Shown: piece by piece, positions 1-64,000 of the stretch
Position numbering within the stretch: the stretch's first letter is position 1
Layout of the letters: each line of letters starts with the position of its first letter
Source: an uncultured bacterium
GTDB lineage: Bacteria > Omnitrophota > Omnitrophia > Omnitrophales > Aquincolibacteriaceae
Direction: 5' to 3'
Length of the DNA: 64,000 bases
Assembly (NCBI GenBank): GCA_964606385.1
Contig: CAZSFZ010000001.1
Location: 3,519-67,518 of the forward strand
Position numbers and translations under genes: made by a program
The notes under the pieces: generated by a model
The model's input: the letters and a program-made list of their open reading frames with translations, nothing else
What the model was told of the DNA's origin: nothing
Databases searched by the model: none

Positions 1-1801
1 TCTTGTCGATATTCTGAAGGAGCTCTTTGGCCTTTTTATTTTTAGGATCGAGCTTCAGCACATTCTCCAAGGCTTCTTTGGCCCCGACGGGATTTTGACG
101 TCCGAGGCACGCGAGCGCCAGCCCGAAATGACTTTCGGCGTTATTCCAGTCGTTGGCGATTGCGATGTGAAATTCTTTTTCCGCGACATCAAAATGCTGC
201 TTCTGGTTGAAAACATACCCGAGATTCTTGTGAAAACGCGCTTCTGTCTTTTTGTCTTTCGCGTAACGAAGCCCCTCCTGGAGAAGACCTACGGCGTTGT
301 CATAATCCCCTTTCTGCATTAGGGCCACGGCCAGCGTGCCGTAAATATCCGGGTCATCCTTTTCTTTTTGCAGGACCGTCACGAGGACCTGGATACAGTC
401 ATCCCACTGCCCCAGTTGATAGTGGATCTGCGCGAGGCCTTTCAGACATCCGGGATTCATATCCATCGCGCAGGCCGAACGGAAGTGCTTGATCGCTTCC
501 GAAGATTGATTGGTCTTGTAATAGATCTTCCCGAGATAGTTATGGATCTGGATCACTTCGCTCTTATTCTGGGTGAGCGGCAGCACCCGTTTAAAATAAC
601 GCTCGCTGTCGCTGTAGCGCTCCTTGTTGAAATAGGCGATCCCGAGGTTGATCAGCGCCTTCACGTTATTGGGTTCCTTGACGAGCATTCTGTCGAACTC
701 GCGGATCGCTTCGTCGTATTGGCCGTTCGCCATGGCGACAAAAGCCAGATTGGCCTTCAGGGTCGGGTTCTCCCGGTCGATCTGCAGTCCCCGCGAATAA
801 GCCTGATAAGCACCCATCGTGTTGTTCTGGGACATGTAGATATCCCCCAGCACGGTGAAGGCCTGGACTTTTTCAAGGTTCTGGCTCCGGAACTTGAACC
901 CTTGCACGGCCTGCGTCAGTTCTTTCACAGCGTTCTGGTAGTCGCCGATCTTGTAGTAAAGGATCCCGAGATCAAAATGGATCCGCGGATGATTGGGATT
1001 GATGGACACGGCCATTTTCCAGGCTCCCAACGCGTCATCCATCTGTCCCAGGGTTAGATAAAGGACCCCTAGGGTATAATAAAAATCAAACGACTGATCC
1101 CGTGCGGCCAATTTCAGATAGGAACCCAACAATCTTTGCAACACCATCGGCGGCAAGCTTGTCAGGCCTTTTTTGAAATCCATGGCGCGGGTTTGCGTGA
1201 TGATCTCATGATTTTCCCGGTCAAAACGGGAGGGCAATTGCTTGTCCACGATCGGGTACATGATGCTCGAGGCATCGCCGGTATGGATCGCTCCGAAAAG
1301 ATGCGCCAGCTCGTGCACCATGACGGTCTCTTCCTGGATCCGGTAAAGCTTCTCTACAGGATAACGCAGCACGAGATAACCCGAGAAAGGGCGCGCCTGG
1401 CCCAGCGTGTCGAGATCTCTGGGATCCATGTTCGCCTGGATGGCCTTGGCCGGCAGCCGGCTTAACCCGACCATGATATCGACATCGCCCAGGGGATAAC
1501 GCGACATCAGGTCCTCGATCAACACGAGCGTCGTATCGCTTTCGGAAACGGTGGGCCATTCGTACCATTTGGCCGGAACAAACTTGATCTTGAATTCGGC
1601 CTCAAAGATCCTTGAGGCGTAGGCCAGACGCCGCTCGAAATCGCCGCGCCAGTTACGCATCGCCTTGACGCCGGGGGTGACTGCGACCCCGACGCGAATA
1701 ACTTTCATCGAGGACGTCCTGGGAGCGGCGTGAGCCGGGGCAGGCAGCCCCGAGGTCAAAAAACTGAAAGCCAGCAGGAAGATCCCGATCTTTTTCATCA
1801 T
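1..1801 (-). CDS. Secreted matrixin-like zinc metalloprotease (metzincin) fused to C-terminal TPR repeats; partial, the C-terminus lies beyond the window start
   Basis: Manual reverse-strand translation (this gene is not in the ORF track because it runs off the edge). It starts at ATGATG (1801/1798) and overlaps the stop of the GT2 gene in an ATGA arrangement. Signal peptide MMKKIGIFLLAFSFLTSGLPAPAHA. Metzincin signature HELAHLFGAIH followed by a Met-turn SIMYP. Then more than 350 aa of TPR-like repeats (...GDYQNAVKELTQAV..., ...KALINLGIAYFNKERY..., ending ...LKLDPKNKKAKELLQNIDK at position 1). Confidence 0.7.
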   Translation of the reverse strand, partial: MMKKIGIFLLAFSFLTSGLPAPAHAAPRTSSMKVIRVGVAVTPGVKAMRNWRGDFERRLAYASRIFEAEFKIKFVPAKWYEWPTVSESDTTLVLIEDLMSRYPLGDVDIMVGLSRLPAKAIQANMDPRDLDTLGQARPFSGYLVLRYPVEKLYRIQEETVMVHELAHLFGAIHTGDASSIMYPIVDKQLPSRFDRENHEIITQTRAMDFKKGLTSLPPMVLQRLLGSYLKLAARDQSFDFYYTLGVLYLTLGQMDDALGAWKMAVSINPNHPRIHFDLGILYYKIGDYQNAVKELTQAVQGFKFRSQNLEKVQAFTVLGDIYMSQNNTMGAYQAYSRGLQIDRENPTLKANLAFVAMANGQYDEAIREFDRMLVKEPNNVKALINLGIAYFNKERYSDSERYFKRVLPLTQNKSEVIQIHNYLGKIYYKTNQSSEAIKHFRSACAMDMNPGCLKGLAQIHYQLGQWDDCIQVLVTVLQKEKDDPDIYGTLAVALMQKGDYDNAVGLLQEGLRYAKDKKTEARFHKNLGYVFNQKQHFDVAEKEFHIAIANDWNNAESHFGLALACLGRQNPVGAKEALENVLKLDPKNKKAKELLQNIDK

Positions 1802-2499
1802 GGGAGACAATTCTTGAAAAGCACGTTCAATGCGATAAAAAAATCACGGGCTTTGATCTTTTTTCCTTCGCTGGCCGTCCTGCCGCTGTACTGGATCGGC
1901 AGTTCCAGGATCTTGACGTTCCTTTTGGCAAGCTTGGCCGTGATCTCGGGTTCAAAATCGAAACGCTGGGCGCTTAAGCTCAGCGAAAGCATGAGGCTCT
2001 TGCGGATAAGTTTATAGCAGGTCTCCATATCGGTCAAACGGGTCCCGAAAAGAAGGTTCGTCAGAAAGGTCAGGAACCGGTTCGCGATATAATTCGGGAA
2101 CGCCATGCCGCACGGGACTCCTTTTTCCAGAAACCGGCTTCCGTAAACGGCATCGGCCTCTTTTTTCAGGATCGGCTCAAGAAGACGCGGCAATTCGGCG
2201 GGGTCATATTCGAAGTCGGCGTCCTGCACGACCAGGATATCCCCTGACGCGTGTTCCAGTCCCCGGAGGATGCTGTATCCCTTGCCGCGGTTCTGGTCGT
2301 TACGGAGCACGCGGATCCTTCCCGCCGTATCTTTTTCGCTCAAAAGTTGCGTGATGGCGTGGGTCCGGTCCTCGCTGTGATCATCCACCACAATCACCTC
2401 ATAATCCACGGGAAAAGGAACCCGGACGATCTTTTCAACAAGCTGCTCAATGGTTTGAGCTTCATTATAGGCAGGAATAATGATCGATAATTTATTCAT
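1798..2499 (-). CDS. GT2 family glycosyltransferase (dolichol/polyprenol-phosphate sugar synthase-like)
   Basis: N-terminus LSIIIPAYNEAQTI...VIVVDDHSEDRT...DADFEYDP is typical of GT-A/GT2 DPM1-like enzymes. 233 aa. Confidence 0.8.
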   Translation of the reverse strand: MNKLSIIIPAYNEAQTIEQLVEKIVRVPFPVDYEVIVVDDHSEDRTHAITQLLSEKDTAGRIRVLRNDQNRGKGYSILRGLEHASGDILVVQDADFEYDPAELPRLLEPILKKEADAVYGSRFLEKGVPCGMAFPNYIANRFLTFLTNLLFGTRLTDMETCYKLIRKSLMLSLSLSAQRFDFEPEITAKLAKRNVKILELPIQYSGRTASEGKKIKARDFFIALNVLFKNCLP

Positions 2500-2571
2500 A
2501 GATACAGTAAAATCGCCCCGTGATCTCAGCGTCCGGAAAACTGCTGTTTTTCGCGCTCTGTGATTTAGCAG

Positions 2572-2600
2572 TTTAACGCCAGCTCAAGGGGCTGTAAAAT
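2572..2600 (+). promoter_or_regulatory. Possible sigma70-like promoter (TTTAAC-17-TAAAAT) giving a near-leaderless transcript for the 2611 gene
   Basis: Divergent intergenic region 2500..2610. -10 TAAAAT at 2595..2600, -35-like TTTAAC at 2572..2577 with a 17-nt spacer. ATG at 2611. Confidence 0.2.
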
Positions 2601-2610
2601 AGTTTCTCAA

Positions 2611-4245
2611 ATGGAACCCCGTTCGGAACCTTTTTATCGTCATCTTTTTGTCGGCACGGCGATTCTTGCCTGCGCGGGCATGGTCTATCTTTCCCAGGGT
2701 TTTGGTATCATCTGGGACGAATGGATCCAGAGCCAGTACGGCAAACTGGTCCTGAATTTTTTCCTGAGCGGCGGGGCTTCACGCGATTGCCTCACCTTCG
2801 GCGAGACGCTCTATCTTTACGGCGGCCTTTTTGACACGATCGCCGTCGCCCTCTATGGTCTCATTTTCGGGGATCTGAAAACCCTCGTCGGATCTTCTTT
2901 AATGAAGGATTTCGTCCTCCCCCACTATTTCGAGACCCGGCACGCGATCAACGCCCTTTTCGGTTTCACGGCGATCCTTTTCACGGGGCTTCTCGGAAAA
3001 GAACTCCGGAATTGGCGCACAGGGCTTCTGAGCCTTTTGTTTATCCTCTTCAGCCCCCGTTTCTTCGGAAATTCGATGAACAATCCGAAAGACATTCCCT
3101 TTGCCATGGCTTATGTCATGTCGCTCTACGCCATGGTCCGCTTTTTTAAAGCCTGGCCTAAACCCAAAGTTTTGACGATCTTCTTCCTGATCATCTCGAT
3201 CGCGATCGCCATCAACATCAAGGCGGGCGGGTTGATGCTGATCGGGTACCTGCTTCTCTTCGCCTCCGGATTATGGGGGTTGGGGATCCTGCGGAAGAAA
3301 AAAATAGAAGCTCCCGCGCGCTTCTTCCTGTCGCTTGCGGGCATATCGCTTGCGGCTTATTTTTGCGGTCTTCTCTTCTGGCCCTACGGCCTGCTGGACC
3401 CGATCCATAATCCTCTCAAAGCCCTTTCCGAGCTTTCTCTTTTCAGCGGCGCCAAGGGCGTGCTTCTTTTTGAGGGCCGTATGATCCCCCACGGCCAAAC
3501 GCCCTGGTATTACCTTCCCAAGTGGATCTCTATTTCTGTTCCGCTTTATATCCATCTCGGGATCCTGGCCCTTCTTGTATTCTTTGTGAAGATCATCCGG
3601 TCCGGAAATGGTCGTTTCCTTGCCATGCTCCTTTTTGCCGTGCTTTTCCCGCCGGTCTATGCCGTCTTAAAACACTCCTTTGTGTATGACAGCTGGCGAC
3701 ATTTCCTTTTTGTTTATCCTCCCATGGTCGTGCTTGCCGCGATCGCCTGGGATTTTTCCTGGGACCTTCTGAAAAGCAAGAAAACAAAACTCCTCCTGGG
3801 AGTGATCCTGATGGCGACGCTCCTGGAGCCGGCATCCTGGATGGTGCGTTTTCATCCTCATGAATATATTTACTTCAATCCTTTGGTCGGAGGGCTTCGG
3901 GGGGCTTACGGCCGTTATGAAACGGATTATTGGGGAAATTCCCTGAAGATGGCGTCGGAATGGCTCAGCGGTCATTACAAACGCTCGGGCATCCAGCGTC
4001 CCATCCGGATCAAAGCGGACGGTGAACTTATTTCATCGGGTTATTATTTGACCCGCGATCTCGGGCCGGCCTATGTTCCTAGCCTCGAAAACGAACCGGA
4101 GTGGGATTTCTGGCTCAGTTTATCGCGAGGCATTGACCCTTTATACCTCCGGAACAAGGATTGGCCGCCCCTTGCCACGATCCATAAAGTCGAAGCGGAC
4201 GGCGTCACCCTTTGCGCCGTCATCGAGAATCCGGGCCGTCCATGA
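2611..4245 (+). CDS. GT-C fold membrane glycosyltransferase (PMT/ArnT-like, polyprenol-phosphate-sugar dependent), paralog 1
   Basis: 544 aa polytopic membrane protein. N-terminal loop motif GIIWDEW (a DE-type motif as in GT39/GT83). Conserved block GNSMNNPKDIPFA. C-terminal soluble domain. Clear paralog of the next gene. Confidence 0.6.
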   Translation: MEPRSEPFYRHLFVGTAILACAGMVYLSQGFGIIWDEWIQSQYGKLVLNFFLSGGASRDCLTFGETLYLYGGLFDTIAVALYGLIFGDLKTLVGSSLMKDFVLPHYFETRHAINALFGFTAILFTGLLGKELRNWRTGLLSLLFILFSPRFFGNSMNNPKDIPFAMAYVMSLYAMVRFFKAWPKPKVLTIFFLIISIAIAINIKAGGLMLIGYLLLFASGLWGLGILRKKKIEAPARFFLSLAGISLAAYFCGLLFWPYGLLDPIHNPLKALSELSLFSGAKGVLLFEGRMIPHGQTPWYYLPKWISISVPLYIHLGILALLVFFVKIIRSGNGRFLAMLLFAVLFPPVYAVLKHSFVYDSWRHFLFVYPPMVVLAAIAWDFSWDLLKSKKTKLLLGVILMATLLEPASWMVRFHPHEYIYFNPLVGGLRGAYGRYETDYWGNSLKMASEWLSGHYKRSGIQRPIRIKADGELISSGYYLTRDLGPAYVPSLENEPEWDFWLSLSRGIDPLYLRNKDWPPLATIHKVEADGVTLCAVIENPGRP

Positions 4246-5969
4246 AAACCATCGTTTCTTTTTTTTCAGCTTTCAGAACGGACGATACCGCCGCCCGGAA
4301 GATCTTTTGGATCCTGGCCGTTCTTGCCGGGATCTTCATGATCTGGATCAGTAAAGATTACGGCATTACCTGGGACGAATGGGAGGCGAGCACCTACGGT
4401 TCTTACCTCGTCCGGTATTTCCTGAGCGGTTTTAAGGACCTCACCTTTTTCAACTGGGAGGCCTTTCACCCTTACGGAAAACCCGTTTATATGGCGGCCT
4501 TCATCCTGAAAGGCCTTTTCTCGGGATCGGTCGCCGATTTCGTCCAGCACGGGCTCAGAACCGACAGCCTCATCCTCGGTTTTTATGAAACCGCCCACCG
4601 TCTCAACGCCTTGACGGGTTTTATGGCGATCCTTTTTACGGGCCTTCTGGCGAAGGAGCTCGGGAACTGGAGAACCGCCCTCCTCGCCTCCCTTTTCCTT
4701 TTCCTATCCCCGCGGTTTTTCGGAAGCGCCATGAATAATTACAAGGACATTCCATTCGCCGCCATGTACGCCGCTTCCTTCTATTTCATGCTGCTTTGGA
4801 TCAAAGCCCTTCCGGCACCTTCGAAAAAAATTTCCGCCGCGCTGGTCCTGTCGATCGCCGCCGCGATCTGGACGCGGGCCGGAGCTTTCATTCTGATCGT
4901 TTATCTTTTTTTCTTCGCGCTTCTCTACGCCTTTTTAAAATACAGGCGTCTTCATGCCCCTGCCCCCTGGATAAAGATCCTCGGGTTGACCCTGGCCGTC
5001 GCGCTTCTGAGCTATCTCGGAGGGCTCCTGCTCTGGCCTTATGCCCAGCTGGATCCCGTTCACCATCCGCTCAAGGCCCTCGTGAAATTCTCGAATTACA
5101 CCTACTGGGACCACGAGGTTTTCTTTAACGGTCAAATGACCCAGGCCAGCAAACTTCCCTGGTATTACGTCCCCCAGTGGATCCTGATCAGCACCCCGCT
5201 TTTTTTCCTCTCAGGCCTTTGTTTTTTGATGCTCTTCGCGCGCCAGATCCTTGAGAAAGGCCGGCGCTTTGCCATCTTCATGGTAGCTTTCGGTGCCCTG
5301 TTCCCGCTCCTTTATGTCATGGCGCGGCGGTCCGTGCTTTACGACGGCTGGCGGCATTTATTCTTCATCTATCCCCTGGCGGTCGTTTTGATCGCTCTGG
5401 CCTGGCAAAAGGCCTGGGGCTGGGCGTCCCGGTCGCGAGCCCTATGGATCTTCGCGGCATTTTTCCTGGCCCAGATCGCGGAACCTTCTCTTTGGATGAT
5501 CAAGAACCACCCGAATGAATATGTTTATTTCAACGCGCTCACGGGCGGACTCCGAGGGGCTTTCCTGCGCTACGAAACGGATTATTGGGGGAACAGTTTA
5601 AGGAAGGGTGCGGAATGGCTCGCGGATTATCAGGTCCGGGAAGGATTGGCGGGCCCGATCCAGGTCCGGGCGGACAGCACCGCGATGGCGTCGTACCCGT
5701 TCCTGAAAAAGAAACTGGGAGCCCTCTATACCCCGTTCGGCTATCCGGCGGATTTTCTGCAAAAAGAACAATGTTTTTTTCTGATCTACCCGCCGCTCTA
5801 CATGACGGGCATCGCCTACCTTCAGCCGTGGGATTACGCCCTGGTACTCTCCAAGAACTGGCCGGCCGAGGAGCTCAAAACCAAATGGCCTCCCCTTGGC
5901 ACGATCCACGAAGTCAAAGCCGACGGCGTCACGCTCTGTGCCGTGGTGAAGAACCCTCTCAAAAGATAA
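4242..5969 (+). CDS. GT-C fold membrane glycosyltransferase (PMT/ArnT-like), paralog 2 (tandem duplicate)
   Basis: Start MKTIVSFF at 4242 overlaps the upstream stop (ATGA). Motifs YGITWDEWE and GSAMNNYKDIPFA are collinear with paralog 1. C-terminal ...PPLGTIHEVKADGVTLCAVV matches ...PPLATIHKVEADGVTLCAVI of paralog 1. Confidence 0.6.
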   Translation: MKTIVSFFSAFRTDDTAARKIFWILAVLAGIFMIWISKDYGITWDEWEASTYGSYLVRYFLSGFKDLTFFNWEAFHPYGKPVYMAAFILKGLFSGSVADFVQHGLRTDSLILGFYETAHRLNALTGFMAILFTGLLAKELGNWRTALLASLFLFLSPRFFGSAMNNYKDIPFAAMYAASFYFMLLWIKALPAPSKKISAALVLSIAAAIWTRAGAFILIVYLFFFALLYAFLKYRRLHAPAPWIKILGLTLAVALLSYLGGLLLWPYAQLDPVHHPLKALVKFSNYTYWDHEVFFNGQMTQASKLPWYYVPQWILISTPLFFLSGLCFLMLFARQILEKGRRFAIFMVAFGALFPLLYVMARRSVLYDGWRHLFFIYPLAVVLIALAWQKAWGWASRSRALWIFAAFFLAQIAEPSLWMIKNHPNEYVYFNALTGGLRGAFLRYETDYWGNSLRKGAEWLADYQVREGLAGPIQVRADSTAMASYPFLKKKLGALYTPFGYPADFLQKEQCFFLIYPPLYMTGIAYLQPWDYALVLSKNWPAEELKTKWPPLGTIHEVKADGVTLCAVVKNPLKR

Positions 5970-5971
5970 AA

Positions 5972-6004
5972 CCCCCACGCCCTTACGGGCATGAGGGTTT
6001 TTCA
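5972..6004. terminator. Putative intrinsic terminator between convergent genes
   Basis: GC hairpin (gcccttacgggc) followed by a T-run (gggttttt) in the 56-nt gap between the 4242..5969(+) and 6026..6397(-) genes. Confidence 0.3.
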
Positions 6005-6025
6005 CAAACTTTCAACAAACCGAAT

Positions 6026-6397
6026 TTAGCGTTTGTTCTTTGCCGCCGGCTGGGCCTGTGCCTGGCTCTGGGCTAAGGCCTGGCTGACGCGTTTGAGGCT
6101 TTCAATCCTTGCCTGTCTTTCCTGAGGCGTTCCCGTTCCGACGATCTTGGCTAATGTGGAGATCGCCGCAGCCTTATCCGTAGCAGCGCTGGAGGCCTGC
6201 TCCGGCATATTGCTTTTTGCCGTAACATTGGAGGCGGCTTTACTTGAGGTGGTCACGGTTTGACCGGAAGGCGTTTGCCAGGTCGACTGGGTCTGGCTTT
6301 TGGGTTCTTCTTTCGATTTGGAACCCCAGCCCCAATCAAAAGCTGAAAAAGTGAAAGCACAGACGAGGCAAAGAACGAGTGAAAATATCTTTTTCAT
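6026..6397 (-). CDS. Small exported low-complexity (S/T/A/Q-rich) protein, hypothetical
   Basis: Signal peptide MKKIFSLVLCLVCAFTFSA. RBS AAGGAGGA upstream on the minus strand. 123 aa. Confidence 0.5.
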   Translation of the reverse strand: MKKIFSLVLCLVCAFTFSAFDWGWGSKSKEEPKSQTQSTWQTPSGQTVTTSSKAASNVTAKSNMPEQASSAATDKAAAISTLAKIVGTGTPQERQARIESLKRVSQALAQSQAQAQPAAKNKR

Positions 6398-6447
6398 ATC
6401 CGGTCCTCCTTTGCAAGCATGAAATCTTTGAGGCCTTCAAACAACAT

Positions 6448-6475
6448 TTGAATAGTGCGGTTAATTGTGTATATT
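6448..6475 (+). promoter_or_regulatory. Putative sigma70-type promoter TTGAAT-16-TATATT
   Basis: AT-rich divergent intergenic region. -35 TTGAAT at 6448..6453 and -10 TATATT at 6470..6475. This would start a transcript about 6 nt before the ATG at 6488. Confidence 0.3.
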
Positions 6476-6487
6476 AACAAAATCCAT

Positions 6488-6946
6488 ATGCCAAAGCAAG
6501 AAACCCTCGCCCCTCAACGTTCTAGGATCTTTGCGTGGACAGGCAACGTCCTTTTCTACGGCGCCATCCTCCTCATGATCGCCTTCGCGGAATTACCTTC
6601 TGTAAGCCCCGAGAATTTTCGGCTAAGGAAAGAGCTTCTCTCCGGGAATGAAGCGATCTTCGGAGAAGTAGGCTCCGCATTCGCCGTCTATAAGCCCTAC
6701 CTTCCCCAAAGAGGATCCGTGACTTTTTTTATGGACTTTCTTTATAACCCCTACGACCCGACAAGCGAAAAGCTCTATATGGCCCAAAGTTATCTGGCAC
6801 CTCTGGTCCTTAATGTACTCCCCGATGAAAAAGTCGCGATCGTTGCCTGTTCTCAAGGTCTTATCGCGGACGAGTGGATGCGCAGCACCGGATACCGGCT
6901 CAAGGTCCCCCTCGGAAACGGAGAAGGCATCGCTGAAAAAACATGA
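6488..6946 (+). CDS. Hypothetical small membrane protein
   Basis: The ORF is open from 6455. Start MPKQETL at 6488 is favoured by the promoter position. One TM helix (FAWTGNVLFYGAILLMIAFA). Its stop overlaps the next start (ATGA at 6943). Confidence 0.4.
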   Translation: MPKQETLAPQRSRIFAWTGNVLFYGAILLMIAFAELPSVSPENFRLRKELLSGNEAIFGEVGSAFAVYKPYLPQRGSVTFFMDFLYNPYDPTSEKLYMAQSYLAPLVLNVLPDEKVAIVACSQGLIADEWMRSTGYRLKVPLGNGEGIAEKT

Positions 6947-8370
6947 CAAACCTTTTTGCGGCTTTCTTTTATCCGGCTTTTTTAGGCTTTCTGGCGATGT
7001 CCGTCATGCTCCGCCGGGTCATATTCCCCAACCGCGCTCTGTTCTTTTTGGCGGCGTCGTTCCCGGTCGGGGCCGGGCTTTGCTCTCTCATCCTGTTCGT
7101 TTCCCACATCTTTTTTGCCCCCGGAGCGGGGTCCCTTTCCATAAGCCTCAGCCTGATGGCCGCTGTTTTTCTGCTGGGCTACCGGATCACCCGCCCTTCG
7201 CCGGATTCCGTGCCTGCTCACCCCAAAATCCCGCGGATGGATCTAAGAGACAAAGACACGCTCTTCAGACTGATCCCCTCGCTCCTGAGTTTTCTTCTTT
7301 TCGCGATCACATTCGTCACGGTGCTGGAGTATTATTCTCTCATGGCCCCTACCGAGATCTTTGGTGGCGGCGATGTCCGCTATTTTTGGTCCCTCAAGGC
7401 AAAATTCTTTTTCCGTGACCCGACGGTGTGGCGGGACATGTTCTCATCCAAACTCTTCTGGTCCCACACGGATTATCCCTTGCTGATGCCGGCGATACGC
7501 GCCTGGGGATGGAACTGGCTCGGCTACGAATCCCTGCTTTGGCCGCCGGTCGTCTCGATCGGATTCTACATCTCATGCGTTTTGATCCTGATCTGGTATC
7601 TCTCATCCTATGTCTCCTGGACCACGGGTTGGATCGGAGGGACCTTTTTTCTTGTCCTGACACCTTACCTCGTCTGGACCGTCTGGCAATACGCCGACAC
7701 CCCGCTGACCTTCTTCATTACGGCCTGCGGCCTGGCCCTGATGACAGCCTTGCGTTCCGACCAGAAAAAGGTTTTTATGGTTTCCGGTCTTTTGGGAGGG
7801 CTCGCGGCCTGGACAAAAAATGAGGGCCTTTTTTTTATCGCATGGACCTGTGTTCTTTTAGCGGGGATTTGTACCGTACGCTATCGCCGAAAGGCCAAAG
7901 GCTCTTTTGATCCTCTTTTTCAATTCCTGATCGGCGCCTTGCTGCCCCTTCTCGCGATCAGCGTTATAAAATTCTTGTTTGGGGCTCACGGGGATTTTTT
8001 TGTGCCGGGACGAACTCTCCGCGATTATCAAGGGCTCATTTTTGCCGGCTGGGGAAAAACCCTGGCGATCCTGAACGCATTCTATGCTTTTATGACCCCT
8101 TTCAAGGAATGGCGGGGCTTGTGGGGGTTCTTTGTGGCGGCTGCCATCGTTTTGGGGATTTCCAGGAAAAAGCGCGGAAGCGATTTCACGTGGGTCTTAT
8201 TCGTACTCGTACTGCTTACCAACCTCGGATATCTTTTCATCTTTCACATCACGACCCACGACCTGAAGTGGCATCTGCAGTTCTCGCTGGACCGTCTTAT
8301 CATTCACTCGGGCGGCCTGGCGGTCGCTTTCATCTTCGAGATCCTGACCTTTACCCGCAAGAAGGCCTAA
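6943..8370 (+). CDS. Polytopic integral membrane protein (about 12 TM); possibly another GT-C/DUF2029-like glycosyltransferase
   Basis: 475 aa, hydrophobic throughout with W/Y-rich loops. Translationally coupled to the upstream ORF. Confidence 0.5.
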   Translation: MTNLFAAFFYPAFLGFLAMSVMLRRVIFPNRALFFLAASFPVGAGLCSLILFVSHIFFAPGAGSLSISLSLMAAVFLLGYRITRPSPDSVPAHPKIPRMDLRDKDTLFRLIPSLLSFLLFAITFVTVLEYYSLMAPTEIFGGGDVRYFWSLKAKFFFRDPTVWRDMFSSKLFWSHTDYPLLMPAIRAWGWNWLGYESLLWPPVVSIGFYISCVLILIWYLSSYVSWTTGWIGGTFFLVLTPYLVWTVWQYADTPLTFFITACGLALMTALRSDQKKVFMVSGLLGGLAAWTKNEGLFFIAWTCVLLAGICTVRYRRKAKGSFDPLFQFLIGALLPLLAISVIKFLFGAHGDFFVPGRTLRDYQGLIFAGWGKTLAILNAFYAFMTPFKEWRGLWGFFVAAAIVLGISRKKRGSDFTWVLFVLVLLTNLGYLFIFHITTHDLKWHLQFSLDRLIIHSGGLAVAFIFEILTFTRKKA

Positions 8371-8388
8371 AAGGCTTTCTCTACACAA

Positions 8389-8436
8389 AAAAAACCGTCC
8401 CGCTACCCTGTCGGGTGCGCGGAACGGTTTTATGGT
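8389..8436. terminator. Putative bidirectional intrinsic terminator
   Basis: aaaaaaaaccgtcccgc...gcgcggaacggtttt: an A-run, an imperfect GC stem, then a T-run between convergent genes. Confidence 0.35.
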
Positions 8437-8451
8437 TTGAAACGGTCCTGA

Positions 8452-8931
8452 TCAGCGCTGGGCGTTCGCTTGACGGCGCAGCTGATTCTCGGCGTAGGCC
8501 TTGTCCCCCAGGATCCGGCGCGCGAGCTCGTCCTTGTTCTCGCCGTTATAAAAATCGTATTCCATGACGGCCAGGATCCGGAGCATGGTCATGATATCCA
8601 TATTGGAAACTGTCGGGTTCGTGAGCAGCGTTTCGCTGATCCTGTCGACATAAAAATCCGGCGTGTTCAGGATGGCGATATTGTCCCGGTTCCGGTAGAC
8701 CATCACCACGGCGGTCACGGCCTGTTTTTTCTCGTCCGCGCTCATCTTGTCCCACAGGGCCATATTCTGGCTCAGCTGGTTCATCATGTCGCCAAAGGCC
8801 ATCCCGGAATTCTGAGTGGACTCCTGTTTCGGCTCCATGACCGGTTTCTTATCGGTCTTAATACTGAAGAAACCCAGGCACAGCACCACTGCCAAAGTAC
8901 CCAGCACGATCATTCCTGTACGCTTTTTCAT
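8452..8931 (-). CDS. Hypothetical exported/membrane-anchored protein
   Basis: N-terminal signal/anchor MKKRTGMIVLGTLAVVLCLGFFSI. 159 aa. Last gene of the GT2-gspK-ctpA run. Confidence 0.45.
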   Translation of the reverse strand: MKKRTGMIVLGTLAVVLCLGFFSIKTDKKPVMEPKQESTQNSGMAFGDMMNQLSQNMALWDKMSADEKKQAVTAVVMVYRNRDNIAILNTPDFYVDRISETLLTNPTVSNMDIMTMLRILAVMEYDFYNGENKDELARRILGDKAYAENQLRRQANAQR

Positions 8932-8965
8932 GGCTTCGACTCTCCTTTAAATTTTTATAAAAAAA

Positions 8966-10108
8966 TCACCGGTACTTTTTCAAGATCGAGGATGCTTCCG
9001 CTAACTGAAGATCCTCTCCCTCCGGACTGTTTTCCACCACCCGGTCGGGGGTCAGGCCGACCCCGTCGATCGCCTGATCTGCGGGCGTGACGTACTTCGC
9101 AGTAGTTAACTTCATTCCGCTCACATCGTCAAGCGGAATGATCGACTGCACGGACCCTTTGCCGAAAGTTTTGACGCCCACAAGCGTCGCCCGGCGGTGC
9201 GCCTGCAGCGCCCCGGAGAAAACCTCGGAGGCGCTCGCGGATTTTTCATTCACCAGGATCACAAGAGGGAGCTTTGTGTCCGCTTTCCCGTAGGAAGCGT
9301 AATAATCTTTCCGTTGCTCCTCGATCTTGCTGTGCACCGAAAGGATCTTTTTGCCTTTGGGCAGGAACCGCTCCGCCAACGAAACAGCCTGCGTCATGAG
9401 GCCTCCGTCATTATTACGAAGATCGATCATGAGTGCTTTCATCCCCTTCTTTTTGAGATCTTTCAGGGCCTTGTCCGCCTGCTCGGTCGTGTTCTCCTGC
9501 CATGCGGCTATCTTCATATAACCGAGTGACCGGCCGGCCATCCGCGCATCCTGGATCGCCTTGACCTCGATCCTCTGCCTGATGATCTTGATATCCAAGG
9601 TTTCTTTGGACGGTCCTCTCTGAACTGTCACGACAACAGGCGTATCGGCGTCCCCGCGCAGCAAGGCCGAGACATCCGGAATGGTCTTTTGACCCACCGG
9701 GACCCCGTCGATCTTCAGGATGATATCTTCGGCGAGAAGTCCCGCTTTCTCGCCGGGTTTGCCCGGCTCCACCGCGGAGATCGCTATCTGGGGGCCCACC
9801 ATTTTCAGGATGATCCCGATCCCGGCGTACTCCCCTTTCATGCTGATCTGCAGCAGCGGGTAGCGCTCGGGATCGATGAATTCCGAGTACGGATCAAGCG
9901 AACTCAACATGCCTTTGACCGCCTGATAGAGCAGGCCCCGAGGCGTCACCTGGCCGGGATAAGCTTCATAGATGGCACCGATCGCCTTGGAGAACAGCTT
10001 GAGCTCGGCGATCAGACCTTCATCTTCCTGGGCATTTAAAAACGGCAGGGACAACGTTCCCAGGATCAGGAGGAGGATCAGGATGATGTTTGGAACTCTT
10101 CTTCCCAA
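8966..10108 (-). CDS. ctpA: C-terminal processing peptidase, family S41 (tail-specific protease) with PDZ domain
   Basis: PDZ block GIGIILKMVGPQIAISAVEPGKPGEKAGLLAEDIILKIDGVPV. S41 catalytic region LVNEKSASASEVFSGALQ...TLVGVKTFGKGSVQ. Confidence 0.85.
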   Translation of the reverse strand: MGRRVPNIILILLLILGTLSLPFLNAQEDEGLIAELKLFSKAIGAIYEAYPGQVTPRGLLYQAVKGMLSSLDPYSEFIDPERYPLLQISMKGEYAGIGIILKMVGPQIAISAVEPGKPGEKAGLLAEDIILKIDGVPVGQKTIPDVSALLRGDADTPVVVTVQRGPSKETLDIKIIRQRIEVKAIQDARMAGRSLGYMKIAAWQENTTEQADKALKDLKKKGMKALMIDLRNNDGGLMTQAVSLAERFLPKGKKILSVHSKIEEQRKDYYASYGKADTKLPLVILVNEKSASASEVFSGALQAHRRATLVGVKTFGKGSVQSIIPLDDVSGMKLTTAKYVTPADQAIDGVGLTPDRVVENSPEGEDLQLAEASSILKKYR

Positions 10109-11133
10109 TGTTGGATGACTCCTTTATCATCGAAAGTGGCGGCCACGCGAAGGGTTTGTTTTTTATGCTCCAATCGGGCGATCGCGACGGCGGAAAAATA
10201 CTTCGAGGAAAGCGTGAAGATCCCCGACTGGATCGCCGCGGTCAGGTCTTTTTTTTCATTATCATCCGGGTACCCGCTGCCGGCGAGCGTCTGCGGGACA
10301 GCTGAAAGGTCCTCAAAGAAAAGATCGTCCGCCGTCCCTTCATTCCGGTCGCGCCCGGCCCGGAACGCCAGGATCTTGTCGCAAAGGACCGGCTCCAGCC
10401 CGGCGGCCGCCAGCACAGGACGCGAAGCGGTGTTCAGATTGATAAGCCCCGAACTTTGGACCGTGAGGTAGGGCAACAGCTTTTCATAAATTTCATCCGT
10501 CATCCCCTTCACGTAGCGCAGCTCCTGCAGGGTCGGAAATGCCGCGTTGCGGGGAAGGTAAGCGGGGTTGAGCCCTTTGTAATAGTAACTTTCCGCGCCC
10601 GAGATCGAGGCGTCATCATCCTCGTCACGCCAATCCATGATCGTCTCCGCAAGGGCCCGCGCCTGGTCGTTCCCCCGGACCGCCGTTTGCAGGAAAAGCC
10701 TCTGGAGGATATCGGGTGATTTCACGCGATTGATATTGATCTTCCGTTCTTCGTCGGTAAGCCCGTAACGGAAGACCGGCTCCTCTCGGGACGATCTTAC
10801 CGTCGAGGGCTCCGCGGGATAAAGCACGGAGAACTCCCCTCCGTCGATCTTCACATCACGGAACCCGGTTTCATTCCGGCTCCAGGGTTGCGGCAGGGCG
10901 TCAAAAGGCGGGCGATCTTTTTTGTGCTGGAGCAGTTCATAGACCGACTTCCGGATCGCGGCCTCTCCGATCTTCCGGAGTTTCTGGCGGGTGTCCAAAC
11001 GCGAGATCACCTGCATTTTTTGACGCACGGCATATCCCACGGACAGGCTAAAGAGGCTCATGAAGGCGAGTACAAAAATGACCAGGATGAGGATACTGCC
11101 TTGGGAACGCCCCGCGAACCGGCCGCGCGTCAT
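10078..11133 (-). CDS. gspK: Type II secretion minor pseudopilin GspK-like
   Basis: Start MTRGRF preceded by RBS GGAGGA. N-terminal TM ILILVIFVLAFMSLFSLSV. INLNTA helix-hairpin-helix-like motif. GLTDEERKININ... block typical of GspK. Confidence 0.65.
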   Translation of the reverse strand: MTRGRFAGRSQGSILILVIFVLAFMSLFSLSVGYAVRQKMQVISRLDTRQKLRKIGEAAIRKSVYELLQHKKDRPPFDALPQPWSRNETGFRDVKIDGGEFSVLYPAEPSTVRSSREEPVFRYGLTDEERKININRVKSPDILQRLFLQTAVRGNDQARALAETIMDWRDEDDDASISGAESYYYKGLNPAYLPRNAAFPTLQELRYVKGMTDEIYEKLLPYLTVQSSGLINLNTASRPVLAAAGLEPVLCDKILAFRAGRDRNEGTADDLFFEDLSAVPQTLAGSGYPDDNEKKDLTAAIQSGIFTLSSKYFSAVAIARLEHKKQTLRVAATFDDKGVIQHWEEEFQTSS

Positions 11134-11149
11134 GAAAGATCCTCCGGCT

Positions 11150-12181
11150 TCAAAACGAAAGTTCCTTGAGGGCGGCCTCTTTGGAATCCAGCCCGAACTG
11201 CCGGAGCCATCCCTCAAATTCCCGGGCCGAGACTTTGCTTTTCTCCCAGATCTTCCGGCGTTCCTTCCAGAGATACGGTAAATGCCACAGGGTCGAGGCA
11301 TAGACCTTGAGGGCGATCCACGCGAGTTGCGGCAGTGAGGATTTTTTCACAAAATGCGCCGCCGGCCCCTGCCGGTGAAGGATCCCGTAAAAGTGATAAA
11401 AGTAGCGGGTCAAGGTATACCAGGGAGCCTGAAGGACATGCCTCAACGGGAAACACTTGATCATCACCCAGAGGCGGTTGCGCTCCACAAGATAGGCTTT
11501 GAGCGGGGACAAAAGCCCGAAAGAAGCCGAAAGTTTGTGGAAAGCCACGGCCTTGGGAACGAACCGGCACTGATAACCCAGCAGTCTCCCCCGGAGCCCC
11601 ACATCGATATCGTCGGCATACGCGAAGAATAACGGGTCAAAAAGGCCGCAGGCTTCCAGCATGGACCTCCGGTAAAAACCCGCGCACCCGCTCGGGCAAA
11701 AGACCTCCGGGATCGAATCATATTGCCCTTCGTCTTTTTCCAGGCGTCCGCGGGTCCTTCCCAAACCATCGCGCGTGATCGTTTGCCCCGTGTTTTCGAT
11801 CAGGTCCCTGCGCCCGTCATAAAAGATCTTGGAGGCGCACATCCCGACCTGCGGGTCCCGGAGCCCCCGGATCATCTCATCGATCCAGGCCGGTTCCAAC
11901 GTCGCGTCGCTATTCACAAGCGCGATGAATTCCCCCTGAGAGGCCCGGATCCCGATATTGCACCCCTCGGCAAATCCGACGTTCGTCAGGCTTTCAACGA
12001 TCACGATGGAGCGGCCGTACTTTTCCCGGATGAGCTTCAGGGAACCGTCCGTGGAGCCGTTGTCCATCAGCACGACCTCAAAAGAACGGTACGTCTGCCG
12101 CAAGAGGCTATCGAGGCACTCAAAGATAACGTCTTTTCCGTTCCAGTTAAGGACGACGATCGAAACAAGTCCCGGGGTCAT
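11150..12181 (-). CDS. GT2 family glycosyltransferase
   Basis: VSIVVLNWNGKDVIFECLDSLLRQTYRSFEVVLMDNGSTDGS...: classic GT2 N-terminus. 343 aa. Confidence 0.8.
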   Translation of the reverse strand: MTPGLVSIVVLNWNGKDVIFECLDSLLRQTYRSFEVVLMDNGSTDGSLKLIREKYGRSIVIVESLTNVGFAEGCNIGIRASQGEFIALVNSDATLEPAWIDEMIRGLRDPQVGMCASKIFYDGRRDLIENTGQTITRDGLGRTRGRLEKDEGQYDSIPEVFCPSGCAGFYRRSMLEACGLFDPLFFAYADDIDVGLRGRLLGYQCRFVPKAVAFHKLSASFGLLSPLKAYLVERNRLWVMIKCFPLRHVLQAPWYTLTRYFYHFYGILHRQGPAAHFVKKSSLPQLAWIALKVYASTLWHLPYLWKERRKIWEKSKVSAREFEGWLRQFGLDSKEAALKELSF

Positions 12182-12184
12182 GGT

Positions 12185-12535
12185 CTAGTAGATATTCCTC
12201 GCCTGGGGACCGCTGTCCTGGCCGGAAACCAGCGCGCCCGCCTTCGCTTTGGAAGGGCTCATGGAATCGATCTTCTTCTCCAGGCGGTCGGTACGTTCGA
12301 TCAGCTGGTCGATCTTGGCGTTGAACTGGTCGAAATAGCGCTTCATGTATTTATCGAGTCCTTCCGGCTGATAAAGACCACCGTCATTCTCGATCCTCCG
12401 GTCCGAGGCCATGTTCCAAGCCACGCCCACGGATTTGACGGATTCGTCCTTTGAAGAAACCTCCGTCGCCCCGAAAAGACAAGGAGCGCCAAGCCATAAC
12501 ATGATGAGGACCCACCCTATCAATTTCTTTTCCAT
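12185..12535 (-). CDS. Small secreted coiled-coil protein, hypothetical
   Basis: Signal peptide MEKKLIGWVLIMLWLGAPCLFGA. 116 aa. The next gene starts 4 nt after its stop. Confidence 0.45.
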   Translation of the reverse strand: MEKKLIGWVLIMLWLGAPCLFGATEVSSKDESVKSVGVAWNMASDRRIENDGGLYQPEGLDKYMKRYFDQFNAKIDQLIERTDRLEKKIDSMSPSKAKAGALVSGQDSGPQARNIY

Positions 12536-12605
12536 CGCATACCTCCCTCTTAACCGGTCTGTAGCTTATCGGCCACAAAGGCCTTTGTTTCACAAAATAA
12601 GCGCT

Positions 12606-15161
12606 TTAGCTTTTTTCGAACAATTTTTTCCGGTCGAGTTCAAAAACACAGACCCGGGTCCCGCCCGCCAGAGTGCCTTTTTCGATCAGGGGTTTGAAGA
12701 GCGTCATTCCCCGCCCCTGAAGGTAATATAATTGAAAGAGCACGGACCGGATAAGCCGGGCATCCGCGATCACGCTGTAAAAAGCCCCCGCGTCCTCGAT
12801 CAAGAGCACCGAGACCTCCAGGCCGCTGTCCGTGTATTCTTTCTCAATCAACTTGCCCGCGTCCATATAAAAGAAACTCGCCGGATGTCCCGAGAACCCT
12901 TGCCCGGGATTCCCCAGAAAAGCCTCCCCGGCCTTAAGATCAACGCGGGCACCATTCTTGAAGATCACCGTCTCCCCTTCGCGGACCGCCTCCGGGGATA
13001 CGTTCGTGTATTTCAGGAACTCCCCCGAAATGCGCATCATTTCGGAAACATAGCTCATGCCGGCGTCATCGCCCAGGATCCCGAAGATCCCTTTTGAATT
13101 CGACGGCCCTTTTTGGCGCACCGCGAGGGCTTTCCTGAAATCCCAGCGGGCGATCACGCTGACGGCAAGGTTCTGTTCGATCAGATCATTGTAGAGCAGG
13201 ACATAAGACGGCGGCATCCCGCCGCGGCCGTGCGTTTTATCTAAAAGCACATTTTTCTGATCCTCGTTCATGGAGGCCGGCAGCAGCGTAAAGGCCTCTT
13301 GACGGTCCACGCGAACGATCCTGGTGATCAAGTCCACGGCATCCGGAACCTGCATGCCGGATCCCACGAGAAGCTCCAGTGCGTCGTTCCCGCCCAGGTT
13401 GAGCATCCGGAGAATGCCGGCCGCTTCACGCTCGTCTTGCGCCATCAGCGCCCGGGCCATCCAGTAAGTCTCACGAAAATGCTGGGTCCCGCCGTCCGCG
13501 ATCACGGCCCGGCGCGCCACGCCCGTAATGAAATAGCCCGGCGGCCACCAACTGTCGATGATCGCGTCCTCGGGGGTCTTGAGGCGGAGTTCCACGAGCG
13601 CCTCATTCCAGACATCGTCCATGATCGGCGTGATCCCGGTCGAAACCACATGGGCCGAGATCAGGATCATGGGAGAGAACACGAAAAAAACAAAAAGGAT
13701 GGAAAAAAAACGGCTGCCCAGGATCTTTTTAGAAAAGGAGGGTAATTCCAACTTCTTCATAAAAGCTGTCAGGCTTTCGAGAAGGTGTTTCACCGCGAAG
13801 CCCGTAAAGATCGCGAGCGGCAGCACGAAAAGCACCGAAAATCTTTCCGTCTTGAGGGACATAAAAAGGATCGGGATGCTGAAAAAAACCAGGAAGAGAT
13901 ACCTCAAAATCTCTTGCGGATTTTTCCCCCGAAAAGCCCTGACGCCTTCCCAGAGAACGCCCAGAACCGCTAAAGCGAACGTAACATAGTTCCCGGTCAA
14001 GAAGATCAGCTTTTTAAGACCGATCCCGTTCGCTTCGCCCACGGTGAGAAAAATGTTCGGCCAGATATCGAACTTGGCCAGCGCGAAATCGTTCAGGACC
14101 GTCCAACCCGTCCGGATGGAATTGGCAAGACCCGCGGGCGTCAGGAAAAGAGCCAGAAATCCCGTGACGGCGAGCCCATAAATCCCCAAAACCTTCAGCC
14201 CGGATACGGTCACCCCGGAGGATCCCGACCGCCGAAAGAGCGCGAAGACGGCCAGGCTCGCCAAGAGACAGCCCGGGATCAGCACCAGGATGAACGGCCA
14301 CCCGGTCCAGAAAAGCGAGTAAAGCCCCGTTAAAAATGCCGCGATCACGGCACCCCAAACAAAATGCCTTTGAGGCCGGCACAGCCCCCAAAAGAGCGAC
14401 GCGAGGATAAGCATCGGGAAAATGTAATTGTAGGGGTCCGTGTCATACCATCCCAAGGCACTGCGCTGGATAAAGATCGGGGAAAGGGCCACCACCATCA
14501 TCCCGGCCGTGGCGGCCGCAAGCGGAAGGTTCAACACCCGCGATAGAACGACAAAAGATAAAAGAACGATCACGGTCAGCACGAGAGGCACATACGCTAC
14601 CGCTTCCGTAAGCATGATCTTGGGATCCCAAACGCGCATCACTTTGTAGCAGAAAAGCCCGACATACGGATGAAGCGAATAGGCCTCCCAATGGCCGTGC
14701 GGCGCCCGCATCAGCGGCTGAAGGTACTGTCCTCCCCTCTGAGTGTCCGCAATGCGCCCCGTCGTAAGCAGACGTTCCGTCTGATAGAGGTAATGGTAGG
14801 GGTCCGCTTCCAGCAAATAACGGGGTCTGGCGCGGCGCGTCTTTTCAATGCTGTCGGCCATATTTTGGACGGCTTGCCGGTACTGGGCCTGGTCCTCTTT
14901 TTTCAACCGTTCGACCTGTAACGAGACCAGTAAATCCCGTTCCGCGGCCGGGATCTGAGGGAGGTTCTTTTCAAGGGCCTTCTGGATCTGGCTCCGCATG
15001 GATTGGTCCACAGCCTCGCGGGCGAGCGACTGGGAAGAACGGAAAGAAAGCGCCAATCCTCCGTGAAGCATGTAGGTGCGGAAATAGACCGCGCCATAGG
15101 CCATGACAAGGAAAACCAGCGTCCATTTCAAAAGAGGGATCAAACGGTTCCGGATCTGCAT
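12606..15161 (-). CDS. Large GT-C membrane protein, candidate oligosaccharyltransferase (STT3/AglB/PglB-like) or related polyprenol-dependent glycosyltransferase
   Basis: 851 aa: about 13 TM helices plus a large C-terminal soluble domain. First luminal loop has acidic DP motifs (EADPYHYLY, WYDTDPYNY) reminiscent of STT3 EL1. A WW-containing motif DSWWPPGYF sits at the position of WWDYG. Confidence 0.5.
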   Translation of the reverse strand: MQIRNRLIPLLKWTLVFLVMAYGAVYFRTYMLHGGLALSFRSSQSLAREAVDQSMRSQIQKALEKNLPQIPAAERDLLVSLQVERLKKEDQAQYRQAVQNMADSIEKTRRARPRYLLEADPYHYLYQTERLLTTGRIADTQRGGQYLQPLMRAPHGHWEAYSLHPYVGLFCYKVMRVWDPKIMLTEAVAYVPLVLTVIVLLSFVVLSRVLNLPLAAATAGMMVVALSPIFIQRSALGWYDTDPYNYIFPMLILASLFWGLCRPQRHFVWGAVIAAFLTGLYSLFWTGWPFILVLIPGCLLASLAVFALFRRSGSSGVTVSGLKVLGIYGLAVTGFLALFLTPAGLANSIRTGWTVLNDFALAKFDIWPNIFLTVGEANGIGLKKLIFLTGNYVTFALAVLGVLWEGVRAFRGKNPQEILRYLFLVFFSIPILFMSLKTERFSVLFVLPLAIFTGFAVKHLLESLTAFMKKLELPSFSKKILGSRFFSILFVFFVFSPMILISAHVVSTGITPIMDDVWNEALVELRLKTPEDAIIDSWWPPGYFITGVARRAVIADGGTQHFRETYWMARALMAQDEREAAGILRMLNLGGNDALELLVGSGMQVPDAVDLITRIVRVDRQEAFTLLPASMNEDQKNVLLDKTHGRGGMPPSYVLLYNDLIEQNLAVSVIARWDFRKALAVRQKGPSNSKGIFGILGDDAGMSYVSEMMRISGEFLKYTNVSPEAVREGETVIFKNGARVDLKAGEAFLGNPGQGFSGHPASFFYMDAGKLIEKEYTDSGLEVSVLLIEDAGAFYSVIADARLIRSVLFQLYYLQGRGMTLFKPLIEKGTLAGGTRVCVFELDRKKLFEKS

Positions 15162-15236
15162 TTCACCTGGCGGTTCCTGTTAAAAAACCTTGAGTTCCAA
15201 AGTGCCTGGAGCATAATAGACCAAAATCGGCCGCCT

Positions 15237-15944
15237 ATGAATCCCAAAATTCTGATCATCATCCCCGCTTTCAACGAAGCTTCCTCTCTTGCCAAATTGC
15301 TCGAGGAGATCCGGACTGCAGTTCCCGAAGCGGACCGGGTCGTGATCAATGACGGTTCCCGCGATTTGACCGAGGAAACCGCCCTGAAAGCCGGGACCCT
15401 GGTGGCCACGCTCCCTTTCAACCTGGGGATCGGAGGCGCCGTCCAGACAGGATTCCAGATCGCTCACGAGGGCGGTTATGATGTGGCCGTTCAAGTCGAC
15501 GGCGACGGCCAGCACGACCCGGCTTCTATCCGTGACCTCATCAGGCCCGTCCTGGAAGGCACACTGGACCTCTGCGTCGGCAGCCGTTTTCTGGAACATC
15601 CGACGGGCGCTTTTCAGTCCACGTTCGCGAGAAGGGCCGGGATCCGTTTTTTCTGCCGCCTGCTCGAACTGCTGACGGGGCTCTATTTAACCGATCCGAC
15701 CTCAGGCTTTCGCGCGACAGGTAAAAAACTGATCGGTGTCTTCGCGGGGTTCTACCCCGTCGATTTTCCCGAACCGGAAGCGATCAAGATCGCGAAACGG
15801 TATAGCGCCCGGATCGGTGAGATCCCGGTCCGGATGCGCAAACGGCAGGGCGGGCATTCCTCGATCCGGTATTTCGCAACACTTTATTATATGGTCAAAG
15901 TCACGTTCGCCATTCTGATCGATCTATTGAAGAAAAAATCCTAG
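15237..15944 (+). CDS. GT2 glycosyltransferase, polyprenol-phosphate sugar synthase (DPM1/GtrB-like)
   Basis: Start MNPKILIIIPAFNEA at 15237 (the ORF-track start at 15003 is an upstream extension). Motifs VINDGSRD and DGDGQHD. Confidence 0.75.
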   Translation: MNPKILIIIPAFNEASSLAKLLEEIRTAVPEADRVVINDGSRDLTEETALKAGTLVATLPFNLGIGGAVQTGFQIAHEGGYDVAVQVDGDGQHDPASIRDLIRPVLEGTLDLCVGSRFLEHPTGAFQSTFARRAGIRFFCRLLELLTGLYLTDPTSGFRATGKKLIGVFAGFYPVDFPEPEAIKIAKRYSARIGEIPVRMRKRQGGHSSIRYFATLYYMVKVTFAILIDLLKKKS

Positions 15945-15954
15945 GAGAACCGCC

Positions 15955-16335
15955 ATGCAAGCCAAAACATTCGCCCTGATCATGACCGCCCTGATCCTCT
16001 TTTTTGTGATCAACGCGATCCGCCGTCAAAAAATGTCCTTCAAATATGCCGTCGTCTGGCTCCTGCTGAGCTCCGCCACGATCCTTTTCAGCGTTCAGGA
16101 CGCGTGGCTACAGGCGATCGCCAAGTGGGCGGGGTTCGCCCTGCCGAGTAATTTTGTTTTCTTCCTGCTCCTCATCTTCGTGATCCTCTTTTCGCTCCTC
16201 CTGACGCTTTACATTAACGAGCAGAACAGCCGCACAGAAGCCCTAGCCCAGTCGATCGCAAAATTGGACCACCGGCTTAAAAAAATCGAGGAAAAGGACG
16301 TAAAAAAAGATCCGGGGAGTTGCAGCAAGGCTTAA
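15955..16335 (+). CDS. Small membrane protein, DUF2304-like (commonly paired with DPM1-like GT2)
   Basis: 126 aa, 3-4 TM helices. Sits immediately downstream of the GT2. Confidence 0.5.
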   Translation: MQAKTFALIMTALILFFVINAIRRQKMSFKYAVVWLLLSSATILFSVQDAWLQAIAKWAGFALPSNFVFFLLLIFVILFSLLLTLYINEQNSRTEALAQSIAKLDHRLKKIEEKDVKKDPGSCSKA

Positions 16336-16338
16336 AGA

Positions 16339-17103
16339 TTATTTCTGATCGGAATCCAGAAGTAAAAAATCGTTGCCGGGCGGCGGGGCACCGGATCCCG
16401 CGTCGATCTCCTGAGGCGGTCCCGGCGGGTATTCTTCATAAGCGCCTTCAGCTTCCGCTTCGAATTTCCCGTCGAGCGATTCTCCGCGCATCGCCCCTTC
16501 CAGATAGGCGGCCAGATCTTCGCGCCCCGTATCGCGTAATTTGGAAACCGTTTCAAGCGCCATCGGGGCTTTCCCCATCTGCACATAGGCCAGCCCCAGC
16601 CCATAATAGGCCTCGTCAAAATCCGGGAACGCCTCGATCGCCTTTTTAAAATGCTCGGCCGCCGTAACAGGGTCCTGTTTTTCGGTCAGCGTGAACCAAC
16701 CAAGACCGAAATAGGCTTTGGTGTAATGGGGGTCGGCCTCCAGCGTTTTTTTGAAATTATCCGCCGCCAGTTCGGGACGGTTCGCGGGTCCGGCATAGGT
16801 AGAAGCGAGATTGAAATAGGCTTCCGCGTAATTGGGATCGTTGCGGATCGCCTGTTCGAAAGACCCGATCGCGCTCTGAACGGATTCTCCCTGCCGAAGA
16901 TAGATCAGGCCGAGAAGATTATAGATCGGAGCCTGGTTCGGTTCCGTTTTGAGGATCCTTTTGAGCACTTCGATCGCCTCATCATAACGGTCTTCCTGAA
17001 AAAATTGGATGGCCTTCTGATAATCGTTCATTTCGCCTTCCGCCGAAGCCGAAGGCGCGCCGGCAAGGATCAGGAGCAGCAAAAAACCCGAGACGCACCT
17101 CAC
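16339..17103 (-). CDS. Secreted TPR-repeat protein (last gene of the large minus-strand array)
   Basis: GTG start at 17103 overlapping the upstream stop (GTGA). Signal peptide VRCVSGFLLLLILAGAPSASA. Four or more TPR units (AIEVLKRILKTEPNQAPIYNLLGLIYLRQG...). The ORF-track version (start 17625) is an out-of-context 5' extension through the upstream gene. Confidence 0.5.
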   Translation of the reverse strand: MRCVSGFLLLLILAGAPSASAEGEMNDYQKAIQFFQEDRYDEAIEVLKRILKTEPNQAPIYNLLGLIYLRQGESVQSAIGSFEQAIRNDPNYAEAYFNLASTYAGPANRPELAADNFKKTLEADPHYTKAYFGLGWFTLTEKQDPVTAAEHFKKAIEAFPDFDEAYYGLGLAYVQMGKAPMALETVSKLRDTGREDLAAYLEGAMRGESLDGKFEAEAEGAYEEYPPGPPQEIDAGSGAPPPGNDFLLLDSDQK

Positions 17104-17699
17104 GAGGCAATCTCCTTCGAACCCTGCAGGCCGGCCACATCTTCGGCCCCGATCAGGGTCCTGGAGATGTCGAGCGTGCACTTGATGATGTCGGAGCCCT
17201 TGGATTTGGGCCCCATTGAATAACGCTGGACCAGAAAAAGGTAATCGGATTGTTCCAGAAGATTGACGAACGAGAGCACATTCGTCAGCAATCCCTCGCA
17301 ATCGATGCTTGTCTTGTAGATCGAATAACTGGGTTTTTCTTCGACGTCTCCGGGGCGGACGCTCGTGATCGTCACATTCTGCTGTTTCGCCAGGGTCTCG
17401 ATCTTCTTGAGCAACGCGGCGATGATCGCTTCCTGGGTCATCTCCCCCGTGTCCAGATAGACGCTGTACTGGGCATACTCCTCCAGGATCCGGTCCCGGA
17501 AAGAAATGATCCGCTTGCTGCGTTTGATGTTCTCTTTCTGCGCCTTGCTTTCCGCTTTCATGTATTCGGTCTGGGACAGGAACGGTCCGAGCATCAGGCT
17601 GTCCATAAGCATCACGGCAACGCATACGACCGCTGCGATAAAAAGGGCCTTCCGTCCTCCCGTCAGACTGGCAAAAAATTCTTCGAGGTTTATTTTCAT
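17100..17699 (-). CDS. GspM/PilO-like inner-membrane assembly protein
   Basis: 199 aa. Short cytoplasmic N-terminus, one TM (ALFIAAVVCVAVMLM), then a periplasmic alpha/beta domain. Positioned directly after the PilM-PilN fusion. Confidence 0.5.
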   Translation of the reverse strand: MKINLEEFFASLTGGRKALFIAAVVCVAVMLMDSLMLGPFLSQTEYMKAESKAQKENIKRSKRIISFRDRILEEYAQYSVYLDTGEMTQEAIIAALLKKIETLAKQQNVTITSVRPGDVEEKPSYSIYKTSIDCEGLLTNVLSFVNLLEQSDYLFLVQRYSMGPKSKGSDIIKCTLDISRTLIGAEDVAGLQGSKEIAS

Positions 17700-17700
17700 A

Positions 17701-19224
17701 TCAGAATCCCTGCGCCAGCACGCATTCGATCACAAAATCCGCAACATCCTGCTTTCCCTCTTTGCGCGATTGTGTTTCTTTCGTCTCGACCGACCCGAAG
17801 CGGTTGGAATCCCTCAACTGGGTCACAAAGGCGAACACGCGCGACATGGAATTGGCGGTCCCCGTCAAGGTCACGCGGCCTTCACTATCATAATCGACCT
17901 GCGCGAAATAAACGTCATCCCCGACATAATCATTGACGATCTTGAGGACCTGGAGCTCTTTCCCGCGGCTTTCAATCAGCTTTTTGACAATCCGGTTCTT
18001 GGTGGAGATCGACTCCAGCTTTTTGGCGTCTTCATTATATTGGCGGCTCGCCGTCAGGAGCTTTTGATTGACCAGCTTTTTAAAATAAATATTGCTGCCC
18101 ATGATCAGCGTTGTCAGAAAAAAGATGGCCATGATGAGAATACCGAGGCTCATGATGTCCCGGCCGCCTTCCCGGACCTGCTTCTTGATCTTGACCTCGC
18201 GCAAGAGAAGATTGATCTTGGCCTGCGCTTCATAAGCCAGCACCGAAAAAAGCTCAAAAAAGGAAAGCTGGCTTTCCTGATTGACCGCGCGCGTCGCCGC
18301 TTCATTCGCGTGGAAAAAATCCCGGTAATCGAAGGTGACCACTTCGATCTCTTTCACATGCATGCTGCCCGAGCGCCTGAGATCGTCTTCAAGGGTCGGT
18401 AATCCTTCGAGGATCCCCGTCGCGGAGATCAATTGGATCGGTTTTCCGACCCCTTGGTCAGCATACGCCCCGATGGACTTCGTGAGCTCGCTGATAAAAT
18501 CCTCCTTCGCCTGCTTGGCATTGGCACGAAGTGCGTCGGCTCCCACCGGAATATTGCGGACAAAAAGGATCTGCTCGCCTTCGATCACGGTCAGCTCCGA
18601 GTACTCTTCGCTAACATGCAATCCTCCCAAAGCCCCCTGGAGCGTTACCCCCCTTAAGGAATTGACGTAAGTCTTTACCATGCATTCGGATGCAACGACC
18701 ACCTTATCGAGGCTCAGTCCGGCCTGCTCGAAAATGGCCGGAAAGCGTTCGCCGATCTTCCGGTTCACGATAAAAAGCAGGACGCTTGTGTAGTGCTGCG
18801 CCGGAGCTTCCAGACACGAGAAATCGATCACGATCTCGTCGCGCATGTAAGGCGTGAAGCGCCCGGCCTGAAGATCGATGATCTTCGCAATTTCCTCTTT
18901 TTCCGTGGAAGGGATATCGATATTCTTGAAAATGTATTGCTTGGGGGAAATAATGCAAAGGCCTTGAGAGGGAGAGATCTTCTGCTTCTGACAATAAGAG
19001 GCAAGCGCCTGCGCGATCTCGGCATCGCTTTTACTGTCGATCTTTTCGGCGATCACGTTCTCGATCGTGAATTTTCCCTGGCTCGTCCGCCCGCTTCCGA
19101 TCTTGAGATGCTCCGCGCCGAGCGACACCACAAGCGTCACCGGAACGGGCATGAACCTGTCGAGCGGGCTCCCGCCCTTCGCCTTAGCTCCCCCGCCCGA
19201 TTTTTTGGGATCTAGGAGGGACAT
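17701..19224 (-). CDS. GspL-like protein: PilM (actin-like ATPase fold) fused to PilN-like TM/periplasmic domain
   Basis: 507 aa. The N-terminal ~350 aa are PilM-like. Then TM SLGILIMAIFFLTTLIMGS. Then a PilN-like C-terminus. Confidence 0.6.
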   Translation of the reverse strand: MSLLDPKKSGGGAKAKGGSPLDRFMPVPVTLVVSLGAEHLKIGSGRTSQGKFTIENVIAEKIDSKSDAEIAQALASYCQKQKISPSQGLCIISPKQYIFKNIDIPSTEKEEIAKIIDLQAGRFTPYMRDEIVIDFSCLEAPAQHYTSVLLFIVNRKIGERFPAIFEQAGLSLDKVVVASECMVKTYVNSLRGVTLQGALGGLHVSEEYSELTVIEGEQILFVRNIPVGADALRANAKQAKEDFISELTKSIGAYADQGVGKPIQLISATGILEGLPTLEDDLRRSGSMHVKEIEVVTFDYRDFFHANEAATRAVNQESQLSFFELFSVLAYEAQAKINLLLREVKIKKQVREGGRDIMSLGILIMAIFFLTTLIMGSNIYFKKLVNQKLLTASRQYNEDAKKLESISTKNRIVKKLIESRGKELQVLKIVNDYVGDDVYFAQVDYDSEGRVTLTGTANSMSRVFAFVTQLRDSNRFGSVETKETQSRKEGKQDVADFVIECVLAQGF

Positions 19225-19787
19225 GCCACCCTCACCGGAAGATCGATCATACTCATCATTTTCTGGCCTTCGCCTCCCTCGAGCTCAATTGTAACCTTAA
19301 CTGTCTCCGGAAAACAATTTCTATTCCACGCGGGGAACCAACGGTACCCCTTCGCGGTCGTGTCGTACGCGTAATATTCCAGTCCGAAGGACCGGACCTT
19401 GTCCAGAGCGGCGCGAAAAAGCTTCCGGTCCGCTTTGGATGTAACGGCCTCTTTGAAACTTTTCTGCAAGGAGACGAGCGTTTTACTTTTGGGATCATAT
19501 TGATAGCCCACATAAACAAGGTCACGGCCCGACAGGGACGCGAAAGCAAGGCCGTCCTTCTTCCCCTGGAAACCCCACTGCGGGTCCATGAACGCGTTTC
19601 TCAATTCAGACGTGAATTTCTCCACAAAAAGGCGGGCTTTCCATTCTGACCTGTCCTTGGATCCCCGGCTCCAAAGGCGGGTTCCCTGGGCGAAGGTCGT
19701 ATAGACGGCCCCTGCGAGGACCGCGGTGATCGTCACGGCGACGATCACTTCGACCAAACTAAAGCCCTGTCGTCTTCCAGCTTGCAT
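19212..19787 (-). CDS. Minor pseudopilin (GspJ-like)
   Basis: Prepilin N-terminus ...RRQGFSLVEVIVAVTITAVLAGAV. About 190 aa. Confidence 0.5.
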   Translation of the reverse strand: MQAGRRQGFSLVEVIVAVTITAVLAGAVYTTFAQGTRLWSRGSKDRSEWKARLFVEKFTSELRNAFMDPQWGFQGKKDGLAFASLSGRDLVYVGYQYDPKSKTLVSLQKSFKEAVTSKADRKLFRAALDKVRSFGLEYYAYDTTAKGYRWFPAWNRNCFPETVKVTIELEGGEGQKMMSMIDLPVRVACPS

Positions 19788-20211
19788 ACGGCACCATAAG
19801 GTAAAAAACACGGCTGATCGAGCGGCGGATCCCCCGATTCTCCCAGGATATTTTCGCTTCCGCCTCCAGCAGATTGTTATCGGGACTGATCGAACGGATA
19901 TTCAGATCGTATTGGTAGGCCCGGTGTTTCCCGAGCAGCACCTCATAACGCGGCACGGACGGAAAACTTTTCGGCTTTTCCTGCAGGCGCCGCTCGGTCT
20001 CCCAGATCTTGTTCTGCAAAAGCCATTCCGCCTGGTCCCAATTCTCAATCACGCTCAGGGCCGACAGGGATCCGATGAAGACCTTCTGGACCGCGACAAT
20101 GCCGACCGCAAGGATCACCACACTTAGGAGCACCTCGATCAGCGTAAAGCCTTTTTTAAGGCGGACCGCCCCCCTCCCGCTCATCACGTCCTTCGAAAAA
20201 GTCTTCTTCAT
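19759..20211 (-). CDS. Minor pseudopilin (GspI/GspH-like)
   Basis: Prepilin N-terminus KKGFTLIEVLLSVVILAVGIVAV. 150 aa. Confidence 0.5.
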   Translation of the reverse strand: MKKTFSKDVMSGRGAVRLKKGFTLIEVLLSVVILAVGIVAVQKVFIGSLSALSVIENWDQAEWLLQNKIWETERRLQEKPKSFPSVPRYEVLLGKHRAYQYDLNIRSISPDNNLLEAEAKISWENRGIRRSISRVFYLMVPYASWKTTGL

Positions 20212-20664
20212 TTATTTGGAGGGTTCCACTCCCCAGTTCACGATATCATCTTTGGCGGATTCGGGCTTCGGATCCTTGCCCAGAGAAGAAAGATCGTAAT
20301 CGTGGGGACGGCGCACTCCCGGGGACTGATATTGATAGGGCCGTTTCCAGGGATCCAGCGGTTGCTTTTCCAGATAGGGACCGTTCCAGTTCTCGGGGAT
20401 CGGGGTCGTGGTCGGTTTTTGCAGGAGCGCATTGAGGCCCTGGGTCGTGGTCGGAAGAAAACCGTTATCCAGTTCATAAAGTTTGAGAGCGGTCGGGATA
20501 TTCACTTCAATATCCGCCTTGGCCGCCGCCTGGCGCGCCTGTTCGGAACGCCCGGTGAGCCGCGGCACGACCATCGCCGAAAGCGTCGCGATAATGATCA
20601 CGACGAGAATGATCTCCACAAGCGAAAAACCTTTTTGAGAACACGGGACCTTGTCTTTTTTCAT
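20212..20664 (-). CDS. gspG: Major pseudopilin GspG
   Basis: QKGFSLVEIILVVIIIATLSAMVVP prepilin N-terminus. GspG core ...LDPWKRPYQYQSPG...DYDLSSLGKD. Alternative upstream start at 20697. Confidence 0.8.
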   Translation of the reverse strand: MKKDKVPCSQKGFSLVEIILVVIIIATLSAMVVPRLTGRSEQARQAAAKADIEVNIPTALKLYELDNGFLPTTTQGLNALLQKPTTTPIPENWNGPYLEKQPLDPWKRPYQYQSPGVRRPHDYDLSSLGKDPKPESAKDDIVNWGVEPSK

Positions 20665-20671
20665 AGAACCC

Positions 20672-21874
20672 TCACTGGTTAAAAACGATCGCATCAATAC
20701 TGAAAACGGGGAGCAGGATCGCCATGGCGACCAGCCCCAGAAGTAATCCGACGGTCAGGAGCGTTATAGGCTCCACCAATTGCGTCATGACCCGCGTGGA
20801 TTCATCGACCCGCTGGTCATACCAATCGGCAATATCGCGGAACGCCTGTTCCAAATGCCCCGTCTCTTCCCCAATGAGCAGCAAATGGACCGCAAAAAGC
20901 TGGAATCTCCCCGAGCTTTTTAGCGCCCCGCTCAGGGCAGCGCCTTGCTCCACCCGGCGCATCGCGGTCGCAAGGTCCTCCCGCATCGCTTCGTTAGAAA
21001 CCACGGGGACGGCGATCTTGAGGGCCTTCAGGAGAGGGACTCCCCCCTTCAGAAGCATTTCCATGGAGCGGGCAAAAGCGGCGAATTGGGCCATGAAAAC
21101 CATCTTGCCGGCCAGCGGCAGCCCCATCCTCCAGCGGGCCCATCGCACTTTCTGGACGGGACCTTTCGAACGCTTATAGAAAATGATGCCCAGAACCCCC
21201 GCGGCAAGAAGCACGATCAAACCGTAGTGCTGGACCCCGTCGCTAACCAGGATCAAGCCCCGCGTGAGCAGCGGAAGGTCCTGTCCGAACTCTTCGAAGA
21301 GCTTGGAGAACTGTGGCACCACATATGCCAAGAGATAGGCCACGGCAAAAAGGCCCAGCACCGCGACCAGCGAAGGATAGATCAACGCGTTCCGAACTTT
21401 CTGGAGAACGGAAAAACGCCGCTCGTGACATTCCGCCAAACGCGCCAGGGCCTCGTCCAGATGTCCCGTGTTCTCGCCCAATTCGACCATGGCCACCGCA
21501 AAAACATCGAACACAGCAGGATGTTCGCCCAAAGCCGCCGCGAAGGGTTTCCCGTGCCGGACTTCTTCCTTGATCGTTTCGCAGATCGACTGGAGTTTCC
21601 GGTCCTCGGTCTGTTCGGCCGTCACGGTCAGGGCCGCCAGTAGCGGGATCCCGGAGCGGACCAATCGCCCGAGCTGCTGATAGAAAAGCGTCAGCGAACG
21701 GCCACGGACCCCGCCCCCAAAAGGTCCCATTCCCCTTACGCCTTCTTCACGGACCTGGACGGGAAGCAGGTTCATTTCATGGATCTTGTCGACCGCCGCC
21801 GCATGCGACTCGGCCGACAGGATCCCTTTGATGAGTTCCTTGCCTTTTTTGGCTTCGTACTTGAATTTTTTCAT
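20672..21874 (-). CDS. gspF: T2SS/T4P inner-membrane platform protein GspF/PilC
   Basis: 400 aa. Two GspF repeat domains and three TM segments. N-terminus FKYEAKKGKELIKG... Confidence 0.85.
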   Translation of the reverse strand: MKKFKYEAKKGKELIKGILSAESHAAAVDKIHEMNLLPVQVREEGVRGMGPFGGGVRGRSLTLFYQQLGRLVRSGIPLLAALTVTAEQTEDRKLQSICETIKEEVRHGKPFAAALGEHPAVFDVFAVAMVELGENTGHLDEALARLAECHERRFSVLQKVRNALIYPSLVAVLGLFAVAYLLAYVVPQFSKLFEEFGQDLPLLTRGLILVSDGVQHYGLIVLLAAGVLGIIFYKRSKGPVQKVRWARWRMGLPLAGKMVFMAQFAAFARSMEMLLKGGVPLLKALKIAVPVVSNEAMREDLATAMRRVEQGAALSGALKSSGRFQLFAVHLLLIGEETGHLEQAFRDIADWYDQRVDESTRVMTQLVEPITLLTVGLLLGLVAMAILLPVFSIDAIVFNQ

Positions 21875-21880
21875 CGGATC

Positions 21881-24226
21881 TTATTCACCAGATTTCATAT
21901 GCGTTTGGCAGAATTTTTCAAGCCGCGCGCGATCGATGCTATTGAGCACAAGAAACAAGGTCGCTACGGAAAGTTCCTCTCCCGAAAGCCCTAAGCGTGA
22001 GATGCGAAGCGCCTTGGCCATGCATTCAACGGGCTTCACACCATCGGAAAGACCGATCCTGAGCAGAAGAACGCTGCCGGCCTCCAGCACCTCTCCGATC
22101 TTAAGGGCCGCTCCCGGAATCACTCCGGCAGGCAACGGCTGGTCAAAGATCTTCAGCAAGATCCCGCCGGCACTGATATTTTCCGTAGAACCGGCCAAGG
22201 GGATCTCCGCGAGCTTTTCTTTGTATTTTTGGACCAAAGGCGATTTCGCGTGGCTTTCAATGATACGGAACGAAACAGGAGCTTCGAGCTGGATCCGCTG
22301 GTACTTGCGCATATTCACAAATTCGTGGTCGGACGCGGTTTTTTCCGCAGGAGTTTCGGAAAGATCGACCGGCGGGATGGCCGGTTTGAGCTCAGGCATC
22401 TCAGCCGCTTTGTCCGCCTCCAGGGTCCTCAAAAAACCGCTTTCGGGTGCTGCCGCAGGGGGCTTCGGATTTTCCGGGACCACGGAAGGAGCCATCGGCT
22501 TACTGTAGTTCAACTCCTCATGTTCCGTAACTTCAAGGATCTCCTCGGGGGTCGTGATCCCGGCAAGGACCTTCGACCAACCGTCCCGGCGAAGCGTGAC
22601 CATCCCCTGCTGGATCGCCAGGGATTTGATCGCTTCCGCGGTGGCGCGCGCCATGATCAATTTACGGAGAGGCTCGGTCAGGATGATGAGCTCTTGGATT
22701 GCAATGCGCCCCCGGTATCCCGTCCCGTTGCACTGTTCGCAGCCGCGCCCGTGAAGGATCCGGATCTCTTTTTGAGGAACACCGCTTTCCTTTTCAATAA
22801 GGCTTTTAATCTCGGAAGAAACGCCGGGGTTTTCCTCACGGCAGTGCGGGCAGATGACACGGACAAGCCGCTGGGCCATAAAAGCCACCACGCTTGACGC
22901 GATCAAATAAGGCTCCACGCCGATGTCCAGGAGCCGGGTCACGCCGCTTGCCGCATCATTTGTGTGAAGCGTGGAAAGGATCAAGTGCCCCGTCAATGCC
23001 GACTGGATCGCGATCTCGGCCGTTTCGAGATCCCGCACCTCCCCCACCATCATGACATCCGGGTCCTGCCGGAGCATGCTCCGCAGCCCGTTCGCGAACG
23101 TCAGCCCGATCTCGGGGTTCACATGGATCTGGCTGACGCCTTCAAGTTCATATTCCACAGGATCTTCGATCGTGATAATCTTCCGCGTGGGGACATTGAG
23201 GCGGTTCAGGGCAGCATACAGGGTCGTACTCTTCCCGCTCCCTGTCGGACCCGTGACGAACACGATCCCGTTCGTCCGGTTCAAAAGTTCTTCAAAGACC
23301 GCCTGCTGTTTCGGGTCAAAACCCAGTTTCTCGAGCTTGAAGACATTCTTGCCGGGCAGGATGCGGATCACCAAACTCTCCCCGTGCGCCGTCGGGATGA
23401 AGGAAACACGCAGGTCGAGGGTCTCATCCTGGGTCTTCACCCTCATCTTGCCGTCCTGGGGAAGCCTTTTCTCGGCCACATTCAGATTGGTCATGATCTT
23501 GATACGGGACAGCATCGGAGAGAAAAACTCCTTCATTTCGCGCGGAACCGGCGCCTGCTGCAAAATACCGTCGATCCGGTAGCGAAGGCGGATCCCCGAG
23601 GTCAGAGGTTCAAGATGGATGTCGCTCGCACGTTTTTTGTAGGCGTCCAGAATAATCTGGTTCACCACATGCGAGACTGAGGCCGTGGAAGCGAGTTTTT
23701 CGATATCTTCTACTTCCTGAACGGGCGCCGAAGCCGAAGGCCGTTCATTCGCCGGGGTCACGGCAAGGATCTTGTCCACGGTCTCCGCGGCAAGGCCGTA
23801 ATGCTTCACGAGCATCTCTTCGATGTCCTTCTCCAGGGCGAAGCAAAGCTCGATATCGGTCCCCAACGCGAAACGCATCTCATCCAGAGTATGAATGTCG
23901 GGGATCCTGTGGACCGCGATCACGATCTTTCCGTTCTTCTGCTGGACCGGAAAAAATTTATAATAGGAAGCGAATTTCACGGGGACATTCTTGAAAACCT
24001 CGGGATCCGGCGCGGTCGTCTTGAGATTGATGACCGGCCGTCCCGTATTCTTGGAAAAAATATCGAGCAGTTGTTCTTCCGTAAGAAGGCCGGCATCGAT
24101 CACGACACGCAGGAACGGACTCGAATTCTGTTCGGCCTCCCGAAAAGCTTTCTCAAGCGCCTCTTTTGGGACGGCGCCTGACTCAAGAAGGATCTTGAAT
24201 GAGTTTTTGTCCAAAACGGGTTTCAT
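21881..24226 (-). CDS. gspE: T2SS/T4P assembly ATPase GspE/PilB with C-terminal PilZ (c-di-GMP-binding) domain
   Basis: Walker A GPTGSGKSTTL. Asp/His boxes. Tetracysteine CPHC...CEQC. After a Pro-rich linker comes a C-terminal ~110-aa domain with PilZ motifs RKYQR (RxxxR) and ENISAGG (D/NxSxGG). 781 aa. Confidence 0.85.
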   Translation of the reverse strand: MKPVLDKNSFKILLESGAVPKEALEKAFREAEQNSSPFLRVVIDAGLLTEEQLLDIFSKNTGRPVINLKTTAPDPEVFKNVPVKFASYYKFFPVQQKNGKIVIAVHRIPDIHTLDEMRFALGTDIELCFALEKDIEEMLVKHYGLAAETVDKILAVTPANERPSASAPVQEVEDIEKLASTASVSHVVNQIILDAYKKRASDIHLEPLTSGIRLRYRIDGILQQAPVPREMKEFFSPMLSRIKIMTNLNVAEKRLPQDGKMRVKTQDETLDLRVSFIPTAHGESLVIRILPGKNVFKLEKLGFDPKQQAVFEELLNRTNGIVFVTGPTGSGKSTTLYAALNRLNVPTRKIITIEDPVEYELEGVSQIHVNPEIGLTFANGLRSMLRQDPDVMMVGEVRDLETAEIAIQSALTGHLILSTLHTNDAASGVTRLLDIGVEPYLIASSVVAFMAQRLVRVICPHCREENPGVSSEIKSLIEKESGVPQKEIRILHGRGCEQCNGTGYRGRIAIQELIILTEPLRKLIMARATAEAIKSLAIQQGMVTLRRDGWSKVLAGITTPEEILEVTEHEELNYSKPMAPSVVPENPKPPAAAPESGFLRTLEADKAAEMPELKPAIPPVDLSETPAEKTASDHEFVNMRKYQRIQLEAPVSFRIIESHAKSPLVQKYKEKLAEIPLAGSTENISAGGILLKIFDQPLPAGVIPGAALKIGEVLEAGSVLLLRIGLSDGVKPVECMAKALRISRLGLSGEELSVATLFLVLNSIDRARLEKFCQTHMKSGE

Positions 24227-25683
24227 ATGCTGACACGGCTTTTCTTTTTAGGAGTTCTCCCGATCAGGTAGAAATCGCTGGCGGGAAGCTTGTCGAAAAC
24301 CCCGCTCACGATCGCCTCGCAATCATCAACCGCGTCCGAGACCGCCACGAATTCCCCTTTTCTTCCCGTGAACGCTTCGCCGACCGTGAACGGCTGGGTC
24401 ATGAAATTAAGGAGCTTCTCGGCGCGTCTGAAGTCGATCTGGTCCTCTTTCGGCAGCTCCTCCACGCCCACCACCTGGACGATGCGCTTCAAGGAATTGT
24501 GCTTCGCGAAAAGCGCGAGCATCTTCTGGCTCAGGTTATACGCCTTCTGTCCGACGATACGGGGGTCCAGGTTCGCGCAGCCGCTCTTGAGCGGGTCGAT
24601 CGCGGGATAAAAACCCTTCTGGGCGAGGTCGCGCGAAAGCGACAGGGCGCCGTCCAGACAGCTGAAGATCGCCACGACCGCGGGGTCGGTCATATCGTCG
24701 GAAGGCACGTAAACGGCCTGCAGGGAGGTGATCGAGCCGCGGCCGGGGATCGACCGGATCCTTTCCTGTACTGAATTAACCTCGGATTGGAGGGTCGGCT
24801 GATAGCCGGATTCCCCTGGGACGCGCCCGAGAAGCGCCGAGATCTCCTGACCTCCCTGAATAAAACGAAACACATTATCCATGAACAGGAGCACGTCCTT
24901 GTTCTGTTCGGCCATATCTTCCGCGAGCGTAATCCCGGTGTTCACGCACTCATAACGCGCGCCCGGCGGCTCATTCATCTGACCGAACACCAGCTTGACC
25001 TTCGGCAACAGGTTATTTTCTTTCAGTTCCGCGAAAAGGTCGTAACCTTCGCGGATGCGTTCCCCGATACCCGTAAAAATACAAACCCCACTGTGTTTCT
25101 TGACGATATTATTGATCAGTTCGAGGATAACGACGCTCTTGCCGCAGCCGGCACCACCCAGAATCCCCATTTTACTCCCCTTGCAAAGCGGGAAAAGCAG
25201 GTCGATGTACTTGATCCCGGTCTCAAGGAATTCGGGTTTGGCACCGAACTTGCTTTTCAGGTTGAATTGTTCCTCGCGGGGCGGCCGCCGGATGACCTTG
25301 AAATCCTTTCCCGTGAACGCCCCCAACTGATCGATCGGATCCCCGAACACATTGATGATCCTCCCGAAAAGCTCGTCCCCTGTGCGGATCGTGACCGGCT
25401 TCATGGTGTTGATCACCTTGGAATTAAGCTGAAGGTTCAGGGTCTCGGATAGAGAGATGCAGCGGACATCGTTCTTGCTTAAGTGCTCGGCGACTTCCAT
25501 CACGACCTTGCGTTTGTCGAACGTTTGTCCCACCAGCACGTCAAAAAGGGCCGGAAGATCGCTGATCTTGTCAAAGGTCACATCGACCACGGGACCGCGG
25601 ACACCGATGATCCTCCCTTGGACGTTCTTGGTGAACGCCGCTTCCATCGGGGTTTTTTCTGTGCTTTTTATTTCTTCATCCAT
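24223..25683 (-). CDS. atpD: F-type ATPase beta subunit
   Basis: GGAGCGKSVVILELINN...GIGERIREGYDLF, LLFMDNVFRFIQGGQEISALLGRVP, SITSLQAVYVPSDDMTDPA are collinear with F1-beta. Confidence 0.9.
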   Translation of the reverse strand: MDEEIKSTEKTPMEAAFTKNVQGRIIGVRGPVVDVTFDKISDLPALFDVLVGQTFDKRKVVMEVAEHLSKNDVRCISLSETLNLQLNSKVINTMKPVTIRTGDELFGRIINVFGDPIDQLGAFTGKDFKVIRRPPREEQFNLKSKFGAKPEFLETGIKYIDLLFPLCKGSKMGILGGAGCGKSVVILELINNIVKKHSGVCIFTGIGERIREGYDLFAELKENNLLPKVKLVFGQMNEPPGARYECVNTGITLAEDMAEQNKDVLLFMDNVFRFIQGGQEISALLGRVPGESGYQPTLQSEVNSVQERIRSIPGRGSITSLQAVYVPSDDMTDPAVVAIFSCLDGALSLSRDLAQKGFYPAIDPLKSGCANLDPRIVGQKAYNLSQKMLALFAKHNSLKRIVQVVGVEELPKEDQIDFRRAEKLLNFMTQPFTVGEAFTGRKGEFVAVSDAVDDCEAIVSGVFDKLPASDFYLIGRTPKKKSRVSI

Positions 25684-26585
25684 TAGCGTGTTTTCCTCGT
25701 TGATGCAAAACTGGCCGCCGTAAAAACCTCACGCACCGCCTTATTCAACTCTTCGCGCAACCCCTTCCTGAAAGAGATCAGAAGGCTCCGCCGTTCCGTG
25801 CCCAGCGATTCCAGAGCAGATTCCAGCTGCTGGGCCTGGATCGCCGCCTCCGTGAGCGGAATATCGTCCACGATCTCGTAAAGACGGCAATAGATCCAGA
25901 TGCCGGCGATCGTTCTCATGATGGAATTCCCGGACGTTTCAAGGATCACGTCAAACCTTCGTTGATCGTCCGCGACCTGGTCCTCATCCCCTTGCGTGAT
26001 ATCCCCGCCCCGGGTCCGGACCAGCTCGCCGGCCGGAAGCAAGGTCAGGATACGGGGTTTGATGACGGCAAAGCTCTTCGCCCACACGTGAACCAGGATC
26101 GTTTTGCCCGCCTGCCCGTTCATGATCCGTTCCGTCAGATAATCGCGAAGATAATGCGAAAGATCAAAGCGGTTCGGGAACTCCCCGAGCGTCAGGACCT
26201 TCTCGATCCGTTCCACCCCCATCATTTTCAGCATGGTCGCGCAGCGTCTTCCCAGGCAGATCACGCTCGAACCCGGGTATTTGATGTACTGTTGATGCGC
26301 GATCGCCGTGACCTTGGAATTCATCTGCGACATAAACGACTGGTCGGAAGCCAGCACTACAATATCCACCCCTGGATGGTCGTTCCTCAGTAACGGACAT
26401 GTGGTATTAATGTTCTTTACAGTTTCCAGAAATTCCAAAAACGCGTCAAAGAACCTTTGAAGGTTCTTCTTTTTCGCTGAAAACGCGAAAAAACGGCTTG
26501 TGGCGACGTCCTTGATAACCGAAATGATCTCTAACAGCGTATCAACATCATCCAAATCGCCTTTGATCCGTGTGACCTTGCTCAT
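25683..26585 (-). CDS. atpG: Putative F-type ATPase gamma subunit (divergent)
   Basis: 300 aa, in the gamma slot before beta. N-terminal helix ISVIKDVATSRFFAFSAKK resembles gamma ITKAMEMVAASKMRK. Otherwise divergent. Confidence 0.45.
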   Translation of the reverse strand: MSKVTRIKGDLDDVDTLLEIISVIKDVATSRFFAFSAKKKNLQRFFDAFLEFLETVKNINTTCPLLRNDHPGVDIVVLASDQSFMSQMNSKVTAIAHQQYIKYPGSSVICLGRRCATMLKMMGVERIEKVLTLGEFPNRFDLSHYLRDYLTERIMNGQAGKTILVHVWAKSFAVIKPRILTLLPAGELVRTRGGDITQGDEDQVADDQRRFDVILETSGNSIMRTIAGIWIYCRLYEIVDDIPLTEAAIQAQQLESALESLGTERRSLLISFRKGLREELNKAVREVFTAASFASTRKTR

Positions 26586-26597
26586 GCGCGACGGCCT

Positions 26598-27338
26598 TTA
26601 GGCCTGGAACTCCAATTTCTCTTTCATTTTCACGGACGATTCATTGACCGCATTGGCAAAACTCCCGTCCAAAAGAAGCGTTCCCATCTGCAGCACCACC
26701 CCGGCGATCAAGGGGATCTCCACGCTTGTTTCGATCTTGAGATCGGGCACATTCAGCTTCTGGCCCAGGATGCTTCGGAATTCATCTTTTTCTATCTGGT
26801 TCAAAGGGAACGCCGAACGGATCACCGGCGGGTTTTCTTTAACATCGACGGCGCTAAAGTCCGCCTTGGAGATCTCCTTGATGAAATCTTTCACGAATTG
26901 GGCATGAAGGAGCAGCGTGGCCTCAGGCGAAAAGATCGACTTCAGCATTTCGGCCGTAAAATCGATGACCTGCCGGCTCACCTCGGTCCGGATTTCACGG
27001 CTCAACTGGTCCCGTGACCCGTAAGCCTTGGAAATGATATCCTCCGCCTCCGTTCTCGCTTTTTTGACGATCTCCTCTTCCTTCTTGCGGGCTTTTTCAA
27101 GGGCCTGATTGGAAAGTTTGTCGGCGATCAGAGCCGCTTCTTCTTTCTTGGCCTGAAATTCTTTCTCCGCCATCTCATTCTTTTCGAGAAGCTCGCGCTG
27201 TTTCTTGACGAGTTCCTCATAGACGGAGCTCAGCCTCCGGACATTCGACTCCGTATCCCCGGACATCATTTTTCTCATGAAAAACACGAGCACGCAAAAA
27301 ACGATGATCTGTAAAAGCACGAATTGCAGTGTCAGCAT
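26598..27338 (-). CDS. F-type ATPase peripheral-stalk protein: b-like (TM plus coiled coil) with delta/OSCP-like C-terminal segment
   Basis: N-terminal TM LLQIIVFCVLVFF. Long K/E-rich helix. C-terminus ...IPLIAGVVLQMGTLLLDGSFANAV resembles the delta C-terminus. Confidence 0.5.
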   Translation of the reverse strand: MLTLQFVLLQIIVFCVLVFFMRKMMSGDTESNVRRLSSVYEELVKKQRELLEKNEMAEKEFQAKKEEAALIADKLSNQALEKARKKEEEIVKKARTEAEDIISKAYGSRDQLSREIRTEVSRQVIDFTAEMLKSIFSPEATLLLHAQFVKDFIKEISKADFSAVDVKENPPVIRSAFPLNQIEKDEFRSILGQKLNVPDLKIETSVEIPLIAGVVLQMGTLLLDGSFANAVNESSVKMKEKLEFQA

Positions 27339-27350
27339 AACGCTCCTTTT

Positions 27351-27581
27351 TTAAATAACCGATTTTGGCATAAAGATCTGAAAAGTGATGAGCAGGGAAA
27401 TGATCGAGGTCGCTTCCGCAAAGAGCAACATCAGGATCACGCCCAGATAGATCTTGGGCGCCGCCGAGGGGTTCCGGCCTAGTGCCTTAATACTGGCCGC
27501 TCCCACGACCGCAATCACGATCGAAGGGCCGACCACCGCGATGAACATGGCTATCAGGACCGCGACATTCTGTTGGTTCAT
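27351..27581 (-). CDS. atpE: F-type ATPase c subunit (proteolipid)
   Basis: 76 aa, two-TM hairpin with polar loop GRNPSAAPK and carboxylate E in helix 2 (LLFAEATSIISL). Confidence 0.75.
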   Translation of the reverse strand: MNQQNVAVLIAMFIAVVGPSIVIAVVGAASIKALGRNPSAAPKIYLGVILMLLFAEATSIISLLITFQIFMPKSVI

Positions 27582-27597
27582 AGGACCTTTCCTTTTT

Positions 27598-27876
27598 TTA
27601 GATATCCCACGATTCTTTCATGCCTTTAAAACTCGTGTCGACCTCCACGATCATGTAACAGCGGTTCTCGCGGAAGCTTACGACCCCCAGCCGGATCGGG
27701 ATGCTCGGATGATCGGCGATCTTAATGTCGCCTTCCACCAGCGTCGACACCAGCGGGTGGTGAAAAGCCAAAAGTTCGAACTCCCCTTCCTCGCTGGCCA
27801 AATAGACCGATTCGACCATATCATCAAATACCAAGCCCTGCAAACTTAAGACTTGCAGCTGGAACTTTGGCTTCAT
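27598..27876 (-). CDS. atpC: F-type ATPase epsilon subunit, beta-sandwich domain only (no C-terminal helical hairpin)
   Basis: 92 aa. FELLAFHHPLVSTLVEGDIKI matches epsilon G.E.GILPGH.PLLT.L..G. Confidence 0.6.
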   Translation of the reverse strand: MKPKFQLQVLSLQGLVFDDMVESVYLASEEGEFELLAFHHPLVSTLVEGDIKIADHPSIPIRLGVVSFRENRCYMIVEVDTSFKGMKESWDI

Positions 27877-27885
27877 GCGCGGCCG

Positions 27886-29388
27886 CTATTCAGCTTCCGC
27901 GACGGCAGCCGTCACAGCCGTCTCACGCTTTGCCCGCTTCTTCACAATCACCAAAAGCTCGTGAACGATCCGTGAGATGCGGCTTTTGATCTCGTCATTC
28001 AGGTCCTTGGTCTCACGGATCATGGTCAAAAGCTCCGGCTCTTCTCTTTGAACATGCGCCTGAAACTCCGCCAGGAATTCCTGCACTTGGGCAAGCGTGA
28101 GGTCCTTGAACATTTGTTCGTTTTTCGCGTAAAAAAGCATGACCTGGAATTCGACCGGCACGGGACTGCTGGCCGGCTGGGTCAGGAGGGCCTGAAGAAT
28201 CTTCCCCGCTTCCAGGCTCTTTCGGGCCTCTTCCGATTGGGTCGATGCCTGTAATTTGCTCACGCGCAGCAGTTCTTTGAACTGGATGAATTCCATGCGG
28301 GTTGAGCGGGAAACCGCCTTCGTCGCCTTCCATTGCACTTTACTTCCGACACGGGAAACCGAAAGACCCACGTCAACGGCCGGGCGGAACCCTTCATTAA
28401 AAAGAGAGGCGTTCAGGTACAACTGACCGTCCGTCATGGACACCAGGTTCGTGGGAATATAAGAGGTCAGGTCCCCCTCCAGAAGTTCCACCACCGGAAT
28501 AAAGGTCATGGACCCGCCACCGAGCTTTTTGTTGAGCTGCGCGGCTCTTTCGATCATACGCGAATGAAGAAAGAAAATATCCCCGGGATAGGAGTCGCGG
28601 CCCGGAGGCATTCCCATCATCAGCGACAGTTCTCGGTAGGCCCACGCGTGTTTGGTGAAATCATCAAAAAAAACAAAAACATCCTTTTTCTTGTACATGA
28701 AATATTCCCCGAGCGAACACGCCGCGTAGGGCGCCAGGTATTGCAGCCCGGGAGAGCTCGATGCGGGCGCCGACAGGATGATCGTATGCCCGAAACAATC
28801 ATGCTCTTTTAAAAGATCGATAAGCTTGACCATGGCAGAAAATGTTTTCCCGATCCCGCAATAGATGCAAACAACATCTTTGCCCTTTTGGTTGATGATA
28901 ATGTCCGTCCCGATGGTGGTCTTCCCGGTCATTTTATCCCCCAGGATGAGGGAACGCTGGCCTTTCCCTAAAGGCAGCATCATATCGATCAGTTTGATCC
29001 CGGTCTCGAAAGTCCGGGAGAGACTTTCACGGTCCATAATGGCGGGAGCGGCATTAAAGTAAGGGATGTAACTTTCAAATTCGATGGGCCCCATGCCGTC
29101 CATGGATTCGCCCAGGGGATTCAGGATCCGCCCCAAGGCTTTGGCCCCCACAGGCATGTGAAAGGGTTCGATGCTGGCAACGACGCGGTTGCCGGGGGTG
29201 ATCGGCTCATGCTCCTTGATGAGCAGGACTTGGGCCATATTCATATCAAAACCCATGATGATCCCTTCGGTCCCATAGCCGAAATGGACAAGCTGACCGA
29301 GAAAGCAATTCTGAAGACCGAGCACCTGCGCGATGCAGCCGCTCACGGTCTTCACGATCCCATTCTCTTTGTAATGCAGTTCAACCAT
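27886..29388 (-). CDS. atpA: F-type ATPase alpha subunit
   Basis: GDKMTGKTTIGTDIIINQKG (P-loop), LAPYAACSLGEYF, IPTNLVSMTDGQLYLNASLFNEGFRPAVDVGLSVSRVGS are collinear with F1-alpha. Confidence 0.9.
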   Translation of the reverse strand: MVELHYKENGIVKTVSGCIAQVLGLQNCFLGQLVHFGYGTEGIIMGFDMNMAQVLLIKEHEPITPGNRVVASIEPFHMPVGAKALGRILNPLGESMDGMGPIEFESYIPYFNAAPAIMDRESLSRTFETGIKLIDMMLPLGKGQRSLILGDKMTGKTTIGTDIIINQKGKDVVCIYCGIGKTFSAMVKLIDLLKEHDCFGHTIILSAPASSSPGLQYLAPYAACSLGEYFMYKKKDVFVFFDDFTKHAWAYRELSLMMGMPPGRDSYPGDIFFLHSRMIERAAQLNKKLGGGSMTFIPVVELLEGDLTSYIPTNLVSMTDGQLYLNASLFNEGFRPAVDVGLSVSRVGSKVQWKATKAVSRSTRMEFIQFKELLRVSKLQASTQSEEARKSLEAGKILQALLTQPASSPVPVEFQVMLFYAKNEQMFKDLTLAQVQEFLAEFQAHVQREEPELLTMIRETKDLNDEIKSRISRIVHELLVIVKKRAKRETAVTAAVAEAE

Positions 29389-29396
29389 GCGTCGGA

Positions 29397-30797
29397 TTAT
29401 TCCTTAGCTTCGGTTTGATCCGTTTTTTCGTTCTTTTCATCTTGAGGCTTCGGAGCCGCCGCCTGCGGCGGAGGCGCTTTTTTTCTTTCCTGAAAACGGC
29501 TTTCTTGGAGCTTTTTAAGCCAGGTCACATAAAAAATGGTGCTGACGATCCCGAGGAACAGCACGATCCCGAAAATGATCCACCACGTCATCGGTGTGTC
29601 CGGTTCCAAACCGACGGAGATCAACACGGCGTCTTTGACTTCGGTAAGCTGCTTCACCCAGTATTTGATCCGGGTCAAAAAGTCCTTCGCGTTCTCTTTT
29701 CGAAGCCCCAGTTCCGGCAAAAGCTGCTGGAGGTCATGGAGTTTCCCTTTCACCACGTTCATTTTCTGCTGGTTCAGCACATAGGCCTTCATGCGTTCTT
29801 CGAGCGAAGTGGAGCCGGCCACTTCTCCCTGAAGCTGCACGATCTCGTCCAGCATCCTCATGATCGCGTCCATCTGCTCCTTGGCAAATTTCAGATACGG
29901 TGTATCCTCAAAAAACTTGTAGAGATTCGTGGTCTGCTCTTTGTAATAGTTGATATCCTGTTCGGGAATACGCCAGATATCCTTGAGCACGATGGTGTAT
30001 TTCTTGTTCTGCTTGGCGTCAAACATCTCCTTTTTTTCCAGAAAATACACTTTCCGGGATTCGTCATAGAGGATATTGAACCCCTGCCGGTCGATCACAT
30101 CCTCCGCCTTGATGTCTTTCGGCAAAAGGGAGCTGATGGTGATTTCTTTGGGTTCGGTAGCGGGGTTTTCCGCCTCGATCACAAAACGGGCTTCCTGGAC
30201 GCCTTTCTTCTTCTCGTCTTCAAGCCGGCGCATCGCCTCAAGCGAAAAAGCGTTGTTCTGGATCTCTTCCAGCTGTTTCATATGCGCCCGGTAAAGCTCG
30301 ATATGCTGGTTGATCGCCAGCTGCTGGTTCTGCTCCTCAACGATCCGATCCAGGCTCTCCTGGGCTTTTTCATAGAGGAGCTTTCCGGTCTCAGCGTATT
30401 TGGTTTCCTTCAGACCATTGATCTGCTCTTCGAGGTTCTTTTTAACACTATCAATAGTCTCAGGGTCGATCTTCCAGACATCGCGAACCCGGAGTTCAAA
30501 CGTGAGGGTCTCCTTCGGTTGGAGCTCGACCTCTTTGGTGAGGTAATAAGTCTTTTTCTTGGTATCGTACTGGACCTCCAGCCCCGCTTTATCCAGGATA
30601 TCCTTTGTCGGATCGATCTCGGGCGGGAGTCCCTGGGTCACAACGGTCTTGAGGGCCTGCGTCTCGGAAGGATTGACGGCCAGGATCTTGATCCTGACGT
30701 CATCGGCGGCCTGAACGAAACCGGTCCAAGACAGAAAAAGCGCGGCAGACACACACGCTAACTTCCAGCCCGGAACTCTCTTTTTCCGCGTGTTCAC
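29397..30797 (-). CDS. Exported coiled-coil protein with internal duplication and C-terminal TM anchor plus Pro/Lys-rich tail; unknown function
   Basis: GTG start with RBS AGAGAGG. Signal peptide. Two similar ~150-aa modules (ILAVNPSETQ... / VIEAENPATEP...). TM WWIIFGIVLFLGIVSTIFYVTWL near the C-terminus. Confidence 0.55.
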   Translation of the reverse strand: MNTRKKRVPGWKLACVSAALFLSWTGFVQAADDVRIKILAVNPSETQALKTVVTQGLPPEIDPTKDILDKAGLEVQYDTKKKTYYLTKEVELQPKETLTFELRVRDVWKIDPETIDSVKKNLEEQINGLKETKYAETGKLLYEKAQESLDRIVEEQNQQLAINQHIELYRAHMKQLEEIQNNAFSLEAMRRLEDEKKKGVQEARFVIEAENPATEPKEITISSLLPKDIKAEDVIDRQGFNILYDESRKVYFLEKKEMFDAKQNKKYTIVLKDIWRIPEQDINYYKEQTTNLYKFFEDTPYLKFAKEQMDAIMRMLDEIVQLQGEVAGSTSLEERMKAYVLNQQKMNVVKGKLHDLQQLLPELGLRKENAKDFLTRIKYWVKQLTEVKDAVLISVGLEPDTPMTWWIIFGIVLFLGIVSTIFYVTWLKKLQESRFQERKKAPPPQAAAPKPQDEKNEKTDQTEAKE

Positions 30798-30861
30798 GGT
30801 AAAAACCTCTCTTTTTTTCTGTAATAACGGATCCCTAATTTCGTTCAGGATGGATCTTTAA

Positions 30862-33800
30862 TTACTTTTCCCCGCCGAACTCGAGCCAGGACTTTACGAT
30901 CGCCTTGGGCTCTTCGGCCTGCTGACCCAACTTCTCGCGCGCGCTGGCGTCTGTTGCCTCTTTCACCGCGAGAATATAGGCCTTCACTTCCTCCAGCTTG
31001 CCCTGCATCAGGTTGAGATTTGATTCCCCGCCCTTCATGACTTTTTTGATCTCATCGCCCACAAAACCGAGCGCCTTGGCCTGGTCGTTAGCGAGCGTCA
31101 CGAGGCGATTCACCAGCTCTTCGGTCTTTTTACCGGCATCACTGCTTTCTTTGGAAATCGCCGATGTCGCCTGCTGCACCTGTTCGAGGAGCGATTCAAA
31201 CTCTGCCATGCGATCCGTGATGGTCGGCTGCCCGTTCCGTTTACCGATCACTTCGTCAAGCTCCTTCACGGTATTCATGATGGTATAGGTCGAGGAATCA
31301 ATATCGGCAATTGTCTGTTCTTTATTACTGATCGCTTTCATGCCCGACCAATTCACATCCCCGGTACTCAGGTCGGCGATCCCCTGCCAATTGATCCCCG
31401 CCTTGGTCTGGGTGGCAAGGCCCTGCCAGCTCACGCCGCCCGTCATCACGGAAAGATCTTCCCAATTGATCCCCGCTTCGGTCAAAGCGTTCATATCCGT
31501 CCAGTTGATGCCGGCCACCGAAAGCCTGCTGATATCATCCCAATTTACGCCCGCTTCCGAAAGCACCGCGATCTCATCCCAATTCACGCCTCCCTCGGAG
31601 AGAGCGCGGATCCCGTTCCAATTCACGCCGGCATCAGTCATGGTCTTGAGATCGTTCCAATCGATGCCGGTCACGGAGAGGGTCCGGATATCGCTCCAGT
31701 TCACGCCCGCGGTCGTCATGACCGTCAGGTTGCTCCAATTAACGTTGGCGTCGGACATGGCGGCGATACTGTTCCAGTTGACTCCCTTCGCGGAAAGATC
31801 CTGCAATGCCTGCCAATTCACGCCCGCCAGGGACAGCGCCGTAAGTCCTTCCCAATTCACCCCGGCTTTGGAAAGAACATCCATCTCTGTCCAGTTGATC
31901 CCGGTTCGAGAAAGCGCCCGAAGATCGTTCCAGTTAATCCCGGCGCGCGAAAGAGCGTTGAAATCGCCCCAGTTCACGCCCGTACGGCTCAGCACGTTGA
32001 TATCAGTCCAATTCACCCCGGCTTTGGAGAGCGCCCCGAGATCCAGCCAGTTCACCCGGGCCTGGGTCAGACTGTTCAGATCCGACCAGTTGACGCCGGT
32101 TTTGGTGAGCACTTCTACATCCTGCCAGTTAACTCCGGCCGTCGAAAGCCTGCCGATGTCCTGCCAATTCACGCCTCCCATGGAAAGCTCGCGAATCCCC
32201 GTCCAGTTGATCCTGCTCCGCGAGAGCGCGTCAAGACCGGCCCAGTTCACGCCGGCTTTCGACAAAGCCCCCATATCCAGCCAGTTCACGCCCGCACGCG
32301 TCATGGTGTTCAGGTCCGCCCAGTTCACGCCGCCCACGGAAAGCGCCCGGATTCCGGTCCAGTTCACGCCCGCCTTGGAAAGAGTGCTCATATCAAACCA
32401 ATTCGTACCCGCCTTGGTCATCACCCCGAAGTCAGCCCAGTTCACACCTGTCCGTGAGATCACGCGCATGTCGGCCCAATTGACCCCCACACGGGACATA
32501 ACGCCCATATCCAGCCAGTTTACGCCGGCTTTCGAAAATACGCCGAGGTCGGCCCAGTTCACATCGCTTTCCGAGATCGTCTTCATCCCCGCCCAGTTCA
32601 CCTGGCCGCGGGACATAGCGTTAATCCCCAACCAGTTCACACCGGCTGCGGACATCAGCTGCATGTCCTGCCAATTAACATTCACTTTGGACATAACGCT
32701 GAAATCGCTCCAGTTCACGCCCGCGACTGAAAGACTGCGGATCCCGTTCCAATCCACCCCGGCCCTTGAGAGCACGTTGATCCCGCTCCAGTTCACCCCT
32801 GCACTGGACATATTGGCAAGATTATCCCAATCCACTCCCGCCTGCGTGATCATATTGATCCCGCTCCAGTTGATCGCAGCCTGCGACATCGTGGCAAGAT
32901 TGGTCCATGAAATGTTCGAACTCGCCATTTTCGCGAAATCGACCCAGTTGACGCGCGCCTTCGTGATCTCATTCATACCCGCCCAATTGACATTTGCCCG
33001 CGCCAGAAGATCCAAGTTACTCCAGTTCACACCCGCGCGCGTCATGAAGCCCAGGTCTGCCCAGTTCACGCGTGAATCCGACATCCGGTTGAACTCATTC
33101 CAGTTCACGCGCGCGCTGGTCATGGCCTGGAGATCCGTCCAGTTGACACGCGCCGTGGAAAGCTCACGAAGGTTGCTCCAGTTCACGCCCGACCGGGAAA
33201 GCGCGTCGATCCCCGACCAGTTCACACCTGCCGCCGTAAATCTTCCCATATCCGCCCAATTGATACCGGCACGCGTCATCACTTGAAAATCCGACCAGTT
33301 GATCCCTTCCCGAGTGATCACACGAAGATCGGCCCAATTCACCCCGGCCTTACTGAGGACATCAAATCCGGTCCAATTCACACCCGTCCTCGACAAGACC
33401 CCCATATCCAGCCAATTGACGCCCGCGCGCGAAAGTGCGTCGATCCCGCTCCAGTTCACGCCGCCGCGCGACATCACGCCGATATCATTCCAATTCACCT
33501 GGGCTTTCGCCATCCGGTCGAATTCCGCCCAGTTCACGCCCGCCCTCGAAAGAGCGTCGATGTTATTCCAGTTGACCCCGGAACGGGACATTCTTCCCAT
33601 ATCTTCCCAATTGATCCGGGCGGACGACATGCGATCAAATTCCGCCCAGTTGACCCCGGCTTTGGAAAGGGCTTCGATATTAAGCCAGTTCACGCCCGCC
33701 CGCGTCATCACGCCGAAATCACTCCAGTTGATATTGGCCGCGGCCATCCGGTTGAATTCACTCCAGTTCACGCCCGCGGTCGTCAAAGCCCGCATATCCA

Positions 33801-36800
33801 GCCAGTTCACACCCGCGCGCGACATCACCCCCATATCGTTCCAGTTCACGTTCGCCTTAGCCATTCGGTCGAATTCCGCCCAGTTCACCCCCGCTTTTGA
33901 AAGGGCTTCAATGTTGAACCAGTTCACCCCCGCGCGCGTCATCACGCCAAAATCGCTCCAGTTCACATTCGCTTGGGCCATCCGGTTGAATTCCGCCCAA
34001 TTCACTCCTGCCTTGGAAAGCGCTCCCATATCCAGCCAGTTCACACCCGCCCGAGTCATCACATGAAGATCATCCCAATTGATATTCGTCCGGCTGATCG
34101 CGTTAAATCCTTCCCAATTCACGCCCGCCGCGGTCAGCGCGCCCATATCCACCCAGTTGATTCCCGATCGCGTCATAACCCTCAAATCGTTCCAGTTGAT
34201 ACCAGTGCGGCTGATCGTATTGATCCCGGACCAATTTATCCCGGCATCCGTAAGAGCTCCGATATCCAGCCAATTCACGCCGGCACGCGTCATCACGTTA
34301 AGATCATTCCAGTTGACATTGGTCTTGCTGATCGTTTCCAGACCGTCCCAATTCACGCCCGCGCGCGTCATGGTCCCAAAATCGATCCAGTTGATCCCCG
34401 CGCGGGTGATCGCGTTCAGCCCGCTCCAGTTCACGTCGGAACCGATAATGTTATTGAGAGCGATCCAGTTCACGCCAGCCGTGGTCATATCGCCCATATT
34501 CGTCCAGTTGACGCCCGCGCGTGTCATCACATTCAGGTCATTCCAATTGATGCTGGTCCGGCTGATCGCGTTCAATCCCGCCCAGTTCACACCTGCCTGG
34601 GTCAGCGCGCCCATATCGAGCCAATTCACGCCCGCGCGCGACAGGGCATCCATCCCACCCCAGTTCACGCCGGATTTTGAAAGCGACCCCATATCCAGCC
34701 AGTTCACGCCCGCGCGCGTCATCACGCCGAAGTCATCCCAATTCAGGCCCGCCGCGGACATCCGGTTGAATTCCGCCCAGTTCACCCCCGCCGTTGAAAG
34801 TGTCCCGATGCTCAACCAATTCACGCCTGCGCGCGTCATGGCCCGCATGTCGTCCCAATTGACGCTGGTCCGGCTGATCGCGTCCAACCCCGCCCAGTTC
34901 ACGCCCGCTTTTGTCAGAGCGCCCATATCGAGCCAGTTCACACCGGCCTGGGTCATGGAACCGAGGTTATCCCAATTAACACCCGCGGCCGACATGCGGT
35001 TAAATTCCTCCCAGTTCACGCCGGCCTTTGAAAGCGATCCGATGCTGCCCCAATTGATACCCTCGCGCGTCATCGTGCTGAAATCGCTCCAATTGACGTT
35101 CGCGGCGGCCATCCGGTTGAATTCCGCCCAATTGACCCCCGCTTTTGAAAGCGCTCCCATATCCAGCCAGTTCACACCGGCTTTGGTCAGCGCTCCCATG
35201 TCGAGCCAATTCATGCCGACACGCGACATCACGTTGAGATCGCTCCAGTTAATACCGGCAATGGACAATGCCCCCATGCTCAGCCAATTCACACCGGCTT
35301 TGGACATTTCCCCCAGATCCAGCCAGTTCACGCTTGTGCGTGAAAGCACGTCAATACCGCTCCAGTTGATCCCGGCCTTTGAGAGCGCTCCCATGTCGAG
35401 CCAGTTCACACCCGCGCGGGACATCACATCGATCCCCGACCAGTTCACACCGCTCCGCGACAGCGCGTCGATCCCCGACCAGTTCACGCCTGTTTTGGAC
35501 ATTATTCCCATATCCAGCCAGTTCACGCCCGCGCGAGACATCACATTGAGATCCGTCCAATTGACGCCACCGACTGAAAGGGCCTGGATCCCGTTCCAAT
35601 TGACTCCCGCCTTCGAAAGAGCGCCCATATCGAGCCAATTCACACCCGCACGAGACATCACGTTCAGGTCATCCCAGTTCACACCGCCGGCCGAAAGCGT
35701 TTGGATCCCGCTCCAATTCACACCGGCTTTCGAAAGCGCTCCCATGTCGAGCCAGTTCACACCCGCGCGCGACATCACATCAAGGTCCATCCAATTCACA
35801 CCGCCAACCGAGAGCGCCTGGATCCCGCTCCAATTCACGCCGGCGCGGGACATCACATTAAAACCTTCCCAGTTCACATTTGAAGTTGATAACGCCGTGA
35901 AATCTTCCCAATTCACGCCCGCGCGCGACATCACATTGATATCGGTCCAATTGACGCCGCTCTGGGTCAAGAGACCCATTGCGAGCCAGTTCACCCCCGA
36001 GGTCATGACGTTCAGGTCGCTCCAATTCACATTGGTGCGGGTCAGTTCATTAAGCGCGGCCCAGTTCACATTCGCGATCGTCATCGCCCGGAGGTCCAGC
36101 CAGTTCACGCCGGCCTGGGACATCACATTAAGGTCTGACCAGTTCACGCCTCCGATTGAAAGCGCCTGGATCCCGTTCCAGTTCACGCCCGCTTTCGAAA
36201 GCGTTCCCATGTCGAGCCAGTTCACACCCGCGCGCGACATCACGTTCAGATCGTCCCAATTCACGCCGCCCCGCGAGAGCGCCTGGATCCCGTTCCAATT
36301 CACGCCCGCTTTCGAAAGCGTTCCCATGTCGAGCCAGTTCACGCCGGCCTTCGACATTGTGTTCAGATCATCCCAATTCACACCGCCCCGCGAGAGCGCC
36401 TGGATCCCGTTCCAGTTCACGCCCGCCTTCGACATCACACCAAGATCCAGCCAATTAACTCCCGTGGTCATGACATTAAGGTCTGCCCAATTGATATTCG
36501 CGCGGGTCAGTTCATTGAGCGCGGCCCAGTTAACTCCGGCCTTTGAAAAAACACCCATGTCCTGCCAATTCACTCCCGCACGCGACATGACGTTCAGGTC
36601 ATCCCAATTCACACCGCCGCGGGAAAGCGCCTGCATCCCGTTCCAGTTTACGCCCGCTTTCGAAAGCGCTCCCATGTCGAGCCAGTTCACACCGGCCTTC
36701 GACATCACATTCAGATCATCCCAATTCACTCCCCCACGGGAAAGCGCCTGGATCCCGGACCAATTCACGCCCGCTTTCGAAAGAGCGCCCATATCCAGCC

Positions 36801-39800
36801 AGTTCACACCCGCGCGCGACATCACGTTCAGATCATCCCAATTCACTCCCCCGCGGGAAAGAGCCTGGATCCCGGACCAATTCATCCCCACCCGCGACAT
36901 GACATTGAGATCGGTCCAGTTCACGCCGCTTTCCGAAAGCGCCTGCATGCCGTTCCAATTCACCCCTGCTTTCGAAAAAGCCCCGATGTCCAGCCAGTTC
37001 ACACCCGCGCGCGACATCACATTGAGATCCGACCAGTTGATGTTCGTGCGGCTAATGACATCCAATCCGGACCAGTTCACATTCGCTTTTGACATCGCGC
37101 CCATATCCAGCCAGTTCACACCCGCGCGCGTCATCACATTGAGATCCGACCAGTTGATGTTCGTGCGGCTGATCACATCCAACCCGGACCAATTCACGCC
37201 CGCTTTGGACATCACGCCCATATCCAGCCAGTTCACGCCGCCACGGGAAAGTGCCTGCATCCCTTCCCAATTGACACCGCCGCGGGAGAGCGCGTCGATT
37301 CCCGACCAGTTCACGCCCGCCTTGGACATCGTTCCCATATCCAGCCAGTTCACACCCGCTCGCGTCATCACATTGAGATCCGACCAGTTGATATTCGTGC
37401 GGCTGATGACATCCAACCCGGACCAGTTCACGTTCGCTCTGGTAAGCGCACTCAGATCCATCCAGTTGACGCCCGCGCGAGTCAGGACGTTGAGATCCGA
37501 CCAATTGATATTCGTGCGGCTAATGACATCCAACCCGGACCAATTCACGCCGGCCTTCGACATCTCCCCGATATCCAGCCAGTTCACGCCTCCCAACGAA
37601 AGCGCCTGGATCCCGCTCCAATTCACTCCGCCCGCCGAGAGGGCCTGGATCCCGCTCCAGTTCACTCCGGCCTTGGACATCACACCCATATCGAGCCAGT
37701 TCACACCGCCGAGGGAAAGAGCCTGCATGCCTTCCCAGTTCACGCCGCCGCGGGAAAGCGCGTCAATGCCGGACCAATTCACGCCCGCCTTGGACATCGT
37801 CCCCATATCGAGCCAATTGACGCCCGCCTTGGACATAACATTTAAATCCAACCAATTGACGCCGCCCCTTGAAAGCGCATCGATCCCCGACCAGTTCACC
37901 CCGGCCTTCGACATCACGCTCATATCGAGCCAATTTACGCCGGTCTTCGACATCACATTCAGATCCGACCAGTTCACGCCGCCGACCGAAAGCGCCTGAA
38001 TCCCGTTCCAATTGACGCCCGCCTTGGAGAACGCTTCCATATCGAGCCAGTTCACGCCCGCACGGGACATCACATTAAGGTCAGTCCAGTTCACACCACC
38101 GCGGGAAAGCGCGTCGATCCCACTCCAGTTCACGCCAGCTTTCGAGAGCACGCCCATATCAAGCCAGTTCACGCCCGCCTTGGTCATCGTATTCAAATCA
38201 GACCAGTTGACGCCCGCACGCGTCAGGACATTCATATCCGACCAGTTCACACCGGCCTTCGACATGACATCCAGATTGGACCAGTTGACGCCCGCTTTTG
38301 AAAGCGTCCCCACATCCAGCCAGTTCACACCGCCGCGAGAAAGAGCGTCAATGCCGGACCAATTCACGCCAGCCTTCGACATGATCCCGATATCCAGCCA
38401 GTTCACGCCGCCGGAAGAAAGAGCCTGGAGACCGCTCCAATTGACGTCGCTTTGCGAAAGAACGCTCATGCCGCTCCAGTTCACACCGGCCTTCGACATT
38501 TCTCCCATATCCAGCCAATTCACGCCGGCCTTGGACATCACATTCAGATCCGACCAGTTCACGCCGCCAACCGAAAGCGCCTGAACCCCGCTCCAGTTCA
38601 CCCCTGCTCTGGAAAGAACCTGCATATCCAGCCAGTTCACGCCGCCTTTGGAGAGCGCATCAATGCCGGACCAATTCACACCGGCTTTAGAAAGCGCTCC
38701 CATATCCAGCCAGTTCACACCGGCTTTGGTCATCACATTGAGATCTGTCCAATTCACCCCCGTCTTGGAAAGCACATTGAGATCCGACCAGTTCACGCCG
38801 CCGACCGAAAGCGCCTGGATCCCATTCCAGTTAACGCCCGCTTTGGAGAGCACGCCCATGTCGAGCCAATTCACACCGCCGCGGGAAAGCGCGTCAATGC
38901 CCGACCAGTTCACACCGGCCTGCGAAAGAACGCCCATATCCAGCCAGTTCACGCCCGCTCTTGTCATTTTGTTCAGATCGGACCAATTCACGCCCGCTCG
39001 CGTCAAGACATTCCAGTCCGTCCAGTTCACCGCCGCGCGGGACATCACACCCATATCAAGCCAGTTCACCCCCGCCTTCGAAAGCGCGTTCAGATCCGAC
39101 CAATTCACGCCGCCTTTGGAGAGAGCGTCGATCCCTGACCAGTTCACGCCCGCTTTGGAGAGCACGCCCATGTCGAGCCAGTTCACACCCGCACGAGACA
39201 TCACATTAAAATCGGACCAGTTCACGCCGGTTTTCGAAAGAACATCGAGATCCGACCAATTCACGCCGGCACGGCTCATCACATTCATGTCGGACCAATT
39301 CACTCCCGCGCGGGACAACGCGTTCATGCCGGACCAGTTCACGCCCGCCTTGGAAAGAACATCAAAGTCGGCCCAATTAACGCCGGCCTTGGACATCGTC
39401 CCCATATCCAGCCAGTTCACGCCGGCCTTGGACATCACATTAAGATCGGACCAGTTCACACCCGCTTTCGACAGCACATCCAGATCCGACCAGTTCACAC
39501 CGCCGACTGATAGCGCCTGGATCCCGTTCCAGTTCACGCCCGCACGGGACAGAGCGTTCATCCCGCTCCAGTTCACTTGTCCGCGGGAAAGCGCGTCGAT
39601 CCCCGACCAATTGACTCCCGCTTTTGAGAGTACGCCCATATCAAGCCAGTTCACACCCGCGCGCGACATCACATTAAAATCGGACCAGTTCACGCCGGTC
39701 TTCGAAAGGACATCGAGATCCGACCAGTTGATCCCCGCACGCGTCAGGACATTCATATCCGACCAATTCACCCCGGCTTTGGACATCACGTTCAAGTCAG

Positions 39801-42800
39801 CCCAGTTCACGCCGCCCCGCGAAAGCGCATCAATGCCGGCCCAGTTGACGCCGGCCCTGGACATCGTCCCCATATCCAGCCAGTTCACGCCCGCCTTGGA
39901 AAGGGCATCGATGCCGGACCAATTCACGCCTCCCCGAGACAGCGCGTCAATGCCGGACCAATTCACACCCGCTTTAGAGAGCACGCCCATATCGAGCCAG
40001 TTCACGCCCGCCCGCGACATCACATTAAAATCGGACCAGTTCACGCCGGTTCTCGAAAGCACATTCAAGTCCGCCCAATTCACGCTTGCGCTGGTGAGCA
40101 CGCTCATGTCAAGCCAATTGATCCCGGCCTTCGACATAATATTGAGATCCGACCAGTTCACGCCGCCTTTGGAGAGCGCGTCGATGCCGCTCCAATTCAC
40201 ACCGGCTTTGGACAGCACTCCCATGTCGAGCCAGTTCACGCCCGCGCGGGTCATGACATTCATATCCGACCAATTAACTCCCGTTCGCGTCAGAATATTC
40301 ATGTCGGACCAGTTGACACCCGCCTTCGACATCACTCCCATATCCGCCCAGTTGACACCCGCTCTGGAGAACACGTTCAGATCGGCCCAGTTGACACCCG
40401 CCTTCGAAAGCACATCAATGCCCGCCCAGTTGACGCCCGCCTTGGAGAGAACTCCCATATCAAGCCAATTTACACCCGCGCGTGACATCACATTAAAATC
40501 GGACCAATTCACGCCGGTTCTCGAAAGCACATTCAGATCCGACCAGTTCACCCCGGCGCGCGACATAACATTCATATCGGACCAGTTGACGCCCGCTTTC
40601 GACATCACATCCAGATCCGACCAGTTCACACTCGCGCGGGATAAAGCGTCGATCCCGCTCCAGTTCACCCCGCCCACGGAAAGCGCCTGGATCCCGTCCC
40701 AGTTCACACCCGCCCGCGACATCACATTAAGCCCGGACCAATTCACTCCCGCTTTGGAAAGAACGTCGAAATCGGCCCAATTGACGCCGGCCTTGGACAT
40801 CGTTCCCATATCCAGCCAGTTCACACCCGCGCGGGACATCACGTTCAGATCCGACCAGTTCACACCTGTTCTCGAAAGCACATTCAGATCCGACCAGTTC
40901 ACGGCCGCTTTCGACATGGCGCTCATATCCAGCCAGTTCACCCCGGCCCTGGACATCACATTCATATCGGACCAGTTCACGCCGCCTTTCGAGAGCGCGT
41001 CGATCCCCGACCAATTGACGCCCGCCTTCGAGAGTACGCCCATATCCGACCAATTGACTCCCGCCCGGGACATCACGTTCATATCCATCCAGTTCACGCC
41101 TGCTTTCGAAAGAACATCCATCCCGCTCCAGTTCACGCCAGCCTTCGAAAGCACGCCCATGTCGAGCCAGTTCACGCCCGCGCGAGACATCACGTTCAGA
41201 TCCGACCAATTAATACCGGTTCGTGAGAGCGCGTTCCAATCCTCCCAATTCACCGCGGCCCGGGATAACACTCCCATATCCGCCCAATTCACGCCCGCGC
41301 GCGTCAACACGTTCATATCCGTCCAATTCACACCGGCCTTAGAGAGAACATCCATACCGCTCCAGTTCACACCTGCCTTCGAAAGCACGCCCATATCCGC
41401 CCAATTGACTCCGGCTTTCGACATCACGTTGAGATCCGCCCAGTTCACGCCGGCTTTCGAAAGCACGTCGATCCCCGACCAGTTCACTCCGGCCTTGGAA
41501 AGCGTCCCCATGTCCGCCCAGTTCACGCCCGCCCGCGACATCACATTAAAATCGGACCAGTTCACCCCCGTCCGCGAAAGCACATCAAGATCCGACCAGT
41601 TCACGCCCGCCTTCGACATCACTCCCATGTCCAGCCAGTTCACGCCCGCGCGGGAGAGCGCGTCGATCCCACTCCAGTTCACGCCTCCTAATGAAAGCGC
41701 CTGGATCCCGTTCCAGTTCACGCCCGCTTTTGATAGCACGCCCATGTCGAGCCAGTTCACGCCCGCACGCGACATCACATTAAAATCGGACCAGTTCACG
41801 CCCGTTCGCGAAAGCACATTGAGATCGGACCAATTCACTCCCGCTTTTGACATCACTCCCATATCCGCCCAGTTCACACCAGCCTTCGACATCACATTCA
41901 GATCCGTCCAGTTCACGCCGGCCTTCGAAAGCACGTCGATCCCCGACCAGTTCACGCCGCCCACGGACAACGCCTGCAGGCCGCTCCAGTTCACGCCCGC
42001 TTTCGACATAATATTAAGATCGGCCCAATTCACACCGCCTTTGGAAAGCGCATCAATGCCGGACCAATTTACACCAGCCTTGGAGAGCACTCCCATGTCG
42101 AGCCAGTTCACCCCGGCCCTGGACATCACATTCAGATCCGCCCAATTCACGCCTGTCCGCGTCAGCACATTCAGATCCGACCAGTTGACGCCGGCTTTCG
42201 ACATCGCTCCCATATCCAGCCAGTTCACGCCCGCTTTCGACATAATATTGAGATCTGCCCAGTTCACACCGCCTTTGGAAAGCGCGTCAATGCCGGACCA
42301 ATTCACGCCCGCTTTGGAGAGCACTCCCATATCGAGCCAGTTCACGCCCGCGCGAGACATGACATTCATATCCGACCAGTTCACCCCGGCGCGCGTCAGG
42401 GCATTGAAATCCGACCAGTTAACGGCCGCTTGGGACATGGCGCTCATGTCCGCCCAGTTCACTCCGGCCCTGGACATCACATTCAGATCCGACCAGTTCA
42501 CGCCGCCTTTCGAGAGCGCGTCGATCCCCGACCAGTTCACCCCGGCCTTAGAAAGCACTCCCATATCCGACCAATTCACGCCGGCCTTCGACATCACATT
42601 AAGGTCCGACCAGTTCACGCCTGCACGCGTCAGCACATTCATATCCGACCAATTCACGCCCGCTTTCGAGAGAACATTGAAGTCGGACCAATTCACACCC
42701 GCCCGCGACATCACGTTCATATCGGACCAGTTGATGCCCGCCTTCGACATCACATCGATACCGGCCCAGTTGACGCCGCCCACGGAAAGCGCCTGCAATC

Positions 42801-45800
42801 CGTTCCAGTTCACGCCCGCCTTCGACATCACGTTGAAATCCGCCCAATTCACTCCCGACTTCGAAAGCACGTCGATCCCCGACCAGTTCACTCCGGCCTT
42901 GGAAAGCGTCCCCATGTCCGCCCAGTTCACGCCCGCCCGCGACATCACATTAAAATCGGACCAGTTCACCCCCGTCCGCGAAAGCACATCAAGATCCGAC
43001 CAGTTCACGCCCGCCTTCGACATCACTCCCATGTCCAGCCAGTTCACGCCCGCGCGGGAGAGCGCGTCGATCCCACTCCAGTTCACGCCTCCTAATGAAA
43101 GCGCCTGGATCCCGTTCCAGTTCACGCCCGCTTTTGATAGCACGCCCATGTCGAGCCAGTTCACGCCCGCACGCGACATCACATTAAAATCGGACCAGTT
43201 CACGCCCGTTCGCGAAAGCACATTGAGATCGGACCAATTCACTCCCGCTTTTGACATCACTCCCATATCCGCCCAGTTCACACCAGCCTTCGACATCACA
43301 TTCAGATCCGTCCAGTTCACGCCGGCCTTCGAAAGCACGTCGATCCCCGACCAGTTCACGCCCGCCTTGGAAAGCGCTCCAAGGTCAAGCCAGTTCACTC
43401 CGGCCTTGGACATCACGTTCATGTCCGCCCAGTTCACACCCGTGCGCGAAAGAACATTCATATCCGCCCAGTTCACACCGGCCTTTGAAAGAACGTCGAT
43501 CCCCGACCAGTTCACGCCGGTCCTGGAAAGAACATTCATATCCGCCCAATTGACTCCCGACCTTGAGAGCGCGTCAATGCCGCTCCAGTTCACGCCCGCC
43601 TTGGAAAGAACGTTCATGTCCGCCCAGTTCACGCCCGCGCGCGTCATGACGTTAAGATCCGACCAGTTGACCCCTGCGAGCGTTAAGGCATTCATATCCG
43701 CCCAGTTCACACCTGTTTTTGAGAGGACATTCAAGTCCGCCCAATTCACGCCCGCGCGAGACATCACATTAAAATCAGACCAATTGATACCCGCTTTCGA
43801 AAGCACGTCGATCCCCGACCAATTGACTCCCGCTTTGGAGAGCACTCCCATATCCAGCCAGTTCACACCCGCGGTTGAAAGCGCGTTCAGCCCCGACCAA
43901 TTCACGCCGGTTCGAGAAAGCACATTCAGGTCCGACCAGTTCACACCCGCTTTCGACATCGCCCCAAGATCAAGCCAGTTGGTCCCGGCCTTGGACATTA
44001 CGTTAAGGTCCGACCAATTCACGCCTCCGACCGAAAGCGCCTGGATCCCGTCCCAGTTCACTCCCGCTTTCGAAAGCGTTCCCATATCCGACCAATTCAC
44101 GCCGGCCTTAGACATCACATTCATATCCGCCCAATTGACGCCGGTGCGCGTCAGCACATTCATATCCGTCCAGTTAATACCGGCTTTGGACAACACATCG
44201 ATCCCGCTCCAGTTCACGCCGGCACGCGACATCACATTCATGTCGGACCAATTCACGCCCGCCTTCGAAAGCACATCGAGACCATTCCAATTGACCCCCA
44301 TCCGGGACAATACGTTCATATCAGACCAATTCACGCCGGCACGCGACATGACATTCAGATCCGTCCAGTTCACACCCGCCCGGGTTAAAACATTCATATC
44401 CGACCAGTTCACACCCGCTTTGGACATGGCTCCCATATCCAGCCAGTTCACGCCCGCTTTTGACATAATATTGAGGTCGGACCAGTTCACACCCGCCTTC
44501 GAGAGCACATCAATTCCCGACCAGTTCACACCCGCTTTCGACAAAACGCCCATATCCGACCAATTCACGCCGGCTTTGGACATCACATTCATATCCGCCC
44601 AATTGACGCCGGTGCGCGTCAGCACATTCATATCCGTCCAGTTAACACCCGCCTTTGAGAGCACATCGATGCCCGTCCAGTTCACACCGGCAAGCGACAT
44701 CACATTCAGATCCGTCCAATTCACGCCCGTACGCGTCAGAACATTCATGTCGGACCAGTTCACACCAGCCTTGGACATCACGCCCATATCCGACCAGTTC
44801 ACGCCGGCACGCGTCATCACGTTGAGATCCGCCCAGTTCACGCCCGTGCGCGTCAGAACATTCATGTCAGACCAATTCACACCGGTTTTTGAAAGCACGT
44901 TAAGATCGGACCAATTGACACCCGCTTTCGACATCACATTGAGGTCCGACCAATTGACGCCTCCGACCGAAAGCGCCTGGATCCCGCTCCAGTTCACGCC
45001 CGCTTTCGAAAAAACGTCCAGATCCGACCAGTTCACACCCGCGCGCGACATCGCCTGCAGATCCGCCCAGTTGACCCCCGTACGAGACAGAACATTAAGA
45101 TCCGACCAATTCACACCCGCCTTCGAGAGCACATCGATCCCCGACCAGTTCACGCCCGCTTTCGAAAGCACGTTCATATCCGCCCAGTTCACACCCGCTT
45201 TCGAGAGCACATCGATCCCCGACCAGTTCACACCCGCCTTTGAAAGCACGCCCATATCCAGCCAGTTAACCCCGGCCTTGGACATCACGTTGAGATCCGA
45301 CCAATTCACACCTGTGCGCGAAAGCACATTCAGGTCCGTCCAGTTCACACCGCTTCGCGACAGCACATCGATGCCGCTCCAGTTCACGCCGGCCTTCGAC
45401 ATCACGTTCATGTCCGCCCAATTCACACCGCTTCGGGATAACGCGTCCATCCCGCTCCAATTCACACCGGCTTTCGAAAGCACTCCCATATCCGCCCAGT
45501 TCACGCCGGCCTTTGACATCACGTTCAGATCGGTCCAGTTCACGCCCGCTTTGGAAAGCACATCGATCCCCGACCAATTCACGCCCGCTTTGGAAAGAAC
45601 GTCCATATCCGCCCAGTTCACCCCAGCACGGGACATCACATTCAGATCCGCCCAGTTGACTCCCGTGCGAGAAAGAACATTAAGGTCCGCCCAGTTCACC
45701 CCGCTTCGCGACAACGCGTCGATCCCGGTCCAATTCACGCCGGCTTTCGACATCACATTCAGATCCGCCCAGTTCACGCCGCTTCGTGACAGCGCATCGA

Positions 45801-48800
45801 CCCCGCTCCAGTTCACACCCGCTTTCGACAGCACGCCCATGTCCAGCCAGTTCACTCCGGCCTTCGACATCACATTCAGATCCGACCAGTTGATCCCCGT
45901 TCTCGAAAGAACGTTCATGTCGGACCAATTCACGCCGGCTTTCGAGAGCACATCGATCCCCGACCAGTTCACGCCGGCGCGCGACATCACGTTGAGATCC
46001 GTCCAATTCACTCCAGCCTTTGAAAAGACGTCGATCCCGCTCCAGTTGAGACCCGCCTTGGAAAACACGCTCAGATCCGACCAATTCACACCCGCACGCG
46101 AGAGCGCGTTCAGATCCGCCCAGTTCACACCGGCTTTCGAGAGCACATCGAGATCCGCCCAATTCACACCGCTACGGGAGAGAGCATCGAGTCCGGTCCA
46201 GTTGACGCCGGCGCGTGACATCACCTGAAGGTCCGTCCAGTTCACGCCCGTACGCGTAAGCACGTTCATATCCGACCAGTTCACCCCCGCCTTCGAGAGC
46301 ACGCCCATATCGGCCCAATTCACGCCGGCCTTGGACATCACATTGAGATCCGTCCAGTTTACGCCCGTTTTCGAGAGCACATCGATCCCCGACCAGTTCA
46401 CCCCCGCCTTCGAAAGCGTTCCCATGTCCAGCCAGTTCACACCCGCCTTGGACATCACGTTGAGATCCGACCAATTGACCCCTGCGCGCGTCAGCACATT
46501 CATGTCGGACCAGTTGATCGCGGCTTTTGAGAAAACCTCGAGATCAAGCCAATTCACCCCCGCTCGGGACATAGCGTTAAGATCCGCCCAGTTCACGCCC
46601 GTCTTGGAAAGCACATCCAGGTCGGACCAATTGACGCCCGCGGCCGCAAGCGCCTGGATCCCGCCCCAATTGATCCCGGCACGCGACATAACATTGAGAC
46701 CGGACCAATTGAGGCCGGCACGGCTCAAAGCGTTCATGTCCGCCCAGTTCACACCCGCGCGACTCATCACGTTCATATCCGCCCAGTTCAGGCCCGCCTT
46801 GGACAAGGTTCCGATATCGATCCAGTTCACGCCCGCTTTCGACATGACGTTGAGATCCGCCCAGTTCACGCCGGCTTTCGAAAGCACGTCGATCCCGCTC
46901 CAATTGACTCCGGCCTTCGACAGCACGCCCATATCCAGCCAGTTCACACCCGCCTTGGAAAGCGCGTCCATGCCGCTCCAGTTCACACCGGTCCTTGAAA
47001 GTACGTTCATGTCGGACCAGTTCACTCCGGCTTTCGACATCGCCCCCATATCCAGCCAATTCACGCCCGCACGGGTCATGACATTCAGATCGGTCCAGTT
47101 CACGCCGGTTTTGGAAAGCACGTCCAGATCCGACCAATTCACGCCGGCCTTGGACAGGGCCCCCATATCCAGCCAGTTCACGCCCGCTTTTGAGAGGGCA
47201 TCGATCCCCGTCCAATTCACGCCCGTTTTCGAAAGAACGTTCAGGTCCGCCCAATTCACGCCCGTTCTCGACATCACATTAAGATCGGTCCAGTTCACGC
47301 CCGTGCGCGTCAGCACATTCAGATCCGTCCAATTCACGCCGGCTTTGGAAAGAACATCCATCCCGCTCCAGTTCACGCCGGCCTTCGACAGAACATTAAA
47401 ATCCGTCCAGTTCACGCCGCCGCGCGAAAGCGCGTCGATCCCGGTCCAGTTCACCCCGGCTGCGGAAAGCGCCCCCATATCCAACCAGTTCACGCCCGCT
47501 TTCGTCATCACGTTCATATCGGACCAATTAATGCCCGCGCGCGTCAGCACATTCAGATCCGTCCAATTCACACCCGCTTTAAAGAGAACGTCCATCCCGG
47601 TCCAGTTCACGCCGGCCCGCGACATCGCCTGGAGGTCTGTCCAGTTCACGCCCGTTTTGGAAAGCACGTTCAAGTCCGCCCAATTCACGCCCGATTTCGA
47701 CAAAATATCGATCCCGCTCCAGTTCACACCGGCTTTCGACAGCACACCCATATCCAGCCAGTTGATGCCGGTCTTCAGCATAACATTAAGATCGGTCCAG
47801 TTGAGTCCCGCGCGGGTCAGAACATTGAGGTCCGACCAGTTGACCGCGGCCGTCGAGAGCGCGTTGAGGTCCTGCCAATTGACCCCCGCTTTCGAAAGTA
47901 CGTTCAGATCTGACCAGTTGACGCCGCTCCGTGACAACGCATCCATTCCGCTCCAGTTCACACCCGCCGCCGCGAGCGCCTGCATGCCGCTCCAGTTCAC
48001 GCCGCTTCGCGAGAGCGCGTCAATGCCCGTCCAGTTCATCCCGGCTTTCGACAGCACGCCGATATCCGACCAGTTGATCCCCGTTTTTGTGATCACCTGA
48101 AGGTCCGTCCAATTAACACCCGTTCTTGAGAGCACGTTCAGATCCTCCCAATTCACCCCCGCTTTCGATAACACATCGATGCCAGACCAATTCACGCCGG
48201 CTTTGGACAAGGCCCCCATATCCAGCCAGTTCACGCCGGCCCTGGACATCGTCTGAAGGTCTGTCCAGTTGACACCCGTCTTCGAGAGCACGTTCAGATC
48301 CGTCCAGTTCACACCGGCCTTCGACATCGCGCCTACGTCCAGCCAGTTCACGCCCGCTTTCGAGAGGACATTCAGATCCGTCCAGTTCACGCCGCCTCGC
48401 GAGAGCGCGTCGATGCCAGACCAGTTCACGCCCGCTTTGGACATCACCTGAAGATCCGTCCAGTTTAAATTCGCCCGGCTCAAGACGTTGAGATCAGACC
48501 AGTTCACGCCAGCCTTGGAAAGAACATTGAAATCCGTCCAGTTGATCCCGGCCTTGGACATGGTCCCCATCACGGACCAATTCACGCCGGCCTTGGACAT
48601 CACATTGAGATCGGCCCAGTTCACGCCGGCCGCGGAAAGCATCCCCACATCCAGCCAGTTCACGCCAGCCCTGGAAAGAACATTGATCCCCGTCCAGTTC
48701 ACCCCGGCTTTGGACATCACGTTCAAGTCCGTCCAGTTCACCCCCGCTTCCGAAAGAGCATCCACGCCGCTCCAATTCACACCCGCTTTGGAAAGCGCTC

Positions 48801-51800
48801 CCACGTCCGTCCAATTCACCCCAGCCTTGGACATAGCATCGATCCCGCTCCAGTTCACGCCGGCCACCGCAAGCGCCTGGATCCCGGCCCAGTTCACGCC
48901 TCCCCGGGACAGCGCATTGATCCCGGTCCAGTTGATCCCGGCCTTGGACAGCACGTTGAGGTCGGCCCAATTCACTTCAGATTTGGAGAGCGCGTCGATC
49001 CCGACCCAGTTGACCCCGGCCTTGGACAGTACATTAATGTCCGTCCAGTTCACGCCGGCCGCCGAAAGCGCCTGCACCCCGCTCCAATTAACGCCTGCCC
49101 TTGAGAGAACATCGATCCCGATCCAATTCACACCGGCCCTTGAAAGAGCCTGGATCCCGCTCCAGTTCACGCCGCTACGCGACAGGGCCTCGATCCCGCT
49201 CCAGTTCACGCCGGCCTTGGACAGTACGTTAATATCCGTCCAGTTCACGCCGGCCCGCGAGAGGGCGTTCATGCCGCTCCAGTTCACACCTTGTTTGGAA
49301 AGCACTTCCATGTCCAGCCAGTTCACCCCGGCGGTCGAAAACGCCTGGATCCCGGTCCAGTTGACACCGGCTTTTGAGAAAACATTAAGGTCGGTCCAGT
49401 TCACGCCCGCTTTCGAAAGCACATCGATCCCTGTCCAATTCACACCTTGATTGGAAAGAACGCCCATATCGGTCCAGTTGATCCCGGCTCTGGAAAGAGC
49501 ATCCATGCCGCTCCAGTTGATCCCGATCCGTGAAAGAACGTTAAGGTCCGACCAGTTCACGCCCGATTTGGAAAGCGCATCCACCCCGCTCCAGTTGATC
49601 CCAGCCCGTGAAAAAACATTCAGATCCGTCCAGTTCACACCCGCTTTCGAAAGGGCATCGAGGCCGCTCCAGTTCATGCCCGCTTTGGAAAGAGCGCCGA
49701 TATCCAGCCAGTTCACGCCCGCCGCCGAAAGCGCTTGGATCCCGCTCCAGTTCACGCCGGTTCTGGAAAGAACATTAAGGTCCTGCCAGTTAAGACCCGT
49801 TTTGGAAAGCAATCCGAAATCGACCCAGTTCACGCCCGCGGCCGCGAGAGCCTGCATGCCGTTCCAGTTCACGCCGGTTTTGGACAGAACACCCATATCC
49901 AGCCAGTTCACACCGGCCCTCGACATCACATCGATGCCCGTCCAGTTAACGCCGGCTTGCGAAAGGGCGTTGATGTCGCTCCAGTTCACATTGGCCCGCG
50001 ACAAAACCTGAAGATCCGTCCAGTTCACGCCCGCCCTGGAGATCACATCCACGCCGCTCCAATTGACGCCGGCCTTGGACAAGGCTCCGATATCCAGCCA
50101 GTTCATACCGGCCCGCGACATCACGTTAAGGTCGGCCCAGTTGATCCCCGTCACGGAAAGGTTTTGAAGATCGGACCAGTTGATCCCCGCTTTGGAGAGA
50201 ACGTTCAGGTCGATCCAGTTCACGCCGGCCTTGGAAAGAACATCCATACCGTTCCAGTTCACCCCTGCTTTCGACATCACATCAATGCCCGTCCAGTTCA
50301 CGCCCGCTTTGGAGAGCGCGTCGATCCCGGTCCAGTTGACGCCCATGCGTGAGATCACCTGAAGGTCCGTCCAATTCACACCGGCCCGGGAAAGCACATT
50401 GAGATCGGTCCAGTTGACGCCGGCCTTGGAAAGAGCGTCCATCCCGCTCCAGTTCACACCCGCCCGGGAGAGCGCGTTAAGATCCGACCAGTTGACACCC
50501 GTACGCGAAAGAACGTTCAGGTCTTCCCAATTGACCCCTGCCTTCGAAAGCACATTAAGGTCGGTCCAGTTCACTTGACTTGCCGCTAGCGCCTGCATTC
50601 CGGACCAGTTGACACCCGCCGCGGAAAGCAGATCAAGATCGGACCAGTTCACACCCGCTTTCGAGAGCACGCCGAAATCGGACCAGTTCACGCCGGCTTT
50701 GGAGAGCACGCCGAAATCAGTCCAGTTCACACCGCTCACCGAAAGCGCGTTCAGGCCGTCCCAGTTCACGTTCGCCGTGCTCATGACGCGCATGTCGGTC
50801 CAGTTCACATTCGCTTTGGTCAGCGCCGCGAGATTGTCCCAGTTGATGGTCTCCGACCAGTTGACCTTGGCGCCGGTCATCTTGGCGAAGTCATCCCAGT
50901 TCGCGCCTGCCCGCGACATCCGCTGGATATCCGCCCAGTTGACGCCGGCCTGCGCCATCACCTGAAGATCCGTCCAGTTGATCCCGATACCCGCCATCTT
51001 GCCCACGTCCAGCCAGTTCACGCCGCTCGCCGAAAGCGCCTGAATCCCGGACCAATTGACGCCGCCCACCGAAAGGGCTTCGATGCCGCTCCAATTGACG
51101 TTGGCTTTACTCAACTTGGAAAGATCGGACCAGTTCACCCCCACCGCCGACAAAGCACCGATATCCTCCCAGTTGATCCCGGCCTTCGCCAAGCGCCCGA
51201 TATCGCTCCAATTAACTCCGGACGTCGTCAGTTGCGCAAGGTCCTGGAAATTGATATTTGAAGTGCTGAACTGCATGATCTCCGACCAGCGGATCCCGGC
51301 ACGCGTAAGCGTACGGACGTCCTCCCAGTTCATGCCTTTCGAGGACATTTCGGCAAGATCATTCCAGTTAACACGCGCCTCCGACATAATCTTCAAATCG
51401 TCCCAGTTCGCTTTGGCGACCGCGATCAAAATATCCCCTGTCCGTTTGTAAAGGGTCTCGGCTGAATTCGCCCCAACCGCCGTCTTGATCGCCTGAATAT
51501 CGTCCCAGTTCATCAGATCGGTCTTGGCTTTGATGTCGGTGGTTTTGGTGTCGATGCTGCCTAAAGTAGAAACCGCGCCGGCGATGCCGCCCTGGATCGC
51601 CGTGTTGTAGGCAAATCGCGAGGAATAATCATTCCCTTTATAAGTGATGGTGACATCGGCCACGTAAGTATCGGAATTGGTGGGGGGCGTCCAGGATTGG
51701 CGGAACACGCTGTTATTCTTGATCGTTGCAGCGCCGGGAGCCGTAACCGCATCCCAGTTTTTATCATAGACGGTGATGGAGATATGCCCGGATGAAAAAC

Positions 51801-52374
51801 CCGAGTCCGAAATGATGGCGCCCGCACGCTCGATCCAGCTGTTGATCAAATAAGCATTCGATTCAAAGCTCAGCTCGGAACGGACCGTGTATTCGCCGAC
51901 CAGAATGCTGAACGAGTCCGAAGTCGCGGAAATGATGCCGCTGTCCGAGGCCTGAAGCGTGTACAGCTCTCCGGCCTTGTCAATATTGAGCCCCTTCCCC
52001 GAAAAATCCGCGACGCCCGCCACCGCGTCCATCGAGACCGTTCCCCGCAGAGTGCCGCCGGTAGGATTATTAAGAATGGCGAGAGTGATCGTATCCGTCG
52101 CATCCGTCACCACATTGTTGTTAATATCGAGGATCTGAACGACGGGGGCCGGATCAAAGGTCTGACCTGCGGCCGTGGACTGGGGCTGGGTGGAAAAATA
52201 AAGTTTATAAGCCGTCGCGGCGGCACTGCCCTCCACCGAACTGGACCCGTCATAACTTCCGCCCGTGTAGATCGCGGCCTGGGCCGGGATGGAACCGAAC
52301 ACAAAAAAGAGAATGGAAAGCAAGGCGATCAGCCTGGAACCTCGGACCTTATTTAAAACAGAGGGGGCGTTCAT
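30862..52374 (-). CDS. Giant (7,170 aa) secreted repeat protein: signal peptide and Ig-like N-terminal region, about 500 tandem 13-residue GVNW repeats, helical C-terminal ~200 aa
   Basis: Single uninterrupted 21.5-kb ORF. ATG overlaps the upstream stop (ATGA). Signal peptide MNAPSVLNKVRGSRLIALLSILFFVFGSIPAQA. Repeat consensus [LM]S[KR][AT]GVNW[STLA][DG][LMI][NDG][VA], e.g. LSKAGVNWSDLNVMSRAGVNWLDMGVLSKAGVNWSGIDALSK. Confidence 0.85.
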   Translation of the reverse strand: MNAPSVLNKVRGSRLIALLSILFFVFGSIPAQAAIYTGGSYDGSSSVEGSAAATAYKLYFSTQPQSTAAGQTFDPAPVVQILDINNNVVTDATDTITLAILNNPTGGTLRGTVSMDAVAGVADFSGKGLNIDKAGELYTLQASDSGIISATSDSFSILVGEYTVRSELSFESNAYLINSWIERAGAIISDSGFSSGHISITVYDKNWDAVTAPGAATIKNNSVFRQSWTPPTNSDTYVADVTITYKGNDYSSRFAYNTAIQGGIAGAVSTLGSIDTKTTDIKAKTDLMNWDDIQAIKTAVGANSAETLYKRTGDILIAVAKANWDDLKIMSEARVNWNDLAEMSSKGMNWEDVRTLTRAGIRWSEIMQFSTSNINFQDLAQLTTSGVNWSDIGRLAKAGINWEDIGALSAVGVNWSDLSKLSKANVNWSGIEALSVGGVNWSGIQALSASGVNWLDVGKMAGIGINWTDLQVMAQAGVNWADIQRMSRAGANWDDFAKMTGAKVNWSETINWDNLAALTKANVNWTDMRVMSTANVNWDGLNALSVSGVNWTDFGVLSKAGVNWSDFGVLSKAGVNWSDLDLLSAAGVNWSGMQALAASQVNWTDLNVLSKAGVNWEDLNVLSRTGVNWSDLNALSRAGVNWSGMDALSKAGVNWTDLNVLSRAGVNWTDLQVISRMGVNWTGIDALSKAGVNWTGIDVMSKAGVNWNGMDVLSKAGVNWIDLNVLSKAGINWSDLQNLSVTGINWADLNVMSRAGMNWLDIGALSKAGVNWSGVDVISRAGVNWTDLQVLSRANVNWSDINALSQAGVNWTGIDVMSRAGVNWLDMGVLSKTGVNWNGMQALAAAGVNWVDFGLLSKTGLNWQDLNVLSRTGVNWSGIQALSAAGVNWLDIGALSKAGMNWSGLDALSKAGVNWTDLNVFSRAGINWSGVDALSKSGVNWSDLNVLSRIGINWSGMDALSRAGINWTDMGVLSNQGVNWTGIDVLSKAGVNWTDLNVFSKAGVNWTGIQAFSTAGVNWLDMEVLSKQGVNWSGMNALSRAGVNWTDINVLSKAGVNWSGIEALSRSGVNWSGIQALSRAGVNWIGIDVLSRAGVNWSGVQALSAAGVNWTDINVLSKAGVNWVGIDALSKSEVNWADLNVLSKAGINWTGINALSRGGVNWAGIQALAVAGVNWSGIDAMSKAGVNWTDVGALSKAGVNWSGVDALSEAGVNWTDLNVMSKAGVNWTGINVLSRAGVNWLDVGMLSAAGVNWADLNVMSKAGVNWSVMGTMSKAGINWTDFNVLSKAGVNWSDLNVLSRANLNWTDLQVMSKAGVNWSGIDALSRGGVNWTDLNVLSKAGVNWLDVGAMSKAGVNWTDLNVLSKTGVNWTDLQTMSRAGVNWLDMGALSKAGVNWSGIDVLSKAGVNWEDLNVLSRTGVNWTDLQVITKTGINWSDIGVLSKAGMNWTGIDALSRSGVNWSGMQALAAAGVNWSGMDALSRSGVNWSDLNVLSKAGVNWQDLNALSTAAVNWSDLNVLTRAGLNWTDLNVMLKTGINWLDMGVLSKAGVNWSGIDILSKSGVNWADLNVLSKTGVNWTDLQAMSRAGVNWTGMDVLFKAGVNWTDLNVLTRAGINWSDMNVMTKAGVNWLDMGALSAAGVNWTGIDALSRGGVNWTDFNVLSKAGVNWSGMDVLSKAGVNWTDLNVLTRTGVNWTDLNVMSRTGVNWADLNVLSKTGVNWTGIDALSKAGVNWLDMGALSKAGVNWSDLDVLSKTGVNWTDLNVMTRAGVNWLDMGAMSKAGVNWSDMNVLSRTGVNWSGMDALSKAGVNWLDMGVLSKAGVNWSGIDVLSKAGVNWADLNVMSKAGVNWIDIGTLSKAGLNWADMNVMSRAGVNWADMNALSRAGLNWSGLNVMSRAGINWGGIQALAAAGVNWSDLDVLSKTGVNWADLNAMSRAGVNWLDLEVFSKAAINWSDMNVLTRAGVNWSDLNVMSKAGVNWLDMGTLSKAGVNWSGIDVLSKTGVNWTDLNVMSKAGVNWADMGVLSKAGVNWSDMNVLTRTGVNWTDLQVMSRAGVNWTGLDALSRSGVNWADLDVLSKAGVNWADLNALSRAGVNWSDLSVFSKAGLNWSGIDVFSKAGVNWTDLNVMSRAGVNWSGIDVLSKAGVNWSDMNVLSRTGINWSDLNVMSKAGVNWLDMGVLSKAGVNWSGVDALSRSGVNWADLNVMSKAGVNWTGIDALSRSGVNWADLNVLSRTGVNWADLNVMSRAGVNWADMDVLSKAGVNWSGIDVLSKAGVNWTDLNVMSKAGVNWADMGVLSKAGVNWSGMDALSRSGVNWADMNVMSKAGVNWSGIDVLSRSGVNWTDLNVLSRTGVNWSDLNVMSKAGVNWLDMGVLSKAGVNWSGIDVLSKAGVNWADMNVLSKAGVNWSGIDVLSKAGVNWSDLNVLSRTGVNWADLQAMSRAGVNWSDLDVFSKAGVNWSGIQALSVGGVNWSDLNVMSKAGVNWSDLNVLSKTGVNWSDMNVLTRTGVNWADLNVMTRAGVNWSDMGVMSKAGVNWSDMNVLTRTGVNWTDLNVMSLAGVNWTGIDVLSKAGVNWTDMNVLTRTGVNWADMNVMSKAGVNWSDMGVLSKAGVNWSGIDVLSKAGVNWSDLNIMSKAGVNWLDMGAMSKAGVNWSDMNVLTRAGVNWTDLNVMSRAGVNWSDMNVLSRMGVNWNGLDVLSKAGVNWSDMNVMSRAGVNWSGIDVLSKAGINWTDMNVLTRTGVNWADMNVMSKAGVNWSDMGTLSKAGVNWDGIQALSVGGVNWSDLNVMSKAGTNWLDLGAMSKAGVNWSDLNVLSRTGVNWSGLNALSTAGVNWLDMGVLSKAGVNWSGIDVLSKAGINWSDFNVMSRAGVNWADLNVLSKTGVNWADMNALTLAGVNWSDLNVMTRAGVNWADMNVLSKAGVNWSGIDALSRSGVNWADMNVLSRTGVNWSGIDVLSKAGVNWADMNVLSRTGVNWADMNVMSKAGVNWLDLGALSKAGVNWSGIDVLSKAGVNWTDLNVMSKAGVNWADMGVMSKAGVNWSDLNVLSRTGVNWSDFNVMSRAGVNWLDMGVLSKAGVNWNGIQALSLGGVNWSGIDALSRAGVNWLDMGVMSKAGVNWSDLDVLSRTGVNWSDFNVMSRAGVNWADMGTLSKAGVNWSGIDVLSKSGVNWADFNVMSKAGVNWNGLQALSVGGVNWAGIDVMSKAGINWSDMNVMSRAGVNWSDFNVLSKAGVNWSDMNVLTRAGVNWSDLNVMSKAGVNWSDMGVLSKAGVNWSGIDALSKGGVNWSDLNVMSRAGVNWADMSAMSQAAVNWSDFNALTRAGVNWSDMNVMSRAGVNWLDMGVLSKAGVNWSGIDALSKGGVNWADLNIMSKAGVNWLDMGAMSKAGVNWSDLNVLTRTGVNWADLNVMSRAGVNWLDMGVLSKAGVNWSGIDALSKGGVNWADLNIMSKAGVNWSGLQALSVGGVNWSGIDVLSKAGVNWTDLNVMSKAGVNWADMGVMSKAGVNWSDLNVLSRTGVNWSDFNVMSRAGVNWLDMGVLSKAGVNWNGIQALSLGGVNWSGIDALSRAGVNWLDMGVMSKAGVNWSDLDVLSRTGVNWSDFNVMSRAGVNWADMGTLSKAGVNWSGIDVLSKAGVNWADLNVMSKAGVNWADMGVLSKAGVNWSGMDVLSKAGVNWTDMNVLTRAGVNWADMGVLSRAAVNWEDWNALSRTGINWSDLNVMSRAGVNWLDMGVLSKAGVNWSGMDVLSKAGVNWMDMNVMSRAGVNWSDMGVLSKAGVNWSGIDALSKGGVNWSDMNVMSRAGVNWLDMSAMSKAAVNWSDLNVLSRTGVNWSDLNVMSRAGVNWLDMGTMSKAGVNWADFDVLSKAGVNWSGLNVMSRAGVNWDGIQALSVGGVNWSGIDALSRASVNWSDLDVMSKAGVNWSDMNVMSRAGVNWSDLNVLSRTGVNWSDFNVMSRAGVNWLDMGVLSKAGVNWAGIDVLSKAGVNWADLNVFSRAGVNWADMGVMSKAGVNWSDMNILTRTGVNWSDMNVMTRAGVNWLDMGVLSKAGVNWSGIDALSKGGVNWSDLNIMSKAGINWLDMSVLTSASVNWADLNVLSRTGVNWSDFNVMSRAGVNWLDMGVLSKAGVNWSGIDALSRGGVNWSGIDALSKAGVNWLDMGTMSRAGVNWAGIDALSRGGVNWADLNVMSKAGVNWSDMNVLTRAGINWSDLDVLSKTGVNWSDFNVMSRAGVNWLDMGVLSKAGVNWSGIDALSRGQVNWSGMNALSRAGVNWNGIQALSVGGVNWSDLDVLSKAGVNWSDLNVMSKAGVNWLDMGTMSKAGVNWADFDVLSKAGVNWSGMNALSRAGVNWSDMNVMSRAGVNWSDLDVLSKTGVNWSDFNVMSRAGVNWLDMGVLSKAGVNWSGIDALSKGGVNWSDLNALSKAGVNWLDMGVMSRAAVNWTDWNVLTRAGVNWSDLNKMTRAGVNWLDMGVLSQAGVNWSGIDALSRGGVNWLDMGVLSKAGVNWNGIQALSVGGVNWSDLNVLSKTGVNWTDLNVMTKAGVNWLDMGALSKAGVNWSGIDALSKGGVNWLDMQVLSRAGVNWSGVQALSVGGVNWSDLNVMSKAGVNWLDMGEMSKAGVNWSGMSVLSQSDVNWSGLQALSSGGVNWLDIGIMSKAGVNWSGIDALSRGGVNWLDVGTLSKAGVNWSNLDVMSKAGVNWSDMNVLTRAGVNWSDLNTMTKAGVNWLDMGVLSKAGVNWSGIDALSRGGVNWTDLNVMSRAGVNWLDMEAFSKAGVNWNGIQALSVGGVNWSDLNVMSKTGVNWLDMSVMSKAGVNWSGIDALSRGGVNWLDLNVMSKAGVNWLDMGTMSKAGVNWSGIDALSRGGVNWEGMQALSLGGVNWLDMGVMSKAGVNWSGIQALSAGGVNWSGIQALSLGGVNWLDIGEMSKAGVNWSGLDVISRTNINWSDLNVLTRAGVNWMDLSALTRANVNWSGLDVISRTNINWSDLNVMTRAGVNWLDMGTMSKAGVNWSGIDALSRGGVNWEGMQALSRGGVNWLDMGVMSKAGVNWSGLDVISRTNINWSDLNVMTRAGVNWLDMGAMSKANVNWSGLDVISRTNINWSDLNVMSRAGVNWLDIGAFSKAGVNWNGMQALSESGVNWTDLNVMSRVGMNWSGIQALSRGGVNWDDLNVMSRAGVNWLDMGALSKAGVNWSGIQALSRGGVNWDDLNVMSKAGVNWLDMGALSKAGVNWNGMQALSRGGVNWDDLNVMSRAGVNWQDMGVFSKAGVNWAALNELTRANINWADLNVMTTGVNWLDLGVMSKAGVNWNGIQALSRGGVNWDDLNTMSKAGVNWLDMGTLSKAGVNWNGIQALSRGGVNWDDLNVMSRAGVNWLDMGTLSKAGVNWNGIQALSIGGVNWSDLNVMSQAGVNWLDLRAMTIANVNWAALNELTRTNVNWSDLNVMTSGVNWLAMGLLTQSGVNWTDINVMSRAGVNWEDFTALSTSNVNWEGFNVMSRAGVNWSGIQALSVGGVNWMDLDVMSRAGVNWLDMGALSKAGVNWSGIQTLSAGGVNWDDLNVMSRAGVNWLDMGALSKAGVNWNGIQALSVGGVNWTDLNVMSRAGVNWLDMGIMSKTGVNWSGIDALSRSGVNWSGIDVMSRAGVNWLDMGALSKAGINWSGIDVLSRTSVNWLDLGEMSKAGVNWLSMGALSIAGINWSDLNVMSRVGMNWLDMGALTKAGVNWLDMGALSKAGVNWAEFNRMAAANVNWSDFSTMTREGINWGSIGSLSKAGVNWEEFNRMSAAGVNWDNLGSMTQAGVNWLDMGALTKAGVNWAGLDAISRTSVNWDDMRAMTRAGVNWLSIGTLSTAGVNWAEFNRMSAAGLNWDDFGVMTRAGVNWLDMGSLSKSGVNWGGMDALSRAGVNWLDMGALTQAGVNWAGLNAISRTSINWNDLNVMTRAGVNWTNMGDMTTAGVNWIALNNIIGSDVNWSGLNAITRAGINWIDFGTMTRAGVNWDGLETISKTNVNWNDLNVMTRAGVNWLDIGALTDAGINWSGINTISRTGINWNDLRVMTRSGINWVDMGALTAAGVNWEGFNAISRTNINWDDLHVMTRAGVNWLDMGALSKAGVNWAEFNRMAQANVNWSDFGVMTRAGVNWFNIEALSKAGVNWAEFDRMAKANVNWNDMGVMSRAGVNWLDMRALTTAGVNWSEFNRMAAANINWSDFGVMTRAGVNWLNIEALSKAGVNWAEFDRMSSARINWEDMGRMSRSGVNWNNIDALSRAGVNWAEFDRMAKAQVNWNDIGVMSRGGVNWSGIDALSRAGVNWLDMGVLSRTGVNWTGFDVLSKAGVNWADLRVITREGINWSDFQVMTRAGINWADMGRFTAAGVNWSGIDALSRSGVNWSNLRELSTARVNWTDLQAMTSARVNWNEFNRMSDSRVNWADLGFMTRAGVNWSNLDLLARANVNWAGMNEITKARVNWVDFAKMASSNISWTNLATMSQAAINWSGINMITQAGVDWDNLANMSSAGVNWSGINVLSRAGVDWNGIRSLSVAGVNWSDFSVMSKVNVNWQDMQLMSAAGVNWLGINAMSRGQVNWAGMKTISESDVNWADLGVFSKAGVNWLDMGVMSRVGVNWADMRVISRTGVNWADFGVMTKAGTNWFDMSTLSKAGVNWTGIRALSVGGVNWADLNTMTRAGVNWLDMGALSKAGVNWAGLDALSRSRINWTGIRELSMGGVNWQDIGRLSTAGVNWQDVEVLTKTGVNWSDLNSLTQARVNWLDLGALSKAGVNWTDINVLSRTGVNWGDFNALSRAGINWNDLRALSRTGINWTEMDVLSKAGVNWEGLTALSLAGVNWQALQDLSAKGVNWNSIAAMSDANVNWSNLTVMTTAGVNWSDIRTLSVTGIDWNDLKTMTDAGVNWNGIRALSEGGVNWDEIAVLSEAGVNWDDISRLSVAGINWTDMNALTEAGINWEDLSVMTGGVSWQGLATQTKAGINWQGIADLSTGDVNWSGMKAISNKEQTIADIDSSTYTIMNTVKELDEVIGKRNGQPTITDRMAEFESLLEQVQQATSAISKESSDAGKKTEELVNRLVTLANDQAKALGFVGDEIKKVMKGGESNLNLMQGKLEEVKAYILAVKEATDASAREKLGQQAEEPKAIVKSWLEFGGEK
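31345..51510 (-). repeat. About 20-kb array of degenerate 39-nt tandem repeats (encoding the 13-aa GVNW unit), with a 117-nt (3x13 aa) super-period in places
   Basis: The plus strand shows ccagttcac (reverse complement GTGAACTGG = VNW) recurring every 39 nt from ~31.35 kb to ~51.5 kb. The units are diverged at the nucleotide level. Confidence 0.85.
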
Positions 52375-54014
52375 GACGCGGTCCTCGCAAGCCGGCCGCC
52401 ATAATCCTTGACCCGGGTGGCATCCGTCGTTCCGGCCTTATAGCGGTTGGACATTTCCATGTACGCCGTGGCCGTTTCGGACCAGCCCCCGCCCCGAAGC
52501 CCCGAACCGCCGGCACCGGTCACGCCGCGAGCCGTGCTGGTCGCATCCAACCCCGGCCAGTCAAGGTTCGTGGCATTTCCTTCATAAGAACTTGTGGCCG
52601 TCAAAACACCATCGCCATGCGTGCCGCTAAAACCCCGTCCCGCCGCATTGCCGAGCGTGACCGCGCGTTCCCACACATTGCCGGACAATTCCATATTTCC
52701 GTAATAACCCGCCGCGGAGCCGGCGCGCGTCGTGGTGGAAGCCGCCGCGAAGATCCCCGCGCGAAGCGGCCCGCGATTCGGCCCGTCGCCTCCGGTCATG
52801 TTGGTATTACTGAAATTCACCGTCGCATTGGAGGTGCTGCAGGTTTCCGTTCCGTCTTCCGCGCCACCGCTGACTACAGCACAGACCGTTGCGGAGGTCC
52901 CGCCCCAGGCATAAGCCGAAGTCGTCGGATAATCGGATCCCCGGGCCATTTTTTCGTATTCAAGTTCCGAAAACGGCCTCAAGGCCGCCCAGTCCGCGTA
53001 AGCGGCAACATCCATCCAGGAAAGATAGCCGCAAGCACGGTCGGACCGGTCCGTTGTGGCATCGCCGCTTGTCCAGGCGATCGTATTGCGATCCACCACG
53101 GAGTCGCTGTTTTTCCCCGAAGCCGCAGTGATGTCGCGCGTTGCTTTTTGCGCCGCCGTAAGCGTGTTGAAAAAAGCGATCCACTGCCCTTCGGTGATCT
53201 CATATTTCATGGCATAGAAAGCCGCGTAGCCTTTCGGGAACGCCGCGCTCACCTCAAAAGAGGCGCCGCTCGAGGCGTCATTCGCACCGCTGTCCGTGTT
53301 GTAATACCACTGGGAAGCTCCGGTCCCGAAGGAAAGCCCCGCTTCGCTGTTGATCGCGCCCGGCAAACTTGTCGCACTTCCCCCGAATTCCATTTCGCCG
53401 TTCGTCCCGCTGTTCCCGTCCCCCGCGTAGAAACCTCCTTGCGGGATATAGACCATTTCGACCGCGAAAACCCGGATGAGTGTGTTCGCGCCGCTCGCGT
53501 TCGCATCACTGACGCCATCCTGACCGTAGTCCCAGAGAAGCTGAATGCTGGTCGTGGACAAGGACCCGCTTCCCTGCGCGGAACGCTGGATGAAGCATCC
53601 TTTTTTGTCAGCCGGAACGAGAATGTCAATCGCTGTCCCGGAGCCGCGCGAAAAACCCGTAGGATTCAGCCCGGCTGTTTTAAGTGTGGCATGGTTCCAG
53701 GTGGATCCGGAATCCGTGGAGTATTTGACGAAGAGCCAGGCCGCGTCATAATTCGCGGCATCCCGCCAGGAATTATCCCAAGAGATATTGTATTGGACTT
53801 TGATCGTGTTCGCCGTGGAATCCTGCTCGACAAGTGAAGCGCTGGAAACGGCAAGATTATTCGCGAATGAAGAAATCGGAAAGGAGAGGAAGAAGAGGAA
53901 GACGCCCTGAGCAAGCTTCCATCCGATTTTCCTGTCTAACTCCTTGTAGCAAAAGCGACTACAAGCACCTAAATGCCGTAAAAAGGTTTTGAGCATAAAC
54001 TCCACTTGTCTCAA
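52371..54014 (-). CDS. FGE-sulfatase (SUMF1/GldJ/GldK-type) domain protein with ~200-aa N-terminal extension and signal/anchor
   Basis: C-terminal domain motifs YAMKYEITEGQW, ELEYEKMARGSDYP, GNVWERAV, LRGGGWSE match the FGE fold. Hydrophobic N-terminal segment LAQGVFLFFLSFPISSFA. Its stop overlaps the giant-gene start. Confidence 0.7.
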   Translation of the reverse strand: MRQVEFMLKTFLRHLGACSRFCYKELDRKIGWKLAQGVFLFFLSFPISSFANNLAVSSASLVEQDSTANTIKVQYNISWDNSWRDAANYDAAWLFVKYSTDSGSTWNHATLKTAGLNPTGFSRGSGTAIDILVPADKKGCFIQRSAQGSGSLSTTSIQLLWDYGQDGVSDANASGANTLIRVFAVEMVYIPQGGFYAGDGNSGTNGEMEFGGSATSLPGAINSEAGLSFGTGASQWYYNTDSGANDASSGASFEVSAAFPKGYAAFYAMKYEITEGQWIAFFNTLTAAQKATRDITAASGKNSDSVVDRNTIAWTSGDATTDRSDRACGYLSWMDVAAYADWAALRPFSELEYEKMARGSDYPTTSAYAWGGTSATVCAVVSGGAEDGTETCSTSNATVNFSNTNMTGGDGPNRGPLRAGIFAAASTTTRAGSAAGYYGNMELSGNVWERAVTLGNAAGRGFSGTHGDGVLTATSSYEGNATNLDWPGLDATSTARGVTGAGGSGLRGGGWSETATAYMEMSNRYKAGTTDATRVKDYGGRLARTAS

Positions 54015-54291
54015 TGTTGCGCATCATGGGCGACTAATGCGTTACTGCTAATTCTTCGATGCGTGACTGAGTTTTTAACTTAACCTCAACTGGCTCACTA
54101 GGTTACATAATAATTATAGCATGAATTTTGCATAGGTATAGGGGAAATGGACATATTTCTTCTATAAAGGTAAGGGGGAAAAACGAGCCTTTTACGATGA
54201 ATGAAACTTTTCGAATTCAGTGAAAAAGCGAGGAAGTTTTAAATTAAACGCGGAATTTCACTTTATTTGCAAGTCAAATGAAATGAATGAC
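54015..54291 (-). promoter_or_regulatory. AT-rich intergenic region: candidate promoter/leader for the FGE-giant-ATPase-T2SS array
   Basis: A 277-nt drop in GC between the TPR gene stop (54292) and the FGE start (54014). This is the only sizeable non-coding gap on the minus strand between 58.5 kb and 16.3 kb. Confidence 0.3.
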
Positions 54292-55203
54292 TTACGGCTC
54301 CTTTTGAAGCTCCTCAAAGTCCTTTTTGAGAGGCTCATCGGGCCCGATGCGGGACAGTTGGTTGAGATCCCAAAGGCGGATCCGGATCTTCCGGGCTTCT
54401 TCGCTGGGCGGCTTGAGATTTAAATAATACTGATAGTACTTCCTTGCCTCCTCCTGATTCGCAAGGTGATAGTCATAAATGATCGCCAGATTGTGATACG
54501 CCCATGACAGTTTTGGATTCAAATTCAGCGCATTCTTATATTGAGCGATCGCGTCCTCATAACGGCCGAGGTCATAATAAATATTCCCAAGGTCGAAATA
54601 GGTGCCCACCAGCTGGTCTTTGAGATTGAGGTTCTCCGAATTAACGCCCGCGACCGCATTGACCGAGCCCTTGACGGATTCCTCGTTCTTTTTCGCGACA
54701 TCCAGAATGCGGCTCCGTTCCGGCTCGAGCACGGACTGGTTCAAAAGGCCTTTTAATTTTTCGTTGGTCTCGCTGAGTTCCTGGTTCTTCGCCGCGAGTT
54801 CCTGCTGCTTGATCGCGGACTCGAGACCGCCGCCCTCGGCCTGTGAAGGTTCCTGGCGGGACGCGTCCAGCTCGTTCTTTAAGGCGGCCGCGTTGGGCGT
54901 CCGTGCGTACCCCCCGCCCTGCGCGCGCAAAGCGAGGTCGTCCCTCTCCGTTTTGAGCTTCTCGTAAGAATCCTGAAGGTCGCGCATGTTCTGCCGCACA
55001 CGGCGATTTTCTTTTAGCGTTTCATTTAGCGTATACAGTATTTTTTCGACGTTCTGTCCCTCAGGCGTCGCGGGCGCGGCAGCTTCCGGTTTGGGATCTT
55101 TTTCATCCGCCGCGAGGGCCACAAACGGAATCACTCCAAGGGAGAAAACCAAAGCGATCAATATAAGTAGAAAAAATTTCGTGCAGGAAAAAACCTTATT
55201 CAT
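54292..55203 (-). CDS. Exported coiled-coil/TPR protein (possible PilF/pilotin-like secretin accessory)
   Basis: Signal peptide. Long heptad region. C-terminal TPRs (GNIYYDLGRYEDAIAQYKNALNLNPKLSWAYHNLAIIY). Its start overlaps the secretin stop. Confidence 0.45.
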   Translation of the reverse strand: MNKVFSCTKFFLLILIALVFSLGVIPFVALAADEKDPKPEAAAPATPEGQNVEKILYTLNETLKENRRVRQNMRDLQDSYEKLKTERDDLALRAQGGGYARTPNAAALKNELDASRQEPSQAEGGGLESAIKQQELAAKNQELSETNEKLKGLLNQSVLEPERSRILDVAKKNEESVKGSVNAVAGVNSENLNLKDQLVGTYFDLGNIYYDLGRYEDAIAQYKNALNLNPKLSWAYHNLAIIYDYHLANQEEARKYYQYYLNLKPPSEEARKIRIRLWDLNQLSRIGPDEPLKKDFEELQKEP

Positions 55204-56945
55204 TGCTGCGCCCTTTTGATGTCCGGGATCTTTTGCATCATCGCCGCGGATCCGTCCATCCTCCCCGATGAATACAAAACGCGATCCCCCTCGCGTTTGG
55301 CCGCGAGGTCATACGCCCCGATCCCCAGCATGCTCATCGAATTGACCGGCGCGGTCCGCGCGGATTGCGAAGTCGGATTCCGTGTCTTGATCGGGATCGG
55401 TTTGTCGAGATACTCCTCTTCGCCGGTCACGATGCGCGGAGTAATAATAACCGCGATCTCGGTTTTTTTGTAGCTTTCATTGCGCGCCTTGAACATATGG
55501 CCCAGCACAGGGATATCCATCAAATAGGGAAGCCCCTGATTTTTGATGGTCTGCTCGTCACGGATGAGCCCGCCCAGGATCACGGAATTCCCGTCCTGAA
55601 CGATCACGGTGGATTCCACGAAGGTCGTATTGACTTTCGGGATCACGTTGTTGGTGGGAGTCACCAATTCGCCGATCTGGCTCGAGATCTCCGGACGGAT
55701 CTTCATCGTCACAAAACCCTTGTCGTTAATGACCGGCGTCACCACCAGCACAAGCCCGATATCGATAAACCGGATATCTTCGCTCACGGACACGTTATTC
55801 CCGGTCCCGGTCGAGGTGGTCACCACATACGGGATCCGGTCCCCGATATTGATCTTCGCCTCTTCGCGGTCGAGGATCATGACCCTCGGATTCGCGAGCA
55901 ACTTCGTGTCCTCAACTTCCTTGACCGCCTGGAGCTGCGCCGCGATCTCGTTGGTCGAAAAATTCCCGATCATGATCTGCCCATACCTTCCAAGTGCGGA
56001 CGTGGTGTCGGCCATCGGGAAGGAACTGCTGACGCTGGAATTATCAAGCTGGCGAAACACTTTTTGCCAATCGATCCCCCAGCTGTATTTCGGGTTGAGC
56101 GTCAGCTGCAGGATCCGGGTCTCCACCATCACGGCGCGTGTCTGCCGGTCAAGCGCCTTGACCAGCCGAATCGCTTGGTCCATCCGTTCGGGATAAGCAG
56201 TGATCATGATCTGGTTTGACCGCGCGTCGGCCGACACGGTCCCGACGCCTTTTCCGTCGATCTGGGGTTTCAGCTGAGCCGCGACCTCCTCGGCTTTCGC
56301 GAACTGCAGCTTGACCACCTGGGTGTTCACATTGCTTTCCACCTGATTCAGAATCGTGTTCATCTGCATGAGTTTTTCAGGGATATCGATCATGACCACG
56401 GTCCCGGCGTCTTCATCGATGATCACCTTCCCGATCGCGCTCTGAACAGACTGCAGGGTCGCAAGCACATAGCTCGGCTTGGCCGTCTTGAGCGTGCGGA
56501 TCGAGACTTTTTTGTTGTCGTTGAAATTTTTCCCGTGCGTGAGCCCGTACTCATCTTCGGTCATGATGTAGATGATGCCGTTCCGGATCTCATAGGCAAG
56601 CTGGTTGGAGATCACCAGAATATCCAAAGCGTCTTTGATCTTGACGTTTTTGAGAAGCAGCGTCGAACGCCCCTGGACGTTACGGCTCGTCACGACATTG
56701 AGTCCGCCCTGAACGGCGATAAATTTAAAGACATCAATGACGTTGATGTCGCGCAGATCGAGAAAGATCGTTTTCTCAAGTCCCGTCGAGGGATCTTTAG
56801 CCGTAGCCGCACCGGGCGCGGGCGCCGCGGGCTTCGGCAGCGGGTCTGCCGGGAAAGCGGCCGGCACAAGGGACAGACTGACCGTCATAACGACAGCCAG
56901 CATCAATCTGAAAAACCTGTAAAAGCCTTTTTGCTGTTCCATGGT
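55200..56945 (-). CDS. gspD: Secretin GspD/PilQ
   Basis: Start MEQQKGFYRFF... Signal peptide. N domains. C-terminal secretin signature NSVILGGLIRDE...GLPYLMDIPVLGHMFKA...TEIAVIITPRIV. Confidence 0.85.
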   Translation of the reverse strand, partial: TMEQQKGFYRFFRLMLAVVMTVSLSLVPAAFPADPLPKPAAPAPGAATAKDPSTGLEKTIFLDLRDINVIDVFKFIAVQGGLNVVTSRNVQGRSTLLLKNVKIKDALDILVISNQLAYEIRNGIIYIMTEDEYGLTHGKNFNDNKKVSIRTLKTAKPSYVLATLQSVQSAIGKVIIDEDAGTVVMIDIPEKLMQMNTILNQVESNVNTQVVKLQFAKAEEVAAQLKPQIDGKGVGTVSADARSNQIMITAYPERMDQAIRLVKALDRQTRAVMVETRILQLTLNPKYSWGIDWQKVFRQLDNSSVSSSFPMADTTSALGRYGQIMIGNFSTNEIAAQLQAVKEVEDTKLLANPRVMILDREEAKINIGDRIPYVVTTSTGTGNNVSVSEDIRFIDIGLVLVVTPVINDKGFVTMKIRPEISSQIGELVTPTNNVIPKVNTTFVESTVIVQDGNSVILGGLIRDEQTIKNQGLPYLMDIPVLGHMFKARNESYKKTEIAVIITPRIVTGEEEYLDKPIPIKTRNPTSQSARTAPVNSMSMLGIGAYDLAAKREGDRVLYSSGRMDGSAAMMQKIPDIKRAQQ

Positions 56946-56952
56946 TTTTTTC

Positions 56953-57630
56953 CTAACGCAGTTCAACCCGATCCTCGCCCAGCGAAAGCACCACATGTTC
57001 TTCGTTGATCTTCGCGACCTTCAAAAGCCCGATCGGATCTCCTTCCCGCAAGAACGTCGTGATCCCTTTTTGGACATCTTCGATCATGCAGTAAACCTTG
57101 CTTGGATCCGTCGGGTTGTAGGAGATCCCGGTCAGCTTCAAGGTTTTTGTCATCTCCACAAGTTTGGTCGATTGCTCTTTTTCGAGCTTCTGAGCTTCTT
57201 CCGCGCGCTTGCTGTACGGCATGAACATCTTGCCGAGGTCCCAACTTTCGACCGGCTCTGTTTCCTTTGCCATCTCGCTGACCGGCGGGGGTTCCAGCAT
57301 CTTCGGTTCCAAGGTCCCGATCGAACCCACGACGTCTTTTTGGAGACCCGCAACCCCGAGCAACAGATCCGCCATGAACACCAGCCCCAGCACGACCACC
57401 AGATAGCGAAGGATCCGGTTCAGTTCTTTAATGCCGAACGAGGACTTGATCCGTTCAAACAGCTCGGTCGAAGCGTTCAGGAACTTCTCGGCCCACAGCC
57501 TCGGATCGAACTGTCCCGCCTGCTGGACTTTCTTGGCTCCCGCCGCTATATCTTTTTGATAAGCGCTCGGTTCCTCGATCAGATCAAGAAGCCGCTTCTC
57601 CGGCGTTAATGAGGAATCTGGCTGAGCCAT
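56953..57630 (-). CDS. GspC/PilP-like inner-membrane secretin-interacting protein
   Basis: One TM (LRYLVVVLGLVFMADLLLGVAGL) after a cytoplasmic N-terminus. Periplasmic C-terminal beta domain. Sits between ExeA and the secretin. Confidence 0.4.
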   Translation of the reverse strand: MAQPDSSLTPEKRLLDLIEEPSAYQKDIAAGAKKVQQAGQFDPRLWAEKFLNASTELFERIKSSFGIKELNRILRYLVVVLGLVFMADLLLGVAGLQKDVVGSIGTLEPKMLEPPPVSEMAKETEPVESWDLGKMFMPYSKRAEEAQKLEKEQSTKLVEMTKTLKLTGISYNPTDPSKVYCMIEDVQKGITTFLREGDPIGLLKVAKINEEHVVLSLGEDRVELR

Positions 57631-58541
57631 CCGGCACGCATTTCCTCGGAAACGATCTCCTCAATGATCTCCTCATCCACGATCCATTTTCGTTTCATCA
57701 CGAGCTGTTTCAGGGCCCGGTGACACAGCATGGTGATCTTCCGAGGATATCCCTGCGAGATCTTGTGGAGCATTTCGATGGCGTCATCCTGGAAGAGCCG
57801 GACATTCGAGCAATAATTCGCCTGCCGGATGCGGAACTGTATCATTTCCCGGGTCTCCTCGAGGTTCAAAGGATTTAATGTGTATTTAAAACTGATCCGG
57901 TCCATGAAATTCTGGATCTTCATGATCTTGGAATGAAGTTCGAGCTGTCCAAAAAGGACCAACTGCAGGAGCTTCGTGTCGTTCGTTTCGTAGTTCAGGA
58001 TCACGCGAAGCATTTCCATGGACGCTTCCGTGAGCTTTTGCGCCTCGTCCACAATAAGCACCACGGTCTTGTTCCCGATCACGGTCTTTTCATAAAGGAA
58101 TTTTTCCACGGCCTCTTTGAGATCCATCACGCTCGGGCGGCTCCCCTCGCCGCGAAGGCCCGTATATTGGTCGACATTGATGGAAAAATTTCGGACCAGG
58201 GAATAAAGGAATTCGTATTCATTTTCGAAACAGGGATCCAGCACGTAATGGACGATGAAATCGCCGCGCTCGCGGAGGGATTGGATGAGCTTGCGCGACA
58301 AAGTGGTCTTTCCGGTCCCGACATCTCCCAATACCACGGAAAGGCCCCGCCGCAAACGGAGCTCAATGAGAACATTGGTCAGTGTGGCCTGGTGGCCCTG
58401 AGAGAGATAGAGGAATTCCGGGTCCGGGCTCGTCGAGAACGGCTCTTTTTCGAATCCCAGCATGCGATAGTAGCTCATGGATCTCCTCGTCTTGAACTTA
58501 AGCGCGTCCGAAGACAGTCCGCCTGAGGACTTTAGCGCCAA
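57606..58541 (-). CDS. gspA: ExeA/GspA-type AAA+ ATPase
   Basis: YYRMLGFEKEPFSTSPDPEFLYLSQGHQ plus Walker A GDVGTGKTTL and the VDEAQ box. Confidence 0.8.
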   Translation of the reverse strand: MALKSSGGLSSDALKFKTRRSMSYYRMLGFEKEPFSTSPDPEFLYLSQGHQATLTNVLIELRLRRGLSVVLGDVGTGKTTLSRKLIQSLRERGDFIVHYVLDPCFENEYEFLYSLVRNFSINVDQYTGLRGEGSRPSVMDLKEAVEKFLYEKTVIGNKTVVLIVDEAQKLTEASMEMLRVILNYETNDTKLLQLVLFGQLELHSKIMKIQNFMDRISFKYTLNPLNLEETREMIQFRIRQANYCSNVRLFQDDAIEMLHKISQGYPRKITMLCHRALKQLVMKRKWIVDEEIIEEIVSEEMRAGWLSQIPH

Positions 58542-58614
58542 AAAACCCCGTATTATTTTTCGGCTGTTCCCCTGAAATCTATAGCATTATCCCCAAGAAA
58601 GAACTGGGGTTAAG

Positions 58615-60453
58615 TCAAGTCGGCTGAAGACGCTGGGATTTCTTCACAATCTCATGGATAACGGAGTTGACCGAGATGTTCTGCAGTGTCTCCAGCGGGC
58701 AAGGCGCCAAAAGAGACCAGTTCTGCCTTCCCGTAGTCCCCGGCACATTGATGCGGTAATCCCAGGCATCCCTGCCGTTAAAATTAGCCAACGAAAGCCA
58801 GTCCTGGAGTAGCTGAAGGCAGAAGATGGAACTGGTCTGAGCCGCGTTTTCAAGCGCCAGCTTCATGAATTTCGTCGAAACATCCTTTTCCGGATTTCCC
58901 GTTAGTCCGATGTGTTGCCAATACAGGGGCCGTTCCGTGTAGGAGTTTTTATAGGCATCCACCAGATGATAGGCTTCGTCCCGGCCGCGGCCGATAATCG
59001 AAAGAAGCTTTTCCTCGCTGTTCACCTCTTCATTCCAGCGAAGCCGTCCGTATTTTGAATTTTTCATGTCAAAAAGCCTGGCCCGGATCGGTTCAAAAGG
59101 CAGCTTGATATCTTCGCATTTTTTCTGAAAAAACCACTCATCCACCGTTCCCGCTTCATATTGCCACCAGGGGCAAAAAGGGCTTGTGTCATGCGTCGAG
59201 AGCATCGTAATGGAATTCTTTCGGTACATCTCGGCGCTCTTGAAATGGCCGTCCTTGTCCCAGTAACGGATCCAGCGCTGGACGTCCGACCCGGGAATCG
59301 CGTATTCCATCAAAACCTCATAAGAACACTGCGGAACCACACCGAGGTCTTCAGCGCACGGAAGCATGTTGGAGGCCTGGATCATCACGTCCAGGATCTT
59401 CGTTCCGTGCTCCTTCCAGGAAAATTCCTGGGGCGGATCGAAATGTCCGTTCTGCCCCGCGAAGATCTCCGGCTCCGACAGGGGAATGGTCCATAGCCGG
59501 AAAAGCCCCACAAAATGGTCGATCCGGTAGAGGTGGAAGAAATATTCGGCATACCCGATCTTCCGGCGGAGACTGTCGTAATTCGCCGCGGCCAGGTTAT
59601 CCCAATTGTAAGGCGGCATCCCCCACCGCTGTCCTTTTGAAAAATAAAGGTCCGGAGGAGCCCCCGAAGAAAGATCGAGTTTGTAATAATTCTGATGCGA
59701 CCAGACGTCCACACTGTCGCGGGCCACCAGGAACGGAAGATCCCCCATCAGCAACACACCCTTCTGGGTCGCATAGACCTTCACGGCCGAGAGCTGTTCG
59801 AAAAGCTGCCACTGGAGCCATTGATGAAAAAAGAAAGTCTCTTCGTTTTCCTGGATGAGATCTTCGATCGCCTCCTCTTTGACCGTTCTGAATTCTTCGG
59901 GCCACTCGGCCCAGCCCTTGTTCTCGAATTTTTCCTTAAGGATCTTGTAGCACGCGTAATGGACAAGCCAGGCACGGTGCGTCTTAAAAAAATTCACAAA
60001 AGCGGTTTCGGTCTTGGAGGTGGATGGATCATCATAGATCTTGCGGAAGAGGGCCATTTTTTCTTTTTTAAAATCATAACTGAGCCGCATCCCCTTGATG
60101 GGGAATTTTTGCCTGAGCGCGTCGATCTCCCCCGCGAATTTCCGAATGTTGTAGCCGATCAAATTCACCGGAGACAGGTACATCGGGTCCAAAGCAATGC
60201 TGCTTTGGGCATCATAAGGACAGAAATCGTATCCTACATCGTTCAGAGGGAGGAGCTGGATGACGGAAAGCCCCGTCTTTTGGCACCAGTCTACCAGCAA
60301 TTTAAGATCGGGGAATTCTCCGATCCCAACACTTTTGGCGGAATGGAGAGAAAAAAGCGGCGCGATCACGCCGGCGCGTCTGTGGGCGCCGATCCGTTTC
60401 CATATCTCGCCGCATTCCGAATCCAGAAACGAAGTATAATCCGTATGCATCAT
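58615..60453 (-). CDS. malQ: 4-alpha-glucanotransferase (amylomaltase, GH77)
   Basis: N-terminus RRAGVIAPLFSLHSAKSVGIGEFPDLKLLVDWCQKTGLSVIQLLPLND is a GH77 hallmark. 612 aa. Confidence 0.8.
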   Translation of the reverse strand: MMHTDYTSFLDSECGEIWKRIGAHRRAGVIAPLFSLHSAKSVGIGEFPDLKLLVDWCQKTGLSVIQLLPLNDVGYDFCPYDAQSSIALDPMYLSPVNLIGYNIRKFAGEIDALRQKFPIKGMRLSYDFKKEKMALFRKIYDDPSTSKTETAFVNFFKTHRAWLVHYACYKILKEKFENKGWAEWPEEFRTVKEEAIEDLIQENEETFFFHQWLQWQLFEQLSAVKVYATQKGVLLMGDLPFLVARDSVDVWSHQNYYKLDLSSGAPPDLYFSKGQRWGMPPYNWDNLAAANYDSLRRKIGYAEYFFHLYRIDHFVGLFRLWTIPLSEPEIFAGQNGHFDPPQEFSWKEHGTKILDVMIQASNMLPCAEDLGVVPQCSYEVLMEYAIPGSDVQRWIRYWDKDGHFKSAEMYRKNSITMLSTHDTSPFCPWWQYEAGTVDEWFFQKKCEDIKLPFEPIRARLFDMKNSKYGRLRWNEEVNSEEKLLSIIGRGRDEAYHLVDAYKNSYTERPLYWQHIGLTGNPEKDVSTKFMKLALENAAQTSSIFCLQLLQDWLSLANFNGRDAWDYRINVPGTTGRQNWSLLAPCPLETLQNISVNSVIHEIVKKSQRLQPT

Positions 60454-60484
60454 CCCTCATGCCCTTAGGGCTAGGACCTGTCGT

Positions 60485-61027
60485 TCAGGAAGAACCGAGG
60501 TCCTTGAAACGGTTAAAAATATTACGCAGATCCCCTTCGGCGGATCGCATGATCTGACTGCAAATGAAAATCAAGACCGAAAATTGCCAGCAGTCTTCGG
60601 GACCGATCACAAGCCCGGTCGAGACATTCTCCTGCTGCTGGAGCGCATTCGAAAAAAAATCCACGGCCCTGGCCAGCTTTTCTTCACGAACATCAAGGGA
60701 TTCTATTTTATTCTCATATTTCATGGAAGGAAAGCGAATCCCTCGCACCAGAAGAAATGTCGTCAAATAGTCCTCAACGCCTGAGAACTTTTTTTCGAAC
60801 TCAAATCCCTCGAACTGCGGCAGATGCGGCGGCAGGATGATCGAGGGTTTCTCGACCGTCACCTCGCCCTTGCGCACGACTGTGTCTCCGGGATGGATCG
60901 CCGATTCGGCCAGAAAAATATAAGGGATCAGCGTCGATTCAAAGGTTTGAAGGGGCTGAACGCGAGGGCGAATGATCTCGGTCGACTTAAGCGCCTTTTC
61001 CCAGGAGTCGTGGATGTCCATTGTCAA
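60485..61027 (-). CDS. Hypothetical protein
   Basis: 180-aa ORF with no recognisable motifs. Weak coding support. Confidence 0.35.
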   Translation of the reverse strand: MTMDIHDSWEKALKSTEIIRPRVQPLQTFESTLIPYIFLAESAIHPGDTVVRKGEVTVEKPSIILPPHLPQFEGFEFEKKFSGVEDYLTTFLLVRGIRFPSMKYENKIESLDVREEKLARAVDFFSNALQQQENVSTGLVIGPEDCWQFSVLIFICSQIMRSAEGDLRNIFNRFKDLGSS

Positions 61028-61031
61028 ACGC

Positions 61032-61484
61032 TCAATAGGAAATTCCGTCGGAAAGTTCGTTTTTGTCGCTCGTTTGATAGGGAAAATGGGCTTTCAATTT
61101 CTCACCGATACGAAGGGCCGCCTCCGAAATCCCCTCGGAGAACTTGTTCTGTTTAAAATGCTCCTGCATGACCTGGACCACGTCATTCCAGAACCCCTCG
61201 GGGACTTTTTCGTTGATCCCGACATCGCCGAGGATCGCGAATTTTTTGTCATGCGTCGCGAGAAAGATCAAAACGCCGTTCCTCTGGGACGTCTTCGTCA
61301 TCCCGATCTTCTGGAACACCTTCTGGGCATGCCCATAAACAGGACCTTTTGTCTTATATTCCAAGTGTATGCGGATTTCGCCCGAGGTGTTTTTTTCCGC
61401 CGCCTGGACCGCGGCAAGAATCTGTTTTTTTTCTTTTCCCGAGAAAAAGAACATAGGGTAGGTGATACGCATTGAAGTCACCAT
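61032..61484 (-). CDS. TPM-domain protein (cytoplasmic type)
   Basis: GEIRIHLEY...NGVLIFLATHDKKFAILGDVGI: TPM/TLP18.3 fold pattern. Overlaps the upstream gene by 7 nt. Confidence 0.55.
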   Translation of the reverse strand: MVTSMRITYPMFFFSGKEKKQILAAVQAAEKNTSGEIRIHLEYKTKGPVYGHAQKVFQKIGMTKTSQRNGVLIFLATHDKKFAILGDVGINEKVPEGFWNDVVQVMQEHFKQNKFSEGISEAALRIGEKLKAHFPYQTSDKNELSDGISY

Positions 61485-62236
61485 CGTCCTGAGGCGCCGC
61501 CGCCACCGAAACCACCGCCACCGCCAGAGAATCCTCCGAACCCACCGCCCCCGCTTCGGAACCCTCCCCCCATGGGACCAAAATAACCACGCCCTCCCCG
61601 GCGACCTCCGAGGTGGCTTGAATTAGCCCGGACAAAAAGGTGAAAAAGAAAAAAAACAGCGAAAAGCGCCAAAAGTTTTGCCGCTCGTGAAGACTGGTTT
61701 TCATGAGGGGCGCCCTTAAACTCCCCCTGCGTGGCTTTCATGATCGCATCCACACCGGCCGAGATCCCGCCCGCGTAATCCCCGGTTTGGAAATACGGCG
61801 CGACAACGTCCCGGATGATCTGACCCGCCAGAGCATCGGTCAAAACCCCTTCGAGACCGTACCCGACCTCGATACGCATCTTGCGGTCATTTTTGAAGAT
61901 AAGAAAGATCACGCCGTTATCCCTTCTCGCTTGACCCGCCTTCCAGGCCTCCGCAAGCTGCATTGAAAAATCTTCCAGCGATTCTCCCTCCAGGGACGGG
62001 AAGGTAGCGACCACGATCTGATTCGAGGTCTTTTCCTCAAAAGATCTCAGGATATTTTCAAGCTGGGCTTTGGCGGAGGAGGATAAAAGTCCCGCGCGAT
62101 CGGTCACATAGCCGTCCGCGCGCGGCGGAACTTTCAGGGCAAAAAGAACGGGAAGGGCGAGAAGGAATGCAAAGGTGAAAAAAGAAACGAGGCAGGCCGC
62201 TTTTTTAAAAAAAGTAGCCCGCCCCGTTTTTGACAT
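61478..62236 (-). CDS. TPM-domain protein, YgcG-like (signal/TM, TPM domain, Gly-rich C-terminal tail)
   Basis: GYVTDRAGLLSSSAKAQLENILRSFEEKTSNQIVVATFPSLEGESLEDF, then a TM, then GGGFRSGGGGFGGFSGGGGGFGGGGASGRW. Confidence 0.7.
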   Translation of the reverse strand: MSKTGRATFFKKAACLVSFFTFAFLLALPVLFALKVPPRADGYVTDRAGLLSSSAKAQLENILRSFEEKTSNQIVVATFPSLEGESLEDFSMQLAEAWKAGQARRDNGVIFLIFKNDRKMRIEVGYGLEGVLTDALAGQIIRDVVAPYFQTGDYAGGISAGVDAIMKATQGEFKGAPHENQSSRAAKLLALFAVFFLFHLFVRANSSHLGGRRGGRGYFGPMGGGFRSGGGGFGGFSGGGGGFGGGGASGRW

Positions 62237-62242
62237 CGTACC

Positions 62243-62839
62243 TTAGAATTTGACCTGCGGTGCGGTCTTGGCGTCCTGATCGGCCTGGAAATATGCCTTG
62301 CTCTTGAACCCCATCAGGTTGGCCGCGATCACATTCGGGAAACGGCGGCGAAAGGCGTTGAAATCCTGGGCCGCTTCGTTAAAGCGCTTCCGTTCCACAG
62401 TAATGCGGTTCTCGGTGCCTTCCAGCTGGGTCTGGAGCGCGAGAAAATTCTGGCTGGCCTTGAGATCCGGATATTTTTCCACGACCACCATCAGCCGGCT
62501 TAACGCGGAAGTCAGACCGGTCTGCGCTTCCTGGAATTTCGCGAGTTGTTCGGGATCATTGATCACAGCGGGAGAAGCCCCTGCCTGAGTGGCCCGGGCC
62601 CTCGCGTTCGTGACATTCTGGAGTGTTTCCTTTTCATGGGCCGCGTAGCCTTTTACGGTCTCGACAAGATTCGGGACCAGGTCCATGCGCCGCTGATAGA
62701 CATTCTCCACCTGCGCCCAAGCGCTCGTCACGCCCTCTTCTTTGGTTACAAGATTATTATAAACACCGCCGAACACAAGGGCTGTCAACACCCCAATGAG
62801 CACAATAACGCCAAGCGTGATCCATAAAACTTTTTTCAT
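62243..62839 (-). CDS. lemA: LemA family protein
   Basis: N-terminal TM then YNNLVTKEEGVTSAWAQVENVYQRRMDLVPNLVETVKGYAAHEKETL: canonical LemA. RBS AGGAGGA. Confidence 0.85.
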   Translation of the reverse strand: MKKVLWITLGVIVLIGVLTALVFGGVYNNLVTKEEGVTSAWAQVENVYQRRMDLVPNLVETVKGYAAHEKETLQNVTNARARATQAGASPAVINDPEQLAKFQEAQTGLTSALSRLMVVVEKYPDLKASQNFLALQTQLEGTENRITVERKRFNEAAQDFNAFRRRFPNVIAANLMGFKSKAYFQADQDAKTAPQVKF

Positions 62840-62885
62840 ATGAACGATCCTCCTTGATGATCGGGTGGAGAAAAAGAACGCGCGT

Positions 62886-62915
62886 ATTATAGCCTTGCGC
62901 GGATTTTTTTGGCAA
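62886..62915 (-). promoter_or_regulatory. Putative sigma70 promoter TTGCCA-18-TATAAT for lemA-TPM-TPM
   Basis: On the minus strand: -35 TTGCCA (62910..62915), 18-nt spacer, -10 TATAAT (62886..62891), about 47 nt upstream of the lemA ATG. Confidence 0.35.
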
Positions 62916-62950
62916 TCAATTAAAGAAGGAAAAGCCCGCGAGGGAATGTT

Positions 62951-64000
62951 TTAGTAATTGGTATTGAATGAAAAGTGAAGCTGGGATTTTCCGGCTTCCG
63001 TGATCGGCTTGTCCCCAAGCGGAACACCCCACATAAGACGGCCGGTAAAATTCTTGCGGAAGCGGACTTCGAAACCGCCGCCCACGCCGAGCATAAAATC
63101 GGACCGGGGCTCCCCGGAAGCCGAGTTCGGATCATGCGTGCGGCCATAACCGACGTCGCAGAAGGCGATCAGGCTCAGCTGATCCCTCATCGGGAGCGTG
63201 TCAAACGGCAATCTCCATTTGTCAGGAATGCCGTAGACCGGGATCAAGTAATCAAAACGGGATTGGAAGCCCTGGTCGGCGCCATAATCACTTTCAGGAT
63301 AACCGCGGATGGAATTGGCGCCGCCAAGAAAAAGCTGCTCTTGCGGCAACAACTTGTTCGGCGAGAACTGCCCCTGGACATCCCAAATCGCTTTCATGCG
63401 CCATGGCAACGCGGTCAAGCGGGTGAGCGAATAAGTGTATTTGACGAAAGAATGTTCGCCGCCGCGGCTGGCAAGAGGGTAGCCGTCCCCGCGGGTCGGT
63501 AACCCGAAATAGACCCCCTGTCCCAATCCCCAACCTCCCCACCGGTCCCTCGCCTGAAAATCGCCCTTGAGCGAGATGACCCTCTCTTTATCCCATACAG
63601 TGGTAACGCTCTGCGTGGAGGTGTGTTTTTCCTTGAAGTCAAAACCGAACTGGACATTGCCGGAATATTTTTCGGTGCGGATGAGCCGCTGCTGCAGGCC
63701 CAGACTGTAGATCTCGGAAGTCCCGTTGATGCCGTAGATCTTGAACTCCTTTTTGGGATTGACCTGCGAATGGCTGATCGACCAGATGAACTTCGTCCCA
63801 AAATTCGAGATCGGAATAATATGATAAAGGTAAAGAGCCCCAAAATGGTTCCCGAAAGTCGTCCCGATCAGGAACGTGTCGTCCAGCCCGAGCATGTTGT
63901 TGTTGCGGATGGTGAATCCCGGACGCTGTTTCCCGGTCAGTTTCACGCCTTGATTGTCATAAGAAGCCCCCACGTGGATCGGAAAATGATCTTCCACGTC
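62951..64000 (-). CDS. Omp85-superfamily outer-membrane beta-barrel, TpsB (ShlB/FhaC/HecB)-like; partial (N-terminus beyond window end)
   Basis: LFLGGANSIRGYPE motif. Alternating beta-strand pattern. C-terminal ...HFSFNTNY aromatic terminus. The frame is open to the window edge. Confidence 0.55.
   Translation of the reverse strand, partial: DVEDHFPIHVGASYDNQGVKLTGKQRPGFTIRNNNMLGLDDTFLIGTTFGNHFGALYLYHIIPISNFGTKFIWSISHSQVNPKKEFKIYGINGTSEIYSLGLQQRLIRTEKYSGNVQFGFDFKEKHTSTQSVTTVWDKERVISLKGDFQARDRWGGWGLGQGVYFGLPTRGDGYPLASRGGEHSFVKYTYSLTRLTALPWRMKAIWDVQGQFSPNKLLPQEQLFLGGANSIRGYPESDYGADQGFQSRFDYLIPVYGIPDKWRLPFDTLPMRDQLSLIAFCDVGYGRTHDPNSASGEPRSDFMLGVGGGFEVRFRKNFTGRLMWGVPLGDKPITEAGKSQLHFSFNTNY

Follow-up and report, generated by a model that had tools for sequence, protein, structure and literature searches.

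Bacterial protein glycosylation by STT3-type enzymes is known chiefly in the Campylobacterota and in some Desulfobacterota. In the Campylobacter pgl locus a single-subunit STT3-family enzyme, PglB, which carries two DXD-type motifs and a TIXE motif, acts on Sec-exported proteins in the periplasm, and the 64,000-nucleotide stretch of DNA from an uncultured Omnitrophota bacterium analysed here (the window) appears to encode a comparable arrangement. It departs from PglB in several respects: the enzyme has WWPPG rather than WWDYG, its gene is embedded in a T2SS-like operon, and the scanned ORFs of the window include no initiating phosphoglycosyltransferase of the PglC type and no flippase of the PglK/Wzx type, only glycosyltransferases of the GT2 and GT-C types.

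Archaeal AglB, served by an AglJ-type dolichyl-phosphate hexose synthase, acts on archaellins, pilins and S-layer proteins. In the window, too, an STT3 gene is tied to type-IV-filament machinery and surface proteins and adjoins an AglJ-like GT2 gene, a monophosphate-linked donor is plausible, and the DGG(K)-like motif is present as DGGT. Unlike the AglB system, the locus is bacterial, the Asp of the Ser/Thr pocket is lost, the pilins have no conserved sequon and the acceptor, if it is the fibre, is a repeat protein of 7,170 aa. Mycobacterial pairs of a GT2 enzyme and a DUF2304 protein (PpgS/Rv3632) make monophosphate-linked single-sugar donors, and as in the PpgS (Rv3631)/Rv3632 (DUF2304)/Rv3779 pathway such a pair stands here beside GT-C enzymes, although the GT2 enzyme scores 89.8 bits against the PpgS cut-off of 370 and the mycobacterial acceptor is arabinogalactan. 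The serine-rich repeat adhesins GspB and Fap1 depend on an accessory Sec system and dedicated glycosyltransferases, O-GlcNAc being added in the cytoplasm before SecA2/Y2 export. They resemble the present case in having a single locus for a very long repetitive surface fibre, a dedicated export machine and glycosyltransferases, but differ in chemistry and compartment and are not known to be homologous.

Closest in lineage are the giant proteins of Omnitrophota (Archaeovorins and Dockerin-type) which, in the accessible part of West-Roberts et al. 2023 (bioRxiv 10.1101/2023.11.21.568195), adjoin T2SS-like loci. The phylum is the same, as is the setting of a very long gene beside a conserved T2SS-like locus. 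Unlike those giants as described there, the fibre, searched in pieces against Pfam, lacks a TM-rich body and SecA, enzyme, HEAT, dockerin or TSP3 domains, and its 7,170 aa fall below the 30,000-aa class of that report, whose accessible part contained neither the 13-residue NW repeat nor the STT3 link nor embedded F-ATPase genes. A literature search for STT3 or oligosaccharyltransferase in Omnitrophota returned no papers.

What could an STT3-like enzyme be doing next to such a fibre? The reading to which we give about an even chance is that a clade-specific, Sec-exported fibre is inherited together with an STT3-like module whose glycan transfer is not directed by N-x-S/T, the Asn-Trp of the repeat being structural. 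GT2 enzymes would load sugars onto polyprenyl phosphate, the STT3-like enzyme would move them, in the periplasm, onto the exported fibre or another exported part of the machine, and the fibre would next cross the secretin; Ser or Thr after Asn-Trp would then be incidental, the position being a variable and exposed one at a helix start or turn. Should the enzyme indeed glycosylate the fibre, this would also account for the way in which very small bacteria, probably attached to a host, make a fibre that, by rough estimate, is about as long as the cell.

The fibre gene and its secretion cluster

On the minus strand, 30862..52374 is a single uninterrupted ORF of 7,170 aa containing 511 'NW' dipeptides, with 499 of the 510 spacings between them exactly 13 residues. 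The protein begins with a signal peptide (aa 1-33; 52276..52374, minus strand; MNAPS...GSIPAQA followed by AIYTGGS), called by eye without a predictor, which is its sole hydrophobic segment; after the AxA-type site comes the motif AAIYTGGSYDGSS, conserved in homologues. A non-repeat domain (aa 34-285; 51520..52275, minus strand) is shared with the Omnitrophota homologues P0103-P0119. It had no match in a Pfam search and is Ig-like by homology, about 100 aa of it matching proteins of other phyla that their sources name Ig-like or beta-strand-repeat. The array proper (31321..51516, minus strand) comprises about 511 units of 13 aa with the consensus G-V-N-W-[S/L/A/T]-[D/G]-h-x-x-h-S-[K/R]-A, grouped as a 39-aa super-repeat of three units, and is closed by a coiled-coil-like C-terminal domain of about 150 aa (30862..31320, minus strand) that ends in AIVKSWLEFGGEK. 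There is no cysteine anywhere in the protein. All members of the homologue family are Omnitrophota proteins that share these N- and C-terminal domains and in which 20-80 repeats are visible; MAG contigs often end within NW arrays, as at loci L010, L013, L016, L024, L029 and L066. The tail motif [AV][IV]VK[SA]W[LY]E is kept among NW cargo, and the non-NW cargo of sister clusters carries a related tail, P-[IV]-V-K-[ST]-W-x-E-S. With its 21.5 kb, this ORF is a genuine gene, and its product is a fibre protein that is Sec-exported and free of cysteine.

Searches for a known repeat fold led to two candidates that we reject. The sole Pfam match on the array, Lysostaphin_N (PF25533, 13-residue propeptide repeats), stayed just under its cut-off of 60 bits, with 59.5 for a repeat segment of 312 aa; we judge this a periodicity artefact, since the identical 13-residue period and the SKA and V.N letters probably drive the score. 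A dockerin or EF-hand loop (G-x-V-N-x-x-D-L), compared by eye, fails because Gly and Asp lie one residue too close together and the loop lacks its first half. AlphaFold2 models were unusable both for 24 units, aligned with 58 in-register windows of the array itself (pLDDT 39.6), and for 12 units with 40 window and 15 homologue segments (pLDDT 38.1). The lone hint in these models is a short helix at unit positions 7-12. The Asn-Trp of the repeat is probably structural, judging from its invariance and from the turn propensities of Gly and Asn; since neither model yields the repeat fold, this is a role that we infer for the Asn.

Upstream of the fibre gene, at 52371..58541 (minus strand; Pfam), lie genes for an FGE-sulfatase-like protein, a TPR protein, a secretin, a 225-aa protein without assignment and an AAA_22 ATPase (ExeA-like). 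The stop of the FGE-like gene overlaps the start of the giant gene, and we considered that its product might make formylglycine in the fibre; the absence of cysteine from the fibre and of the gene from locus L002 led us to discard this idea. Directly downstream of the cargo gene, here as in all NW and non-NW clusters, is the gene for a coiled-coil partner protein (29397..30797, minus strand; 466 aa; no family match) with one C-terminal TM segment (aa 407-425). It is followed by F-type ATPase genes (24223..29388, minus strand; Pfam) in the order alpha, epsilon, c, b/delta, gamma, beta, with no a subunit seen, a set that most related loci likewise place between their cargo genes and GspE. Next come T2SS/T4P-like genes (16339..24226, minus strand; Pfam) for a TPR protein, a PilO-like protein, a PilM/N fusion, three N-methyl pseudopilins (one of them GspG-like), a GspF-like protein and a GspE-like protein with a C-terminal extension. 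The giant protein is the clade-specific cargo of a conserved Omnitrophota gene supercluster made up of secretin, cargo, TM-anchored coiled-coil partner, F-type ATPase and T2SS/T4P-like genes.

The STT3 gene is located within this T2SS-like operon, 15.7 kb from the giant gene, in agreement with the roughly 16 kb given in the earlier note. With it, the small exported protein encoded next to it and the GT2-DUF2304 pair would make up the glycosylation module of this clade. A T2SS K-like minor pseudopilin (10078..11301, minus strand; Pfam T2SSK_1st, 78.8 bits) lies downstream of it on the same strand, an order that L003 keeps. The series secretin, TPR, FGE-like, NW cargo, partner, ATPase, GspE/F/G recurs in L001 and L002, which also share the gene order of 52371..58541 (except for the FGE-like gene in L002), and in L003-L005 STT3 homologues (38, 36 and 30% identity) sit at the tail of the corresponding T2SS cluster. 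Among 24 related Omnitrophota loci with both sides visible, NW cargo and the STT3 gene are both present in ten and both absent in 14, and no locus has one without the other (Fisher p = 5e-7 when phylogeny is ignored); the co-occurrence persists across at least two gene-order variants. In a GspE tree, all NW/STT3 loci fall into one clade, so the association counts as one evolutionary event rather than as independent evidence, and it could reflect plain co-inheritance.

This common ancestry is also what one would expect if the NW fibre were not the substrate and the module acted on another exported component of the machine (a pseudopilin, the partner protein or a secretin-associated protein) or on an envelope glycan or lipid, an explanation that we consider unlikely but the most serious of the rivals. 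The STT3 gene is surrounded by pseudopilin and assembly genes (TPR, PilO, GspK) and does not adjoin the cargo; a WWDYG-type relative, P0102, adjoins a Tad-like pilus cluster where no NW protein is visible; and, as far as the accessible part of the source goes, archaeal AglB offers an echo in its glycosylation of archaellins and pilins (PMC5131992). Yet what sets the NW clade apart from its sister clusters is precisely the NW cargo and the glycosylation module, whereas both kinds of cluster have the pilins, the ATPase and the partner protein. The fibre is the only protein of the window in which sequons are enriched, and neither the GspG-like nor the other pseudopilins have a conserved N-x-S/T (there is none at all in three of four GspG orthologues), for which reason we dismiss pseudopilins as classical N-glycan acceptors. 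Their GspG-like members end in I-V-N-W, which we take to be the ordinary DDIxNW ending of GspG (PulG), unlinked to the NW repeat. The acceptor could also be a non-protein molecule.

An STT3-family enzyme with a probably rebuilt acceptor pocket

By its sequence, the 851-aa product of 12606..15161 (minus strand) is a GT-C enzyme of the STT3/AglB/PglB oligosaccharyltransferase family GT66, WWPPG variant, and not an ArnT or PMT. It matches Pfam STT3 with 58.4 bits (cut-off 24.5), the STT3-PglB_core domain staying just under its own cut-off (22.6 versus 23), and the profile of its family retrieves only STT3, AglB and PglB chains from the PDB, with E down to 3e-21 (STT3A 78.6 bits, AfAglB 70.6 and, among the weaker matches, PglB 29.9). 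The STT3-like assignment of the earlier note is thereby borne out, and the profile search gave no sign of the ArnT or lipid-A-type classification that it had named as the competing outcome. By a crude Kyte-Doolittle scan, whose count is approximate, the chain has about 10-11 hydrophobic segments as far as aa 506, and the remaining stretch of about 345 aa is a soluble C-terminal domain; the canonical STT3 fold has 13 TM segments.

The catalytic site, for which we inspected the two DXD-type motifs and the TIXE/SVSE motif, is intact: EADPYHY (D120), YDTDPY (D240, D242) and TVGE (E376) are all in place. Across 29 homologues, with identities as low as 22%, these four acidic residues never vary, and neither do W538, W539 and G542. 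The acceptor pocket tells a different story. SWWPPGY aligns with SWWDYGY of human STT3A, so that both Trp and the Gly are preserved and the Asp is missing, and WW[P/S/A/C/T]PG replaces WWDYG in about 95 of 97 full-length homologues, at all 19 of 19 loci and in no fewer than 105 of another 115 top-scoring representatives of 50%-identity clusters, drawn from 1,448 profile matches at E<1e-30. At the DGGK/DNXTZNX[T/S] site, ADGGTQH stands opposite DNNTWNN of STT3A; the Lys is replaced, D556 and G557 being conserved at 90% or more. In the DK/MI region, STT3A alignments stop about 17 residues short of the expected DK, and the family consensus has no conserved D..K. The Ser/Thr pocket of STT3 is built by the WWD and DK/MI motifs (PMC8342417), and it is the Asp lost here that makes the hydrogen bond to the +2 Ser/Thr (PMC8342417; bioRxiv 10.64898/2026.09.03.749169), human STT3A D527 bonding both the +2 hydroxyl and the backbone NH (10.64898/2026.09.03.749169). 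Because WWDYG is replaced throughout the clade, its members lack the Asp that reads a +2 Ser/Thr. In a whole Omnitrophota lineage, the STT3 enzymes keep their catalytic centre intact and have an acceptor pocket that is probably rebuilt; their gene is placed in a secretion-system operon and co-inherited with a unique giant repeat fibre, and if the enzyme does glycosylate the fibre, its acceptor specificity would be new and of interest for glycoengineering.

Sequon counts and the +2 position

Does the fibre nevertheless carry classical sequons? The residue following NW in the 511 repeats is S in 198, T in 67, L in 86, A in 73, N in 26 and D in 21, which makes 265 N-W-S/T (52%). The earlier note, which had sampled 20 repeats, was right about a majority, although its figure of some 60% (12 of 20) was too high; its expectation of hundreds of minimal sequons holds, as does its remark that the repeats do not follow the bacterial PglB form, D/E-x-N-x-S/T occurring at just three sites in 7,170 aa. 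The -2 position relative to the repeat Asn is Gly in 90% of units. Counted in bins of 50 repeats, N-W-S/T makes up 54-74% along the first ~350 repeats and drops to 24-36% in the final ~160. Counted against expectation, as the note had proposed, the protein has 270 N-x-S/T (x not P) versus 114 +/- 9 in composition shuffles; the resulting z of 17 is uninformative and overstates independence, since the units are tandem duplicates (360 distinct among the 511, with a longest exact nucleotide repeat of 503 nt in the array).

A sequon density so far above composition is compatible with some canonical glycosylation, and a classical N-oligosaccharyltransferase, with the STT3-like enzyme modifying the Asn of the ~265 N-W-S/T units to give a densely N-glycosylated fibre, would fit an exported protein with an N-terminal signal peptide, a co-inherited module and an enzyme that truly belongs to the STT3 family and keeps the acidic residues of both DXD motifs and of TIXE. 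It would also suit family member L017, in which Ser or Thr fills the +2 position in 93% of units. We still think it quite improbable. The clade as a whole lacks the WWD Asp, no DK/MI motif could be identified in it, and +2 is the least conserved position of the repeat: compared with the closest orthologue, its identity is 25%, the lowest of the 13 positions, the others ranging from 43 to 100%. Among family members that have the STT3 gene in common, S/T at +2 varies from 18% to 93%, the low end (18-28%) being formed by L014, L015, L021 and L002; pooled over the family, it amounts to 41%, next to 18% D, 13% A and 8% N, and among the window's own units it differs by subtype, with 12% in the xDMG type and 73% in the SG type. 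Moreover, N-W-S accounts for 198 of the 265 sites and is the weaker form: NWT surpasses NWS as a sequon (10.64898/2026.09.03.749169), and Trp at +1 was reported as unfavourable in earlier microsomal work, as cited in the same preprint.

A mixture of S, T, D and N is the pattern of a helix-start or turn position even in an unglycosylated protein. The earlier note had held that Ser/Thr at +2 no commoner than in an exposed loop would speak against glycosylation; this is not, strictly, what the counts give, but the mix fits a helix start or turn equally well. Glycosylation of the fibre, which the note had proposed, is plausible from the genes at hand: the synteny between module and cargo (10/14/0 loci) upholds the idea, while the N-x-S/T argument for it gives way before WWxPG and the variable +2 position. 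Even if the fibre is not glycosylated at all, the case suggests that N-x-S/T counts in repeat proteins are unreliable whenever an invariant Asn belongs to the fold.

Other repeat residues and further glycosylation genes

If N-x-S/T does not direct the enzyme, other residues of the repeat come into view. V-N-W might be glycosylated by the WWxPG enzyme with no need for +2, or a PMT_2-like GT-C might O-glycosylate Ser/Thr11 or C-glycosylate the Trp; we regard this as very unlikely. A remodelled Ser/Thr pocket beside an intact catalytic site suggests altered acceptor specificity, and S or T fills unit position 11 in 97% of the units in the window and in 85% of those across the family. The reading is purely inferential, and folding constraints explain the invariance of N, W and S11 more simply. 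DPY19 C-mannosyltransferases use the motif W-x-x-W/C, which the fibre cannot offer because its repeat Trp residues are spaced 13 apart. There is, likewise, a slim chance that the large WW[P/S/A]PG clade represents a new kind of bacterial protein glycosyltransferase whose signal is the V-N-W context or another residue of the repeat. Were that so, essentially all of the ~511 units would be modifiable through a new sequon, the fibre would rank among the most densely glycosylated proteins known, and the machine that makes it would also unite a T2SS-like apparatus with F-type ATPase genes.

The genes available for such chemistry are largely those listed in the earlier note. Its DPM1-like GT2 with a DUF2304 partner corresponds to 15237..15944 (plus strand; 235 aa; Pfam Glycos_transf_2), a polyprenyl-phosphate sugar synthase-like protein (PpgS/AglJ/DPM1-like), and 15955..16335 (plus strand; Pfam DUF2304, 71.6 bits), a small membrane protein. 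The best NCBIfam matches of the former are PpgS (as scored above) and AglJ (66.1 bits, cut-off 325), both at sub-equivalog level. This type of GT2 adjoins the STT3 gene in L003, L004, L006-L018 and others, and the pair is kept in L001-L004 and the type-A loci; the donors made by mycobacterial pairs of this kind would suit transfer to other repeat residues. The two further GT2s that had been noted are 11150..12181 (minus strand; 343 aa; Pfam Glycos_transf_2, 88.9 bits), a relative of which also adjoins the GT2-DUF2304 genes in L001 and L002, and 1798..2499 (minus strand), part of a group of further glycosylation genes at 1798..8370. The two supposed PMT/ArnT-like paralogues in that group fare differently: 2611..4245 (plus strand) passes PMT_2/PMT, and 4212..5969 (plus strand), a weaker PMT_2-like paralogue, stays below threshold (19.5 versus 26.1). 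With the former reaching 27.3 bits, both PMT_2 matches are marginal, which weakens the proposal that Ser/Thr11 or Trp is modified. The group also includes an LA_3751/2-like multi-TM putative glycosyltransferase (6943..8370, plus strand). In favour of that proposal, these PMT_2-like and LA_3751/2-like GT-C genes and two DPM1-sized GT2 genes are syntenic with STT3, and L003 and L005 have counterparts of the 1798..8370 genes close to their STT3 gene. A 116-aa exported protein with an N-terminal hydrophobic segment (12185..12535, minus strand), which matched no family, is encoded immediately downstream of STT3 and keeps this place in at least 12 loci.

A secreted giant of 13-residue Asn-Trp repeats

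The minus-strand ORF at 30862..52374 encodes, without interruption, a protein of 7,170 amino acids (aa) with a typical signal peptide at its N-terminus, the sole hydrophobic segment of the whole protein. A non-repeat domain of ~250 aa follows directly, the body (aa 287 to 7018; window 31321..51516, minus strand) consists of 13-residue units arrayed in tandem, and the last ~150 aa are coiled-coil-like, ending in AIVKSWLEFGGEK. There is not a single cysteine. Asn-Trp (NW) dipeptides number 511, spaced by exactly 13 residues in 499 of 510 cases, and the unit consensus reads G-V-N-W-[S/L/A/T]-[D/G]-h-x-x-h-S-[K/R]-A; the degenerate units at the array ends keep Trp, with Asn replaced by Asp, Ser or Arg. 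A super-period of three units (39 aa) is clear in the array, unit identity being 0.61-0.64 at lags 3, 6, 9 and so forth versus 0.53-0.56 elsewhere. The units are tandem duplicates: 360 of the 511 are distinct, and exact nucleotide repeats reach up to 503 nt. GC skew across the array is strongly negative (-0.21 to -0.31).

All named homologues of the repeat protein and of the STT3-like protein discussed below belong to Candidatus Omnitrophota, and shorter family members (868 and 1,292 aa) occur in two related loci, L001 and L002. Contigs of metagenome-assembled genomes often break off within NW arrays (loci L010, L013, L016, L024, L029, L066) and many database homologues are labelled 'partial', so that repeat numbers in other genomes are not readable. 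Long ORFs on the opposite strand (31340-50352, plus; e.g. 38648..46228, 2,526 aa) are artefacts of the stop-free repeat sequence, since homologues match the minus-strand translation only. Pfam Lysostaphin_N, describing the 13-residue lysostaphin propeptide repeats, reached a sub-threshold 59.5 bits on 44065-45000 (minus strand; cut-off 60), probably through coincidence of periodicity and composition and not through homology.

Does the Ser/Thr after Asn-Trp matter?

The earlier note had taken N-W-S/T sequons in the repeats to suggest a heavily glycosylated fibre. Such sites are indeed frequent: Asn-Trp is followed by Ser in 198 units, Leu in 86, Ala in 73, Thr in 67, Asn in 26 and Asp in 21, giving N-W-S/T in 265 of 511 (52%, slightly below the 12 of 20 initially sampled). 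Among all 270 N-x-S/T sites only three have the PglB-type form D/E-x-N-x-S/T, as anticipated. The N-W-S/T share is 54–74% over the first ~350 units and 24–36% over the last ~160. Composition shuffles predict 114 +/- 9 sequons versus the 270 observed, a comparison that says little because the units are tandem duplicates.

The N-x-S/T reasoning itself is unsupported, with family variation, orthologue conservation, unit subtype and sequon form all speaking against it. In 781 units from 27 homologue fragments, Asn-Trp is followed by Ser in 21, Thr in 20, Asp in 18, Ala in 13, Asn in 8, Glu in 6 and Leu in 5%, and the Ser/Thr share per protein ranges from 18% (locus L014, mostly Asp) to 93% (L017). 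When the final 69 units of the giant protein were aligned to its closest relative, from L006 (72% identity), this residue (position 5 of the unit) was the least conserved of the 13, at 25% identity versus 43–100% at the others; it was also lowest against three more distant orthologues (10–19%). Within the window protein, Ser/Thr at position 5 follows the unit subtype in the 39-aa super-repeat, reaching 73% in SG and 61% in xDxN units, and 12% in xDMG units, 66% of which carry Leu. Moreover, 198 of the 265 sites are of the weaker N-W-S form, canonical OST preferring NWT over NWS (10.64898/2026.09.03.749169).

Position 5 is followed by a near-invariant Asp/Gly, and low-confidence AlphaFold2 models predict a short helix at unit positions 7-12. 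The Ser/Thr/Asp/Asn mix would thus fit a helix-start or turn position, a helix start being in keeping with the residue preferences of N-caps. The simplest explanation for the unvarying Gly1, Asn3 and Trp4 would be a structural role.

An STT3-like enzyme with a divergent acceptor motif

The minus-strand ORF at 12606..15161 matches Pfam STT3 with 58.4 bits (cut-off 24.5), and a profile of its family retrieved STT3, AglB and PglB chains only from the PDB, with no ArnT or PMT among the matches, bearing out its initial assignment as an STT3-like GT-C protein. We compared it with the motifs given as family-defining in PMC8342417. The first DXD is EADPYHY (D120), whose acidic residue does not vary among 29 homologues with identities as low as 22%; both aspartates of the second DXD, YDTDPY (D240, D242), and the glutamate of the TIXE motif, TVGE (E376), are likewise invariant in these 29. 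DGGK is kept in part (DGGT), WWDYG has become WWPPG with loss of the Asp, and no DK/MI motif could be identified in the enzyme. SWWDYGYQIT of human STT3A and SWWPPGYFIT align column for column. The variant WW[P/C/S/A]PG is carried by about 95 of 97 full-length homologues and by 19/19 related loci. Of a further 115 cluster representatives, taken from the 1,448 proteins that the family profile matches at E<1e-30, 105 carry it too; WWD[YF]G persists in a few relatives that are longer and more distant. WWDYG and DK/MI constitute the Ser/Thr-binding pocket (PMC8342417). With the WWDYG Asp lost and the catalytic motifs kept, the clade appears to retain the chemistry and to have remodelled sequon recognition. 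Should the fibre be glycosylated at all, the enzyme most likely follows a different acceptor rule.

Might the acceptor be another protein altogether? The pseudopilins hold no conserved sequon, and none of the other window proteins is enriched in sequons. A more distant STT3-like relative with WWDYG, P0102 (958 aa; locus L086, 2839-5715), is the immediate upstream neighbour of a Tad-like pilus cluster, which comprises RcpC, an FHA-TadA-like ATPase and two TadB/C-like genes; this neighbourhood keeps alive the reading that the STT3-like module acts on a substrate other than the NW fibre. It also suggests that STT3 and type-IV-filament machinery are more broadly connected in the lineage, reminiscent of archaeal AglB.

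Next to the STT3-like gene, the expected DPM1-like GT2 and DUF2304 partner were recovered: the top NCBIfam matches of the GT2, PpgS and AglJ, both stay far under the equivalog cut-offs, and the DUF2304 protein scores 71.6 bits. A 116-aa exported protein and a second GT2 also adjoin. Farther off lie a third GT2 (1798..2499), an LA_3751/2-like multi-TM protein and two presumed PMT/ArnT-like GT-C paralogues, one of which passes the PMT_2 threshold while the other fails. As no initiating phosphoglycosyltransferase or flippase families were found among the window ORFs scanned, we tentatively infer that the donors would be monophosphate-linked sugars.

Gene order and co-occurrence of cargo and enzyme

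The giant gene is part of one long minus-strand array: ExeA-like ATPase, secretin, TPR protein, FGE-sulfatase-like protein, giant gene, 466-aa coiled-coil protein with a C-terminal TM segment, F-type ATPase genes (alpha, epsilon, c, b/delta fusion, gamma, beta; 24223-29388), GspE, GspF, GspG-like, two more pseudopilins, PilM/N fusion, PilO-like, TPR, STT3-like gene, 116-aa protein, GT2, GspK and S41 protease. The GT2–DUF2304 pair precedes the STT3-like gene immediately, on the opposite strand. The cargo-side order recurs around the family members in L001 and L002, where GT2-DUF2304-GT2 adjoin the secretin instead. The STT3-side order is seen again in L003-L005, whose STT3 homologues are 38, 36 and 30% identical.

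We collected 80 more loci with GspE as anchor and scored them against the window proteins. In 24 loci the cargo side is visible together with the far side of the T2SS genes; NW cargo and STT3-like gene were both present in 10 of these and both absent in 14, with none discordant. The 14 negative loci share the coiled-coil partner protein, the ATPase and the T2SS genes with the positive ones, and their large cargo is another protein whose C-terminal tail is related (P-[IV]-V-K-[ST]-W-x-E-S); the NW clade is therefore distinguished by cargo body and glycosylation module. All NW/STT3 loci fall into a single clade of the GspE tree, so the association has one origin, not 24 independent observations, and has held over deep divergence and at least two gene-order variants. 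Fibre gene, repeat, sequon count and enzyme classes are all real. That glycosylation module and NW-type cargo are functionally tied is plausible, given operon embedding and clade-wide retention. What emerges is a bacterial STT3-type system whose acceptor pocket appears rebuilt and which is coupled to a T2SS-like machine and to a novel fibre of 13-residue repeats. Our literature search found no paper connecting Omnitrophota with STT3 or oligosaccharyltransferase, and the 13-residue NW repeat goes unmentioned in excerpts of two preprints on giant proteins of Omnitrophota.

Cargo proteins with wholly different bodies (NW here, other large beta-rich ones in sister clusters) have in common a C-terminal coiled-coil domain and the tail [P/A]-[IV]-V-K-[ST]-W-[LFM]-E (window 30862-30900; L023, L031, L047, L055, L071, L079, L085), which might act as a signal for secretion or anchoring. 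The gene after the cargo gene always encodes a coiled-coil protein of ~450 aa that has a single TM segment at its C-terminus. The F-type ATPase set sits between cargo/partner genes and GspE, also in L001-L005 and most of L006-L085, alpha-first in the NW clade and b/delta-first in sister clusters; no a subunit was seen in the cluster. Its conservation across dozens of Omnitrophota loci suggests a rotary-ATPase-like module functionally coupled to the secretion/filament machine. The GspE-like ATPase (21881-24226, minus strand) carries a ~200-aa C-terminal extension, matched by Pfam PilZ in homologues from L002-L005, which would hint at c-di-GMP control of the machine.

The stop of the FGE-sulfatase-like gene (52371-54014, minus strand) overlaps the ATG of the giant gene, which couples the two translationally; L001 has two copies of the FGE-sulfatase-like gene and L002 none. 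Formylglycine formation is out as a link to the cysteine-free fibre, and the domain may be structural, as it is in the gliding/T9SS proteins GldJ and GldK. Toward the window edge, LemA, two TPM-domain genes and a gene for a 180-aa product form an operon (60485-62839, minus strand) that adjoins a 4-alpha-glucanotransferase gene. At the edge itself lies a gene for a ShlB/FhaC-type two-partner-secretion transporter (62951-63997, minus strand), whose TpsA partner would therefore fall outside the window.

Follow-up and report, generated by a model that had tools for sequence, protein, structure and literature searches.

The FGE-like protein encoded on the minus strand of the window (the whole 64-kb stretch of DNA that was analysed) belongs to a large uncurated family that combines a signal peptide, a beta-sandwich and an FGE-type C-type-lectin domain, and it has lost the catalytic residues of the enzymes whose fold it shares. 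Its gene lies directly upstream of one for a giant repeat protein, and the pairing of the family with a neighbour that bears a short N-terminal motif appears to be undescribed. We propose, as a reading that we consider about evenly poised between right and wrong, that the protein serves as a lectin-fold head without catalytic function, docked to the N-terminus of a fibre, in a known Omnitrophota F-ATPase/type-4-pilus locus. The features discussed are collected in Table 1.

Table 1. Position of the FGE-like gene, its predicted parts and its neighbours in the window
Feature	Coordinates	Strand	Basis or content
FGE-like (C-type-lectin-fold) gene, 541 aa	52371..53996	minus	ORF, Pfam, AF2/Foldseek
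Coupling junction, FGE-like/giant gene	52371..52386	minus	sequence
Predicted cleavable signal peptide, aa 1-45	53862..53996	minus	family alignment
Conserved N-terminal beta-sandwich, aa 46-~177, about 130 aa	53466..53861	minus	pLDDT >90
FGE-type C-type-lectin domain, aa ~178-541	52374..53465	minus	Pfam, alignment, Foldseek
DGR variable-region equivalent, aa ~500-532, between LRGG and GGRL	52401..52499	minus	ortholog comparison
Giant partner protein, 7,170 aa	30862..52374	minus	sequence
YTGGSYDG motif, aa 36-43 of giant	52246..52269	minus	sequence
TPR protein	54292-55203	minus	upstream conserved gene
Secretin	55200-56996	minus	upstream conserved gene
GspC-like protein, 225 aa	56953-57630	minus	upstream conserved gene
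AAA22/ExeA-like ATPase	57606-58541	minus	upstream conserved gene
466-aa protein, Omnitrophota-specific	29397..30797	minus	comparison of loci
F-type ATPase genes alpha, epsilon, c, b/delta, gamma, beta (this order)	24223..29388	minus	
T2SS/type-4a-pilus-like genes	17701..24226	minus	GspE/PilB, GspF, GspG, two pseudopilins, PilM/N

The longest form of the open reading frame starts at TTG 54014 (547 aa, minus strand, end at 52371), and the ATG at 53996 agrees with the database gene call P0001 and with the N-termini of the relatives P0024 and P0029. As the earlier note had claimed, the gene overlaps the start codon of the giant gene: its stop TGA (52373-52371) and the ATG (52374-52372) form ATGA, with GAGGA at 52386-52382, 7 nt 5' of that ATG. 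Overlapping stop and start together with an internal Shine-Dalgarno would favour matched amounts of both proteins. The 4-bp overlap is not general, however, since the gaps between FGE-like and partner genes in relatives are mostly 11-166 bp; a stop/start overlap is seen again in L084 and on the P0361 contig. On the other side, a 277-bp gap (53997-54291), in which no sigma-70-like promoter or terminator was found on the strand of the FGE-like gene, separates it from the TPR gene, the corresponding gap in relatives being 6 to about 320 bp. That it is the first gene of an operon is unproven, as it is immediately preceded on its own strand by the AAA22, GspC-like, secretin and TPR genes.

The FGE fold assigned in that note was borne out by a match to Pfam FGE-sulfatase (PF03781, E=3.2e-8, aa 258-537) and by an AF2 model (pLDDT 83.8, pTM 0.86) whose top Foldseek matches were solved FGEs (6s07, E=1e-5), at an identity of only 13-17%. 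The N-terminal extension described there exists as well, but it consists of a signal peptide and a beta-sandwich, and the supposed hydrophobic anchor is more likely cleaved off. A long basic n-region and an h-region are followed by S-F-A|N-N, in which A45 is invariant and N46 nearly so across the family alignment while the length varies upstream of them; residues 1-45 thus look like a cleavable Sec signal peptide. No lipobox cysteine or lipoprotein signal was found in the protein. The beta-sandwich corresponds to no Pfam family and is almost always fused to the FGE-like domain, which begins near aa 178 (VEMVYIPQGGFYAGDG) and contains a variable insert (aa 195-250).

There is no Cys in the last 150 residues, and the family consensus RGGxWxxTxxxxLxVSDRxxAAxxDxxRxxDYGGR aligns to GGSYM[C336]HRSY[C341]YRYR of human FGE without either cysteine; nor was a sulfatase gene found within the window. 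The missing catalytic pair and the lack of such a gene indicate that this FGE-fold protein is non-enzymatic and not a sulfatase-maturing enzyme.

The gene order AAA22, GspC-like, secretin, TPR, FGE-like (1-4 copies) and GVNW giant recurs in 19 Omnitrophota loci, several of which end before the first upstream genes; in the window the upstream block spans 54292..58541 (minus strand). The adjacency, which ties the protein functionally to the giant gene, is confirmed reciprocally, as FGE-like genes (50% and 55% identical) precede P0362 and P0363, each an independent homolog of the N-terminal part of the giant. The ATPase and a secretion/pilus machine share this conserved cluster, as the earlier note had seen, but the 'motor-like' ATPase is the Omnitrophota 'symbiotic' F-type ATPase, already described as adjoining type-4a pilus genes (Seymour et al. 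2023, PMC10066038). No a subunit was found among its genes, and the adjoining GspE/PilB carries MshEN and a PilZ-like tail. Always downstream of the giant or partner gene lies the gene of a 466-aa protein with a signal peptide, two beta-rich modules, a coiled coil and a C-terminal TM helix, a candidate membrane anchor. The giant itself is composed of a signal peptide, an N-terminal motif, an Ig-like region, 511 repeats of 13 aa centred on NW (spacing exactly 13 aa in 499), a coiled-coil tail and a conserved C-terminal end (...IVKSWLEFGGEK); structure prediction of the repeat shaft gave no fold (pLDDT 33.7). The partner in L008 (2,433 aa, Ig-like) has no NW repeats, and shares the N-terminal motif, the C-terminal end (...VVQSWFEFK) and the adjacent 466-aa protein gene.

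In the giant, the motif YTGGSYDG directly follows the predicted signal-peptide cleavage site AQA|AI, and more generally [FY]xGGxxDG sits at the mature N-terminus of the secreted protein downstream of a family gene. In its strict form ([FYW]xG[GS]xx[DKR]G, scored in the first 120 aa) the motif occurs in 39/68 downstream neighbours vs 3/575 other ORFs (Fisher p=3e-40), and motif-bearing neighbours come from Omnitrophota, Bacteroidota, Ignavibacteria, Verrucomicrobiota and Kiritimatiellia. Several family members are orphans that have no motif-bearing neighbour (L012, L020), and in L044, L034 and L051 the motif is repeated at domain boundaries, which would also suit a structural role in place of docking. 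Tandem family genes are as numerous as the motifs on the giant in 18 of 19 Omnitrophota loci (one of each in 4, two of each in 14; p=2.6e-4 for 1 vs >=2 genes against 1 vs 2 motifs), the mismatch being L024 with 4 genes and 2 motifs, and a NJ tree implies at least 3 independent copy-number changes. The 1:1 ratio is not universal, as the partners of a single family gene in Bacteroidota carry 7-8 repeats of the motif.

A further clue comes from the C-terminal ~30 residues, which are hypermutated by a diversity-generating retroelement (DGR) in the orthologs of L008 and L031. There, the final ~105-135 nt of the ortholog match a template repeat located downstream except at template adenines (14/14 differences in the L008 core alignment, 17/17 in L031), with an Avd gene in both loci and a reverse transcriptase in L008. 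DGRs were seen in only 2/80 loci, and neither a template repeat nor a reverse transcriptase was found in the 64-kb window. Family-wide, no other part of the core domain varies as much as the corresponding block, in contrast to the conserved beta-sandwich core; the hypermutation of this block points to a ligand-binding surface and not an active site.

We favour no catalysis, and picture the FGE-like protein as a Sec-exported dedicated partner of the giant. The two proteins would be co-produced and carried by Sec into the periplasm, where the beta-sandwich of the partner, conserved faces of its lectin domain, or both would dock onto [FY]xGGxxDG at the giant's mature N-terminus, one partner per motif, leaving the variable C-terminal surface outward as a putative ligand-binding site. 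The 13-aa-repeat protein would form a long shaft whose conserved coiled-coil C-terminus would fix it to the cell, perhaps via the 466-aa protein, and whose export or assembly would fall to the secretin and T2SS/type-4-pilus-like machine encoded alongside. The result would be a fibre that attaches to other cells by a lectin-like head.

Among the alternatives, we regard as unlikely, yet worth serious thought, a periplasmic maturase that has retained the peptide-binding groove of its ancestors and acts before export on the neighbour's [FY]xGGxxDG motif(s), modifying or processing them, each paralog being specific for one motif variant. The substrates of ancestral FGEs are short peptide motifs within unfolded proteins. 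Such a role would suit the 7-8 motifs per single gene in Bacteroidota, the two diverged motifs matched by two diverged paralog lineages in Omnitrophota, and the many invariant polar residues (R287, R303, R320, D335, E344, E346, E348, K349, R352, D462 and N477, with H460 nearly so). It is also favoured, as is a chaperone role, by the Bacteroidota family members, which have no T9SS sorting domain and may stay periplasmic, whereas their partner carries a C-terminal one. On the other hand, the Cu-binding Cys pair is absent with no alternative metal site identified, sequence entropy is raised family-wide where FGE has its active site, and it is this region that the DGRs of L008 and L031 hypermutate, in L008 in the sole copy upstream of a motif-bearing partner.

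A machine scaffold by analogy with GldJ/GldK/PorK, lying as a structural ring or track in the periplasm or at the secretin, seems distinctly improbable, although the fold, the place of the gene immediately behind those for the secretin and the TPR protein in a conserved cluster, and the relationship of the F-type ATPase to mycoplasma gliding ATPases (PMC10066038) speak for it. The gliding analogy with SprB and these proteins, raised in the earlier note, is not supported: the lipobox is missing, and the protein has no NCBIfam match even at E<=10, and hence none to GldJ/GldK/PorK models if they are part of that library. In addition, copy number tracks cargo motifs, and two orthologs are DGR-diversified, both of which are unexpected for a machine part.

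More improbable still is a lectin or chaperone for a glycosylated fibre, binding glycans that an STT3-type oligosaccharyltransferase would add to the giant's NW[ST] sequons. N-W-S/T is read in 265/511 repeats, the window encodes an STT3/PglB-like protein (12606-15161), several GT2 proteins and a PMT_2-like protein, and the fold is of C-type-lectin type. Yet S/T at +2 is thus found in only about half of the repeats, their -2 position is Gly and not the D/E that the bacterial PglB sequon needs, the family is found just as well beside partners devoid of NW repeats (L008, Bacteroidota), and the N-terminal motif and copy-number match are left unexplained. Finally, a genuine formylglycine-generating enzyme maturing sulfatases, as the PF03781 match and the JGI name of P0359 from the same 90%-identity cluster ('formylglycine-generating enzyme required for sulfatase activity') would have it, is already refuted by the cysteines missing from protein and consensus, and the absent sulfatase gene and the low identity to solved FGEs make it practically untenable.

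In Bacteroidota the family gene is separate and adjoins T9SS cargo, not the T9SS machine or gld/por genes, which also speaks against the analogy with GldJ/GldK/PorK. Among DGR targets no class is larger than the FGE-type C-type-lectin proteins, one of which, TvpA, has no FGE activity (PMC5758913, PMC6328139). It is these TvpA-like variable proteins that are the closest functional relatives of the FGE-like protein described here.

The FGE-like gene is on the minus strand and ends at 52371. Its longest form starts from a TTG at 54014 and encodes 547 aa; the ATG at 53996 gives a 541-aa product that equals the database gene call P0001 and is aligned with the N-termini of close relatives, and the gene was therefore taken as 52371-53996. 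Its TGA (52373-52371) overlaps the ATG (52374-52372) of the 7,170-aa ORF at 30862-52374, so that the ATGA overlap with the start of the giant gene, described in an earlier note on this DNA, is real; a GAGGA is found inside the FGE-like gene, 7 nt 5' of the giant's ATG. The same note had made it the first gene of the operon. This is not secure, since in Omnitrophota loci the gap between the TPR gene and the FGE-like gene ranges from 6 to ~320 bp. A scan of the 277-bp upstream gap of the window, limited for promoters to the sigma-70 type, placed neither a promoter nor a terminator on the strand of the gene.

The FGE-sulfatase fold itself was borne out, both by Pfam (PF03781, E=3.2e-8, aa 258-537, 34 bits versus a cut-off of 23.3) and by structural comparison. 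An AlphaFold2 model of the protein from 43 homologs (pLDDT 83.8, pTM 0.86) consists of a beta-sandwich at aa 46-~177 (pLDDT >90) and then the FGE-fold domain, and a Foldseek search of the PDB placed FGEs best (6s07, E=1e-5; target-normalised TM ~0.5), followed by EgtB and OvsA. The ~200-aa N-terminal extension reported previously contains a conserved beta-sandwich in the model, and it acquired no identity from the databases: it has no Pfam family, with only noise (Reelin subrepeat, Tli3) at E<=10, while Foldseek gave weak generic beta-sandwich matches only and BFVD nothing useful. The hydrophobic anchor that had been assigned to the same segment looks instead like a cleavable signal peptide. 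A long basic n-region and a hydrophobic core are followed by S-F-A/N-N (the slash marks the predicted cleavage site), the 'A-N-N' being invariant or nearly so family-wide after a segment of variable length, and there is no Cys at +1. This pattern would fit a cleaved Sec signal peptide and not a lipoprotein signal or a membrane anchor, and both the cleavage and the export route are to be taken as predicted.

The Cu-binding catalytic Cys pair of FGE (human C336, C341), which had been proposed as deciding between enzyme and scaffold, is absent from the protein and from the family consensus. There is no Cys in its last 150 residues, the family consensus in this region (RGGxWxxTxxxxLxVSDRxxAAxxDxxRxxDYGGRCxRTAP) has no C-x4-C pair, and a profile alignment to human FGE 2aft (C336S mutant) spans GGSYM[S]HRSY[C]YRYR with no Cys on the query side. 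A sulfatase gene nearby would have favoured ordinary sulfatase maturation, and no sulfatase (PF00884) occurred among the ORFs of at least 150 aa scanned across the 64-kb window. Because the Cys pair is absent and the scanned window ORFs include no sulfatase, a genuine FGE was rejected, and a true sulfatase-maturing enzyme can be excluded on these sequence grounds. The database names are very probably misleading or wrong for the window protein, which lacks the Cys pair: JGI calls P0359, a database protein of the same 90%-identity cluster, 'formylglycine-generating enzyme required for sulfatase activity', and NCBI calls relatives 'SUMF1/EgtB/PvdO family nonheme iron enzyme'.

The family is large. 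A word-indexed search returned >2,000 relatives. The best 120, all full-length, are 47-71% identical to the window protein (not counting P0001, which is identical), and the named ones among these are mostly labelled Omnitrophota/Omnitrophica. When one genome per species was scanned, at least 589 family loci were found, and full-length members at 37-43% identity extend the family to Bacteroidota (Kordia, Winogradskyella, Algibacter, Jiulongibacter and others), Verrucomicrobiota, Kiritimatiellia, Ignavibacteria and Bdellovibrionota. With the beta-sandwich alone as query, 1,900 50%-identity cluster representatives were matched, 1,092 of them at E<=1e-10. Full-length matches are mostly 480-620 aa with the domain N-terminal, shorter ones seem to be fragments, and 2-4 copies are present in a few proteins of 1,000-1,460 aa. 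Since the beta-sandwich is spread in a fixed N-terminal place and has no Pfam family, the two-domain unit of beta-sandwich and FGE-like domain is, judged by sequence, a fixed, widespread and uncurated architecture. Nine comparison loci (L003, L005, L006, L010, L014 and L016-L019) have the Omnitrophota-type order of secretin, TPR, FGE-like and GVNW giant genes under 'uncultured Planctomycetales/Planctomycetia bacterium' titles, and these labels are probably coarse or wrong.

Across several phyla the family shares a feature of the next gene. Downstream of the last FGE-like copy there is nearly always a gene for a signal-peptide protein, with the motif [FY]xG[GS]xxDG directly after the predicted cleavage site, as in the window giant (AQA before the site, AIYTGGSYDGSS after it) and the Kordia partner (AAQ before, FEGSNGDGF after). 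The strict motif was found within the first 120 aa of 39 of the 68 downstream neighbours versus 3 of 575 other ORFs of the same loci (Fisher p=3e-40), and a relaxed pattern in 55 of the 68. No solved relatives of the motif region were found. The partners of Bacteroidota and Ignavibacteria contain 7-8 repeats, each ~25-30 aa long and led by the motif, and they often end in a T9SS sorting domain; in Verrucomicrobiota and Kiritimatiellia the partner is 214-218 aa long with the motif at both ends. The co-occurrence with giant GVNW proteins, which had been suggested as a check, extends to 19 Omnitrophota loci with an FGE-like gene before a GVNW giant, and the reciprocal test agrees: in both cases an FGE-like gene (50% and 55% identity) comes before the gene for an independently retrieved database homolog of the N-terminal 330 aa of the giant (P0362, P0363), with a 4-bp overlap at one of the two junctions. 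In the Bacteroidota form of the module, seen in six Flavobacteriia loci (L038, L042, L047, L054, L064, L069) and in L044, the gene after the FGE-like one encodes 7-8 repeats of the type 'Y-x-G-S-N-G-D-G-F'. L038, L054 and L064 have a further small protein, ~265-275 aa long, behind the repeat protein, with a T9SS sorting domain where scanned (L038); divergent genes upstream of the module in L038 and L054 encode proteins of 245 aa and 641-644 aa that by eye resemble a LytTR-type response regulator and a TPR/histidine-kinase-like protein, and two 254-aa regulator-like genes are found upstream of the module in L044.

The number of FGE-like genes equals the number of motifs in 18 of the 19 Omnitrophota loci. 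One gene accompanies one motif in four of them (the window, L002, L007 and L016) and two genes accompany two motifs, 18-19 aa apart, in 14; L024 has four genes and two motifs. For one versus at least two genes against one versus two motifs, Fisher p=2.6e-4 over the 19 loci, a value inflated by their relatedness. A neighbour-joining tree has at least three independent changes of copy-number state: the window (one gene) is sister to L001 (two genes), L004 has its own duplication, and L016 (one gene) is basal to a two-copy group in which proximal and distal paralogs form separate clades. That copy number tracks motif number in these sequences is treated as suggestive, because relatedness inflates the p-value.

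Two other members of the family are targets of diversity-generating retroelements (DGRs). The family gene of L008 is located upstream of a partner gene whose 2,433-aa product has the same N-terminal motif. A copy of the 3'-terminal ~135 nt of this family gene, 88% identical, is present 0.9 kb downstream, all 14 mismatches of the core alignment fall at adenines of the downstream copy, and an Avd-like gene and a reverse transcriptase are found beside the repeat; in L031, 17 of 17 mismatches are adenine-specific and an Avd gene is present. By these hallmarks the two cassettes, from two Omnitrophota MAGs, are DGRs, and the FGE-like orthologs are their bona fide targets. In the database protein P0042 the Avd-type Pfam family PF05635 is part of the same product, which hints at a third case. 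The variable codons of L008 and L031 correspond to aa ~500-532 in the window protein, a stretch flanked by LRGG and GGRL, where family entropy is 1.6-2.1 bits versus 0.5-1.3 in the domain core; the beta-sandwich core is conserved (~1.0-1.3 bits). FGE-type C-type lectin (CLec) proteins are the largest class of DGR targets, and in TvpA, which has no FGE activity, the variable residues overlie the FGE active-site region (PMC5758913, PMC6328139). Hypermutation of the equivalent region in the orthologs argues for a putative ligand-binding face there and against a conserved active site. A DGR in the window itself was rejected: a BLAST search of the 3' 430 nt of the gene against the window gave short chance matches only and no template repeat (TR), and no reverse-transcriptase (RT) or Avd-type Pfam family was present among the ORFs scanned. 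Because the window has no TR, Avd or RT, its copy is not diversified.

The reading that we favour on this wholly computational evidence, and hold with about even confidence, is that the protein is a non-catalytic head, which would dock on the fibre's N-terminal motif via conserved surfaces and would present a variable lectin face. Its location at the tip and its ligand are putative. The main rival, a periplasmic maturase acting on the partner motif, would account for one gene serving many motif repeats in Bacteroidota and for the missing T9SS sorting signal on the family protein, but it conflicts with the DGR data and with the absent catalytic residues, and we consider it unlikely.

A survey in which six-frame ORFs of 80 loci were searched with the window proteins placed the FGE-like gene in a conserved neighbourhood. 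The 19 loci, window included, share the order AAA22/ExeA-like ATPase, GspC-like, secretin, TPR, FGE-like (1-4 tandem copies) and GVNW giant, several of them ending before the first upstream genes of this order. Downstream of the giant, the window and three further loci (L081-L083) have the 466-aa protein (40-58% identity to the window copy), F-ATPase alpha, epsilon (missing in L082), c, b/delta, gamma and beta, then GspE/PilB with an MshEN domain, GspF, GspG and pseudopilins, and finally PilMN where the locus reaches that far (window, L082). The beta stop overlaps the GspE/PilB start, the gene order being kept in L081-L083. No gene for an F-ATPase a subunit turned up in the window, nor within 10 kb in L081, L082 and L083, and the accessible parts of Seymour et al. 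2023 (PMC10066038) contain no discussion of such an absence that we could find. The 466-aa protein is always situated between the giant or partner gene and the F-ATPase alpha gene; it has no Pfam or NCBIfam match, and its 93 relatives occur only in Omnitrophota. The window GspE/PilB is extended at its C-terminus by ~200 aa that contain PilZ-like RxxxR and D/NxSxxG motifs; Pfam assigns a PilZ domain to the homolog in L082 and, faintly, to that in L083. Upstream of the cluster, on the same strand (58615-63997, minus), are genes for a GH77 4-alpha-glucanotransferase, a 180-aa protein, two TPM-domain proteins and LemA, as well as, at the edge of the window, a truncated outer-membrane transporter of the ShlB/FhaC (TpsB) type.

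The motor-like ATPase that had been noticed together with the giant is this F-type ATPase operon. Its genes are <10 kb from type-4a pilus (T4aP) genes, and 'symbiotic' F-type ATPase/type-4a pilus loci and giant ORFs are known in Omnitrophota from the available portions of two reports (PMC10066038; bioRxiv 10.1101/2023.11.21.568195); the window locus matches the 'symbiotic' loci of Seymour et al. 2023 (PMC10066038). A mark of such loci in that paper is an alpha subunit that clusters with Mycoplasma type-2/3 F1-like ATPases and not with respiratory AtpA. The window alpha subunit scores 535 bits with NCBIfam PRK13343 atpA (cut-off 554) versus 391 bits with MMOB1660 (cut-off 600), both below cut-off. 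Word searches of the accessible text of PMC10066038 and West-Roberts 2023 turned up neither the FGE-like gene nor the N-terminal motif nor the 466-aa protein, and those of a 2026 complete-genome Omnitrophota preprint did not turn up the FGE-like gene; no literature on the protein was found for Omnitrophota with formylglycine, ATP synthase and secretin, or F1-like ATPase and T2SS.

Kinship with GldJ/GldK/PorK, offered earlier by analogy with gliding systems, did not hold. The protein matches no NCBIfam family at E<=0.01 or at E<=10, and the NCBIfam library holds GldJ/GldK models. It has no lipobox, the h-region being followed by SFA/NN, and no T9SS/gliding core (gldLMN/porLMN, sprA) accompanies the gene; the window has a secretin, GspE/F/G, pseudopilins and PilMN. 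Membership was rejected for the absent lipobox and the lack of any NCBIfam match, and a machine scaffold of the GldJ/K/PorK type, despite the general likeness described below, is improbable.

The partner's two ends are conserved and its middle is not. NW-centred units number 511 in the window giant, and 499 of these are at exact 13-aa spacing (consensus S-[KR]-A-G-V-N-W-[SLAT]-[DG]-[LMI]-[NGD]-[VA]-[LM]). No Pfam family matched the repeat, and AlphaFold2 prediction of 260 aa of the giant, with 22 in-register segments of the giant itself as the alignment, gave short helices per repeat at pLDDT 33.7 and was uninterpretable. After the repeats comes a coiled-coil-like tail that ends in ...IVKSWLEFGGEK; the L081 and L083 giants end in ...VVQSWLEMAQ and ...IVKSWLELGEEQK, and the L008 partner, which has Ig-like domains and no NW repeats, in ...VVQSWFEFK. 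The sequence (V/I)V(K/Q)SW(L/F)E at the extreme C-terminus, which they share, comes after a coiled-coil tail with GVNW and Ig-like shafts alike and might serve for sorting or anchoring. The 466-aa protein is encoded next in the window, L008 and L081-L083. Since the N-terminal motif and C-terminal tail are conserved and the middle is variable, the partner architecture suggests a head-binding neck, a shaft and an anchor. The L081-L083 contigs each start inside the giant gene, and the database proteins P0361-P0364 are on contigs of 0.9-2.9 kb, which shows that assemblies break systematically inside the GVNW repeats; the GVNW giants are therefore under-counted and usually seen as fragments. As 265 repeats read N-W-S/T, an N-glycosylation-type sequon, a glycan-binding chaperone for an N-glycosylated fibre would rest on these sequons and the STT3-type transferase of the window, and it is improbable.

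Coordinates of features in the window and in the comparison loci
Feature	Position	Strand	Remarks
PMT_2-like gene	2611-4245	+	
GT2 genes	11150-12181; 1798-2499; 15003-15944 (+)		
STT3/PglB-like oligosaccharyltransferase	12606-15161		
GspE/PilB-type ATPase, 781 aa	21881-24226	-	N-terminal MshEN (c-di-GMP-binding) domain
F-type ATPase operon	24223-29388	-	unusual order alpha, epsilon (27598-27876), c (27351-27581), b/delta fusion, gamma, beta
466-aa protein	29397-30797	-	signal peptide, two similar beta-rich modules, long coiled coil, C-terminal TM helix
Conserved C-terminus of giant or partner	window 30862-31350; L008 ~16440-16493; L081 ~7660-7718; L083 ~3810-3869		
DGR cassettes, complete or partial	L008 5517-9179; L031 2464-4937		variable region (VR) at gene 3' end, Avd, TR; RT in L008

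The wider interpretation, which we offer tentatively and regard as doubtful, is a surface module of two components that spans phyla and has not been described before: its lectin-fold head (beta-sandwich and FGE-type CLec) would recognise an N-terminal [FY]xGGxGDG neck on fibres or surface proteins that are exported by unrelated systems, T2SS/T4P-like in Omnitrophota and T9SS in Bacteroidota. In Omnitrophota it would form the host- or prey-recognition tip of the giant-protein/'symbiotic' F-ATPase apparatus, reprogrammed by DGRs in some lineages, and, if so, would give these ultra-small bacteria an adaptable host range. Omnitrophota are uncultured, ultra-small and probably predatory or parasitic, and their giant ORFs and 'symbiotic' F-ATPase/pilus loci are known and mechanistically opaque. 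The FGE-like protein is small, foldable, expressible and genetically locked to the giant, and thus provides a handle on what the apparatus recognises, a handle that rests also on the apparent tracking of the giant's motifs by copy number and on the hypermutated predicted binding face of the orthologs. The work also flags a large uncurated family (~1,900 50%-identity clusters with the N-domain), some members of which are named as enzymes, and the same two-gene module in cultured Flavobacteriia (Kordia, Winogradskyella, Algibacter) makes it genetically testable.

Among known systems, Treponema denticola TvpA and Thermus aquaticus TaqVP ('category b', PMC5758913) have an FGE-subtype CLec fold without FGE chemistry and a variable ligand-binding surface in the C-terminal ~30-45 residues; the window protein has the same fold, with its VR equivalent at the extreme C-terminus by the L008 and L031 mapping. 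Some 'category b' targets have N-terminal extensions whose function is unknown (PMC5758913), whereas the window family has a fixed beta-sandwich and a motif-bearing partner gene, neither of which was found described in the accessible parts of PMC5758913 and PMC6328139. With FGE (SUMF1 and bacterial FGE) the window protein shares the overall fold and the core motifs (T/S)ELE(F/Y)EKxxRG and GNxWE, but at 13-17% identity it lacks the catalytic Cys pair and the sulfatase context, and has an extra beta-sandwich and inserts. Like GldJ/GldK/PorK, the lipoproteins of Bacteroidota gliding and T9SS, it is a non-enzymatic FGE-fold protein encoded with a surface secretion/motility apparatus and a very large surface protein; unlike them, it has no lipoprotein signal and its neighbours are T2SS/T4P-like genes, and in Bacteroidota its family is a separate gene next to T9SS cargo. 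Finally, the window resembles the Omnitrophota F-ATPase/T4aP and giant-ORF loci in that a non-respiratory-looking F-ATPase operon abuts T4aP/T2SS-like genes and the giant ORF is also flanked by secretion genes, but its giant is of a 7,170-aa, 13-aa-repeat type, compared with the >30,000-aa SecA-domain/transmembrane type emphasised in PMC10066038 and bioRxiv 10.1101/2023.11.21.568195.
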